Shown here piece after piece: positions 1 through 64,000 of a stretch of DNA of 64,000 nucleotides. Source of the stretch: Azolla caroliniana (lineage: Eukaryota > Plantae > Polypodiophyta); the NCBI GenBank assembly GCA_043228905.1, contig JBHGNT010000001.1, forward strand, positions 25,606,001-25,670,000, written 5' to 3'. Each line of letters starts with the position of its first letter. Position 1 is the first letter of the stretch. Below the pieces are notes generated by a model that saw only the letters and a program-made list of their open reading frames with translations, did no database searches and was not told where the DNA came from. Position numbers and translations under genes: made by a program.

Positions 1-2734
1 ACCGCCGTACTGTATGGTTCGCCGAGTATCACCGGGTGCGAGGACGTCTCCTACACGAAGAAGTGTTGGTCGATCTTGACATCTCCAATCTTGACGTGTA
101 CGTTTGGGCATGCCCCATGCCGCTCTTCCGTAGCACGAATCTTCCACACGTGCTTGGTGTTGATTGGCCACTTCCCTTTCTAATAGAAGTCCATGGACAT
201 CAGGTTAATCTCGGAACCGTGGTCTATCAACACCACTACCAGCTCGTGGACGTCTCCGACCCGAACGGGGGTCTCCATAGTGGCTCTCGCTTAGTGTAAC
301 CTTGAGTAGTGGCTCTCTGCCAACTCGTCTTCTATGGCCACATCCTCCAGGTGCGTCATTCGCACCTCTACTGTCTTCTCTGGCTCCGGCTCCATCGAGA
401 GACGTTTACGCTTCACCAAGTCCACGATGGAATCGTGGAACTCCTTCTTGGCGATCCCGAGCACCTCCCTCAATGACAACTCCACCTTGCTGTCGAGAAT
501 CCGCTCCTCGAGGACCTTCCGTAGGTCCGTCGTCCTTTTTATTTCGGTGCTCAGCCGGTAACCGGTTGGCTTTGCTTTGTCCGCCATGCCGGGATTGCTG
601 GCATCCTTCTTCTTCGGCCCGAACCGGGTCTCATACCGATTCGGGGGTGCGGTTCCACCGGCCTTCCCTGCCTTCTTGTCATCCACCAGAACCTCGTAGT
701 TCTGGCACGTGGCCTCCACGAAGCCGATCTTCTCCTCTATCGGGTCGTCCCACCCGGTAACCTCTCGGATTTGCTTCTCCGCACGGTCCGCTTCTTCCTT
801 CCTCAGTTGTACGTCGGCGAGGCCTTCTATCACCAATGGCCAGAATCTGGAGTCTTCTGTCTTTCGGCCCTCGTCGCTTCCGACCCAAATTTCGGACGAT
901 GCCAAATAGTGGGCGACCTTTGCATGGCGCGCCACTGCTTCTTCCATCAACCTCTTCATTCCACCGTGCCTGAAGTTCATCTCTAGGGGTCTCCGGGTAT
1001 CACCGGTGTGCACCTGCTCGTTCCATAGGTACACCATATCGCTTCTAAGTGCGTCTACAAAATCCGCGCACTCTTTCCGGGCGTGGCTGACCGCATCGTA
1101 CCACATGCACCGCTGCCCAGCCGGAAACCTCCGATCGCGGGACTGTTCGCCGCTATCTATTCGGGCCTGCGTGATCTGGAGATCGCACACCATCTACATC
1201 AACTCTTCTAGAGCTGCTCCTCTGGATGGGCCCTTTGACCATGCCGGTTGAGGTCGAGCCCGTCTCGAGCCAATCCCGGGTTTCCTCCTTTCGTGTCTTC
1301 GAAGGCTCATTGAAATTCCTTGCCGGGACAGGTCTTACCGCCGCTGATCCCTCGTCGCCCCACTCATGCCGTTTTTCAAAACGACCGCAGACTCTCTTCA
1401 CCATGGCCCAGTCGGCGTCAGCCTGTCATCTATCTCTAGCAGGACACCCACCTGATCTCGATCCCGCAAGTCCACCACTTTGACAAACAACAAGACACGA
1501 CTCGTGTCCACCACGACTCTGTCCACTGCCGAGAGCTGCGCGAAGCGTTCCTCAAACTCCCGGAGAAGCGCCGACGCATTCCTCCCCTTTCTGGGGGTCT
1601 CCACCCAATCCATCAAATCTCACTTCAATAGCCGAAGCACATCATCGAGGCCGTCCCTTCGAGGAGCCGCCCCTCAAACTCTTCCCAGGTCCTGCATCTG
1701 GCCTGCACCTCGAGCATCTCTGTGTGAATGCCCGGTGTTGCCACCCGAGGGAATCCGGCCAACCACCTATCTTCCGGAATGTCCCTCATCACCATCTCGG
1801 CTCGGTAGGACTCCAAATAGCTCGTGGCGTTCTTCCCACCGAACTGGCTTATTGTGCCGACAATTGCTTCAATGGCCCTGTCGAGGGCGCTCATGCCCTC
1901 GTGAGCACTTACTATCCGATCGACTACTGCCGCCATGGCTTCAGCAAGCAGTGATCCCCTCATCTTTGACTCCTCTACCGCCTTGCTTCACATCGGGTTC
2001 ACCAAATAATGTCTTGTTGTTCCGCTTTCACGTCGGAAATCAGGCAGGACCGCGTGAGAGAGAAGAAGGAAGAGCGGGAGAAGAGTGCAAGCGTTGAGCC
2101 GGTTAGGCCCGTTTGCAACTGACAACACTTGCCGGTTGAATGAACCACTAATGCATATCCGAGCAAGATGCACACTCGCGTAAAAGAGAGACTCACAGAA
2201 ACACACAGAAAGAGGGAAACAAGATATTTGATTCCAATAACAGTAAAGGTTACAGCGTTTGCAAGATTGCAGCTGGATAGCCAGCGACAAGCCCAACCCA
2301 AACAATCACGCGCCCAAGCACACACATAGTAGAGCCTTTGTCGGAAAGCACACGGGCTTCCGCAAAGCAGAGGCAACCAACTCAGAAAACCTGTAGATAA
2401 CAATGATAGAGGAGGAGAGAGCTTGGTTCCCAGTCCGACAGCACCCCGTCCTTGCCAAAAAAAAAACGTGATCTATTTTCCCTTTTCCCCTTTCCTTTTA
2501 TAGGGCGTTGGGGAGGGACCCTTACATCCTGGTCCCATCACCTTTATTCTCTGTCCCTTCGGACAGAGATCCGCTCCGATTCACTAGCCTATTAATATAT
2601 TCTCCCTAGGATATACACATCACGCCGGCCTATTCCTAGTTATGTACAATGTGTTGGGTTGAGTGCACACGCGTAAGTGTCATTTCACGCGCCGAATTCC
2701 ATGATTCCACCTAAGGCCGGTTTTCTGCACGACA
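1..2734 (-). mobile_element. Family W Ty3/Gypsy, degenerate 5' part (5' LTR 2010-2734, PBS, broken gag-protease), cut by the window edge
   Basis: LTR ends TGTC..GACA. PBS at 1987-2004. ORF fragments 1625-1963, 1398-1616 and 291-1193 match the intact gag at 38866-41019. The IDHGSEIN protease motif lies near 205-230. Confidence 0.9.
1987..2004 (-). promoter_or_regulatory. PBS complementary to tRNA-Trp (1 mismatch)
   Basis: TGGTGAACCCGATGTGAA on minus strand, next to the LTR. Confidence 0.8.
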
Positions 2735-2867
2735 ACGTTTACGTTCTTCTCTCTTTGTCTCTCCCAGGTATACTCTTTGTGTATTAAGCTTCTCCATTAA
2801 ACCTTCATCTTATTCTCTATTGCTATCTGGCTGAGCCGGTTCTGTCTAACGCTTCTGCATGTTAACA
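2735..2867 (+). repeat. 3' fragment of an unrelated LTR ending ..CGCTTCTGCATGTTAACA
   Basis: Resembles the LTR sequences at 22795-23193 and 48828-49295. It is the target of the family W insertion. Confidence 0.55.
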
Positions 2868-5500
2868 ATCACAAATATGACTTAGGCCAATCACTTTATT
2901 GTGTGTTGGTTTTATTGTTGTACAGAGAGTGACAAACAGAGAGGGAGAGAGAAAAATTAAGTATTCTCTGTTATAACCGCCGGTTGGTGAAGACATAGAG
3001 CTCGAGGTCATTTCCTCTGAGTTTCGCATTGTATCATTCCTCTTATAGTGATAGTTGGAGTGGGCTCTCACAAATTTTCCCTATTAGGGTTTTCCATGTT
3101 AACATCTTGTGTATGTCTCATTTCCAGTTTTTGTTTTCTTCCATATAGTGAGTAAGACTTAGTTGTGCTGAGCACTATTCCGCAAAATCTGGTATCAGAG
3201 CGAAGAACAAAGGAAATGGAAGATTCATTTGGCGGCATGTTTAAGTTCCCCGGCTCCAACTACCCAATTTGGAAGTCAACGATGAGGGACATGCTAGTGG
3301 TTAAAGACCTCTGGCTGCTGATACAATTTGGGGACAAGAAACCAGACAAGATCGAGGTTGCGACCTGGGAGGTGATGCACATGAAGACGATGGCATACAT
3401 TCAATGCTTCATCGACATGAGCATGTATAACAACTTCAACGAAGAAAGTAAGGCCCATGTGCTCTGGGAGAAAATCAGTACCATGTTGGAGAGCAAGAAC
3501 GTCATAAATCGGGTTTCGGTATTCTGGAAGTTAGTGAGACTCAGGTACCAAGATGGATCCACCATGGCAGAGCACTTGAATGCATTCCAGGGGTTGATAA
3601 ACCAAACAACCTTGTTGGAAGTACCTCTAGCCAACGAGGTGCTTGTGTTGCTGCTACTCGGTTCCCTCCCAGATAGTTGGGAGACGCTAGTTGTCACCTT
3701 GGGCAACACCGGGACGGAAGCAAAACTGTTGTCCCTAGCAAGGGTAAAATCAAGCTTGCTGGATGAAGAAGCTCATCGAAAGGACCGGGAGTCCGGAACC
3801 GGTCCGAAGGCCTTGGTTACAGAAGACGACCATAATCGGAGAAGAGGCCGGAATCGGAGTCCCCAGAACCGAGACAAATCGGGGACGAGGTTCAAAGTTA
3901 AGGGGGAGGCCCACTTGCTTTTATTGCGGAAAGCCGGGGCATTTCCAAAAGAATTGCCGACACTTCTGGAAGGAAAAAGGAACCAACAAGGTTGACTCAA
4001 AGAAGGGTCCGGACCGGAGAAGTTCGGATAAAAAAGGAACGTTGACAATCGGGACAAGTGAAGAAGAACTGCTACTAATCACTGAGGAGAGTGAGTTGCA
4101 GCTTGTCAGCGACGCCGGAGAGCACGATTTTGTCCAGATGGGAAATGAAGGTGCATGCCAAATTTTCGGTATAGCAGAGGTGTGGTTGACGACGTTAACC
4201 GGGTGCAAGTTGTTGGTGAAAGATGTCTAACATGTTTCGGAGGTTCAGTTAAACCTGATATCAACCGATCGGCTAGATGATGAAGGCTACACGGGTAGTA
4301 ATAAGTATCTAGAACAGAGTCATAATGTTTTGCAGAGGAATCCTGATAGTGGCTCATGCTGGGAAGATCAACACATTGTACCTAATGCATGCCAGATATG
4401 CCGGGAAGAAGTGAACGTGGCATCCGAAAATGCCGGTGAGTTGTGGCACAAGAGGTTGTGTCACATGAGCTAGAAAGGGATGAGAAGACTTGCTGAAGAT
4501 AGCCACATTCCGGAGGTGAAAGACATGCAGCTTGAGAAGTGCACTAATTGCTTGGCCGGCAAGCAAAACCGAACCTCTCTCTAGACCTGACCACCGTCGA
4601 GACGGAATGTACCATTGGAACTTGTGCATACTGATGTATGGAAAATGGACATGAAATCACATGCTAGGTTGCAGTACTTCGTGACGTTCATAGACGACCA
4701 CAACCGGAAGCTGTGGTTCTCACCGCTGAAGACAAAGAACAAGGTATTATCTGTCTTCAAGGAATTCCACGCGAGAGTGGAAAGGGAAACTGGCCGGAAG
4801 CTAAAGGCGGTTTGAGTGGACAACGGAGGAGAATATTGGGGGCAATTCAAGGAGTACTACCAGTCGAAGGGAATCCGGCTCGAATTTACTGTACCGAAGA
4901 CACTAGAACTGAACGGGTTGGCCGAAAAGATGAATCAGACCGTAATGTGGAGAGTTCGCAGTATGCTTGCACATGCCATATTGTCCAAGACATTTTGGGC
5001 TGAGGCACTAATGACAACGACGTACGTGATAGACATATCACCCTCGGCGCCCTTGGAAGGAGACACATTGCAGAAAGTATGGAGCGGTAAAGACGTGTCT
5101 TACCGGCATCTGAAGGTGTTCCGTTGTCTCGCCTACCTGCATGTTGCAAAGGACAAGAGAGCAAAATTGGATCCGAAATCCCAACCATGCATATTCCTTG
5201 TATATGTTGATGATGAATTCAGCTATCGAGTGTGGGACTTGGTCAACAAGAAGGTCTTCTAGAGTCGAGACATAGTCTTCATGGAAGACAAGAACATTAC
5301 TGACTAGGAGTCGGAGAAGATGATAGTGGGCTTCAAGTCGATTGACAGAGATCGGTCAGAAGATACAAGGACTCATCCGGCCGGAAGCCGGATGACACTC
5401 GAAGAACCGGTTGGATTTGGACAAGAAATTGAATCGACCGAAGAAGAAGAAGAATCAGACACCCATCAGCATGACAGTGGACAAGGACGAGATGGTTCAG
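2868..5500 (+). mobile_element. Ty1/Copia remnant 1 (Tnt1/Tork-like): partial 5' LTR, PBS, gag, integrase; protease region deleted; 3' truncated
   Basis: PBS TGGTATCAGAGC at 3190-3201. Copia gag from ATG 3216. Zinc knuckle CFYCGKPGHFQKNC. Integrase motifs LELVHTDV, FIDDH, DNGGEY, NGLAE. Many stops and frameshifts. Right boundary approximate. Confidence 0.88.
3190..3201 (+). promoter_or_regulatory. PBS for tRNA-iMet
   Basis: TGGTATCAGAGC, the canonical plant Copia PBS. Confidence 0.9.
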
Positions 5501-5539
5501 ATCTACATCGGTGGTCTAGCACACCGGAGCGGGCCAATC

Positions 5540-6897
5540 TGCACCTAGGAGAAGTCACCGTCCTTCTTCGACCTGCAATTGATGCTCATGGTCGAAGAAA
5601 ACCAGGTGAATGTTGTACACGGATGCGGATCAGCCCCGTGGGCGTGGAGGACAAGGTGGGTCGCCATGCAATGCAGGCATCTGACAAGAGTAGAACCAAA
5701 GGCACAAAGATTGTGCCGACAACAATTCAGGATCGTCCACAAGCAGGGGGAGTCAAAGTGGCGCCGGAAACTGGCAAGGGAAAGCCGACACAGATGCTGG
5801 TATTGTGGTAAGAAAGGTCACTGGGAGAGCGAGTGTTCGCAAAAGCGCGCCGACTCGGACAAATTTGGATCCGGCAAGACCGGTCGAGTAAGCCGACAAA
5901 GCTCGCACTATGCCAAGGAATCGGAAAAATCCGGTTCTGGAAATGGAACAAACCTAGTCTTTGAGATGAAACACAAGGCTAATTCAATGAAGAAGGTCAC
6001 TTCCGGTTTGAAGGAAGTGTGGTATGTTGACTCCGGAGCGTTAAACCATATGACGAGCCACGAAGAGTAGTTTTCATTCCTCGAAAAACCGGAGCAACCG
6101 AGAGTTTTCGAAACCGGAGATGACACTCCTCATACCATTGAGCACATTGGTGAGGTCCTTCTCAGCCATGTCAGGCAGAAGGGAAAGTTGATGAACGTCC
6201 TACACGTCCCAACAATCACAAAGAATCTCGTGTCAGTCAGACAGATTGTCGATCACGGGATGCGGGTTCGGTTCACGTACCTCGGGTACTTCATCAAAGA
6301 AGAGGGCAAAGTCATCGCACAAGGGCGTCAGGACGGGAGGATGTTCACCAACGACGTAGGCACCACATTGTTTGCAAAAGGACAAAAAGTCGAGTCGGAT
6401 ATCGACTTGTGGCACAAGCAGAACGGCCATGTCAATTACTACAGGCTTCAAGACTTGCAATCGAAACAGGTTGTCTTCGGATTGCCGAAATTCAGTGGCC
6501 GGAAGGCCCAAATAGGTGAAACCTGCCAACTCGGAAGCAACACCGGCTTTTGTTCCCCACCGAAAGAAACCAGAGTTGTAACAAGCTCGATCTAATACAT
6601 TCGGATGTATGGGGACCGACACAGAATGTTAGTCTTGGCGGGAGCTGATATTTCGTCTCCTTCATCGACAACTACAGCCGTCACAAATGGATCTACCTCA
6701 TAGAGACGAAAAGCATGGAAAGGAAAGAAGAAGATACCAGAATACGACACCGGTAGAGATGAGTCGGATCGGAGCGAAATTGAATCCGGAAAAAACGAGG
6801 ACGGACCGTCGAAAACGAAGTTCCAGTTGGAGTCGGCCAAAAGGGCCCTTAAATCGGCTAACAAGAAGTTACATCGATCGACCCACCAAAAGAATCC
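5540..6897 (+). pseudogene. Ty1/Copia remnant 2, left part (zinc knuckle, protease, GAG-pre-integrase, start of integrase, then an internal deletion)
   Basis: CWYCGKKGHWESEC, WYVDSGA, LWHKQNGH and LIHSDVWGP. The sequence resumes at 22580 after two nested insertions. Confidence 0.85.
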
Positions 6898-7326
6898 TGT
6901 TACCGGCTGGCAAAGTAGTCCAGAGTGTGAAATAGAGGAGTTATTTAATTATTAAGGAATGGTTGTAAGTAAGCTATTAGTGTGGACGGACGGACCAGAA
7001 TCGGTATGCCGTTCCGGATCCGGACCGATCCCGAACACGTGCGGATGGCACTGTTTTGTACTACAAACCGGAAACCTATTTAAAGGCCCGAATACAATGT
7101 AATGAGCAGCGGATAATTAATGAAGCTTAGTGTTTTTATCTCTCTGTGTTAATTGGCGTTCTGCATTCATTGTTATATCTTACGCGTGTGATTATTAAGG
7201 ACGATCTTGCTAAGTAACCTATCGGATTAATCGTTGAGCCTAATCCTCTTGCCGTAACACCCCTTTGGTGAAGTGTCTTCCGTAGACACCCTGTGTTAGG
7301 CCATTGTCCGACCCTAAGAGTTAACA
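6898..7326 (+). repeat. 5' LTR of Athila-like element
   Basis: Direct repeat of 16392-16820. Confidence 0.95.
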
Positions 7327-7333
7327 CAGTTTT

Positions 7334-7343
7334 TGGCGACCAC
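7334..7343 (+). promoter_or_regulatory. Probable PBS (tRNA-Arg-like, 10 nt)
   Basis: TGGCGACCAC, 7 nt after the LTR. It matches my recollection of the plant tRNA-Arg(TCG) 3' end. The match is short. Confidence 0.55.
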
Positions 7344-7379
7344 GATTCCTGTTTTTGCAGCGAACGACGGCACGAATGG

Positions 7380-10300
7380 ATGACTAGATCAACGCACGAC
7401 CTGGTTACAGATCGAACTCGACGCCTTGCCGAAAGGCAAAGGAGACGTGAGGCTTTCCAGCAAGCGGCGCAAGAAATTAGAGCGGATTGCTCGTTTTCCT
7501 ACATAATCTGGAGAGTAGTAGAGGAGTCCCTCTGGTTACAGCAAACATCGCACCCGGACGACGGCAACAGTCTAAGCAGCCTCCGGGAAACCGAATCCCT
7601 TCTCCAGGCGTTGGCAAGCGGAGAAGGCGAAGCATAAGCCTTTTCAGTATATGAATCGGATTCCGAAGGGGAATACAGCGTGCACACGAACTACTGTAGC
7701 AGCAACGAAACCCCGGGCGGACCGGAGGACGAAGGATCGGACACCTTACCGACACCGGAACCGGAAGTGCTAAGGCTGGAACCTCCGGAACCAGAAGCAG
7801 AGGAAGAGCGACCTCCGACACCGGAAGTCGAGGAGGAGAGGCCTCCGTCACCAAAAGAAGAGGAAAGACCACCGACGCCGGAGACAAATCAGGAAAGACC
7901 ACCGACGCCAGAGAAAAACCAGGAACGACCACCAACACCACCAGCCCGCGCACCGATACCGGACGACGACATGCCATTCTAGTACTCCAAGTATAGAGAT
8001 GATCCAGACGCGGAAGCTCATGTTCACGCCTTTGAACAGACATGGGAAGCAAACCATGTGTCCCAGCGATTGACCCCGGAGGAAGAGGAATGCTCTAAGA
8101 TAGCGGAATTTGGCGTCACATTGGAGGGACCGGCAACAAGATGGCACCGGACGTAGGACCCGTCTACCATCACCACCTTCGCAGATTTAAAAGCTAAATT
8201 CTTGCATTTTTTCCAAAAGGAGGTGGACCAGATAGTAATGGTGGGCTTGTTTTATACCATCCGACAGGAGGAAGGGGAGAGCATTCCCCAGTTTGTCATC
8301 CGGTTTCAACGGATGCATAGTCAGCTTGCCCGCGCACCCCCGGAGGAGGAATTACGGACTATATTCCTAAATGCGCTCCGGGAACCCCTACGCACGGTTT
8401 GCACGGTAATTGACTTCTGCGCAAGTACCATCGACCAGGTCATTGACTGGGTGAGAGAGATGGAAAAGACAAGCTCCTGGCTCACATTGGGAGCACTCCA
8501 ACGGGCGTTACCGTCCGATGAAGACCTCCGGTTTCGGCAAGCAATACAGTGCACAACCTGCTTGAATTCCGGACACTCGGCACTAGAATGCACGATGAGG
8601 ACGCAATGTGTAATTTGTCAATCCAAGGGCCATACGATGGATAGGTGCGAGTATAATCTATTGAACTGGCAAGCACCACCCGTTCGACAAATAGAGCCAC
8701 GCAACAGCCGGGATGAAGAAGAGGAACGCTGGCGGCGAATGGACCGATACCGATCAGCAAAGGATGTCCGGTATGGCGATCGACGGGAGAATGATGTCCG
8801 GTACGATGATCGGCGGGATAACTACGACCGGCACGATAGAAATGATCGGTACCGGGATTACAATAGACGATACGAACATTACGACCGGGAGCACTCCCCC
8901 GGGTATCGTCAGCAATGGGAGGAATACGGCAGATATAACGACCAACCTCGTCAAGAGTACCGCAATAAGAAGAACTATAACAAAAAACGGCATTTCAAAA
9001 AAGGCGGCCACCCACGGGATCCGGAACAAGGAGCTTCAAGCAGCCAACCGGCCCAAAACCCCGTGCTTACCACGGGACTTGCCTCGAGTACAACAGACAA
9101 TGCCGAATCCAGCAATACCCGAAAAGCCTACTGCTACTACTGCCGACAGGAATGCCATTATAATAATCAATGCCCGGCGAAGAGCTATGACAAACGACCG
9201 ACAGTAAATATGGTAGTCCCTGAAGTGGCAAATCTGCAGCAGGTGACCACAAGGTCGAAGGGCATGGCCAAGGAATGTGAGACGTAGGAGACCATCCGGA
9301 AGCAAGCAACGGAATGGGTGAAGAAAGCAAACGAGCAAAACGTAACAGACTTAGAGCGGCAAAAGGAGAACACCGTAGGGCTTGCCGGCGGCAGTCACTC
9401 CGAGAACGAGACATGGCAGGCATTGCAAGAATGCCAGATTACGCTGCCACTAGGAAGACTCCTACAGTTCGTGCCGAGATTCACGGAAGGACTGAAGACA
9501 GCCATGACGGAAGGAGAATCATCACCGGCACCGGTACTCTTCTCGAATCCGAAGGAGGGACCAATGGTGGTGGACACCAATAGTCTGGTAATTATTGCCA
9601 TTGTAAAAGGGAAAGAATTCCCCGGCACAGTAATAGACAGAGGCTCTGGTGTGAATGTAATAACCCTCCAGACGTGTGATGCCCTCGGAATCCACGAGTG
9701 GGAGCCGTGTCCGTTCTGGTTACGGATGGCCGATACAAGTTCAGTACGGCCGATAGGATTAATACGAAAATTGGAAGTCACCATTGGCGGTCATACATTT
9801 CACATCTCGGCAGTAGTGCTACAATTACAGGCATAAGGTGCGTACTCGCTATTGCTGGGGCGGCCATGGTTGAAAACGGCACATATCAAACAGAATTGGA
9901 GGAAAAATATAATTACCTTCCGGCGAGGAAAAGCCAAGGTACGTGTACCAACACAACCAAGGACGAGCACTGGCAAGGAATGTACACCGTTGTATGCAGA
10001 GTGCGTCAACATGCTAGAAGGGTTAGCTGACGAAGAAGAAGCTCAGTACTTGCAGGAAAACCCGAAGATCGTACCCCTCTTCGAAATTGACATTGCCGAA
10101 GCAGTAGCACCATACTTACTGCAGCCGGAAGAGACTGAACCAGAACCGGATAAGGATGCAATCCGAGAGTTACGGCAAGCGCAGGAAGCATTGGAACGGG
10201 AAATGGCCATTTCATAGCGCATAAAAGCGTCGCAACTTGAAGAGGTGAACCTAGGGACCACGGACGAAGCAAAACCGGTGCACATCGCCAAGGAGATGAA

Positions 10301-13164
10301 GTCCGAAGACAAAACGACGATGATCACACTTCTCACGGAATTTCGCGACGTGTTTGCCTGGTCATACGAAGACATGCGAGGGCTCGACCCTCAGTTATAC
10401 CAGCATCAGATTCACTTGAGCAAGGACGCAAAACCAGTGGCACAAAGACGGTACCGGATGAATCCCAATTATGCCGCCAAAGTCAAGGAGGAAATCGACA
10501 AACTGCTAAGAGTTGGCTTTATCCGTCCGGTAAAGAAAGCGACATGGCTAAGCCCGATCGTAGTTGTACCGAAGAAGAACAGAAAAATTCGAGTTTGTGT
10601 GGACTACCAGAAACTCAATGCGGCTACGGTAACGGATGCGTTTCCACTTCCGTTCACAGATGGAGTGTTGGATGCCGTCGCCGGCCATGAGGTCTATAGC
10701 TTTCTAGACGGATTCAGCGGGTATAATCAGATCCGGATGCACCCCGACGACCAAGAGAAAACGGCTTTCGTCACTGAATGGGGGGTGTTTGTGGTCGTGG
10801 TGATGATGTTCGGACTCAATACGGCACCGGCAACATTCCAACGAATCATCATGGAAATCTTTGGTGAATATATCTCGGCTTTTATGCAGGTTTTCCTTGA
10901 CGATTTCACCGTCTATAGCCGGGAAGAGGACCATTTTCAGCACCTCCGTCTTTGTCTAGAAAAGTGTAGAGCGTACCGGCTAAGCTTGAATCCGGTGAAG
11001 TGTGTATTTGGTGTGTCCAGTGGAACCCTACTAGGACATATTGTGAGCAAGGAAGGCATTGCAGTTGACCCGGACAAAGTGAAAGCCATATTAGAAGCAC
11101 CGGCGCCGGCAACAGCAAAGGCATTGAGCCGGTTCTTAGGCCAGATCCGGTGGCACAGCTGGATGCTCCGATACTTGGCCGACCTGGCTACACCATTGCA
11201 TGCCGCGGTACATCGAACACCATTCCAATGGATGGACACCGAGGATAGGGCGTATAGGGCCGTCAAGGTACTATTGTCACAAGCACTGATAGTGCAGCCT
11301 CCGGATTGGAGTAAAGAATTTCATGTGTTCGTGGATGCCTCCAACATCGCAATCGGAAGCGTACTGATGCAGCTTACGGAGCCAAAGTGTTACCGGCCAG
11401 TGTACTATGCCAGCCGAAAGCTATCCCAAGCAGAACGGAACTACTCTACCACGGAACGGGAAGCTCTAGGGATGATCTACAATGTGACAAAGTTTCGGCA
11501 TTATTTATTGGGAAGGAAGTTTTCCTTCCATGTAGATCATTCGGCACTCCTCTACCTGGTGTCCAAGGCGTCACTCACCGGTAAGTTGGCCCGGTGGACC
11601 TTACTGTTACAGGAATTCGAGTTCGAAATATTCCACCGACCCGGTATATAGCATGCCGTAGCGGATTATTTAAGCCGATTAGAGTCCGGAGAGACGGGCG
11701 ACGGAGTAGCGGACGAGTTTCCAGATGCGGAGCTGTTTCGAGTCACTACGGAAACGGTAGCAGATGAGACGGTGGCACAGGAAGACAAGTGGCTCACAAA
11801 TATGCACCAGTTTCTGAGCACATGACTGCCTCCGGAAGAGATGAACCGGGACGAAAGGAAACGCCTGGCGGTGCAAAGCCGACATTTCTGCTTACTGCGA
11901 GACACACTTTACCACAAGGGCGCGAACGGCATATGGAGACGGGCTGTGCGCAACGATGAAAAGGACCTCATACTGAGGGAAGCCCACTGCGGAGTTGCCG
12001 GAGGTCACTATGCCGGAGATATGGCAAAGTGGCCTATGGTGGCCAACTACATTAAGAGATGTTGTACGGTACGCAAAAGAATGTGACCTATGCCAACGAA
12101 TGGGCTAGCCAACGGAGCAAGCTCAGATGCCACACCAGCCTGTACTACCACTCGAACCATTCCAGAAGTGGGGGTTGGACTTTGTTGAACCGTTCAAACC
12201 ACCGGCAATGAGAACAGGTAATTGGTACGTCATCGTCGCGACGGATTACTGCATGAAATGGGTGGAGGCCAAAGCCTTAAGAGACAACACCGCTGCGTCA
12301 ACGGCAAAATTTCTATACGAATACATCTGGTGCCGTTACGGATGCCCAATCGAATTAATAAGCGACCAAGGGGGGCACTTTCTCGGCCAAGTAGTTGAAA
12401 GCCTGACGACATTCTATGCCGTTGTCCATAAATAGAGCACACCGTACTATCCGCAAGCAAACGAGTTAGTTGAGTCGACGAACAAAATGCTCCAGAATAT
12501 CCTCCGGAAGATTGTCAACGAAAACCGAACGGATTGGGATACCAAGCTACATAGCGCACTTTGGGCATACTGGACAACATACAAAACGAGCATCCGAACA
12601 ACACCATTCCGGTTAGCGTTCAGACTAGAGGCGGTCATGCCGGTGGAATTCCAAGTACCAAGCTTACGGATCCAGCTACGGCTGAACGAGAAGGAGTCGG
12701 AGCCAATACGGTTAACAACGCTGTTTGAACTCGAGGAACAACGACTGGCAAGCATCCTGCACTTGGAATTGGAACAACGGTGACGGAAAGCATTTGTCGA
12801 CCGGCACAGGAAAGGAAATGAAAAAATGTTCGAAATCGGCAAGCTGGTGTTAGTATTTCAGACCCAGATGGGCAAGATGCCGGGTAAACTACGGTTTAGA
12901 TGGACTGGCCCGTATTGGCTGACACGTGAGTATAATGGGTCCTACCAGTTAGGGACACTTGCCGGCGAAGTGCTAGGCAAATGGGTCAACGGATTCAGTT
13001 TGAAGCCATATAGAGGACCGATGCCCAAGAACCCATTTGAGCAAAGGACCGACACCGGATCGGGAACCGGTGAGGAAACGACAACCTGTGAGGGAAACGG
13101 CAACCACCAAGCCGGCAACTGTAATGAGGCCGGTAAGGGTCCGATAGGACCAACGGACAAGTAA
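7380..13164 (+). pseudogene. gag-pol polyprotein (gag, zinc knuckles, protease, RT, RNase H, integrase) with premature stops and a frameshift near 12020
   Basis: ORF pieces at 7293, 7680, 8202, 9318, 9852, 10245 and 11841 share one frame. Motifs: VIDRGSGVN, FLDGFSGYNQI, FLDD, VDAS, WGLDF, ISDQGGHF, RWTGPY. Confidence 0.92.
7745..7950 (+). repeat. Degenerate ~30-bp tandem repeat in gag encoding (E)ERPPTPE
   Basis: About five ERPP[TS]P units in ORF 7680-7982. Confidence 0.8.
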
Positions 13165-13550
13165 CCTCACACTACATTAAAATTTAAAAAAAAAAATAAA
13201 AAGAAAATAAAAAAGCGAAGTAATCATGCAAAAGCGAGGTATGAATGGACGAGAGAGCGAGGAGCGAAAAGGTACGTAGTGGGCATTTAAGCGCCGCCAC
13301 AGGACATAATGCTATTTTAGTACACGACGTGCACACGCTCGAAAAAGGCGCCAGAATGCACAGAGAAAAACCACTGCGCATGGGGACCCTCTACTTTCGC
13401 GAACCCAGGAGCACAGAAGCACCAAGGCATTGGAAGATCATCAGACGAGAACCTACGCACAGAGAACCCCCGCTTTCTGAACTCTCTCTCTCTCACTCTC
13501 ACTCTCATCACCATCCAACCTCGCCACCACAATCCGACCTCGACATAGAC

Positions 13551-16336
13551 ATGGACCCACAAATGTTGTCGGAAGCCACCAAGAAATGGCTAAAGCAACA
13601 TCGGCTCGAGGGCTTCTTGACGATTATGGAGGCACTGCCACACAAAGAAGCCGAAAAGGTGATCAAAGAAATCGACACAGAGGTCATAACGGATGAGGCG
13701 ATCCGTGCGTTAACAGGCCTTCCGGAGGGAGGCATATTCACGATTGACAATCCGACCTCGGAGCAACTCATCAAGTATTTTGGTGAGTACTCCCTAGCCA
13801 GCAAGGGCTACCGGACACAGGGCGGCGAAGATATGTTGTTCCGCGAGATTGCCCGTGTGCTCCACGAATACGGCCATGTGTACCCTAGACCCCCTGTCAT
13901 GCCGCAGAACCGGGCAGGGATGATCATCGCCACCTATGAAGGGAACAAGGTGGATTGGCTGGTATTGATCGCAGACGGTTTGTGAGCGGCGATCGAGATC
14001 GTCAGAGGAAAAGACGGCAAAGAAGGCCGAGACGGACGGAGGATATGGCACCCAGTAACGCAGTGGCTCACCTTGCTTGTGCCACTCATCGAGCCCGTCC
14101 AGCCCAAGAAGCGGGGAAGAGTGGCAGACGGCACCCCAAAGACTGCTTCCAAAAGACAACAGTTGTTGGCCTCTAAGGCCCTAAGGGGAAGGCGGCGGAC
14201 GCAGAACAGGCGGGAAAGGAGAGCGCTAGTCAGAAGCGGCCAATGGATGCGCAGGAGGAACCACCGGTACGGCTCGTAAAGATTACACTCCGCCGACCGA
14301 TGAATAGAGAAGCGGACCCCTTGGCGGCGAAACTCAATGCCGGGACTCAGGAGGAGGAAATAGAGGAGGAGTCTATGGAGCACCTCCAACGACGATCGTT
14401 GGCAAGGACCGTTGAGGCAGCCGGGAAATGTTCGGACCCTCAGACGGAGGGAACACCGGCTCCCCATACTGAGACTCCCACGCCAAGGGAGGAACCGAAA
14501 CCGGTGCGCATGGCACTAGAATCAGAAGCCCCTGCACCATCGGCAGCATCGGCAAGTCAAATTCCGCCAGAGCCGAAAAGGTCAATGCAACCTCCCTCGG
14601 CCAACCAAGAAGAAGTGCAAAGGGAACCAGGACAGCAGGGTGGTCCACGGGCAAAAACGGAATTGCAACTCGGCGAAATCAGGCAGGACCACCCACCTAC
14701 AAGCGAGCCCATCCGTCAAACCTCCGTGCAAGCGCAACAACAATGCACCGGTAGCCTATGGCTCCAGTGGATAGGCGAACAGATTGCCGGAGTGGGGTAT
14801 ATTGAGGCGGAAGAAAGAGCGCAAAGCGAACGGTTGCTCGTCACAACCGAACAACTAGAGACGGCCCGGTCCAGAATCCGGTGCCTTGAAAAAGACTTGG
14901 ATCAGGTCATGGCAGAAATAGCCAAAATGGCCTTAACGACAACACAGATCCAATCACCGGTGACTCCGGTAAGTGTACAGAATAAAGAAATAGACCAACC
15001 TGTACATACTAATAAGACCCCGGCAATGGAAACCGTTCCAGAGAGAGATGCGGCGCAAGCCCAGGAGCTTGCGGAATTGAGAGATGAACTTGCCACACAA
15101 GAAGTGCTAAGGAGCCGTGAACAGGAATTGAAGACAATGGCCGACGCCGAATTAAAGAAGATGGCTGAGAACCTCCGCCGGGCAGAGGAGAGCCTCCGGA
15201 AAGGCCATCAAGCTTACGACCGGCTAAGGGAGGAAAAAGACAAAGTGCTGCAGGAAAAGGACAAGCTGCGGAAGACAACGGAAACAGAAATTGAACGGCT
15301 AAAGGAGGAGCTCTGCCAGCAGAAGGACCGCGAGGGCCGGGCCCGTTGACAGATCAACGTATGGCTCAAGCAAAAGACATATGATTTTGAGCACCTGCAT
15401 CGGGACTACAAACGGCTGGAAACATAGCATAAGGAACGGATGGCCGAGCTCCGGCAGGAAGTTGATCAGGCTGCGACGGCGCTCGCCGACGATCGAGCGA
15501 AAAATACAAGACGGTTGGACGAGGCGGAGAAGGTCCGGATGGAGCTCCAGAGTCAACAGCAGGAAGAAAGGGAGAGAGCGACAATGGTACTGAAAAAAAT
15601 TACAAAGCACATATCAAAGCCAATTGATGCATTATAAGGAGCAGGCGGAAGACAATGTCAAAATCATCAAGCAATTGAAGGAGGAACGGCAAGCTGCGGA
15701 GATCAAATCACAGATGGGAAAAGGCCGGATTCAGTCATCCTCCGGGCATGGCTGAATCAGACAAAACGCTTGATTGACGAAAGCTCCGTAAGATGGTGGA
15801 CAAAGTGGGCACAAAATACGGCGGAACTCCAATTGCTACGGGCAGACGTGGAAAACCGACGGAAGGAAGGAGATGATTGTTACACGTTGACTTCCGAGGA
15901 TTTCACCGCCATACGGGACGAGCTGGCTGAAGACTTCCAAGTCCTGGCGGATGAACAATTGGTTCAGGTCTGGCAACTCTTAGCTCAGCTAGACGATGAT
16001 AGGCTGGACGCGCAAATCCAGTTTGAAAGCTACGAGCGGTCTCGGGTTCGGGAAGAAAAAGCATGGGAAGCGGGAACGGTTAACCTTAGTGATGAGGAAC
16101 CGTCGCCGGCCGAGGGCCAGGCTGGAACCAGTCAACCGGAGACCACTATGACGGAGGGAGCAACGATGGAAACGCCGGTGTCAGAGCAACAAACGGAGGA
16201 GCAGCCGCAGCAGCCATCAACGGAGCAGCAACAACAGCAACAACAACCACAACAACAACAACAACAACAACCAATTCCAGATGAACCATTGGAGACTCTC
16301 GAACAAAGCATTCTGGATATTTTGGACGAAGAATAG
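13551..16336 (+). pseudogene. Extra ORF 3' of pol (~930 codons): globular N-terminus, low-complexity linker, long coiled coil, polyQ/acidic tail
   Basis: ORF pieces 13245-13985 and 14073-14279 share a frame. After a frameshift near 14190, pieces 14243-15349, 15440-15637 and 15770-16336 share a second frame. The start codon is uncertain. Confidence 0.75.
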
Positions 16337-16391
16337 CAAGGGTCGGATGGTGGATTCGACGTACAAGGTACTGTCCCACGGGCGTGCCATG

Positions 16392-16820
16392 TGTTACTGG
16401 CCGACAAAGTAGTCCAGAGTGTGAAACGGAAGAGTTATTTAATTATTAAGGAATGGTTGTAAGTAAGCTATTAGTGTGGACGGACGGACCGGAATCGGTA
16501 TGCCATTCCGGATCCGGACCGATCCCGAACACGTGCGGATGGCACCGTTTTGTACTACAAACCGGAAACCTATTTAAAGGCCCGGATACAATGTAATGAG
16601 CAGCGGATAATTAATGAAGCTTAGTGTTTTTATCTCTCTGTGTTAATTGGCGTTCTGCATTCATTGTTATATCTTACGCGTGTGATTATTAAGGACGATC
16701 TTGCTAAGTAACCTATCAGATTAATCGTTGAGCCTAATCCTCTTGCCGTAACACCCCTTTGGTGAAGTGTCTTCCGTAGACACCCTGTGTTAGGACATTG
16801 TCCGGCCCTAAGAGTTAACA
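16392..16820 (+). repeat. 3' LTR of Athila-like element
   Basis: Direct repeat of 6898-7326. Confidence 0.95.
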
Positions 16821-17320
16821 AATGTCATGATATGGCAAGACTCGAACCCATGACCTTATGCTACAGGGGTCGAGCTCTTGACCATTAGACTATACATTGT
16901 AATATATAGAATATTTATTTATGTTTTATTATAGAAAATTGATGTATATTCCAGATTTCTCTGGAACATTCTAGAAACTTCAGGAATATTCCGTAGAACA
17001 CTATAAAAGGAGGCACAAGGCATTATTTCGAACCAAATCGGTTCAACGCCAGTCTTAAGCCTCCTAGCTACTGTACATTTTCTTCACATAATATATATCT
17101 TTTCTTACCATCACTCTCGATCACTCTCGATCTCTCTCTCCCTCCCTCTCACTCACTCTTTCCTTCTCTCGAGAGTTCTTCACCTCTCTGAGTACTAATA
17201 CTTCTTTTAGTACTAAGTCCTTCTCTGTCTTAGTACTGTTCCTGACAGTTTGAACCGATTTTTCTACCTTCTGTCTCTCTCATTTCCTACTAATCTCTTA
17301 TTCCTCTTTTCTTTCATCCC

Positions 17321-18471
17321 ATGGCCACTGTTAGCGCTGAAGAACATCAATCTGTTTTCTCGGAATTTCAATGCTTGAAAGAGAAGTTCCATGCTTTGGA
17401 ACAAGAAAACCAACGGTTGCTGGGGGATCTTCAGTAAATCTCCTTAGAAAAGCAGCAAACGCAACAACAACATGGGGAACTTGCGTTACACGTGCAACAA
17501 CTCGAAGCAACCATCGTAGCGATGCAACAACAAGGGCCCGGAACACAAGGGATTAATAAAGAACCCAAGATTGGCCTTCCCACGAAGTTCGATGGAATGC
17601 GATCGTAGTTTAGAGGGTTCCTTAACCTGGTACGATTAGTTATTCAAATGCATCCTTCCCGGTATCCCACAGATGCATCACAGGTGGGTTTAGTAGGCAC
17701 TTTGTTAAGTGGCTCAGCGTTGGCATGGTTCGCTCCACTATTAGAAAAGGAATCTCCGTTACTCAACAATTTTGAAGAGTTTCTAGGTGAGTTTAAAGCA
17801 TGTTTCGGAGATACTGACAGCATCAAGACTGCAATCAACCAAATTCGGCGATTACGCCAAGGTGATCGTCCAGCCTCCGCATACGCTGCAGATTTTTACC
17901 TACTCGCCGCCGATATTCCTTGGGATGATCAAGCGTTGATGGAGCAATTCCGTTATGGTTTACGCAACGACGTCAAGGATTTACTCTTGACCTTCCCCGA
18001 AGAGCCAAAGTCCTTAACAGAAGCAATCAGTCGCGTGGTGAGATGTGACAATCGCCTCTTTGAGCGACGTTCGGAACGACAACTACAGATGCCGAGGGCG
18101 AGATCAGAGCCCACCTACGCCTCAGTGGTAGCAAGACCTTTTCCGAGGGAGTCATATAATGCGCCTCCAACGAATACTCCGACTCCGATGGAGATTGACA
18201 CTACACGTCGTCGAGGGCCATTATCCGAAGAAGAAAAGCAGCGACGTCGTACAAATCGACTATGTCTTTACTGCGGTGGACCAGGACATATTGCAATAAA
18301 TTGCCCACATAGGCGAAGAAGACAGGTAAACCAAATAGTCGTTAGTTCTAATTGTACTAAACCCGAGCCTATTTCAGTAGGGATATCTAAAGTCCTAATA
18401 GTACTAATAGCCCAGATCTAGCGAATAGATTTGATGTCCTTAGTCAGTTAGAAGAAGAGTTAAACGACTAA
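17321..18471 (+). pseudogene. gag of chromovirus (capsid-like, CLYCGGPGHIAINC knuckle), disrupted
   Basis: ORF 17648-18421 has PTPMEID and a CCHC knuckle. The upstream part is broken by stops. Confidence 0.85.
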
Positions 18472-21400
18472 GTCCAGCCAAAATAGGAGCCGTTTGGTTG
18501 GACAGCCCTAAATCTGTGCAACCCATTAGTGGTTCCATTCCCTCTAAGCAAGTTAGTGATGTGTTCGTAGCCCAAGTAATAGTTAGTACTAAAAGTACCC
18601 CTCTAGTACATGTCATAGCACTCCTAGATTCCGGAGCTAACTCTTGCTTTATGGATAAGAAATTTGCTCAAGCTCATAAGATATCCCTAAGAAAACTCCA
18701 GTGTCCAGCCTCTGTAGTAGTTATTGATGGACGTCCCATTGCCTCCAGAAATATCATAGAAGAGTCAGAGCCCATTAATATTGTCCTAGATAACTTAGCA
18801 TGTGTAGTATCATTTAATATTATTAGTATCCCAGAACATCCCATAGTTTTAGGATTACCGTGGTTCGAGTTACATAACCCAGACATAGATTGGAGAACAA
18901 GAGAAATCCGGTGTTAACAAACCCAAGGGTCAACTCAGAAGATGGCAACCATTTCGCTACGTCAGTTGCGTAAAGAAGGGCACAAGGAGGAAATGTTCCT
19001 CTTTGCAATATCAGTAAACCCCTCCAGCACCACTAAAGAAGAATCCACCATTCAACTTCCCGAGAAGTATCGTCATTACGCCGATGTGTTCGATAAAGTA
19101 CAAGCCAACACACTTCCTCATCATCGACCGTACAATTGCCCCATCGATTTACAACCGGGAAAAGAGCCGCCATGGGGACCGATCTACAATTTGTCACCAA
19201 CCGAGCTGGAAGTCCTTCGGGCCTATATAGAGGAGAATTTGGAAAATGGTTTCATTCGGCATTCGAAATCTCCAGCGGGCGCGCCCATTTTCTTCGTCAA
19301 GAAAAAGGATGGATCTCTTCGTCTCATTGTAGATTACCGTGGCCTGAATAAGGTTACAATCAGGAATAGGTATGCTCTTCCCCTTATCTCAAGTCTTTTA
19401 GAACGGATCAATGGTGTCAGGTTCTTCACGAAGATCGACTTACGGGGAGCATATAACCTCGTACGGATCCGACCAGGAGACGAATGGAAGACTGCGTTTC
19501 ACACTAGATATGGGCATTTCGAGTATACGGTCATGCCGTTCGGCCTCACTAATGCACCGACAGTCTTCCAGCACATGGCTAATGATATATTCCGCGATCT
19601 TTTGGATGATTGTTTGATCATCTATTTGGATGATCTACTGGTTTATTCAAAGACCCAAGAAGAACATGATTCTCATGTACTATTAGTACTAAAATGACTT
19701 CGAGAACATGGTCTATATGCAAAGCTGGAAAAATGTAGTTTCAAGTGCAACCAAGTGGAATTTCTCGGCTACATCATTTCATCAGAAGGCATCTCCATGG
19801 ACCCAGCTAAGGTCAAAATGGTGGTAGAATGGCAGACTCTGCGTTCGGTGCGAGATGTGCAATGCTTCCTAGGCTTTGCCAATTTTTACTGGAAGTTCAT
19901 ACAAGATTACTCAAAGATCGTTCTACCTCTCACACAACTTACCAAGAAGGGACAACCGTTCATCTGGTCTGAAGAAACGGATGTGGCTTTCGAGAGTCTT
20001 AAAAAGGCATTTACATCGGCTCCAATTCTAGCTCATGTCGATCCGGAAAAACCATTTATTATCGAAGCTGACGCATCGGATTTTGCATTGGGGAGCATTC
20101 TATCACAACAGGGGAATGATGAGAAGCTACATCCTGTGGCTTTTCACTCACGCAAGTTCCACGCCGCCGAAATCAACTACGAAATTCATGATAAGGAGCT
20201 ATTGGGGAGCATTCTATCACAACAGGGGAATGATGAGAAGCTACATCCTGTGGCTTTTCACTCACGCAAGTTCGACGCCGCCGAAATCAACTACGAAATT
20301 CATGATAAGGAGCTATTGGCAATAGTGGATTCTTTTATGCAATGGAGGCATTTTCTGGAGGGATCCTCTCATCCGGTCACCGTATTTAGTGACCACAAGA
20401 ACCTTGCCTACTTTCAGGATGCTCGTGTGTTGAATCGACGTCAAGATCGGTGGGCCCACTTCCTCACGCATTTCGACTTCAAAATTACATATCATCCGGG
20501 GAAGCACCAAGGGAAGGCAGATGCATTATCACGGTGTTCGTATCTAGCACCCCGTCCTGGCGAGCCAACTTTCGATAACCAAAAACAAGTCATCTTGGGA
20601 CCGGCACGACTACAAGCAACACAGATCTTTGACATGCCCATGGAGTTCCGCGTTATCAATACCATACGTGAAGACTTGAAGACAAATGCGTTTGCCCAAG
20701 CTATACTAGCACAAATTGATCCCTCTTGAGCATCGTGTTCACAGTCGCAACCACCAGGTACGGACTATCGACAATTCAAATACCATGATAGATTACTCTT
20801 CTTTAAAGAACTTTTGTATGTTCCTAATGGTTCTTGCCGCCTTCAAGTAGTACAAAACTGTCATGACACATATACAGCTGGGCATTTTGGTAGTACTAAA
20901 ACACTACATTTAGTACAACGATCATTCTGGTGGCCCTGTATGCGACAATTTGTTGAGGATTTTGTTCGGACTTGTGATACATGCTGCAGAGCGAAAATGC
21001 CAAGGCATCATCCATATGGTTTATTAGAACCATTACCAATTCCAAGCAAGCTGTGTCAGTCCATTGCTCTAGACTTCATCACAGATCTTCCAGTCTCTAA
21101 AGGGTTCAATGCGATTCTAACAGTGGTAGATCGATATACGAAGATGGCTCATTTCTTGCCATGTACTAAGGAGATCTCCAGTGAAGACACTGCCGAAATT
21201 GTCATGTGTGAAGTATGTCGGCATCATGGACTTCTCAATAGTATCATCAGCGACCGTGGACCCCAGTTCGTGTCAAAATTCTGGAAGCACCTTTTTAACA
21301 TGCTCAAGGTCACTTGTAACCTCTCCTCTGGCTACCACCCACAAACCGACGGCCAAGCCGAACGAACCAATCAAACGCTGGAGCAGTATCTACAATGCTT

Positions 21401-22172
21401 TCTCAGCTATCATTAGGATGACTGGGCAAATATTCTCCACTTCGCCGAATTTGCCTATAACAACTCTATCCACGCATCCACTAAAGTTACGCCATTTTAT
21501 GCTTATACGGGATGTCACCCCCGGTGGTGTGTACTTGAAACCCCAGAGGTGTCCACAAATCCTTGCGTAGAGGATCGTTTGGAGAGGTTATCTACTCATC
21601 TCCAACAAGGTCAAGAAACACACAAGGTTTATGCGGATCGTCATCGACTCCCATCTAGTTTTAACATTGGAGATCGGGTATGGCTACTCCGACGACACAT
21701 CAAGACTACTCGCCCATGTGAGAAGTTGGATTATCGGCGATTAGGTCCCTTCTGTATTATAGGAAAGATTAATGATGTTGCTTTTCATCTTGATCTACCT
21801 CCACAACTTCGGATACATCCGATGTTTCATAGTTCTCTCCTTGAACCCTATCAAGAGAGCACCATCCCAGGACGTATTACACAGCCTCCACCCCCGATCA
21901 AGCTTGAAGATGGACCTGAGTACGAGGTTGCTGCCATCCTTGATTCCAAGCTTGTTCACAACAAGCTCTACTTTCTAGTCGATTGGCTAGGATATAGTCC
22001 CAGCGAGCGTACTTGGGAACCGATAGAGAATGTCACCAATGCTCGTGCTCTTCTTGAAGACTTCCATCGTCAATATCCAGACAAACCGGGTCCTCAATCC
22101 AAAACGACTCGTTACACTCGTCGTTTTAAAGGGGGGGATAGTGTCATGATATGGCAAGACTCCAACCCATGA
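18459..22172 (+). pseudogene. pol of chromovirus: protease, RT, RNase H, integrase, chromodomain, with in-frame stops
   Basis: LLDSGA, KIDLRGAY, YLDD, EADAS, IALDFITDLP, SDRG, LGPF and YEVAAILDS..YFLVDWLGY..TWEP. All pieces are in one frame. Confidence 0.93.
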
Positions 22173-22579
22173 CCTTATGCTACATGGGTCGAGCTCTTAA
22201 CCATTAGACTATACATTGTAATACGTAGAATATTATTTTCATTTATGTTTTATTATAGAAAATTGATGTATATTCCAGATTTCTCTGGAACATTCTAGAA
22301 ACTTTAGGAGTATTCCGTAGAACACTATAAAAGGAGGCACAAGGCATTATTTCGAACCAAATCGGTTCAACGCCAGTCTTAAGCCTCCTAGCTACTGTAC
22401 ATTTTCTTCACATAATATATATCTTTTCTTATCATCATTCTCTCTCTCTCTCGATCTCTCTCTCCCTCCCTCTCACTCACTCATTCCTTCTCTCGAGAGT
22501 TCTTCACCTCTCTTAGTAATAATACTTCTTTTAGTACTAAGTCCTTCTCTGTCTTAGTACTGTTCCTGACAACAAATCC

Positions 22580-22794
22580 CGTGAAGCGGTATGGGTATAA
22601 TGAACACATGGCACATCACTATGCGTACATGATGAAAGTGGTAGAAGTGTGTGAGCCAGAGACCTACGCAGATGCGGCAAAAGATGCAAAGTGGCGTGCC
22701 GCGATGGAGGAAGAAATGCAGGCACTCGATACCAATGACACCTGGGACTTGGTTGACCCTCCCCAACATTGTAAACCGATCGGCTGCAAGTGGG
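22580..22794 (+). pseudogene. Ty1/Copia remnant 2, right part (linker and RT start)
   Basis: EPETYADA..WRAAMEEEM..DTWDLV..PIGCKWV. Continuous with 6897 once the insertions are removed. Confidence 0.85.
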
Positions 22795-23193
22795 TGTTAA
22801 GCGGATAAGCTCAACTGGATTCAGATAGGCTAAATAAACCAGAGTCGGATCGATATCTAGAACGGAGAATCGGATCGGTGTCCGGATGGTATCCGAAACC
22901 AAGAGCCGGATCGGATTGGAACCAATAGGCCGTTGGAGGCCTACGAATCTAGCCTAGTACGTAGGCATATTTTTGGGAGTCAATGTCAGTCGCTCGTATG
23001 AGCATTGATGTACATGTCAATACTTCTGTCAGTCTGTGTAAAGACTTGTATAAAAGTGCTCTCTGAGCACATTCTATGTACAAAGTGTTACTATTTTGAA
23101 TTGAGTTTCATGTTGTTTTTCTCTCTGTGTCTCTGTGATTCAAGCTTCCATTAAACCTTGTCTCTTTTTTTTGTTATTATCCGGATAAACCGG
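22795..23193 (+). repeat. LTR (5' part) of another family inserted into the Copia RT, itself interrupted
   Basis: Starts TGTTAAG exactly where the RT frame breaks. TATAAAA near 23049. Similar to 48828-49295 (inverted) and 2735-2867. Confidence 0.65.
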
Positions 23194-24756
23194 TGTCGTG
23201 AGAATTCTGGGCCATGGTGAGAAACCGGGAAATATCGGAAGAATCGGTGGAGTGCATCATGTGCACTTACCCTTGTAAAAATGTGTGAATAATAGGGGTA
23301 CCTTTATGGCACTGAGTAGGAGTCAAGTTGGGACAAAGAATTCCATGTAAATCGGGATTTATCCCACATTGTAACGCATCCTTCTCCTTGTTTTATAAAA
23401 GGAAGGGAGGGTCCCTTGTAGAGGGATTTCCCATTTTGAGTTAGGAGAATATACCGTTAGATTTAAGGTAGTTCTTGGTCTTTATCTTATTCCCTTAGGG
23501 TTTGTACTTTGGTCTTTTTCCCTATTTCATTTTAGGGTTTCATCTTAGTAGCCTTCTTCTTCTTCTTACTTTCTTGTTTCGGTTAGGGTTCTTCGTTTTC
23601 TTCGTCTCCTTTGTGTCTGTTTAAAGTTTAGTCCGGTGAAGAGCTTGTATGTTCAGTGGGGTTTTCTTTTGCTCGATCTCCTGTGCAAGACCTCGCTCGG
23701 CGCAGCGAGCCCGAGAGCTCCCTAATCGGCGGTTTGGCAGCAAACGACTATTGTAACCTAACCTACCTTGTTCCGGCTCAAAGCCGGAGTTGTATCTTGC
23801 TCTTGTAATTATATATATAAAAGGTTGTGCGTATTTGTGTTTTTGTTGGTGTCAGGTGCGTCTCTTTCCCTTTGTTTCCTGTACATAAGACGCGTGTGTT
23901 GAGTCAGTGTTGCGCGCATGGTCTCTCTCTCTCTCGTGTTCGGTAGCCGTCGGTACGCGTTCGGAATCGAACCGGTTTGCGCCACAACTGGTGCAGCTGG
24001 GACTGGAGAGAGTCGGCTTCTCGACATCCATCTCTTCCTCAACCGAGACCCTCGTGGTCCCAACCCTCGTGGTCACGTACCCACGGAAAACCGCGACATA
24101 TTTGGTGAACCTGACGTGAAAGGGCGGCAAGGGAGAATGGAGTCGGAAGGCGATGACTTCGCGGAGATGGTGGTCGAAGTGATGTTGGAGTTCAAATGAG
24201 TGGTGGTAAGACGGGAAGCGGCGTAGCAAGCTATTGAGCGAGTGGTCAAAAGAGTCGGAAGTTTCAACGGGGACAAAGTCCCATTCTACTTGGAAGCCTA
24301 CAATGCAGAAATGGAGGAGTGACACGTGGACGAGGCGTTGAGACTAGAGTTCTTATGTCGGGTCATCGTCGTCTGTACGCACGCGGAAGTATAGGAGCTC
24401 CGAGAAGCTCATAGTTCATGGGAGGCCTTCAAAGAGGCGCTCCTGCAGGCATATGGAGGACGACAGAAGAGCCGGGGACGACGCGACTTTGACCAGTGGG
24501 TTGCATCAGGGAAGACCCACCGGGGTGCAACGAAGGCGATCCGAGAGTTCGAGCGGAGGCTTGTTCGGCTCCCGGAGTGGGAAAAAAGTTTGGTGGGGGT
24601 GGAAAAGTTAGGTCGGTAGACCGAGCAGAACAGGAGGCCATCAGGATTGAGCTCGAATACGAGGACGGAGCAAATGGCCTTACTGAGGACTGGTCGGAAG
24701 TCGAACGAGTATGCCAACGGATGGAAGAGGAGCGGTTCGCGAAAGGCAAAAGGAAG
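23194..24756 (+). mobile_element. Family W-related gag-only type element, truncated (LTR 23194-24098, Trp PBS 24103-24120, decayed gag)
   Basis: TGTCGTG..GCGACA LTR. The gag is homologous to 27075-28133 but contains stops. Confidence 0.85.
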
Positions 24757-26216
24757 ATAACGCGCGTGCGTGTAGAAAGGGGCGGGACCACGGGGGTCTC
24801 GGACCAAGGAGAGAGAGAGAGAGAGAGATGCAAGTACATAGAGAGAGATCAAGAGCAAGGAAAACAAGAATCTGATTACTATAGTTAATAGCTTACAACC
24901 AGCAACCCGGTAATGGACCCGACACGGGGTCCTACTCACGCACACCGACGACAGCCACACGACTCGAAGAAACAAAGGGGAAAGGGGAAGGAGAGAGTCT
25001 CTGCTGGAAGCACATGGGCTGTCCACGAAGTAGAGGCAGCGAACTCCCGACACCCGTAGAGAACGACGATTTAAGGAGAGAGAGAGACCGGCCCTGGTTT
25101 TGCAGCAGCACCTCGTCCTTGCCAACTCTTTTTTATTCCTTCTCTCTCTCCTTAAATAGTTCCCAAAAGTGAGTGCCCTTTCTCCCTAGTCAAATCGCTT
25201 TATTCCCTGTCCCTTTTGGCAGAGATATGCACAATCGCCTAATAAATGTGTACTACTTAGTATTTACATCTGCCGATCCATTTATGAATCAATATCAAAA
25301 TATCAATTCACGCGTCTATCCGTGTAAGAGCCGGTTCATGTGCCTTTTTGTCTGATTCCGCCTATGGCCGGTTTTCTTCACGACATCCACCCCCACCAAA
25401 CTACGCATCCACCGGCATGCGCCAGAGACGGGTAGATACCGAAGAAAACCGGCTTCACTCGTCGCTCTCCGATTCTCCGCTGGGCCCGAACTGATCGTCG
25501 TTGTCGCTCCTGCTTGCAGGCTCCGGCTCGTCTTCGAACTGCTTCTTGAACGGTTTGATCCGCTTCACGGCAACTGGCAGTGCTAACCGTGTCACGTCGA
25601 GTTCCGCGAGGTGGTACGTGCCGTTATCGTTCGTGCTCGTCACCATGTAGGGCCCGAACCACCTCCAAGCAAACTTTCGCACCGCCTTGTGCTGATTGTC
25701 GAGGTTGCTGTCGTACACCAAGACCCAGTCGCCTTCCTCGATCTTCTTTGGTCGCAATCGGTGTGACCGGTTGAAGCGGGTCTTGTCCCGTTCCTTTGTC
25801 GCCCGCAACTTTTCCTTCGCCCTTTTCATGTCCTCCGGCCTCCACTCGAGTTGCCGAATCTGCACCGCCAACAACTCCTCCCGGCTCATCTCGTCCTTCC
25901 AATCTACTGCCGCCCATGAAGAAACCGTCTGTTCCACCGGCATGATCGGCTTCTGTCCGTACATCAGCTCTGCCGGCATAAACCCTATCACCGAATTGTG
26001 CGTAGTTTGGTCTGCCCATAGTGCGTAAGGAAGGAGCTGCGGCCAATTCCCGACTTGCCCTCCGCATGCACGCACCAACGCCTTTACGATCGGCCCGTGC
26101 CCACATTCTACCTTCCCGTTCAGCTCCGAATTGTACGCTGTAGTGAGGGAGAGTTTGACGCCCAGCCAGTCGAACAACTCCTCAGCTTCTCGCGCATCCA
26201 GCTGTCCCCGGTCCGC

Positions 26217-26857
26217 TGTCGTGAAGAATTTCGGCCAGAGACGAAAACCGGGAAATGTTGGCTACATCGGCGGGGCGCAGCATGTGCGCTCACCCTTGTA
26301 CATTTAGTGTGAATAACGAGGGCGCCTTTATGGCGCCGAACAGTAGTCAAGTCGAGACAGAGAATCCCATGTAAGTCGGGATTTATCTCGCATTGTAACG
26401 CATCCCTCTCCTTGTTCTATAAAAGGAGGGGAGCGGCCTTTGTGAAGGGGTTGCCCATTTTGTATTAGTAGGGTATACCGTTAGACGGAGTGACGTTCTC
26501 TCTCTCTTGTTTTAGGGTTTCTTCTTCTTGCTCCCCTCTTTTCTTTTTTTTCTTCTTCGTCCTTCTGTGCATCGAGCCTTGGCATCTAGCGTTACAGTTT
26601 TCTGCCCTGTACTCTGTGCAAGACCCCGTTCGGCGCGACAAGCCCGAGAGCTCCCCGACCGGCGGCTTGGCAGTAGACAACGGTTGTATCTCGTGCGGCC
26701 TAGGTCCGGCTTGAAGTCGGTGTTGATTCTCGTTGTCTTGTAAATACATATACATGTGGTTGTGCATATTCGGGTCTCTGTTGGAGTGCGTGTGTGTGTC
26801 TTAGTGTTTCTTTCTTGCTTATGTACATGTTCGTGCGAGTGTCAATGTTAAGCGCCT

Positions 26858-26904
<47 letters not shown>

Positions 26905-29900
26905 ACTCCGGTTGCTTCCGGTATGCTCCTGGGGTGCCCCAAAATGAGTGAAGTGCGGCTTCCTACGCTCCGTCACTCCCTAGTCCAAGACCCCCGTGGT
27001 TCCACCTTTCTCCACGCACGCGCGTAACAATGCGACATCTTTGGTGAACCCGACGTGAAAGGTGGCAAGGGAGGATGGAGTCGGAAGACGATGACCTCGC
27101 GGTGATGGTGGCCGAAGTGGTGTTGGAGTCGGCACGAGTGGTGATGAGGCGAGAAGCAGCGCAACAAGCGGTGGAGCGAGTGGTCGAAAGAGTCGGGCGT
27201 TTCAACGGGGACGAAGTCCCATCTTACTTGGAAGCCTACAACGTAGAAATGGAGGAGCGAGACGTGGACGAAGCGTTGAGGCTGGAGTTCTTCTATCGGG
27301 CTGTCGCCGTCCGTATGCACGCAGAAGTGAAGGAGCTCCGACAAGCTCATAGTTTGTGGGAGGCCTTTGAAGAGGCGCTCCTGCAGGCATATGGAGGACA
27401 GAGGAAGAGCCGGGGATGGCACGACTTCGACCAGTGGGTAGCATTGGCAAAGACCCACCGGGGCGCAACGAAGGTGTTCCGAGAGTTCAAGCGATGGCTT
27501 GCTCGGCTCCCGGAGCGGGAACAAGGTTTGGTGGGGGCGGACAAGGTCCTATTGTTCGTCAGGTCGATCGACCGAGCGGAACGGGAGGCCATCGGGATTG
27601 AGCTCGAAGACGACAACGGAGCGAATGGGCTTACGGAGGACTGGTCGAAGGTCGGAAGGGTGTGCCAACGGCTAGACAATGAGCGTGCCGAGAAGGCTAA
27701 GAGGAAGGCGTGTGATGGCATGCCATCACAATGGGAAGAGGCCGAACGGCAAAGAGAGTCGGCGAGGGTCGGCATTGGGGCCAGGATTGCGGAGGCGTAC
27801 GCGGCTCTCGAGGCGATGCTCGAGGAAGAGGAAAGATCGAGGCCGCAAGCCGAGACTGAGGAGACGGACTTGCCCCACGCGATGACGGAAGGTCGGTACG
27901 ATGGTACCACGGGAGAGGGTGCGGAACAAAACGCCCTCTCGACTTGCGGAGATAGAACGGCCAAGGACGAGGCCGAGATACCGATCGCGGGATCAGAACA
28001 TTGGAACCAACGGTGTCGGGCGTGTCAGCCCGAAACCCCGGTCATTGGAGAAGCAAGCCAAGACGGGGCTTGCGCGATCGGTAAGGAGACGACCGCCGAC
28101 CACGAAGAGTCGGTGGCTACGGAAAGGGCGTAAACCGGACGGGAGATTCTTTGAGCCTTCCCACACTTGCTCCCGAGATGATGGCAATCGGGCCTGAGTG
28201 CCCACGTGAGTCCGAAGCGGAGGAAGGCGGCGACGAGAGACAAAGAATCACCGGCGAGACGATACGGGGAAGGACCGGATGAAAGCCCTCGAACCCGATT
28301 CCGGAGAACTCGGCGTTCGGGCCCTTATGCCCAAGTGAGACCGAGCAGATGGATGACGGTATCGAGGAGTCCTGGCACGATGCCAGCGAAGATGGATGGA
28401 GGATGGCTAGCAAAAAGGGCGACGAAGAGACCAAGGAACGACCCGACCGGGGACCGAACCGCGCGATGCTCCGATACGGGTGGAGCGTAATCCGGTCGTG
28501 GATTGTTCGATCTGGGCCAGATTCGGCATAAAGGTGCCAATAAGGGAGAGGGTGCGGGACGAGCCGCCCTCTTTTACATGGGGAGAAAGACCGATCGGGT
28601 GAAGGTCGGGAATTGGAAGGAAGGTGATCAAAGCCGAAACTCCGGACATTGGAGAATCAAGCTCAGGCGGGGCTTGATTAATCACAGAGCGGGTGCTATC
28701 CACCGACACCACTAAAAGGGGCGGTGGCCCGGATAAGTTGCAGAAAGACGTTGCGAAATCAGTTACGCCACATCTTATTCGGAGACTTCGGCTGTTCGGC
28801 CAACATGGCAACGTAAGACCGAAAGAGATGGAAGATAGAGGCGGGAACATAGCAAGGAGAGCGGCGACGAGTTACGGAGAAGTACGAGGATGAAGAGGAG
28901 AACAAAGACTGGTCCCATGAGATCTTCACACCAATCCGGCGGTCGGCCCGAGTGCTGGCGTGAGTCCTATAGGGGAGGTCGGTGGCGATAGAAAAATGGG
29001 ACCCGGCAATCCGGAGAATGACGAACGGACCCGGACGAGAACAGGGGGGAGCAAACTCCCAGATAACCATTCCGGGAGCGAGGAAGAGAGCAGGCCTACG
29101 AAGAGGCCGGGAACACGGTATGTCGGTACCACGGGAGAGGGTGTGGAGCAAGCCACCCTCTCGTCTTGCGTAAGAAGGAAGACCCGGGATAAAGGTCAAG
29201 GATACGAGGAGCCCAAGGAGGATCCTCGGCCTGATCTAGAGACTTCAGCAGTCGGCAACGCGGTCGGCGTAAGACCAAGATACTGACGGTGGCGGAGGGT
29301 GGGACAAGGGCGGGCAAACCGAGGTCCCACGAAGATCCTCACACCAATCCGGCGGTCGGCCCGAGTCCCAGCGTGAGTCCTATAGGGGACATCAGTGGCG
29401 GCAGGTGAACGTGATCGGACGACGGAAGCCGAGAAAGAAGGTATCAAGCCGGCAAGGCGGCTACGGACCATCTCAAACCTTTCGGCAAGGTGAGTGGGCG
29501 TAAGGAAGTCCGATCCTACGGGATCGCCACACGGATCCAGAGACTCCGGCTGTTCGGCCAACGTGGCAACATGAGACCGAGAGAGGTTGGTGGCGGCGGG
29601 AAATGGGACCCGACTACGTGGAAGACACGAGGAGAATCTGGGAGGGACTCAAACAAAGACACCCTGAATTTTGGCAAGCATTGAAACAAAGACTGATCCT
29701 ATGGGATCTTCACACCGTTCCGGAGACCACGGCTGTTTGGCTGACAAGGCAACGTAAGACCCAGGGAGAAGGAAGGTGGCGGCAAGGGACAGGACCCGGC
29801 ATCGACAAAGGTCGGTAAGACAGGACGAACGAAGTGCAGAGCCCTTACCGGCCGGTTACGGTAGTGGAAGGAGCCGGTAGGGCAAACCGGGGGATGTGTG

Positions 29901-31375
29901 TCGGGCCGAAAAGGCACACCTGGGACAGAACAAGAGTCTCGCAAGTGGCCATCGTGGGCCAGATCGAAGCGTGACTACTGGACGGTGGTTGGCACGGGCG
30001 GTGCCGAACAAAGGAAGTGGAAGACGACACAAGTGAGGTGCCGGGAACGAGGTGACGGGTGCCTAGTGGACTGCACAGGGTCGGAGTCAGGGGATGGCAA
30101 GAGAGGCCGGAGGAGGATCCTCCACACTTGCTTCGTAGATCTCGGTAGCTCCGTCGAAGTAGCGAAGACGGACACGACAAGGCCGGGGTGACAAGCTGGT
30201 GGGGGGGCAAGGGGACGACGGCAAGCAGAAGACTCAGGACCTGTAGCAGTGGCACGAAGACGGGAAGGGCCAAGCGGGCCACTACGAGCGTTCTTCAAGC
30301 GGAGGACATCAGGCATATGGCGGAGAACGGAGCGTGCATACAACCGAACAAGGGCCAGTGCAAGTACGCGTACTGCGGAGATCGCGGCGAAGGACCCATC
30401 GACGGGTCGAACGAGCCTACGGGGAGGTAAGCGCGAAGGAAGAACTGAAGCCGACGGTTCAAACTGGCAGCGAACCGGGATGCGGATTACGGAAGACTGG
30501 TTTCTCACTGGCCGAAATCTCTCACCCTTCACCGGATTTGGCACGTACCGGTGGACGTGCGGTTTGGTGGGGGCGGATGTCGTGAAGAATTTCGGCCAGA
30601 AGCGGAAACCGGGAAATGTTGGCTACATCGGTGGGGTGCAGCATGTGCGCTCACCCTTGTACATTTAGTGTGAATAACCAGGGCGCCTTTATGGTGCCGA
30701 ACAGTAGTCAAGTCGGGACAGAGAATCCCATGTATGTCGGGATTTATCCCGCATTGTAACGCATCCCTCTCCTTGTTCTATAAAAGGAGGGGAGCGGCCT
30801 TTGTGAAGGGGTTGCCCATTTTGTATTAGTAGGGTATACCGTTAGACGGAGTGACGTTCTCTCTCTCTTGTTTTAGGGTTTCTTCTTCTTGCTCCCCTCT
30901 TTTCTTTTTTTTCTTCTTCATCCTTCTATGCGTCAAGCCTTGGCAACTAGTGTTACAGTTTTCTGTCCTGTACTCTGTGCAAGACCCCGTTCAGCGCGAT
31001 AAGCCCGAGAGCTCCCCGACCGGCAGCTTGGCAGTAGACAACGGTTGTATCTCGTGTGGCCTAGGTCCGGCTTGAAGTCGGTGTTGATTCTCGTTGTCTT
31101 GTAAATACATATACATGTGGTTGTGCATATTCGGGTCTCTGTTGGAGTGCGTGTGTGTGTCTTAGTGTTTCTTTCTTGCTTATGTACATGTTCGTGCGAG
31201 TGTCAATGTTAAGCGCCTGCTCTCTCTCTCTCTCTCTCTGTCCCTCCGGTTGCTTCCGGTGTGCTCCTGGGGTGCCCCGAAAGGAGTGAAGCGGGGCTTC
31301 CTACTCTCCGTCACTCCCTAGTCCAAGACCCACGTGGTTCCGCCTTTCTCCACGCACGCGTGTAATAATGCAACA
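26217..31375 (+). mobile_element. Complete non-autonomous gag-only LTR element (TR-GAG-like) related to family W
   Basis: LTRs at 26217-27037 and 30578-31375. Trp PBS at 27042-27059. PPT at about 30563-30577. TSD CCGC at 26213-26216 and 31376-31379. No pol motifs inside. Confidence 0.9.
27075..28133 (+). CDS. Gag-like capsid protein (352 aa), divergent homolog of the family W gag N-terminus, acidic tail, no zinc knuckle
   Basis: VGRFNGDEVPSYLEAY, VLLFVRSID and GLTEDWSKV align by eye with IGRFTGKDATKYLASY, VLLFVKSVD and GLTADWAAV. Confidence 0.75.
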   Translation: MESEDDDLAVMVAEVVLESARVVMRREAAQQAVERVVERVGRFNGDEVPSYLEAYNVEMEERDVDEALRLEFFYRAVAVRMHAEVKELRQAHSLWEAFEEALLQAYGGQRKSRGWHDFDQWVALAKTHRGATKVFREFKRWLARLPEREQGLVGADKVLLFVRSIDRAEREAIGIELEDDNGANGLTEDWSKVGRVCQRLDNERAEKAKRKACDGMPSQWEEAERQRESARVGIGARIAEAYAALEAMLEEEERSRPQAETEETDLPHAMTEGRYDGTTGEGAEQNALSTCGDRTAKDEAEIPIAGSEHWNQRCRACQPETPVIGEASQDGACAIGKETTADHEESVATERA

Positions 31376-34300
31376 CCGCCACGATCCTCCCGACGCACCC
31401 GTACCAACACACTACCTCTTCGATCAGGAACCGGCATACCGCCACGGTTGTCTTGTTCTGCAGTGCACGGCCTTGCACCTGGTTCGTTAAGTCTTCTCGC
31501 GCAAGCACAAGGTACCGCATCTGTCCTACTCCCATCGGCATCGTCACCAAGTCCACCATCCACTTGAAATGGACCGCAGGCGAGTAAGTCGGGTGTAGCT
31601 CGTCCTGATGTCGGACCACAGAGTGCATCTTACAGCTTTCACAAGTCGTTACGAACCGATGCACGTCCTGGTACAGCCCGGACCACCAGTACTTCTCCTT
31701 CTGCTTCTCGAATGTGGCCCACGTTCCGCGGTGCCCGGCCCAGGAACTCTCGTGAAATGCCGCCAATAGTTCCTCCAGTTCTTCTTTCTTCACCACTACT
31801 CGGAGTGGGATGCCGTTTCTCTTCTTTAGGTGCCTCCATATGCACTCATCCCGCAGGAAGAATCGGTACGCCTTCTTCCGTACCCAGCTCGCCTCTTCTA
31901 TCATCCATGCTGCGTTCGACGTCATCGTCCATAGGAACCTCCCGATTTGGAGCCACTCCCCGTCGTACCGGCTTTCTTCAAATTCGTTAAGCGCCGGATT
32001 GTCCCTTTTCCTCGTTGTTACGTTAGCCGACCTGAAGAAGTCCTCGCCGACTTCTTCGTCATCCGAAACCATGCCACCTTCGTCGTTGAACCTCACTCTC
32101 GAAAGCATGTCGGCCATGGCGTTGTCCTTTCCGGAGATGTGCCGTATCTACGGGTTTTGGGACTTAATGTACCCTATCCACCGGAGCATTGCTAGGTCCG
32201 ACGTCGCGCATCCGGAAACCATGCGGAGTATCGACAGGCAGTCCATCTCGATGATCACCTCCGTCCCGATTAGATAGTCCTCGTTTAGTCTGTAGACCGA
32301 CTCCGTGTGCTCCGTCCTCCACTCAAAGCTACACCCTTTTTTCAATAGTCCGTAGAGAGGCTCCGCAACATGCGCGTAGTGCGGAATCCAGATGTGGTAG
32401 AACGCGCATGCTCCCAAGAATCTGCGGATCTCCGTGACCGACCCGCAATCGTCCCTCATCGCTCAGATGGCCTCTACCTTTGCCGAAGACGGTTTCCTAC
32501 CGTAGGGCCCGCACAGGTGTCCGACCACCAAGATCTCCGCCTGCCCGAACGCCGATTTTTCTTCGGAGAAGGTGAGTCGTGCGTTTTCGAGCCTTTGCAG
32601 CACCTTCTCGTAGTCGTGGATGAGGTTCACGACGAACCTCCGGCATCCGTCTGGCCCGACAGTCTCATCCGCGTCATCCACCGGACACCCCTTTATCGGG
32701 ATGTCGTCCAAGAATGGCATGGTGATGTCCGGGATGCAGTCCCTTAGCACCTTGTTCATTGCGTTCACCATATGCACCACCGAATTCGTCCCGCCTTGTG
32801 GTAGGGTACACATCCGTACAAGGCCGAGAGGGGTTCACATCATCGTGATATCCCTGCTCTCCATGGCTAGCTGGAACTGGTCGTACCCCGAGTATAAGTT
32901 ACCGACCGAATAGATCGACCTTCCCGCGAAGGCCTCCGCGAACTCGTCTATGGTCGGTCCGATCCCTGCATTACATATGGTCACCTTGTTGACCGGTTGC
33001 AGGTCTTGAATGAAGCGCAACGTGCCGTTCTTCTTTGGCACCGTAAACCACCAATTCGAATACGGGGCGCTCGACGGTTCGAGGATGCCCATCTCCACCT
33101 TTTGCTTCAGAAGCTCCATCAACTTCGGGATGTGAGCCCTCGGCACCGGAATCGGTTTGAGATTCCACGGTACATGCGGTACCGTGAAGATCACCATCGG
33201 TTCGATGACCGTCGGATCCACGCACCCGATCTCCCCCGGTGAGAACGCGAAGGCTTTCCCATGCCTTCCAAGCATTCTTCGAAACCTATTCTCCTCTGCC
33301 GGCAGTAGAAAGCCACCCCCACCAACCTTGAGCTCCCGTAGCATTATGTCGGTGAATCGGTGCTCTATGCTAGCCGGATTCCGTAAACTTGGGTCCGACG
33401 CGACCCTTTTTATCCGCTCCTCGCTGCCCTCCGACAAGGGTGCCGCGACCGGCCTCACCTTCTGGTCCAAAGTCTTGTACTTTGTACTCACGCGGGTCGT
33501 TCGATCCGACCCGATCCTTTCCCCGAAGTCCGCGATGACTTCGTACATTCCCATCGAACCCACCGGAACGGTCCGGTCTTCTCTAAAGTCTTCACCGATC
33601 ACCTTTCGCAACTCGCCCAAGGTGTCGTCAAAAGAGACCGCCTCCACGGCGCTGCGGATCTCTTCGTCGGGGTAGAGGACTTCGCATTCCTTGAGCCGCT
33701 CCTCCGCTCGTTTCCTTTCCCGGCCGCTGACACCGGCTATAGTACAACCTCCGTTTTCGGAGAACTAAAACTTCCTACCTATTGTACATGTGTGGGGTTC
33801 TTCCAGTACGTCCGGACTACCGCGGCCCCACGCCTTGATAGCGCTCTCTAAAAATCCCCTCGACTGTCGCCACCGAGGGTCTCGTGATTCCGCTCATGGT
33901 TTGGACGTACGATCATGAATTGGACGGAATGCCGACCGTCCTGGCTCTTGACGCGCACGTACGCCGAACCGTTATCCAACACCTTCGTCTCCATGCGTGC
34001 TGCCGTAATGTATGGTTCGCCGAGAATCACCGGGTGCGAGGATGTTTCCTGCACGAAGAAATGTTGATCTATCTCGACGTCACCGACCTTCACGCGTATA
34101 TTCGGGCACGCACCATGTAGCTCCTCCGTAGCACACGTCGCCGCACGTATCTTCCACCCATGTTTGGTGTTGATCAGCCATTTACCCTTCTTGTAGAAAT
34201 CCATGGACATCAGGTTGATTTCGGGTTTCCGTAGTTGCCCTGTCCCAATGCGGCTTCGCGTAGTGGCTTTCCGCCAACTCATCTTCTAGGGCCGCATCTT

Positions 34301-34589
34301 CTAAATGTGTAGTCTGCACCTCCACCGGCTTCTCCGGTTCTGGCTCCGTCGAGAGCCTCTTCCGCTTCACCAAGTCTACGATAGAGTCGTGGAACTCCCT
34401 CTTGGCGATTCCCAGCACCTCCCGTAACGACAACTCCACTTTACTGTCGAGGATCTGCTCTTCAAGGACCTTCCGTAGGTCCGTTGCTCTCTCGATTTCG
34501 GTGCTCAACCGAAACCCCGCCTGCTTCTTTCCGTTCGGCGCGCTGTCATGAAGAAAACCGTCCCTTAGCGCAATCGGTGCATAGCGCGC

Positions 34590-35305
34590 TGTCGGGGTTA
34601 CTACGCCCTTGCGTGTAGAAAGGAGGAGGGACCACGGGGGTCTCGAACCGAAGAGCGAGAGAGAGAGAAGAAAGAGAGAGACCCGATTACACAGAACCGA
34701 AGATCCGATTGCGCAGAACCGACGATTGCACAGGGACACGGCCCAACAAACAGAGATCACAAATGAACGCCGACACAGATGGACGCAACAACGAGAGATA
34801 AGTACTTATGAATGCAAGAAAACAACAGACTAAAGTATTACAACCCACGGTGGGGCACAAAATAGATGCTAACGAAAACGAACAGGGCGGCGAACAGCTG
34901 CCGACCCCTGTATGTCGCGACGCACAGAAGGGGAAAACAGGTCGGAGGTGCTGCAGGACGCACTCGGGGCGTTCCACGGAACAGCGCAAGCCTCCTCGAA
35001 ACCTGCACAGGTACGCGATGGAGCAGAAGACAGAGAGAGCAGGAGTGAGAGAGAAGCTCCGAAATCGGTTCGGCAGCACTTCGTCCTCTCCGCGGGAGAT
35101 GTCCTTCTCCTATTCTCCCTCTTCCTTTTTATAGCCCGTCAAGCGGCCGTTTGGCATTAACTGCATACCAACCGAATCTGCCCACCTAGGATCCTCGTAT
35201 GTACCTACTTCGTCCTTAGGTACTTCTTGGCGCGCGTGTGTGTGTAGAGCCGTTTCCCACGCCTTGTTCCTCCGATTCCTCTTGTGGGCGGTTTTCTTCA
35301 CGACA
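34590..35305 (-). repeat. 3' LTR of intact element
   Basis: Direct repeat of 41036-41751. Confidence 0.97.
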
Positions 35306-35320
35306 TCCGCCCCCACCTAA
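35306..35320 (-). promoter_or_regulatory. Polypurine tract TTAGGTGGGGGCGGA
   Basis: Abuts the 3' LTR and is conserved in the other family W 3' ends. Confidence 0.85.
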
Positions 35321-35377
35321 CCGCGCATCCGCCGGCATGCGCCAAATTAAGTTGGCACGGAGAAAACCGGCCCGCCT

Positions 35378-38300
35378 TTACTCTTCGCCTGCCGGCCCTT
35401 CCTCGGCCCCGGATCGGTCGTCGCTGCTGTCCAGGAGAATCGGGTCGGGTTCGTCGTCGTGCCGCTTCTTGAAAGCTTTGATCCTCTTCCCGGCCACGAG
35501 TATCGCTATTCTCGTACCGTCGAGCTCCGCCAGATGATACGTCCCGTTGTCGTTGGCGCTCTGTACCGTGTACGGCCCGAACCATCTCCGTGCGAACTTC
35601 CGCGTTGCTCGGTGCTGGTTGTCGAGGCTGCTGTCGTAGACGAGCACCCAGTCACCTTCGTCGATTTTCTTCGGTCGTACCCGGTGCGTTCGGTCGAACC
35701 GGGCTTTGTTCTTTGTCCTCGCCACCCGGAGCTTCTCCGTAGCCAGTGCCACGTCCTCCGGTCTCCGCTCGAGCTGTCGTATACGTGCGGCCAACAACTC
35801 CTCCTGGCTCATCTCGTCCCTCCAGTCGACCGTTGCCCACGAGGAGATCGTCCGTTCAATCGGCATGATCGGCTTCTGGCCGAACATGAGCTCCGTCGGC
35901 ATGTACCCGGTTACCGAACTGTGCGTGGTCCGGTCTGCCCACAAAGCATAAGGTAGAAGTCGCGGCCAGTTACCGACTTGGCCTCCGCATGCCCGAACCA
36001 GCGCCTTGACGATCGGCCCGTGTCCGCGCTCCACCTTTCCATTCGCCTCCGGGTTGTACGCAGTGGTGAGCGAGAGTTTGACTCCCAGCCGATCGAACAG
36101 CTCCGCGGCTTCCTCGGCGTCCAACTCCCCTCGGTCAGCCACGATCTTCCCGACGCACCCGTACCGGCATATCACGTCCTCGATCAGGAACCGACACACG
36201 GCCGCGGTCGTCTTGTTCTGAAGGGCTCGGCCTTCCACCTGGTTCGTCAGGTCTTCCCGCGCTAGGACCAGATACCGCATCTGTCCTACCCCCATCGGCA
36301 TCGTCACCAGATCTACCATCCATTTGAAGTGGATAGTCGGAGGGTACGTAGGGTGAAGCCCGTCCCGGTGTCGGACTATCGAGTGCATCTGACAACTCTC
36401 GCAAGTTGACACGAACCGGTGCACGTCCCGGTACAATCCCGGCCACCAGTACTTCCCCTTCAGCTTTTCAAACGTCGCCCACGTTCCACGGTGCCCAGCC
36501 CAAGGGCTGTCGTGGTAGGCCGCCAGTAGCTCCTCCTGTTCTTCCTTCATCGCCACCACCCGGAGCGGGACGCCGTTCCTCTTCTTCGGGTGCTTCCACA
36601 AATGCCCATCTCGGAGAAGGAATCGATATGCTTTCTTCCGGATCCGGTTGGCCTCGTCCTTCGTCCATGACGCATCGGGCGTCATTGTCTTCAAAAACCC
36701 GCCGATCTGCAGCCACTCCCCGTCGTACTTGCTCGCGTCGAACTCGTTAAGCGCCGGAGTGCTCATCCCGTCGGTCGTTATGTATGCCGCCTCGAAGAAA
36801 TCCACGCCGACTTCTTCGTCTTCCGAAACCATGCCGCCCTCGTCGTCGAACCTCGCCCTCGAAAGCATGTCGGCCATGGCGTTGTCTTTCCCGGAAATGT
36901 GTCGTATTTCCGGGTCCAGGGACTTGATGTACGCTATCCACCTGAGCATCGCCAGGTCCGGAGTCGCGCATCCGGAAACCATACCGAGAATCGGCAGGCA
37001 ATCCGTCTCGATGATCACTTCCGTCCCTATCAGGTAGTCTTTGTCGGCCTTAACCGCCGAAACAATACCCCAGAGTTCGCGTTTAACCTGGGCGTATCCT
37101 CGCTGCCGTTCACTGAGGACTTTCGCGCCGAATCGGATCGGAAACCGATTGCCGTCCTCGTCTTCCTGGTTCACGACCCATCCGATCCCGGTCGGACTGG
37201 TATCCACCGTTATGAATACCGGGGTACCCTTCCCGTATACCGCCTTCCGGAGTGCCGGTGCCGCTGCAAGGGCCTCTTTCAGCTTCCGGACCGATGCCGG
37301 GTGCTCGTCTAGCCATTCGAACCTTCGCCCCTTTTTCAGCAACCCGTACAGTGGCTCCGCGACGTGTGCGTAATGCGGGATCCATATGTGGTAGAACGCG
37401 CATGCCCCCAGGAATCTCCGTACTTCCGTGACCGAGCTGCAGTCGGGCTTCATCGCGGAGATGGCTTCTACCTTTGCCGGAGACGGTTTCCGGCCATATG
37501 GTCCGCACAGGTGTCCGACCACCATGATTTCTGACTGCCCGAAGGCCGACTTCTCCCCGGAGAAGGTGAGTCTCGCATCCTCTAGCCTTTGCAGCACCTT
37601 CTCGCAGTCGTCGATGTGCGTCGCCACGAATCGCCGGCATCCGTCCGGCCCGATCGTCTCGTCCTTTTCTTCCACCGGGCATCCCTTGATCGGGATGTCG
37701 TCCAGAAACGGCATGGTGATGTCCGGGATACAGTCCCTCAGAACCTTGTTCATCGCATTCACCATGTGGGCCACCGAGTTGGTCCCTCCTTGCGGCAGTG
37801 TACACATCCGAACTAGGCCGAGGGGAGTTCGCATCGTCGTAATGTCTCTGCTCTCCACGGCTAGCTGGAACTGGTCGTACCCTGAGTATAGATCCCCGAC
37901 CGAGTAAATTGACCTTCCGGCGAAGGCCTCCGCGAACTCGTCTATGGTCGGTCCGATCCCTGCGTTCCGAATGGTCACTCGATTGACCGGCTGCAGGTCC
38001 TGGATGAAGCGCAACGAACCGTTTTTCTTCGGTACGGTAAACCATCGATTCGAATATGGGGCGCTCGACGGCTCGAGAATTCCCATATCAACTTTCTGCC
38101 TCAGCAGCTCCATCAACTTCGGGATGTGAGCTCTCGGAACCGGGATTGGCTTGAGATTCCATGGTACATGCGGTACCGTGAATATCACCATCGGCTCCAC
38201 GATCGTCGGGTCAACGCACCCGATTTCCTCCGGCGAGAATGCGAAGGCTTTCCCGCGCCTTCCGAGCATTCTCCGAAACCGGTCTTCCTCCGCCGGCAGT

Positions 38301-38869
38301 AGGAACCCGCTCCCACCGATTTTGAGCTCTCGGAGCGTCTCGTCGGTGAAGGTGTGCCCTATGCAGGCCGGATCTCGTAGACTAGGGTCCGATGCAACCC
38401 CTTTGATTCTCGACGCGCTGTCCTCCGGTAAGGGTGCCGCGACTGGCCTTACCTTCCGGTCCACAGTCTTGTACTTGGTGCTTACGTGGGCCGTCCGAAC
38501 TGACTCGAGCCCTCGACCGAAGTCCGCGATGACTTCGTACATCTCCTCGGAACACACCGGTATCGTCCGGTCTTCGTTAAGGCCTTCTTCGACTACCTTT
38601 CCCAGCATTCCCAAGGTGTCGTCGAATGAGACCGCCTCCACGGCTCCGTTGATTTCCTCGTCCGGGCCGAGAACTCCGCACGCTCGAAGTCTCCCCTCCG
38701 CCTTTGTCTTCTCTCGGCCGCCGATGCCGACTATCGTACACGCTCCGCTGTCGGAGAACAAAAATTCCCTACCTATGGTACAAGGTTTCTTCGGTTTTAT
38801 CGTACAGGTGTGGGGTTTTCCCGGGGTGTCCGGACTGTCGCGGCCCCACGCCTTGGCAGCCCTCTCTAA
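35378..38869 (-). CDS. pol: Pol (RT, RNase H, integrase with HHCC, DDE and GPY/F; no chromodomain), probably entered by -1 frameshift
   Basis: 1127-aa ORF at 35378-38761, with the frame open up to the gag stop. Motifs: DLYSGYDQ, LPQG, FLDD, VDTS, H-x6-H..CESC, VDL/ADRG/VER, WFGPY. Confidence 0.95.
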   Translation of the reverse strand, partial: LERAAKAWGRDSPDTPGKPHTCTIKPKKPCTIGREFLFSDSGACTIVGIGGREKTKAEGRLRACGVLGPDEEINGAVEAVSFDDTLGMLGKVVEEGLNEDRTIPVCSEEMYEVIADFGRGLESVRTAHVSTKYKTVDRKVRPVAAPLPEDSASRIKGVASDPSLRDPACIGHTFTDETLRELKIGGSGFLLPAEEDRFRRMLGRRGKAFAFSPEEIGCVDPTIVEPMVIFTVPHVPWNLKPIPVPRAHIPKLMELLRQKVDMGILEPSSAPYSNRWFTVPKKNGSLRFIQDLQPVNRVTIRNAGIGPTIDEFAEAFAGRSIYSVGDLYSGYDQFQLAVESRDITTMRTPLGLVRMCTLPQGGTNSVAHMVNAMNKVLRDCIPDITMPFLDDIPIKGCPVEEKDETIGPDGCRRFVATHIDDCEKVLQRLEDARLTFSGEKSAFGQSEIMVVGHLCGPYGRKPSPAKVEAISAMKPDCSSVTEVRRFLGACAFYHIWIPHYAHVAEPLYGLLKKGRRFEWLDEHPASVRKLKEALAAAPALRKAVYGKGTPVFITVDTSPTGIGWVVNQEDEDGNRFPIRFGAKVLSERQRGYAQVKRELWGIVSAVKADKDYLIGTEVIIETDCLPILGMVSGCATPDLAMLRWIAYIKSLDPEIRHISGKDNAMADMLSRARFDDEGGMVSEDEEVGVDFFEAAYITTDGMSTPALNEFDASKYDGEWLQIGGFLKTMTPDASWTKDEANRIRKKAYRFLLRDGHLWKHPKKRNGVPLRVVAMKEEQEELLAAYHDSPWAGHRGTWATFEKLKGKYWWPGLYRDVHRFVSTCESCQMHSIVRHRDGLHPTYPPTIHFKWMVDLVTMPMGVGQMRYLVLAREDLTNQVEGRALQNKTTAAVCRFLIEDVICRYGCVGKIVADRGELDAEEAAELFDRLGVKLSLTTAYNPEANGKVERGHGPIVKALVRACGGQVGNWPRLLPYALWADRTTHSSVTGYMPTELMFGQKPIMPIERTISSWATVDWRDEMSQEELLAARIRQLERRPEDVALATEKLRVARTKNKARFDRTHRVRPKKIDEGDWVLVYDSSLDNQHRATRKFARRWFGPYTVQSANDNGTYHLAELDGTRIAILVAGKRIKAFKKRHDDEPDPILLDSSDDRSGAEEGPAGEE

Positions 38870-40992
38870 AAATCCTCTCGGTTATCGGAACCGAGGGAGT
38901 CGCGGTTACGCTCGTGGTTCGGCCTAACCGTCAAAAACTGGACCGAATGGCGCCCGTCCTGGCTCTTGACCCGCGCATAGGCCGAACCGTTGTCCAGCAC
39001 CTTGGTCTCCATTCGAGCCGCCGTGATGTACGGTTCTCCCAGTATGACGGAGTGCGATGACGACTCCTGCACGAAGAAGTGCTGGTCTATCTCGACATCG
39101 CCGATCTTGACCCGTACATTCGGGCAGGCCCCGTGAAGTTCCTCGGTGGCGCGCGTCGCCGCCCTTATCTTCCACCCGTGCTTGGTGTTGATCGGCCATT
39201 TGCCCTTCTTATAGAAGTCCATGGACATCAAATTGATCTCCGATCCGTGGTCCACCAAAGCTATCACCGGTTCCTGGACATCGCCGATCTTCACCGGGGT
39301 TTCCGTGGTCGCTCGGGCCCAGTGCGGTCTCGAATAGTGGCTTTCCGCCCACTCGTCTCCCAGCGCCATGTCGTCTAGGTGCGTCGTCCGCACTTCCACC
39401 GGTCTTTCCGGTTCTGTCTCCGTTGACAGCCTCTTCCGTTTCACCAAGTCCACGATGGAGTCGTGGAACTCCTTCTTGGCGATTCCCAGCACCTCCCGTA
39501 GCGACAGCTCCACCTTGCTGTCGAGGATCCGTTCCTCCAGGACCTTTCGTAAGTCCGTGGTTCTTTCTATCTCCGTCCCCAGACGGTACCCGCCCTTCTG
39601 GGGTTTATCTTGCGTACCGGCCCCGCCGGCTTCGTCCCGTCGTGGCCCGGACCGGGTCTCGTATCGTTGTGAGGGCCCGGTCGTCCCGGGTTTCCCCACC
39701 CGCTTCTCTTCTACCAGAGCCTCGTAGTTCCGGCAAGCGGCTTCCACGAAGCCCGTCTTTTCCTCGACCGGGTCGCTCCACCCGGTCATCTCCCGTACCC
39801 GTTTCTCCGCACGGTCCGATTCCTCCCTTTTAAGCCCTGCACCGGCAAGGCCTTCCAGCATCGTCGGCCAGAATCCGGCTTTGCTTTCCTTCCGGGCCTC
39901 GCCGCCCCCGACTCGAATACCGGCCGACGCCGAGTAGTGGACGGTTTCCGCATGTCGGGCCGCCGCCTCTTCCATCAACCTCTTCATTCCGCCTCGCCCG
40001 TCGTTTCGGTTTAGGGCCCTTCTCGTGTCGTTGGCGTGAACCCGGCCTTCCCATAGGTACACCACCCGGTTCCTCAGCGCCTCTGCGAAATCGCCGCAGT
40101 CTTTTCGGATGTGGCCGACCCCGTCGCACCACATGCACCTGTTCCCTGCCGCCGGCCGTCGGTCACGAGCAGGTCCTCCGCCTTCTCTGCGGGCTTGTGC
40201 GATTTGGAGGTCTTTTATCGCCCTCGTCAGTTCCTCCAACGCAGCTCCCCGAGTCGAGCCTCCGATCATGCCGGTCGGAGCCGAACCGGATTCCAGCCAC
40301 TCCCGAGTCTCTTCCCTTCGCACCGGCTGCGCCGGCTCGAGTTTCCTCGCCGCGACTGAGCCCGACCCGGTTGCTCTGTCATCCTCCCATTCTCGCCGTT
40401 TGTCGAAACGGCCGCAGGCTCTCTTGACCGCCGCCCAGTCGGCTGTCAGCCCATCTTCGGTTTCTAGCAGGGCGCCCACGTGACTCCGATCCCTCTCGTC
40501 AACCGATTTGACGAACAGCAGGACCCGGCTTGTATCCAGGACCATCCTGTCAAGCGCCGAAAGGCGCGCGAAGTTCTCCTCGAACTCCCGGAGGAGTGCC
40601 GACGCATTCCTTCCTTTCCCGGGAGACTCCACCCACTCCATGAAGCTTCGCTTCGAAAGCCGGAGCGCGTCGTCCAGTCCGTATTTTTCCAGGAGCCGAC
40701 CTTCGAACTCCTCCCAGGTACGGCTCTCCGCCCGCACCTCGAGCACCTCCGAGTGGATGCTCGGCATCGCCACTCGGGGAAAACCGGCAAGACGCCTGTC
40801 TTCCGGAATGTCCCGCATTAACATTTCTGCACCGTAGGACGCCAGGTACTTCGTGGCATCTTTTCCGGTGAATCGACCGATCGTTCCGACGACCGCCTCA
40901 ATAGCTCTATCGAGGGCGCCGGTGCCCTCGCGCGCGCTTACTATCCGATCCACGGCCGAAGCCATGGCCTCTGCAAGATCCGCCCCCTTCAT
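38866..40992 (-). CDS. gag: Gag-protease ORF1 (capsid, CCHC knuckle CMWCDGVGHIRKDC, aspartic protease LVDHGSEIN..VILGEPY)
   Basis: Uninterrupted ORF. First ATG at 40992; the track's GTG start at 41019 lies inside the PBS. Confidence 0.93.
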   Translation of the reverse strand: MKGADLAEAMASAVDRIVSAREGTGALDRAIEAVVGTIGRFTGKDATKYLASYGAEMLMRDIPEDRRLAGFPRVAMPSIHSEVLEVRAESRTWEEFEGRLLEKYGLDDALRLSKRSFMEWVESPGKGRNASALLREFEENFARLSALDRMVLDTSRVLLFVKSVDERDRSHVGALLETEDGLTADWAAVKRACGRFDKRREWEDDRATGSGSVAARKLEPAQPVRREETREWLESGSAPTGMIGGSTRGAALEELTRAIKDLQIAQARREGGGPARDRRPAAGNRCMWCDGVGHIRKDCGDFAEALRNRVVYLWEGRVHANDTRRALNRNDGRGGMKRLMEEAAARHAETVHYSASAGIRVGGGEARKESKAGFWPTMLEGLAGAGLKREESDRAEKRVREMTGWSDPVEEKTGFVEAACRNYEALVEEKRVGKPGTTGPSQRYETRSGPRRDEAGGAGTQDKPQKGGYRLGTEIERTTDLRKVLEERILDSKVELSLREVLGIAKKEFHDSIVDLVKRKRLSTETEPERPVEVRTTHLDDMALGDEWAESHYSRPHWARATTETPVKIGDVQEPVIALVDHGSEINLMSMDFYKKGKWPINTKHGWKIRAATRATEELHGACPNVRVKIGDVEIDQHFFVQESSSHSVILGEPYITAARMETKVLDNGSAYARVKSQDGRHSVQFLTVRPNHERNRDSLGSDNREDF

Positions 40993-41014
40993 TTCCCACT
41001 CTTCTGCCGCCTCT

Positions 41015-41032
41015 TTCACGTCGGGTTCACCA
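41015..41032 (-). promoter_or_regulatory. 18-nt PBS complementary to the plant tRNA-Trp 3' end
   Basis: TGGTGAACCCGACGTGAA, 3 nt from the LTR. Plant tRNA-Trp ends ..TTCACGTCGGGTTCACCA (recalled). Confidence 0.88.
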
Positions 41033-41035
41033 AGA

Positions 41036-41751
41036 TGTCGGGGTTACTACGCCCTTGCGTGTAGAAAGGAGGAGGGACCACGGGGGTCTCGAACCGAAGA
41101 GCGAGAGAGAGAGAAGAAAGAGAGAGACCCGATTACACAGAACCGAAGATCCGATTGCGCAGAACCGACGATTGCACAGGGACACGGCCCAACAAACAGA
41201 GATCACAAATGAACGCCGACACAGATGGACGCAACAACGAGAGATAAGTACTTATGAATGCAAGAAAACAACAGACTAAAGTATTACAACCCACGGTGGG
41301 GCACAAAATAGATGCTAACGAAAACGAACAGGGCGGCGAACAGCTGCCGACCCCTGTATGTCGCGACGCACAGAAGGGGAAAACAGGTCGGAGGTGCTGC
41401 AGGACGCACTCGGGGCGTTCCACGGAACAGCGCAAGCCTCCTCGAAACCTGCACAGGTACGCGATGGAGCAGAAGACAGAGAGAGCAGGAGTGAGAGAGA
41501 AGCTCCGAAATCGGTTCGGCAGCACTTCGTCCTCTCCGCGGGAGATGTCCTTCTCCTATTCTCCCTCTTCCTTTTTATAGCCCGTCAAGCGGCCGTTTGG
41601 CATTAACTGCATACCAACCGAATCTGCCCACCTAGGATCCTCGTATGTACCTACTTCGTCCTTAGGTACTTCTTGGCGCGCGTGTGTGTGTAGAGCCGTT
41701 TCCCACGCCTTGTTCCTCCGATTCCTCTTGTGGGCGGTTTTCTTCACGACA
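41036..41751 (-). repeat. 5' LTR of intact element
   Basis: TGTCGTG..CGACA. TATAAAA on minus strand near 41573-41579. Confidence 0.97.
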
Positions 41752-44700
41752 GCGCGTGAACCGGCTCTTCACGCGTGCGCGCCCTTTAATGTATATAATA
41801 GAGAATTAGGTACAAAGGTGTATCCTAGGTAGTTAGATTCGGTAGGTAGGAAGTTAATGAGGGAAACGGCTCCCTTCTTGAAGCTATAAAAGAGAGGGAG
41901 ACGCAACGTGAAAGGGATATATTATTATTTTGAGGAGGACGAAGTGTTGTGGGACCGAAACCGAACGCTTCTCCCCTGTTCGTTCTCCATCGCTCTTCTC
42001 TGCAGGTTTTTGGGAGGCTCACGCTGCTTCGAGGAACGCCCGTGTGCTTCCAGCAGCACCTCCATCCTATCCCCTTTCGTGCGCAGACGAGCAGGCATCA
42101 GCATCTATTCGCCGGCTTGTTCGGTTGTAACCGCTTGTGTGCTCTGTTGTTTATTTGTCATTCATTAATATACAAACATTCGTGTCTCTCTGTCTTTGTG
42201 TTCATTCGTGTCTTCTGCGTTGACAGGGCCGTGTCCCTGTGTTTCTTTGCTCATACGTAACCGAGTGTCTCTCTCTTTCTCTTTCCCCTTCTATCAGCTG
42301 CTAAATGGTTCAAGACCCCGGTGGTCCCGCCTCGTTTCTCCACGCACGCGCGTAGTAATGTGACATCTTTGGTGAACCCGACGTGAACAAGGCGGCAGAG
42401 GAGCAGAAGATGAGGGGGCCGGATCTTACAGAGGCCATGGCTTCGGCCGTGGACCAGATAGTGAGCGCCCGCGAGGGCACCGGCGCCCTTGACAGGGCTA
42501 TTGAGGTGATCGTCGGTACGATCGGCCGGTTCAGTGGAAAGGATACCACGAGTTATTTGGCGTCCTACCAAGCGGAGATGTTGATGAGGGATATTCCGGA
42601 AGAGAGGCATCTTGCCGGATTCCCTCGAGTGGCGATGCCGGGCATCCATGCGGAGGTGCTCGAGGTCCGGGTGGAGAGCCGGACCTGGGAGGAGTTCGAA
42701 GGACGGCTCCTGGAGAAATACGAGCTGGATGACGCGCTTCGACTTCGAAGCGAGGCTTCATGGAGTGGGTGGAGTCCCCCAACAAAGGAAGAAATGCGTC
42801 GGTACTCCTCCGGGAGTTTGAGGAACGCTTTGTGCGCCTTTCGGCGCTCGATCAGACCATTCTGGACACAAGTCGTGTCCTACTATTTGTCAAATCGGTT
42901 GACGCACGGGATCGGGAGCAAGTGGGCTCCTTACTGGAAACCGAAGACGGGCTGACGGTCGACTGGGCCGCGGTAAAAAGAGTCTGCAGCCGTTTTGACA
43001 AACGGTGGGAGTGGGCTGATACAGGGGCGGGTCCTGTCGCAGCAAGGAAGCTCGAACTGATACCACAGGGGCTGATAGTTGGCGTCGTTGGCCGAGAAAA
43101 GACAAGGGCAGAAGAGCGGCTTCGGGCGTGCGGAGTTCTTGGGCCCAGCGAGGAAATCAACGGAGTTGTGGAGGCGGTCTCCTTCGACGATACCTTGGGA
43201 ATACTGCGAGAGGTGGTCAGAGAGGGCCTTAAAGAGGACCGGACGATACCGGTTTGTTCAGAAGAGATGTACGAAGTCATCGCGGACTTCAGTTGAGGGC
43301 TCGAGTCGGATCGGACGGCCCGGGTTAACACGAAGTACAAGACTGTGGACCGGAAGGTAAGGCTAGTCGCGACACCCTTACCAGAGGGCAGTGAGTTGTG
43401 AATCAAGGGGGTCGCGTCAGACCCCAATTTACGAGATCCGGCCTGCATAGGACACACCTCCTTCACCGACAGAACGCTACGGGAGCTCAAAATCGGTCGG
43501 GGCGGGTTCCTACTGCCGGCAGAAGAAGACCGGTTTCGGAGAGTGCTCGGAAGGCATGGGAAAGCCTTCGCATTCTCACCGGAAGAGATCGAGTGCGTAG
43601 ACCCGATAGTCGTGAAGCCGATGGTGATATTCACGGTTCCGCATGTGCCGTGGAATCTCAAACCAATTCCGGTACCGAGAGCTCACATCCCGGAGTTGAT
43701 GGAGCTGTTGAGGCAGAAAGTCGATATGGGCATCCTCGAACCGTCGAGTGCCCCGTACTCAAACCGGTGGTTTACCGTACCGAAGAAGAACGGGACGTTG
43801 CGCTTCATTCAAGACCTGCAACCGGTCAACAGAGTGACCATTCGGAACGCAGGAATCGGACCAACGATAGACGAGTTCGCGGAGGCCTTCACCGGAAGGT
43901 CGATCTACTCGGTCGGTGATCTGTACTCGGGGTACGATCAGTTCCAACTAGCCGTAGAGAGCAGAGACATTACGACGATGCGGACTCCTCTCGGCCTAGT
44001 GCGGATGTGTACCTTGCCACAAGGAGGAACAAAGCCCGGTTCGACCGAACGCACCGACTCCGACCAAAGAAAATCGAGGAAGGCGACTAGGTGCTCTACG
44101 ACAGCAGCCTCGACAACCAGCTCCGGGCAACACGGAAGTTTGCAAAGCGGTGGTTCGGGCCTTACGTGGTAACGAGCGCCAACGACAACGGGACGTATCA
44201 CCTGGCGGAACTCGACGGTACGAGGATGGCGATACCGGTAGCAGGGAAGCAGATCAAAGCGTTCAAGAAGTGCAACGACGGCGAACCGGATCTAAGAGGC
44301 CCGGACAGCGACGACGAACAATCTGAAACGGAGGACGAACCGATGGACGAGGAACCGGAACCCGGACCGGTTTTCTCCAACCAGAACCCAATTTTGGCGC
44401 GTACCGGTGGATGCGCGGTTAGGTGGGGGCGGATGTCGTGAAGAAAACCGTCCCTTAGCGCAATTGGTGCATAGCGCGTGTGAACCGGCTCTTCACGCAT
44501 GCGCGCCCTTTAATGTATATAATAGAGAATTAGGTACAAAGGTATATCCTAGGTAGTTAGATTCGGTAGGTAGGAAGTTAATGAGGGAAACGGCTCCCTT
44601 CTTGAAGCTATAAAAGAGAGGGAGACGCAACGTGAAAGGGATATAGCATTATTTTGAGGAGGATGAAGTGTTGTGGGATCGAAACCGAACGCTTCTGCGC

Positions 44701-45445
44701 TGTTCGTTCTCCATCGCTCTTCTCTGCAGGTTTTCGGGAGGCTCGCGTTGCTTCGAGGAACGCCCGTGTGCTTCCGGCAGCACCTCCATCCTATCCCCTT
44801 TCGTGCGCAGACGAGCAGGCATCGGCATCTGTTCGTGGGCCTGTTCGGTTGTAACCGCTCGCGTGCTCTGTTGTTTATTTGTCATTCATTAATATACAAA
44901 CATTCGTGTCTCTCTGTCTCTGTGTCCATTCATGTCTTTTGCGTTGACAGGGTCGTGTCCCTGTGTTTCTTTGCTCATACGTAACCGAGCGTCTCTCTCT
45001 TTCTCTTTCCCCTTCTATCAGCTGTTGTTTGGTTCAAGACCCCGGTGGTTCCGCCTCGTTTCTCCACGCACGCGCGTAGTAACGTGATAGCGCCTAGGTT
45101 GCCGTCACTAGTCGGTTTCGGTCCGAACCGGGTCTCGTACCTTTGCGGGGGTACACCACGTTGGTCCTGAGCGCATCGGTGAAATCTGCGCAATCCTTCC
45201 GAATGTGACTGATCGCGTAACACCACATGCACCGCTGCCCAGCCGGCGGCCTCCGGTCGCAAGGTTGTTCGCCGCTGTCTCTCCGGGCCTGTGCGATCTG
45301 CAGGTCGCGCACCATCTATGTCAGCTCCTCTAGAGCCGCTCCTCCGGATGTGCCTCTGACCACGTCATTCGATGCCGACCCCGACTCTGGCCAGATTCGG
45401 GTCTCTTCCTTCCTTCCAGCCGACACCGATACCGGCTCCTCAAAC

Positions 45446-48101
45446 CTACATTTGAAGGTATTCAAGTGTCTTGCGTATGTGCATGTAGCTAAGAACCGAA
45501 GAGGAAAACTAGATCCGAAGACCCAGCCATGCATATTCCTCGGTTACGGCGACGATGAGTTCGGCTACCGAGTGTGGGACCTTGTCACTAAGAAGGTATT
45601 CCGGAATCAAGATATTATCTTCATGGAGGACAAGACGCTCGCCCACTAGGAGTCGGAGAAGAAGATAATGAACTCCGAGTCGACTGGTAAGGATCGATTC
45701 TACGATGAGCAGACCCAATCGGCAAGAGACCGGTTAGCACTCGAGGAACCAGCCGGTTATGGTGAGGATACCAAACCGGGAGAAGAAGAAGTAGAGGAAG
45801 CTGAAACCGGAACCGGCCAAGACCCCGAATCGGATTCGGATGAAGAGCAAATGGAGGAGACGGTTATCGAAGCCCAAAGACGGAGATATCCTCTCAGAGA
45901 GAGAAGGCCCCCCCGGAGATTTCCGGATGTAGAGCATGTGCTGCTAACCGATGAGGGGGAACCAGAAAGCTTCGAAGAAGCGAAGGATGACACCCACAAC
46001 CGCAAATGGTTAAGTGCCATGCAGGATGAGATGGATTCCCTGCATGAGAACCATACGTACGAATTGGTGGAGTTGCCGAAAGGAAAGCGGGCACTCCGAA
46101 ACAAGTGGGTGTACAAGTTGAAACTGGGAGATGCCGGCAACCCCCAGAGATACAAAGCCAGGATTGTGGTGAAGTGGTTCCAACAGAAGAAGGGCGTGGA
46201 CTTCGATGAGATATTTGCCCCGGTAGTAAAGATGACCTCTATCCAGACGATGCTGAATATAGCGGCAAGCATGGACCTCGAGGTAGAACAGCTAGACATG
46301 AAGACGACATTCCTTCACGGTGACCTCGAAGAGGAGATCTACATGCAGCAACCGGAAGGATTTGTGGAGAAAGGGAAGGAGCACCTGGTTTGCCGGTTGA
46401 AGAAGAGCCTGTACGGACTGAAGCAGGCTCCCCGACAATGGTACCGGAAGTTCGACTCCTTCATGATAGATCAAGGGTACCACAATACGCAGGCCGATCA
46501 CTGCGTGTTTGTGAAGAAGTTTGAAGGAGGCAACTTCTTGATACTCCTTTTGTATGTGGACGACATGTTGATCGTCGGACAGGACCAAGCCAGAATACGG
46601 ATGCTGAAGAAGGCTCTCAACCGAACTTTTGCAATGAAAGACTTGGGTCCGGCAAGACAAATGCTGGGGATGCACATCATCCGGGACCGGTCAAAGAAGC
46701 AATTGTGGCTGTCACAGGAGAAATACGTGACAAAGGTGCTTCAGTGGTTCAACATGTTAGAAGCGAAATCGGTCAGATCGACACTCCCGGCAAACTACAG
46801 ATTATCCGATAAGCAAAGCCCGAAGACGAAAGCAGAGAAGGTTGATATGATGAAGGTTCCACATGCCTCTGCTGTCGGGAGCTTAATGTACGCAATGGTG
46901 TGTACTCGACCGGATATAGGATACGCAGTCGGAGTGGTGAGCCGGTTTATGAGCAATCCCAGCAAGGAGCACTGGAACGCAGTCAAATGGATACTCCAGT
47001 ACCTGAAGGGCACTTCGAATAAGTGTCTCCGATTCGGCTCCGGTAAACCTCAACTTGATAGTTTTACCGTTTCAGACATGTCGGTTGATGTGGATACCAA
47101 CCGGTCTACATCCGGGTATGTAATGACATATGCAGGGGGAGCTGTTTCGTGACAGTCGAGGCTACAGAAGACGGTTGCGTTGTCAACCACGGAGGCGGAG
47201 TACATGGCGGATGTGGAAGCCGGCAAGGAAATATTATGGATGACGGACTTCATCGGAGAGCTCGATATCCGGCAAGATGAATACCGTCTCTATTGAGACA
47301 GTCAAAGTGCCATCCACCTTGCTAAGAATGCGGCCTACCATTCCCGGACGAAGCATATCCAGCGAAGGTATCACTGGATCCGGGAAAGAGTAGATGACCA
47401 GGAGTTCGCGCTGACGAAGATCCACACGACCGAGAACGGGTCAGATATGCTGACCAAAGTACTGATACCTGACAAGCTGGATGCATGTCGAAAGCAGATC
47501 GGACTAGTAAGACATCCCATGCCGGAGTGAAGGAGGAGTTTGTTAGGAAACAGGTCCCTCCGGATGGAAGTAAAAAGAACCGGATGACGAGTACCCGGCA
47601 AGAGCTGGATGGTGAAGGCCCGATGAGAAGTGCTCACCAGATGAAAGGACATATTTGTAAATATGTTTTTTGAGAGTCCATCGGGCCTATATTTGTAAAT
47701 AGCCGAAAAGTCATATTAGTATAAATATGACTTAGGGCAAACTTAGAGTGTAAGTGGTTGTTGTCATTCGTGTTGACGCAAGATTAGAGTGTAACAGTGT
47801 ACAGGGAGAGAGAGAGAGAGAAAGAGACGAAGATTTCGTATATTTGTTGTAACCGCCGCTTGTGGCGAAGACAGTGAACAAGAGGTCGTTGCCTCTGTGT
47901 TCATCTAGTGTATTTTGTTACATAGTGATAGTTAGCAGTCTGTGGACTGCCGTGGTTTTTTCCCGTGTTTGGGTTTTTCACGTAAACATCCTGTGTACTC
48001 TTCTCTCCATTGCGTCATGCATTCATTCCCGTTTTTCTGTGTTTGATTCTAAGCTTGGTTGTGGCCGAGCGTTGTTCATCGGGAGCATGTAGTTCCTGAC
48101 A
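45446..48101 (+). mobile_element. Ty1/Copia remnant 3: integrase C-terminus, RT, RNase H, PPT and 3' LTR (47541-48101)
   Basis: ORF 45668-47152 has YKARIV, SLYGLKQAPRQW and YVDD. RNase H ends at 47530. PPT GAAGGAGGAG. LTR ends TGTTAGGAA..TTCCTGACA. Same family as remnant 1 but a separate copy, since their homologous segments overlap. Confidence 0.92.
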
Positions 48102-48827
48102 GGGAAATGGTGGAGAAACGCAAGGAAGGGGATTGACAACAACGAAGGGAAATGAAAGAGGCGGTTGACTGAACTATGGATCCTCCACACTCGTTCCCGA
48201 GACTTAGGCGGTTGAGTTCGAGAACCAACGGAAGATCTAAGAGACGGAAAGTGGCGGCGAGGACGCGGACGTCACAGCCAATACAACCGATCCGGAAGTG
48301 AAGAAAGAAGACGGTCCTATGGGGTCCTCACACCGATCCAGAGACACCAGCACTCAAGCCAACATGGCAAAGTGAATCCGACTAAGAAGGATGGTGGCGG
48401 CAGGAAACGGGAACCGGCGATGCGGGAAGAGAGAACGAGCGGGCATGGCGGTATCAGGGCAGCAAGGTGGCCACTAACCAACACCGGGCCTTCCGGCAAG
48501 AAACAAAGGGAGAGTCGGGAACCGACCCGGCCAAAAGACAACGCAGAAGACGGGAGGAGAGAAAGGAACACGGTCCTATGGGATCCTCACACCGATCTAG
48601 AGACTCCTGGCAGTTCAAGCCGACATGGCAACGTGAGACCGAGTGAGAAGGATAGTGGCGGCAGGAAACGGGAACCGGCGATGTGGGAAGAGTGGATTGG
48701 GAGCTGGCGAACCGAGAGCCGGCGAGGACAGAGTGGACAAAGGCCGAACCCTTACCGGCCGGTTGCGATTTCGGAGGGAAGTCGGTGAGGGGTAAGCAAG
48801 GACCAGAGCAAGAGACGTATGAGTGGC
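48102..48827 (+). mobile_element. Fragment of the non-coding internal region of the gag-only element type
   Basis: Shares the GGTCCTATGGGATCCTCACACC..CATGGCAACGTGAGACC modules with 28780-29900. Confidence 0.7.
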
Positions 48828-49295
48828 TGTAAAAGTTGTGCGGAAGCGTGTGCGTAAATGCAGAGTAGTTCAGTAAACACAGAAAACACAGAGATGGAGA
48901 TGGAGATGGAGAGGGAGAGGGAGAGGGAGAGAGAGAGAGACACTATAGATCAAATTCAAAATAATTCTCCATTCTATACAGACTTCGTGCTCAGTGAGCA
49001 CCTTATATACAAGCCCTGACAATTGGACGGACACAAGTACTGACAGTACTTCAATGCTCATAAAGGAGCCGACTACACAAACTCCCAAAATTATTCCTTT
49101 ACGAGGAATAACGCTCTAACGGCCTCTTCGGTTTTCACCCCGATGCGGCTCTATTGTGCGTACTTTTTCACACACCTAGTCTATGCACTAGGTTACGCTG
49201 CGTACTTCTGCGTGTAGCCTTTTGCTACTAAACAGGCCTTGTAGTGGTTGACGGAGCCATCCATGTTGTGTTGCACTTTCCGGCAACCGATTGGC
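48828..49295 (-). repeat. Truncated LTR related to 22795-23193, inverted
   Basis: Reverse complement shares GTATA..GTGCTC..GAGCAC, ATGAGCATTGA, TTTTGGGAGT and the CGCTTCCGCA..ACA end. Confidence 0.6.
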
Positions 49296-49296
49296 T

Positions 49297-49778
49297 TCAC
49301 ACCCTTCGGTTGCTCTCCGATTCTCCGTCGGACCCGAACTGATTGTCATTGTCGTTCCCGCTCGCAGGCTCCGGCTCGTCTTCGAACCGCTTTTTGAACG
49401 CTTTGATCCGCTTTCCGGCCACCGGCACCGCTAGCTGTGTCCCGTCGAGTTCCGCGAGGTGGTACGTGCCGTTGTCGTTCGCGCTCATCACCGTGTAGGG
49501 CCTGAACCATCTCCTAGCGAACTTTCGCACCGCCTTGTGCTGATTGTCGAGGTTGTTGTCTTATACCAAGACCCAATCGCCTCCCTCGATCTTCTTTGGT
49601 CGCAACCGGTGGGTCCGGTTGCCCCAGGTCTTGTTCCGCTCCCTTCCTGCTTGTAGCTGTTCCTTCGCCTGTATCACGTCCTCCGGCCTCCGCTCGAATT
49701 GCCGAATCCGCGCCGCTAGCAACTCCTCCCGGCTCATTTTGTCCTTCCAATCTACCGCCACCCATGAAGAAACCGTCT
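49297..49778 (-). pseudogene. Family W integrase C-terminal fragment
   Basis: EELLAARIRQ..KFARRWF.PY. Confidence 0.85.
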
Positions 49779-50401
49779 CTTGGTCTTCATCTTTCTCTTA
49801 TTCCCTTAAGGTTTGTACTTTGGGCTTTTCACCCTATTTCGTTGAGGCTTTCAACTTGGCAGCTTTCTTCTTCTTCTTACTTTCTTGTTTTCAGGTAGGG
49901 TTCTTCGACTTGTTCTTCTCCTTCGTGTCCGTTTAGGGTTTAGTTCGGGGAAGAGCTTGTATGTTCAATGGGGTTTGCTTCTGCTCGGTCTCCTGTGCAA
50001 GACCCCGCTCGGCACAACGAGCCCGAGAGCTTCCCGATTGGCGGCTTGGCAGCAGACGGTTGTTGTAGCCTAACCTACCTGGGTCCGGCTCAAAGCCGGA
50101 ATAGTATCTTTCTCTGGTAATTATATATATAAAAGGTTGTACATATTTGTGTTTTTGTTGGTGTCAAGTGTGTTTCTTTCCCTTTGTTTCCTGTACATAA
50201 GAGGCGTGTGTTGAGTCAGTGTTGCACGCGTGGTCTCTCTCTCTCTCTCTCCCTCGCTCGTGTTCAGTAGCCCCCGGTACGCGTCCGGAATCACACCGGT
50301 TTGTGCCACAACTGGTGCAGCCAAGCCCGGAGGGAGTCGGCTTCTCGACATCCATCTCTTCCTCGTCCGAGACCCTCGTGGTCCCACCCCTTTCAACACG
50401 T
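49779..50401 (+). repeat. Partial LTR of the 23194-24098 type
   Basis: Collinear with about 23475-24070. Confidence 0.8.
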
Positions 50402-50790
50402 TGTCATGAAGATTCCGGGCCATAGGTGGAAACAATGTGAAACGCGTAGGAACACTGGTGTGCATGAGTGCACACCTCTAGTGAATTAAATAATGTAGGT
50501 ACTAGGCATAGGTAAAAGGAGGTGTACTAGGTAAGTGAAGGCATTAATAGGGATTCAGACATCGCATAAGTAGGGAGAGTTACGAGGAGAGCAAATCAGG
50601 ATGGAGAATCTAGGAAGGGAAAGCGACAAGTCATATATGCGTTGTAACGGTCGCTCCTTGTGCTATAAAAGGGGCGAGCTTTGGCTGTTTGAGGGATGTC
50701 ATCTAGAGAAGAGAAAAGAAACAAAGAGAGAAAAGGAAACAGAGAAGAGGGGAGACGAGGAGTCCTATGAAGGATCACCGGAAGGCCCCT
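50402..50790 (+). repeat. 5' part of another family W-type LTR, truncated
   Basis: Begins TGTCATGAAGATTCCGGGCC. TATAAAA near 50664. Confidence 0.65.
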
Positions 50791-53700
50791 TTCTTCCTTC
50801 TCTCCCTCCTTAAGTAGTTCGCCAAGGGGAGACCCTCCTTCCCTAGTCAAATTGCTTTATTCCCTGTCCCTTTTGACAGAGATACGCACAAATCCCCTAA
50901 CAAATGTGTACTACCTAGTATTTACATCAGCTGCCCTAATTATAAATTATGCACAAAATATCAATTCTTGCGTGCACCCACGTAAGAGCCGGTTCATGCG
51001 CCTTTTTCTCCGATTCTGCCTATGGCCGATTTTCTTCACAACATCCACCCCCCACCAAACCGCGCATCCACCGGCATGCGCCAGAGACGGGTAGATACCG
51101 AGGAAAACCGGCTTCACTCGTCGCTCTCTGATTCTTCGTCGGGCCCGAACCAATCGTTTTCGTCGCTCTCGCTCGCCGGTTCCGGCTCTTCTTCGAACCG
51201 CTTCTTGAACGCTTTGATCTGCTTCTCGGCCACCGGTACCGCTAACTGTGTCCCGTCGAGTTCCGCTAGGTGGTACGTGCTGTCACCGTGTAGGGCCCAA
51301 ACCATCTCCTAGCGACCTTTTGCACCGCCTTGTGCCGATTGTCGAGGCTACTGTCGTATACTAAGACCCAATCGCCTTCCTCGACCTTCTTTGGTCCCAA
51401 CCGGTGCGTCCGGTTGAACCGAGTCTTGTTCTGCTCCCTTGCCGCCCGCAGCTTTTACTTTGCCCGTTTCATGTCCTCCGGCCTCCGTTCGATTTGCCAA
51501 ATCCGCGCCACCAGCAACTCCTCCCGGCTCATCTCGTCCTTCCAATCTACCGCCGCCCACGAAGAAACCGTCTGTTCCGCCATCATGATCGGCTTCTGTC
51601 CATACATCAGCTCTGTCGGCATAAACCCTGTCACTGAACTGTGCGTAGTTCGGTCCGCCCATAGTGCGTAAGGAAGGAGTCGCGGCCAATTCCCGACTTG
51701 CCCTCCGCATGCACACACCAACGCCTTTACGATCGACCCATGCCCACGTTCTACCTTCCCGTTCGCCTCCAGATTGTACGCCGTAGTGAGGGAGAGTTTG
51801 ACCCCTAGCCAGCCGAACAGCTCCTCAGCTTCTTGCGCATCCAGCTCTCCCCGGTCCACCACGATCCTCTCGACACACCCATACCGACACACTACCTCTT
51901 CGATCAGGAACTGGCATACCGCCGCGATTGTCTTGTTCCGTAGTGCACGACCTTCCACCTGGTTCGTTAAGTCTTCCCGCGCAAGCACCAGGTATCGCAT
52001 CTGCCCTACTCCCATCGGCATCGTCACCAAGTCCACCATCCACTTGAAATGGACCGTAGGCAGGTAGATGGGATGTAGCTCGTCCGGATGTTGGACTACG
52101 GAGTGCATCTGACAGCTTTCGCAAGTCGTTACGAACCGATACACGTCCCGGTACAGCCCCGACCACTAGTACTTCTCCTTTAGCTTCTCGAATGTGGCCC
52201 ACGTTCCGCGGTGCCCGGCCCAAGCACTCTCGTGAAATGCCGCCAGTAGTTTCCCCTGTTCTTCTTTCTTTGCCACTACTCGGAGCGAGATGCCGTTTCT
52301 TTTCTTTGGCTGCCTCCATATGCACCCGTCCCGTAGGAAGAATCAGTACGCCTTCTTCTGTACCCGGCTCGCATCTTCTCTCGTCCACGTTGCGTCCGGC
52401 GTTCAGCGTCATCGCCCGTAGGAACCTGCCGATATGGAGCCACTCCCCGCCGTACCTGCTTTCGTCGAATTCGTTAAGCGCCGCAGTGTCCCCTTTCCTC
52501 GTGGTCACGTTAGCCAACCCGAAGAAGTCCTCGCCGACTTCTTCGTGATCTGAAACCATGTCGTCTTCGTCGTTGAACCTCGCTCTCGAAAGCATGTCGG
52601 CCATGGCGTTATCCTTTTCGGATATGTGCCGTATCTCCAGGTTCAGGGACTTAATGTACGCTATCCACCGGAGCATATCTAGGTCCGGCGTCGTGCATCC
52701 GGAAACCATGCCGAGTATCGGCAGGCATTCCGTCTCGATTATTACCTCCGTCCTGGTCAAATAGTCCCTATCGGCCTTGACTGCCGAAACGATACCCCAT
52801 AGTTCGCCTTGACTTGGGCGTCTCCTCGCTGCCGCTTGCTCAATACCTTCGCCCCGAACCGGATCGGGAACCGTGCGCCATCCTCGTCCTCCTGGTTGAT
52901 CACCCACTCGATCCCGGTCGGGCTCGTGTCCACCGTCACGTAGATGGGGACTCCCTTGTCGTAAATCGCTTTACGGAGAGCTAGCACTATCTTAAGCACC
53001 TCCTTTAGTCTCCGGACCGACTCCATGTGCTCCGTCCTCCACTCAAAGCTACACCCCCCTTTCAATAGTCCGTAGAGGGGTTCCGCGACATGTGCGTAGT
53101 GGGGGATCCAAATGTGGTAGAACGCGCATGCACCCAAGAATCTGCGGACCTCCGTAACCAACCCGCAATCGTTCCTCATCACGGAGATGGCCTCTACCTT
53201 TGCTGGAGACAGTGTCCGACCACTAGGATCTCCAACGGCCCGAACGCCGATTTTTCTCCGGAGAAGGTGAGTCGTGTGCTCTCGACCCTCTGTAGCACCT
53301 TCTCGCAGTTGTTAATGTGGTTCACGACGAACCTCCGGCATCCGTCTGGCTCGACAGTCTCGTCCGCATCTTCCACCGCACTCCCCTTTATCGGGATGTT
53401 GTCCAAGAATGGCATGGTGATGTCTGGGATGCAGTCCCTCAGCACCTTGTTCATTGTGTTCACCATATGCGCCACCGATTTCGTCCCGCCTGTTGGTAGG
53501 GTACACATCCGTACTAGGCCGAGAGGAGTTTGCATCGTCGTGATACCCTTGCTCTCCACAGCTAGCTGGAACTGGTCGTACCCGGAGTATAAGTCACCGA
53601 TTGAATAGATCGACCTTCCAGCGAAGGCCTCCGCGAACTCGTCTATGGTCGGTCCGATTCCTACATTACGAATGGTCACCCTGTTGATCGGTTGCAAGTC

Positions 53701-53840
53701 CTGAATGAAGCGCAACATGCCATTCTTCTTCAGCACTGTAAACCACCAACTCGAATATGGGGCACTCAACGGTTCGAGGATGCCCATCTCCACCTTTTGC
53801 TTCAGAAGCTCCATCAACTTCAGGATGTGAGCTCTCGTAT
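50791..53840 (-). mobile_element. Decayed family W 3' half (partial LTR to 51043, PPT, integrase, RNase H, RT)
   Basis: ORF fragments 51455-52144, 52757-53182 and 53194-53844 are homologous to the intact pol. Confidence 0.88.
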
Positions 53841-53860
53841 CCATGCGGGCCTTTCGATCC

Positions 53861-53919
53861 TCGCGTTGTTACGTGCGTACGCGTAGAAAGGGGCGGGACC
53901 ACGGGGGTCTTGGACCGAG

Positions 53920-53951
<32 letters not shown>

Positions 53952-55798
53952 GAGACAGAGAGAGATTCACCAACACGTAGGAGCGAGAAAGAGAGATATA
54001 GAACGTAACACTTAATTATAATGACAGAGATTACAAACACCGACAATTACAACCGACAGAGCGGCGATGGCCCCGACACGGGGACCCTACTCACGCACAC
54101 CGACGATAGACACACGACTCAAAGAAACAAAAAGGGAAAGGGAGCGACTTTGCTGGAAGCACACGGGCTGTCCACGAAGCAGAGGTAGCGACCTCCCGAC
54201 ACCCGCAGAGAGCCACGATTCGCGTCCAAGAGAGAGAGCTCCCTCTTCCGATCTGCAGCAACGCTTCCCTTCCTCCTCGCGCGCGATGCCCGTTTTCCCT
54301 TGTCCTCCTCCCTTTATTCTCTGTCCCTCTGACCGGGATATTACGCACAACCCCCCCCTCTAATAAATGTGTGCGGCTTAGTATTTACATCCACCGGTTC
54401 ATGTGCAAAATATCAAGTCACGCGTCCATTCGTGTAAGGGCCGGTTTACGCGCTTCCTCTTCGATTCCGCCTATAGCCGGTTTTCTTCACGACATCCACC
54501 CCCACCAAACTTTGCATCCACCGGTATGCGCCAGAGACGGGTATATATCGAAGAAACCCGGCCTCACTTGTTGCTCTCCGATTCTTCGCCGGACCCGAAC
54601 TGATCGTCGTTGTCGCTCCCGCTCGCAGGGTCCGGCTCGTCTTCGAACTACTTTTTGAAAGCTTTGATCTGCTTTCCGGCCACCGGCACCGCTAACCGTA
54701 TCCCGTCGAGTTCTGCGATGTGGTATGTGCCGTTGCCGGTTGCACTCGTCACCATGTAGGGCCCGAACCATCTCCTAGCAAACTTTCGCACCGCTTTGTG
54801 CTGATTGTTGAGGCTGTTGTCGTATACTAAGACCTAGTCGCCATCCTCGATCTTCTTTGGTCGCAACCGGTGCGTCCGGTTGAACCGGGTCTTGTTCCGC
54901 TCCCTTGCCGTTTGCAGCCTTTCCTTCGCCTGTATCACGTCCTCCGGCCTCCACTCAAGTTGCTGAATCTGCGCCGCCAACAACTCCTCCCGGCTCATTT
55001 CGTCCTTCTAATCTACCGCCGCCCACGAATAAACCGTCCGTTCCACCGGCATGATCAGCTTTTGTCCGTACATCAGCTCCGCCGCCATAAACCCTGTCAC
55101 CGAACTGTGTGTAGTCTGGTCCGCCCATAGCGCGTAAGGAAGGAGTCGCGGTCAATTCCCAACCTGCCCACCGCATGCACGCACCAACGCCTTTACAATC
55201 GGTCCGTGCCCACGTTCCACCTTTCCATTCGCCTCCGGATTGTACGCCGTGGTGAGGGAGAGTTTGACGCCTAGCCGGTCGAACAACTCCTCGGCCTCCC
55301 GCGCATCCAGCTCTCCCCGGTCCGCCATGATCCTCCCGACGCACCCGTACCGACACACTACTTCTTCGATCAGGAACCGGCATACCACCGCGGTTGTCTT
55401 GCTTTGCAGTGCACGGCCTTCCACCTGGTTCGTTAAGTCTTCCCGTGCAAGCACCAGGTATCGCATCTGCCCTACCCCCATCGGCATCATCACCAAGTCC
55501 ACCATCCACTTGAAATGAACCGTAGGAGGGTAGGTCGGGTGTAGCTCGTCCCGGTGTCGGACTACGGAGTGCACCTGACAGCTTTCGCAAGTCGTTACGA
55601 ACCGATGCACGTCCTAGTATAGCCCCGACTACCAGTACTTCTCCTTCAGCTTCTCGAACGTGGTCCATGTTCCACGGTGTCCGGCCCATGGGCTCTCGTG
55701 GAATGCCGCCAGTAGTTTCCCCTGTTCTTCTTTCTTTGCCACTACTCGGAGTGGGATGCCGCTTCTCTTCTTTGGGTACTTCCATATGCACCCATCCA
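53861..55798 (-). mobile_element. Family W 3' LTR (53861-54494), PPT and decayed integrase
   Basis: The LTR resembles 24757-25385. Integrase ORF 55152-55610. Confidence 0.85.
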
Positions 55799-56858
55799 TT
55801 CTACAACAACCTCCCTTTCCCCTACTCGCGTGCATCCCCATTTTTCTCTTCTCCTCTTCCTTTTTCCCTGTCCCCCTTTCTGGGATACGCACAATCCCCT
55901 CTAATAAATGTGTGTGGATTAGTAGTCACATCCATCGGTTCGTGTACAGAGTATACAGTCACGCGTCACAGTGTAGGAGCCGGTTCACGCGCTTTCTCTC
56001 CGATTCCGCCTATGGCCGGTTTTCTTCACGACATCCACCCCCACCAAACAGCGCATCCACCGGTATGCGCCAGAGACGGGTAGATATCGAAGAAACCCGG
56101 CCTCACTCGTTGCTCTCCGATTCTCCGCCGGACCCGAACTGATCGTCGTTGTCGCTCCGGCTCGCAAGCTCCGGCTCGTCTTTGAACCGCTTTTTGAAAG
56201 CTTTGATCCGCTTTCCGGCCACCGGCACCGCTAACCGTGTTCCGTCGAGTTCCGCGAGGTGCTACGTGCCGTTGCCGTTCGCGCTCATCACCATGTAGGG
56301 CCCGAACCATCTCCTAGCAAACTTCCGCACCGCCTTGTGTTGATTGTCGAGGCTGCTGTCGTATACCAAGACCCAGTCGCCTTCCTCGAACTTCTTTGGT
56401 CGCAACTGGTGCGTCCGGTTGAACCGGATCTGGTTCCGCTCCCTTGCCGCTCGCAGCCTTTCCTTCGCCTGCATCACATCCTCCGGCCTCCGCTCGAGTT
56501 GCCGAATCCGCGCCGCCAGCAACTCCTCCCGGCTCATTTCGTCCTTCCAATCTACCACCGCCCATGAAGAAATCGTCCGCTCCACCAGCATGATCGGCTT
56601 TTGTCCATACATCAGCTCCGCCGGCATAAACCCTGTCACTGAACTGTGCGTAGTCCGGTCCGCTCATAGCGCGTAAGGAAGGAGTCGCGGCCAATTCCCG
56701 ACCTGCCCACCGCATGCACGCATCAACGCCTTTACAATCGGTCCGTGCCCACGTTCCACCTTTCCGTTCGCCTCCGGATTGCACGCCGTGGTGAGGGATA
56801 GTTTGACGCCTAGCCGGTTGAATAGTTCCTCGGCGTCCCGCGCATCCAGCTCTCCTCC
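55799..56858 (-). mobile_element. Family W partial LTR (to 56033), PPT and integrase C-terminal half
   Basis: ORFs 56262-56639 and 56664-56864. Confidence 0.85.
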
Positions 56859-59800
56859 GTCCATCGGTTCGTCCTCCGTTTCGGACTATTCGTCGTCGCT
56901 GTCCGGGGCTCTTAGATCCGGTTCGCCGTCGTGGCGCTTCTTGAATGCTTTGATCCACTTCCCTGCTACCGGTATCGCCATCCTCGTACCGTCGAGTTCC
57001 ACTTGGTGATACGTCCCATTGTCGTTGGCGCTCGTTACCACGTAAGGCCCGAACCACCGCTTTGCAAACTTCCGTGTTGCCCGGTGCTGGTTGTCGAGGC
57101 TGTTGTCGTAGACTAGCACCCAGTTGCCTTCCTCGATTTTCTTTGGTCGGAGCCGGTGCGTTCGGTTGAACCGGGCTTTGTTCCTCCTCCTCGCCGTCCG
57201 AAGTCTCTCCGCCGCTCGTTCCACGTTCTCTGGCCTCCGCTCGAGCCGCCGTATTCGCGCCGCTAGCAGTTCTTCCCGACTCATCTCGTCTCTCCAGTCC
57301 ACCGTCGCCAAGAGGAGATCGTCCGTTCCATCGGCATGATCGGCTTCTGTCCGAACATGAGCTCTGACGGCATGAACTCGGTTACCGAACTGTGCGCTGT
57401 CCGGTCCGTCCACAAGGCATAAGGTAATAGTCGTGGCCAGTTCCCGACCTGGCCTCTGCACGCCCGGAGTAGCGCTTTGACGATCGGTCCGTGTCCGTGC
57501 TCCACCTTCCCGTTCGCCTCCGGGTTGTACACTGTGGTGAGCGAGAGCTTGACCCCTAACTGGTCGAACAGCTCCTCGGCCTCTTCGGCGTCCAACTCCC
57601 CGCGGTCAGCCACGATCTTCCCGACGCACCCGTATCGGCATATCACCTCCTCGATCAGGAACCGACACACGACCGCGGTTGTTTTGTTCTACAGGGCTCG
57701 ACCTTCCACTTGGTTCGTCAGGTCCTCCCAGGCCAGCACTAGATATCGCATCTGCCCTACGCCCATCGGCATTGTCACCAAATCTACCATCCATTTGAAG
57801 TGGATGGCCGGAGGGTATGTAGGGTGAAGCTCGTCCCGATGTCGGACTATGGAGTGTATCTGACAACTCTCACAAGTTGTCACGAACCGATGCACGTCCC
57901 GGTACAGTCCCGGCCACCAGTACTTCCCCTTTAGTTTCTCGAACATATCCCACGTCCCACGGTGTCCAGCCCAGGGACTGTCGTGGTAGGCCTTCAGCAA
58001 CTCCTCCTGTTCCTCCTCCATCGCCACTACTCGGAGCGGGATGCCGTTTCTTTTCTTCGGGTGCTTCCACAAGTATCCGTCCCGGAGAAAGAATCGGTAT
58101 GCTTTCTTCCGGATCCGGTTGGCCTCGTTCTTTGTACATGACGCGTCCGGCGTCATCGTCCTCAAGAATCCCCCAATCTGCAGCCACTCCCCGTCGTACT
58201 TGCTCTCGTTGAAATCGTTAAGCGTCAAAGTGCTCCCCCCCTCGGTTGTCACATAAGCTGCCTCGAAGAAGTCCACGCTGACTTCCTCGTCCTCTGAAAC
58301 CATGCTGCCCTCGTTGTCGAATCGCGCCCTCGAAAGCATGTCGGCCATGGCATTGTCTTTCCTGGAAATGTGTCATATTTCCGGATCGAGGGACTTGATG
58401 TACGGTATCCACCTGAGCATTGCCAGGTCCGGGGTTGCGCATCCGGAAACCATGCCGAGAATCGGCAGGCAGTCCGTCTCGATAATCACCTCTGTCCCGA
58501 TCAGATAGTCTTTATCGGCCTTCACCGCCGAAACGATACCCCAGAGTTCACGTTTAACCTGGGTGTATCCTCGCTGTCGCTCGCTGAGGACCTTTGCGCC
58601 GAACCGGATTGGGAACCGAATGCTGTCCTCATCTTCTTGGTTGACGACCCATCCGATCCCCGTCGGACTTGTATCTACCGTTATGTAGATGGGAGTGCCT
58701 TTCTCGTAGACAACCTTCCGGAGTGTCGGAGCTGCAGCAAGAGCCTCCTTCATCTTTTGGACCGACTCCGTATGCTCGTCTCGCCACTCGAATCTTCGCC
58801 CCTTTTTCAGCAACCCATATAGCGGCTCGGCAACGTGGGCGTAATGCGGGATACATATGTGGTAGAACGCGCATGCTCCCAAGAACCTCCGTACCTCTGT
58901 GCCCGAGTTACAGTCGGGCTTCATTGCGGAGATGGCTTCCTCCTTAGCCAGAGACGGTTTCCGGCCATACGGTCCGCATAGATGTCCGACGACCATGATC
59001 TTTGATTGCCCGAAGACCGATTTCTCCCCGGAGAAGGTGAGCCTCGCGTCCTCTAGCCTATGCAGCACCCTCTCGCAGTCGTCAATGTGTGTCGCCACGA
59101 ATTTCCGGCATCCGTCCGGTCCGATCGTTTCGTCCTTTTCCTCCACCGGACATCCCTTGATCGGGATGTCGTCCAAGAATGGCATGGTGATGTCCGGGAT
59201 ACAATCCCTCAGCACCTTGTTCATCGCATTCACCATGTGGGCCACCGAGTTCGTCCCTCCTTGTGGCAAGGTACACATCCGCACTAGGCCGAGAGGAGTC
59301 CGCATCGTCGTAATGTCTCTGCTCTCTACGGCTAGTTGGAACTGATCGTACCCCGAGTACAGATCACCGACCGAGTAGATTGACCTTCCGGCGAAGGCCT
59401 CCGGGAACTCGTCTATCGTTGGTCCGATTCCTGCGTTCCAAATGGTCACTCTGTTGACCGGTTGCAGGTCTTGAATGAAGCGCAACGTCCCGTTCTTCTT
59501 CGCCACCGGTTCGAGTACGCGGCACTCGACGGTTCGAGGATGCCCATATCGACTTTCTGCCTCAACAGCTCCATCAGCTCCAGGATGTGAGCTCTCGGTA
59601 CCGGAATTGGTTTGAGATTCCACGGCACATGCGGTACCGTGAATATCACCATCGGCTTCACGACTGTCGGGTCTACGCACCCGATCTCCTCCGGTGAGAA
59701 TGCGAAGGCTTTCCCGTTCCTTCCGAGCACTCTCCGAAACCGGTCTTCTTCCGCCGGCAATAGGAACCCGCCCCCACCGATTTTGAGCTCCCATAGCGTT

Positions 59801-62800
59801 CTGTCGGTGAAGGTGTGTCCTATGCAGGCCGGATCTCGTAAACTGGGGTCCGACGCGACCCCCTTGATTCGCAACTCGCTGCCCTCCGGTAAGGGTGCCG
59901 TGACTAGCCTTACCTTCCGGTCCACAATCTTGTACTTCGTGTTAACCTGGGCCGTCCGATCCGACTCGAGCCCTCGACTGAAGTCAGCGATGACTTCGTA
60001 CATCTCTTCTGAACAAACAGGTATCGTCCGGTCCTCTTTAAGGCCCTCTCCGACCACCTCTCGCAGTATTCCCAAGGTATCGTCGAAGGAAACCGCCTCC
60101 ACGGCTCCGTTGATTTCCTCATTGGGCCCGAGAACTCCGCACGCCCGAAGCCGCTCTTCCGCCCTTGTCTTTTATCGGCCAATGACACCAACTATCGTAC
60201 ACCCTCCGTTGTCGAAGAAACAAAACTTCCATCTTATGGTATAAGGTTTCTTCAGTTTCGCCTCTATCGTACATTTGTGGGGTTTTCTCGGAGTGTCCGA
60301 ACTATCGCGGCCCCACGCCTTGACAGCCCTCTCTAAAAATCCTCTCGGTTCTCGCCATCGAGGGACTCGCGGTTTCGCTCGTGGTTCGGTCGCACCGTCA
60401 GGAACTGGACCGAATGACGCCCGTCCTGACTCTTGACCCTCGCGTAAGCCGACCCATTGTCCAGCACCTTGGTCTCCATCTGTGCTGCCGTAATGTACGG
60501 TTCTCCCAGTATGACCGGGTGCGAGGACGTCTCCTGCACAAAGAAGTGCTGGACTATCTCGACGTCGCCGATCTTGACTCGCACATTTGGGCAGGCCCCG
60601 TGTAGTTCCTCGGTGGCGCGCGTCGCCACCCGTATCTTCCACCCGTGCTTGGTGTTGACCAGCCATTTCCCCTTCTTGTAGAAGTCCATGGACGTCAGGT
60701 TTATTTCCGAACCGTGGTCCACCAGTGCCACCACCGGTTCCTAAACATCTCCGATCTTCACCGGGGTTTCCGTGGTCGCTCGGGCCCAGTGTGGCCTCGA
60801 ATAGTGGCTCTCCGCCCACTCGTCTTCCAGTGCCATGTCCTCTATGTGCATCGTCCGCACCTCCACCTACCTTTCCGGTTCTGTCTCCGTCGACAACCTC
60901 TTCCTCTTCACCAAGTCTATGATGGAGTCGTGGAACTCCTTCTTGGTGATTCCGAGCACCTCTCGCAATGACAATTCCACCTTGCTGTCGAGGATTCGTT
61001 CTTCCAGGACCTTTCGTAGGTCCGTGGTCCTTTCGATCTCCGTGCCCAACCGGTATCCGCCCTTCTTGTGGTTATCCCGGGCACTGGTCTCACCGGCCTC
61101 GTTCCGTTTCGGCCCGAATTGGGTTTCGTATCTCTGTGAGGGTCCGGCCCGTTTGTCTTCAACCAGAGCCTCGTAGTTCTGGCAAGCTACTTCGACGAAA
61201 CCCGTCTTTTCTTCGACCGGGTCACTCCAACCGGTTACCTCCTGGACTCGCTTCTCTGCGCGGTCCGCCTCGTCTTTCCTTAGTCGGGCACCGGCGAGAC
61301 CTTCCAGCATTGTCGGCCAAAACCCAGCTTTGCTCTCCTTCCGGGCCTCGCTGCCTCCGACCCGAATACCGGTTTCATTCCTCTTCCATCAGCCTTTTCA
61401 TTCCTCCTCGCCCGTCGTTTCGGTTCAGGGTCCTCCGGGTATCGCTGGCGTGCACCCGACCTTCGCACAGGTACACTACCCAGCTTCTAAAGGCCTCCGC
61501 AAAGTCCCCGCAGTCTTTCCGGATGTGGCTGACCTCGTCGCACCACATGAACCTATTTCTTGCCGGAGGCCGTCGATCACGAGCCTGTTTGCCGCCTTCC
61601 CTCCGAGCCTGGGCATTCTGGAGATCCTTTACCGCCCGTGTCAACTCCTCCAAAGTTGTTCCCCCAGACGAGCCTCTGACCACACCGGTCGAAGCCGAAC
61701 CGGTTTTGAGCCACTCCTGGGTCTCTTCCCTTCACGCCTGTGCTATCGGTTCGAGCTTCCTTGCTGCGACAGGACCCGCCCCTGTATCAGCCCACTCCCA
61801 CCGTTTGTCAAAACGGCCGCAGACTCTTTTTACCACGGCCCAGTCGACCGTCAGCCTGTCTTCGGTTTCCAGTAAGGAGCCCACTTGCTCCCGATCCCGC
61901 GCGTCAACCGATTTGACAAACAGTAGGACACGACTTGTGCCCAGAACGGTCCGATCGAGCGCCGAAAGGCGCACAAAGCGTTCCTCAAACTCCCGGAGGA
62001 GTACTGACGCATTTCTTCAAAGCGTTCCTCAAACTCCCGGAGGAGTACCGACTCCACCCACTCCATGAAGCCCCGCTTCGAAAGTCGAAGCGCGTCATCC
62101 AGCCCGTATTTCTCCAGGAGCCGTCATTCGAACTCCTCCCAGGTCCGGCTCTCCGCCCGGACCTCGAGCACCTCCGCATGGATGCCCGGCATCGCCACTC
62201 GAGGGAATCCGGCAAGACGCCTCTCTTCCGGAATATCCCTCATCAACATCTCCACCCGGTAGGACGCCAAATAACTCGTGCTATCCTTTCCACTGAACCG
62301 GCCGATCGTACCGACGATCGCCTCAATAGCCCTGTCAAGGGCGCCGGTGCCCTCGCGCGCGCTCACTATCCGGTCCACGGCCGAAGCCATGGCCTCTGCA
62401 AGATCCAACCCCCTCATCTTCTGCTCCTCTGCCGCCTTGTTCACGTCGGGCTCACCAAAGATGTCACGTTACTACGCGCGTGCGTGGAGAAATGAGGCGG
62501 GACCATCGGGGTCTTGAACCAAAGAGAAGGTGATAGAAGGGGAAAGAGAAAGAGAGAGACGCTCGGTTACGTATGAGCAAAGAAACACAGGGACACGGCC
62601 CTGTCAACGCAGAAGACACGAATGGACACAAAAACAGAGAGACATGAATGTTTGTATATTAATGAATGACAAATAAACAACAGAGCACGCGAGCGGTTAC
62701 AACCGAACAGGCCGGCGAACAGATGTCGATGCCTGCTCGTCTGCGCACGAAAGGGGATAGGATGGAGGTGCTGCCGGAAGCACACGGGCGTTCCTCGAAG

Positions 62801-63117
62801 CAGCGCGAGCCTCCCGAAAACTTGCAGAGAAGACCGATGGAGAACGAACAGGGGAGAAGCCTTCGGTTTCGGTCCCACCGCACTTCCTCCTCCTCAAAAT
62901 AATAATATATCCCTTTCACGTTGCGTCTCCCTCTCTTTTATAGCTTGAAGAAGGGAGTCGTTTCCCTCATTAAATTCCTACCTACCGAATCTAACTACCT
63001 AGGATATACCTTTGTACCTAATTCTCTATTATATACATTAAAGGGCGTGCACGCGTGAAGAGCCGGTTCATGTGCGCTATGCACCGATTGCGCTAAGGGA
63101 CGGTTTTCTTCACGACA
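56859..63117 (-). mobile_element. Near-complete decayed family W element lacking its 3' LTR (5' LTR 62462-63117, PBS 62440-62457)
   Basis: gag, protease, frameshift site (60336-60342), RT, RNase H and integrase fragments appear in order. The LTR is the same type as 44434-45089. Confidence 0.9.
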
Positions 63118-64000
63118 CCGTGACCGACCCGCAGATGTTCGTCATCGTGGAGATGGGCTCTACCTTTGCCAGACACGGTTTCCTACCGTAAGGCCCGCAC
63201 AGGTGTCCGACCACCAAGATCTCCGATTGTCCGAGGGCCGACTTTTCCCCGGAGAAGGTGAGCCTCACGCGCTCTAGTCTCTACAGCACCTTCTCGCAGT
63301 CATCGATGTGGGACGCCACGAATTTCTGACATCCGTCCGGCCCGATTGCCTCGTCCCTTTTCTGCACCGGGCATCCCTTGATCAGGATGTCGTCTAAGAA
63401 CGGCATGGTTATGTCCGGGATACAATCCTTGAGCACTTTGTTCATCGTGTTCACCATGTGAGCCACTGAGTTCGTCCCTCCTTGTGGCAGGGTACACATC
63501 CGCACTAAGCCGAGAGGAGTCCGCATCGTCGTAATGTCTCTGCTCTCCATGGCTTGTTGGAACTGATCGTACCCCGAGTACAGATCACCGACAAAATAGA
63601 TCGACCTTCCAGCGAAGGCCTCCGCGAACTCGTCTATGGTCGGTCCGATCCCTGCATTATGGATGGTCACCTTGTTGACCGGTTGTAGGTCCTGGATGAA
63701 GTGCAGCATGTCGTTCTTCTTCGGCACCGTAAACCACCGATTCTAATACGGGGCACTCGACGGTTCGAGGATGCCCATCTCCACCTTTTGCTTCAGAAGC
63801 TCCATCAACTTCGGGATGTGAGCTCTCGGCACCGGAATCGGTGAAGTGCTGGTCGATCTCAACATCGCCGATTTTCACCCGTACGTTCGGGCAAGCCCCA
63901 TGTAGTTCTTCCGTGGTGCGCGTCGCTACCCGTATCTTCCAGCCATGCTTGGTGTTGATCAGCCATTTACCTTTCTTGTAGAAATCCATGGACATCAGGT
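63118..64000 (-). pseudogene. Family W RT fragment fused by deletion (~63840) to a protease fragment; runs off the window
   Basis: ORFs 63281-63727 and 63657-63995. Confidence 0.85.

What the first reader, a model, noticed from the sequence alone, without database searches (positions are those of the whole stretch)
2735..63121. A Gypsy group that makes 4-bp TSDs and appears to integrate specifically at CpG (NCGN)
Seen: three family W insertions with both flanks have 4-bp TSDs. They are CCGC (26213/31376), GCGC (34540/45090) and GCGC (34586/41752). The 4-bp length is confirmed against uninterrupted homologous copies in this window for CCGC and the 34586 GCGC. Four more outer LTR ends abut ACGT (2735), CCGG (23190), ACGT (50398) and CCGT (63118). 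All 7 have a central CG, while the other Gypsy elements here have ordinary 5-bp TSDs (AATCC, ACAAA). Established: plant LTR elements mostly make 5-bp TSDs with weak sequence preference; CG-rich 4-bp targets are known from Drosophila ZAM/Tirant. Inference: this chromodomain-less integrase reads CpG, possibly methylated CpG, which would steer it into its own CpG-rich copies and explain the self-nesting.
Basis: partly seen in the sequence, partly recalled or inferred. Interest (0 to 1): 0.8.

Follow-up and report, generated by a model that had tools for sequence, protein, structure and literature searches.

The report
Phygy-type retrotransposon inserting at CG
A plant jumping gene here almost always lands in the middle of a CG pair and copies four bases, but this habit was already published for the moss 'Phygy' lineage, to which it likely belongs, and whether it senses DNA methylation is untested.

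Summary
All 7 sites are as stated. Empty-site alignments give exactly 4 bp for two insertions, and offsets agree for the third. In related metagenome contigs, 73 of 76 distinct 5' LTR flanks and 19 of 20 3' flanks have a central CG; background CpG is 3.3%. The preferred site is the palindrome ACGT.

It is not new. Neumann et al. 2019 (PMC6317226) report that the Phygy clade makes 4-bp TSDs with an NCGN preference (186 elements). Family W fits Phygy in TSD, domain set and layout. I could not test it against Phygy reference sequences, so it is a likely member.

Best mechanism: the integrase itself reads a symmetric, bendable CG-centred site (inferred). No methyl-reader domain was found. Methylation dependence is neither supported nor excluded. 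CpG density could explain at most about a threefold self-nesting bias.

The scan noted a similar NCGN habit earlier in a fungal genome (e1-10582392). What is added: a flank logo, relatives beyond moss, and an intact young copy for testing.

The parts
34590..41751 (-). Full-length family W element, 7162 bp, youngest copy (element C)
   Evidence: LTRs 41036-41751 and 34590-35305 are 100% identical over 716 bp; two long open frames
38866..41043 (-). ORF1: gag-like region with Cys/His knuckle and a protease-like C-terminal part, 725 aa stop to stop
   Evidence: Pfam DUF4100 only; protease assignment by eye
35378..38881 (-). ORF2: RT, RNase H, integrase; 1167 aa stop to stop; no chromodomain, one RNase H
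35378..36727 (-). Integrase: HHCC zinc finger, DDE core (D139, D198, E233 in my numbering of the 449-aa stretch), SH3-like C-terminal domain with GPY motif, acidic tail
41015..41032 (-). Primer-binding site, 3 bases after the 5' LTR; complement of the CCA-ending small RNA listed as miR894
   Evidence: PMC5846777 Table 3; that this is the 3' end of tRNA-Trp is recalled, not from a call
35306..35322 (-). Purine-rich tract abutting the 3' LTR
   Evidence: same tract in 26 metagenome loci
34586..34589 (.). Left TSD GCGC of element C (inside the 5' LTR of element B)
41752..41755 (.). Right TSD GCGC of element C
34544..45089 (+). Element B, internally deleted W copy interrupted by element C; LTRs about 95% alike
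34540..34543 (.). Left TSD GCGC of element B (in a W gag region)
45090..45093 (.). Right TSD GCGC of element B
26217..31375 (+). Element D, degenerate W copy; LTRs 26217-27037 and 30578-31375, 93% alike
26213..26216 (.). Left TSD CCGC of element D (in a W integrase region)
31376..31379 (.). Right TSD CCGC of element D
2735..2738 (.). One-sided flank ACGT at the 5' LTR start of a minus-strand W copy; local CpG only 1.5%
23190..23193 (.). One-sided flank CCGG at the W LTR 23194-24099; local CpG only 1.5%
50398..50401 (.). One-sided flank ACGT at a W-like LTR start (weakest of the seven)
63118..63121 (.). One-sided flank CCGT at the 5' LTR start (62462-63117) of a minus-strand W copy, inside W pol
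6898..16820 (+). Control: unrelated Gypsy element with 5-bp TSD AATCC
16823..22571 (+). Control: chromovirus with chromodomain and 5-bp TSD ACAAA

Best explanation
Family W is a chromodomain-less Ty3/Gypsy retrotransposon that inserts with a 4-bp stagger around a CG pair, likely belongs to the Phygy lineage, and likely gets this specificity from its own integrase reading the target sequence rather than from a methylation mark. Shown: 4-bp duplication, near-strict central CG, a mirror-symmetric preference A>C>G>T at the first base and T>G>C>A at the last, and an ordinary Gypsy/foamy-type integrase with no extra reader domain. Inferred: two integrase active sites cut 4 bp apart across a sharply kinked pyrimidine-purine step, as in the foamy virus intasome; base contacts then narrow the choice from any flexible step to CG. 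Candidate contacts are the SH3-like C-terminal domain with its conserved basic loop before GPY and the acidic residue three places after the second catalytic Asp. Stacking of W in W follows only in part from W's own CpG richness.
For: 73 of 76 and 19 of 20 flanks NCGN; ACGT in 31 of 73 against a 5.9% share of background NCGN words; symmetric edge bases. CA, TG and TA steps are each about twice as common as CG in the flanks but fill only 1 of 76 centres, so bendability alone is not enough. Contigs of four public runs of three coded organisms give the same pattern: loose ends after the LTR begin ACGG, ACGT, CCGT or the purine tract, or continue after GCG (24 of 35 rows shown). Phygy description matches: 4 bp NCGN, no extra domain, no extra ORF. 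RT tree: W groups with Riccia sorocarpa and unnamed sequences (100/99) among fungal and Chara relatives, apart from the window's two 5-bp Gypsies. The model (pLDDT 82.5) matches foamy virus and Ty3 integrases first. Precedents without need of a mark: ZAM integrase binds CGCGCG in oligonucleotides and not a mutant (PMC2527525); 4-bp retroviruses favour a central YR step (PMC4422553); Ginger1 makes CCGG or CCGT/ACGG (PMC2836005).
Against: No Phygy reference sequence was available, so clade membership rests on features. Element C (7162 bp) is below the Phygy size range 7656-9968. The primer tRNA could not be identified by a tool. The host methylates CG in these repeats by the transition footprint, so most available CGs are probably methylated and the data cannot separate CG from methyl-CG. 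The foamy virus residue matching W's Glu201 contacts bases outside the duplication, where I see no bias, so it is a weak candidate. Only 3 of 11 two-ended metagenome contigs have matching 4-mers.
Confidence: 0.68

Rival explanations
1. The integrase needs, or is strongly helped by, 5-methylcytosine at the central CG, so the element steers itself into already silenced repeats.
For: Young W copy pairs show a methylation footprint: C/G transitions at 13-14% of CG sites, 7-16% of CHG and 1-3% of CHH sites. Flanks are CpG-depleted (observed/expected 0.73), as expected of long-methylated DNA. 5 of the 7 window sites lie in W itself. Phygy is reported enriched at centromeres in a liverwort (PMC12885004). 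A 1992 paper on CpG methylation and retroviral integration in vitro is listed in a review (title only).
Against: No chromodomain or methyl-binding domain by Pfam up to E 10, by language-model look-alikes or among the top 50 fold ranks listed. CG-centred targeting is shown for ZAM on synthetic DNA. A methylation footprint in W shows that W is silenced, not that its target was methylated at insertion.
Confidence: 0.17
2. A host CpG-binding protein tethers the integration complex and sets the site, as TFIIIB does for Ty3.
For: Ty3 is among the closest solved integrases; W integrase has a long C-terminal region and an acidic tail of unknown role.
Against: A bound protein would cover the CG, yet the CG sits exactly between the two cuts; the preference is mirror-symmetric and stops at the edge of the 4 bases.
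Confidence: 0.07
3. W is a separate lineage that reached NCGN targeting independently of Phygy.
For: No Physcomitrium-named protein among the hits; size below the Phygy range; CG-centred targets arose several times.
Against: Same rare TSD rule, same lack of extra domains and ORFs, a primer site that I recall as tRNA-Trp, and bryophyte relatives at 60-73% identity.
Confidence: 0.07
4. The pattern is chance in GC-rich DNA, or the CG belongs to the LTR.
For: The window is 53% GC with no CpG depletion.
Against: 73 of 76 in flanks of 43% GC; two window sites in 1.5% CpG sequence; inner LTR ends lack the 4-mer and empty sites contain it once.
Confidence: 0.01

Closest known systems
Phygy clade (Ty3/gypsy|non-chromovirus|Phygy; Neumann et al. 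2019, PMC6317226; passages, section 9 and Additional file 5 read)
   Same: 4-bp TSD with NCGN preference; no chromodomain, no extra domain, no extra ORF; coding region fills the internal part; probably the same primer tRNA (Trp; identity recalled).
   Different: Sequence-level membership not tested. No mechanism is given in the passages read.
Ginger1 DNA transposons (Bao et al. 2010, PMC2836005; passages read)
   Same: Gypsy-type integrase with GPY/F motif; 4-bp TSD CCGG (75%) or CCGT/ACGG (24%); termini TGT.
   Different: DNA transposons of animals, with terminal inverted repeats and no RT; prefer CCGG, W prefers ACGT.
ZAM and Tirant errantiviruses of Drosophila (PMC5408687 passages; PMC2527525 abstract and passages)
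   Same: Palindromic CG-rich target; integrase alone binds the site in vitro.
   Different: Target CGCG has GC, not CG, as its central step; insect elements, with an env gene (recalled); kinship to W not tested.
Prototype foamy virus intasome (PMC4422553 passages; PDB matches)
   Same: Best structural and sequence match among solved integrases; 4-bp stagger with a kinked central pyrimidine-purine step.
   Different: Only a weak preference for any YR step; W is near-strict for CG.
Fungal Ylt1-like Gypsy lineage (PMC2864245 passages)
   Same: Non-chromovirus lineage of fungi; W's next relatives outside plants are fungal (Smittium, Zalerion, Phenoliferia).
   Different: Ylt1 itself was not among my sequences, so the link is a lead; I found no statement of its target motif.

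Membership tests
Phygy | RT/RH/INT phylogeny groups with P. patens Phygy references | not testable with these tools
   Reference FASTA and element table of PMC6317226 too large to read; no Physcomitrium-named hit
Phygy | 4-bp TSD | tested here: met
Phygy | NCGN target motif | tested here: met
   7 of 7 window sites; 73 of 76 and 19 of 20 metagenome flanks
Phygy | No chromodomain and no second (archaeal-type) RNase H | tested here: met
   Pfam scans
Phygy | No extra ORF; polyprotein spans nearly the whole internal part | tested here: met
   ORFs 35378-41043 cover the internal part 35306-41035
Phygy | Primer site for tRNA-Trp (81% of elements) | tested here: inconclusive
   Site complements the CCA-ending RNA miR894; no tRNA gene recovered, no paper linking the two; tRNA-Trp identity is recalled
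Phygy | Length 7656-9968 bp (descriptive; the authors call size of little use for classification) | tested here: not met
   7162 bp; authors' remark
Chromovirus (Tcn1, Galadriel, Tekay, Reina, CRM) | Chromodomain at the integrase C-terminus and chromovirus-type RT | tested here: not met
   No chromodomain; RT far from the window's chromovirus
OTA (Athila/Tat) | Large non-coding regions, extra ORFs or archaeal RNase H | tested here: not met
Selgy | 4-bp TSD without motif, 4.4-6.7 kb, tRNA-Ala primer | tested here: not met
   W has a strict motif and 7.2 kb
Ylt1-like fungal lineage | RT/INT phylogeny with Ylt1 and Tca3 | not testable with these tools
   No named Ylt1 sequence fetched; fungal neighbours are only suggestive

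The most novel reading that the evidence does not exclude
A plant retrotransposon integrase with no reader domain that recognises methylated CpG at its cut site, using the host's silencing mark as its landing signal, and whose CG specificity is shared by an old clade spanning bryophytes, Chara and fungi.
Probability: 0.15. Interest if true: 0.75.

Novelty: new member of a known kind. Interest (0 to 1): 0.27.

Why it matters
Near-strict sequence targeting is rare among plant LTR retrotransposons; Neumann et al. call Phygy the one exception, and I found no mechanistic study in the searches for Phygy (18 papers), NCGN (2 papers) or CpG insertion preference (1 paper). An intact copy with identical LTRs makes the question testable: which integrase residues read CG, and does methylation matter. 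If methylation mattered, it would link transposon silencing directly to where new copies land. The targeting rule itself is already in print.

Tried and rejected
No genome is held for the window, so no genome-wide TSD count. No relatives in viral contigs or prokaryote genomes. First read-laying over the whole LTR gave few flanks and skipped the end near a microsatellite. A single-sequence integrase fold was poor (pLDDT 36) and was not used. Attempts to name the primer tRNA failed: 31 viral loci held no tRNA, no match in prokaryote genomes, no paper with both miR894 and tRNA-Trp. My first guess, membership of the Ylt1 lineage, found no support in papers on target motif and stays a lead. Papers on P. 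patens RLG families gave no TSD data. A search on fern methylation gave nothing specific; Phygy with fern gave 3 papers; the two whose passages I read only list the lineage name. Comparing decay of the target CG (1 of 76 reads TG) with decay of a CG in the LTR start (5 of 76) as a methylation test was rejected: LTR changes can be inherited from parent copies. The 11 two-ended metagenome contigs were rejected as TSD-length evidence (3 match). The old pol-to-pol pair is saturated and shows no context bias; only the four young pairs do.
Full report
Observation. The window is 53% GC with no CpG depletion and is a stack of LTR retrotransposons. Three family W insertions have both flanks: element D (26217-31375, CCGC), element B (34544-45089, GCGC) and element C (34590-41751, GCGC, inside B's 5' LTR). 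Removing the insert plus 3 to 6 bases and aligning to uninterrupted copies gives gap-free best hits only at 4 bases for D and C; for B no hit spans the junction, but flank offsets on two copies overlap by 4. Inner LTR ends abut a primer site or a purine tract, so the 4-mer is target DNA. The two other Gypsy elements have 5-bp TSDs, AATCC and ACAAA. With local CpG of 1.5-9% the chance of 7 of 7 is about 1e-8 after allowing for 16 dinucleotides.

Independent test. No genome is held, so I scanned metagenome contigs for the conserved LTR start (120 loci, from 35 of 64 parts, about 220 expected in all). I set aside 13 loci with no LTR likeness beyond the pattern (4 of them also had a central CG), 26 ends on the purine-tract side and 5 duplicate flanks. 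Of 76 distinct outer flanks 73 have CG at positions -3 and -2, in flanks of 43% GC and 3.3% CpG. The exceptions are ATGG, CCTT and ATCT; two of these three flanks are W-like sequence. Of 32 LTR 3' ends found by pattern, 20 were outer ends and 19 have CG at +2 and +3. CG at -3/-2 on the left and +2/+3 on the right fits only a 4-base stagger. The edges are mirror-symmetric: first base A 48, C 14, G 9, T 2; last base T 46, G 13, C 10, A 4; ACGT makes 31 of 73 against 5.9% of background NCGN words. There is no clear bias outside the four bases. Caveats: the 107 LTR-bearing loci come from one series of assembly accessions and may be one or few hosts; their LTRs are mostly 66-90% like the window's, so they are relatives and not this genome; and in 11 contigs with both outer ends only 3 have matching 4-mers, which I read as assembly joins through a collapsed repeat (two contigs even join tract, LTR and primer site). 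Contigs of four public runs from three coded organisms show the same pattern at the LTR end (24 of 35 rows shown).

What it is. Element C is 7162 bp with identical 716-bp LTRs, a 725-aa gag-protease frame and an overlapping 1167-aa RT-RNase H-integrase frame. Pfam finds no chromodomain and one RNase H. The closest named proteins are from the liverwort Riccia sorocarpa (63% over pol; about 70% over RT); unnamed metagenome proteins reach 82-87%. In a search of 50%-identity representatives the next named relatives, at 42-48%, are from Chara braunii and the fungi Smittium, Zalerion and Phenoliferia (20 of 150 looked up, 7 carrying an organism name). An RT tree of 43 rows (40 picked homologues plus three window RTs) puts W with Riccia in a clade of 19 (100/99), among the fungal and Chara rows and far from the window's two 5-bp Gypsies, whose long branches make the root unsure. 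The primer site complements an 18-21-base CCA-ending RNA listed as miR894 (PMC5846777 passages); that this is the end of tRNA-Trp is my recall, and three tool attempts did not confirm it.

What is known. Neumann et al. [quoted passage not shown] Jedlicka et al. (author name recalled; PMC6911290, passages) also find 4-bp TSDs dominant in Phygy and 4-bp TSDs with GC-rich centres and AT-rich edges. A liverwort genome paper reports Phygy enriched at centromeres (PMC12885004, passages). W meets every feature I could test except size, which the authors call of little use. The defining test, phylogeny against Phygy references, was not possible because those files were too large. I file W as a likely Phygy member (about 0.85).

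Mechanism. An alignment-based model of the integrase (pLDDT 82.5) matches foamy virus and Ty3 integrases first, as does the sequence search. The C-terminal part is SH3-like, with no methyl-reader found. In the foamy virus intasome a 4-bp stagger needs a sharp kink at a central pyrimidine-purine step (PMC4422553, passages). CG is such a step, but CA, TG and TA are each about twice as common in the flanks and take only 1 of 76 centres, so base-specific reading must be added (inferred). The symmetric logo fits two equivalent active sites. Candidate contacts: the residue three after the second catalytic Asp, which aligns with foamy virus Ala188 (numbering recalled), is Glu or Asp in 152 of 152 close relatives and Pro or Gly in the window's two 5-bp elements; but in foamy virus that residue touches bases outside the duplication, where W shows no bias, so the conserved basic loop before GPY is at least as good a lead. 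CG-centred targets have precedents: Ginger1 (PMC2836005, passages) and ZAM, whose bacterially made integrase binds CGCGCG oligonucleotides but not a mutant (PMC2527525, abstract and passages).

Methylation and nesting. Four young W pairs show transitions at 13-14% of CG, 7-16% of CHG and 1-3% of CHH positions; an old pair is saturated. So the host likely methylates W, and most target CGs may be methylated, which makes the question undecidable from sequence. W has 8-10% CpG per position against 3.3% in metagenome flanks, so CpG density could give about a threefold self-bias. 5 of 7 window sites are in W, but only about 7-10 of 76 metagenome flanks are W-like (7 by DNA likeness, 3 more by protein likeness), a set biased toward unique flanks. 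The deep stack here likely needs regional targeting or retention as well.

Earlier notes of the scan. One note describes NCGN duplications in a fungal genome (e1-10582392) and pointed me to Ginger1; I did not check its data. Notes on this genome named the Neumann paper and suggested a fern host; I did not test the host. Nothing was noted near this finding.

Verdict. Real and strong, but a published property of a known clade: new member of a known kind, interest 0.27. The open part, whether the integrase senses methylation, is untested; I put it at 0.15.

Noticed in passing
window 34590-41751: Element C has 100% identical LTRs and open frames: a very recent, probably still competent insertion. 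Summed contig depth in public runs is in the thousands, so the family is abundant.
   Followed up: partly
window 38866-41043 and 35378-38881 (-): The frame break lies between protease and RT, not between gag and protease; the two frames overlap by 16 bases stop to stop. Many homologues are also recorded as separate 1100-1200-aa pol proteins. How pol is translated is open.
   Followed up: no
window ORF1 of element C, C-terminal part: The protease-like motif reads D-H-G instead of the usual D-S/T-G, and Pfam does not detect it.
   Followed up: no
window 41015-41032 (-) and other W primer sites: The primer site is the exact complement of the abundant plant small RNA annotated as miR894, which could target these elements.
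   Followed up: partly
window 2735 and 23190: Two independent W insertions lie about 100 bases apart within the same kind of CpG-poor repeat; a possible local hotspot.
   Followed up: partly
window 16818-16822: The chromovirus inserted across the end of the other Gypsy's 3' LTR, splitting that element's TSD.
   Followed up: yes
window 13245-16336 (+): The 5-bp Gypsy at 6898-16820 carries extra frames after pol with coiled-coil-like, Gln-rich sequence; the 390-aa one has no Pfam match.
   Followed up: no
window 20087-20319: A 114-base tandem duplication inside the chromovirus RNase H keeps the frame.
   Followed up: no
L002, L079: Contigs join purine tract, one LTR and primer site: tandem elements sharing an LTR, circles, or assembly joins.
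   Followed up: no
P0260, P0252, P0259, P0267, P0268 and others: 17 of 46 distant relatives, including a Smittium protein, share the Glu three residues after the second catalytic Asp; their target motifs are unknown.
   Followed up: partly
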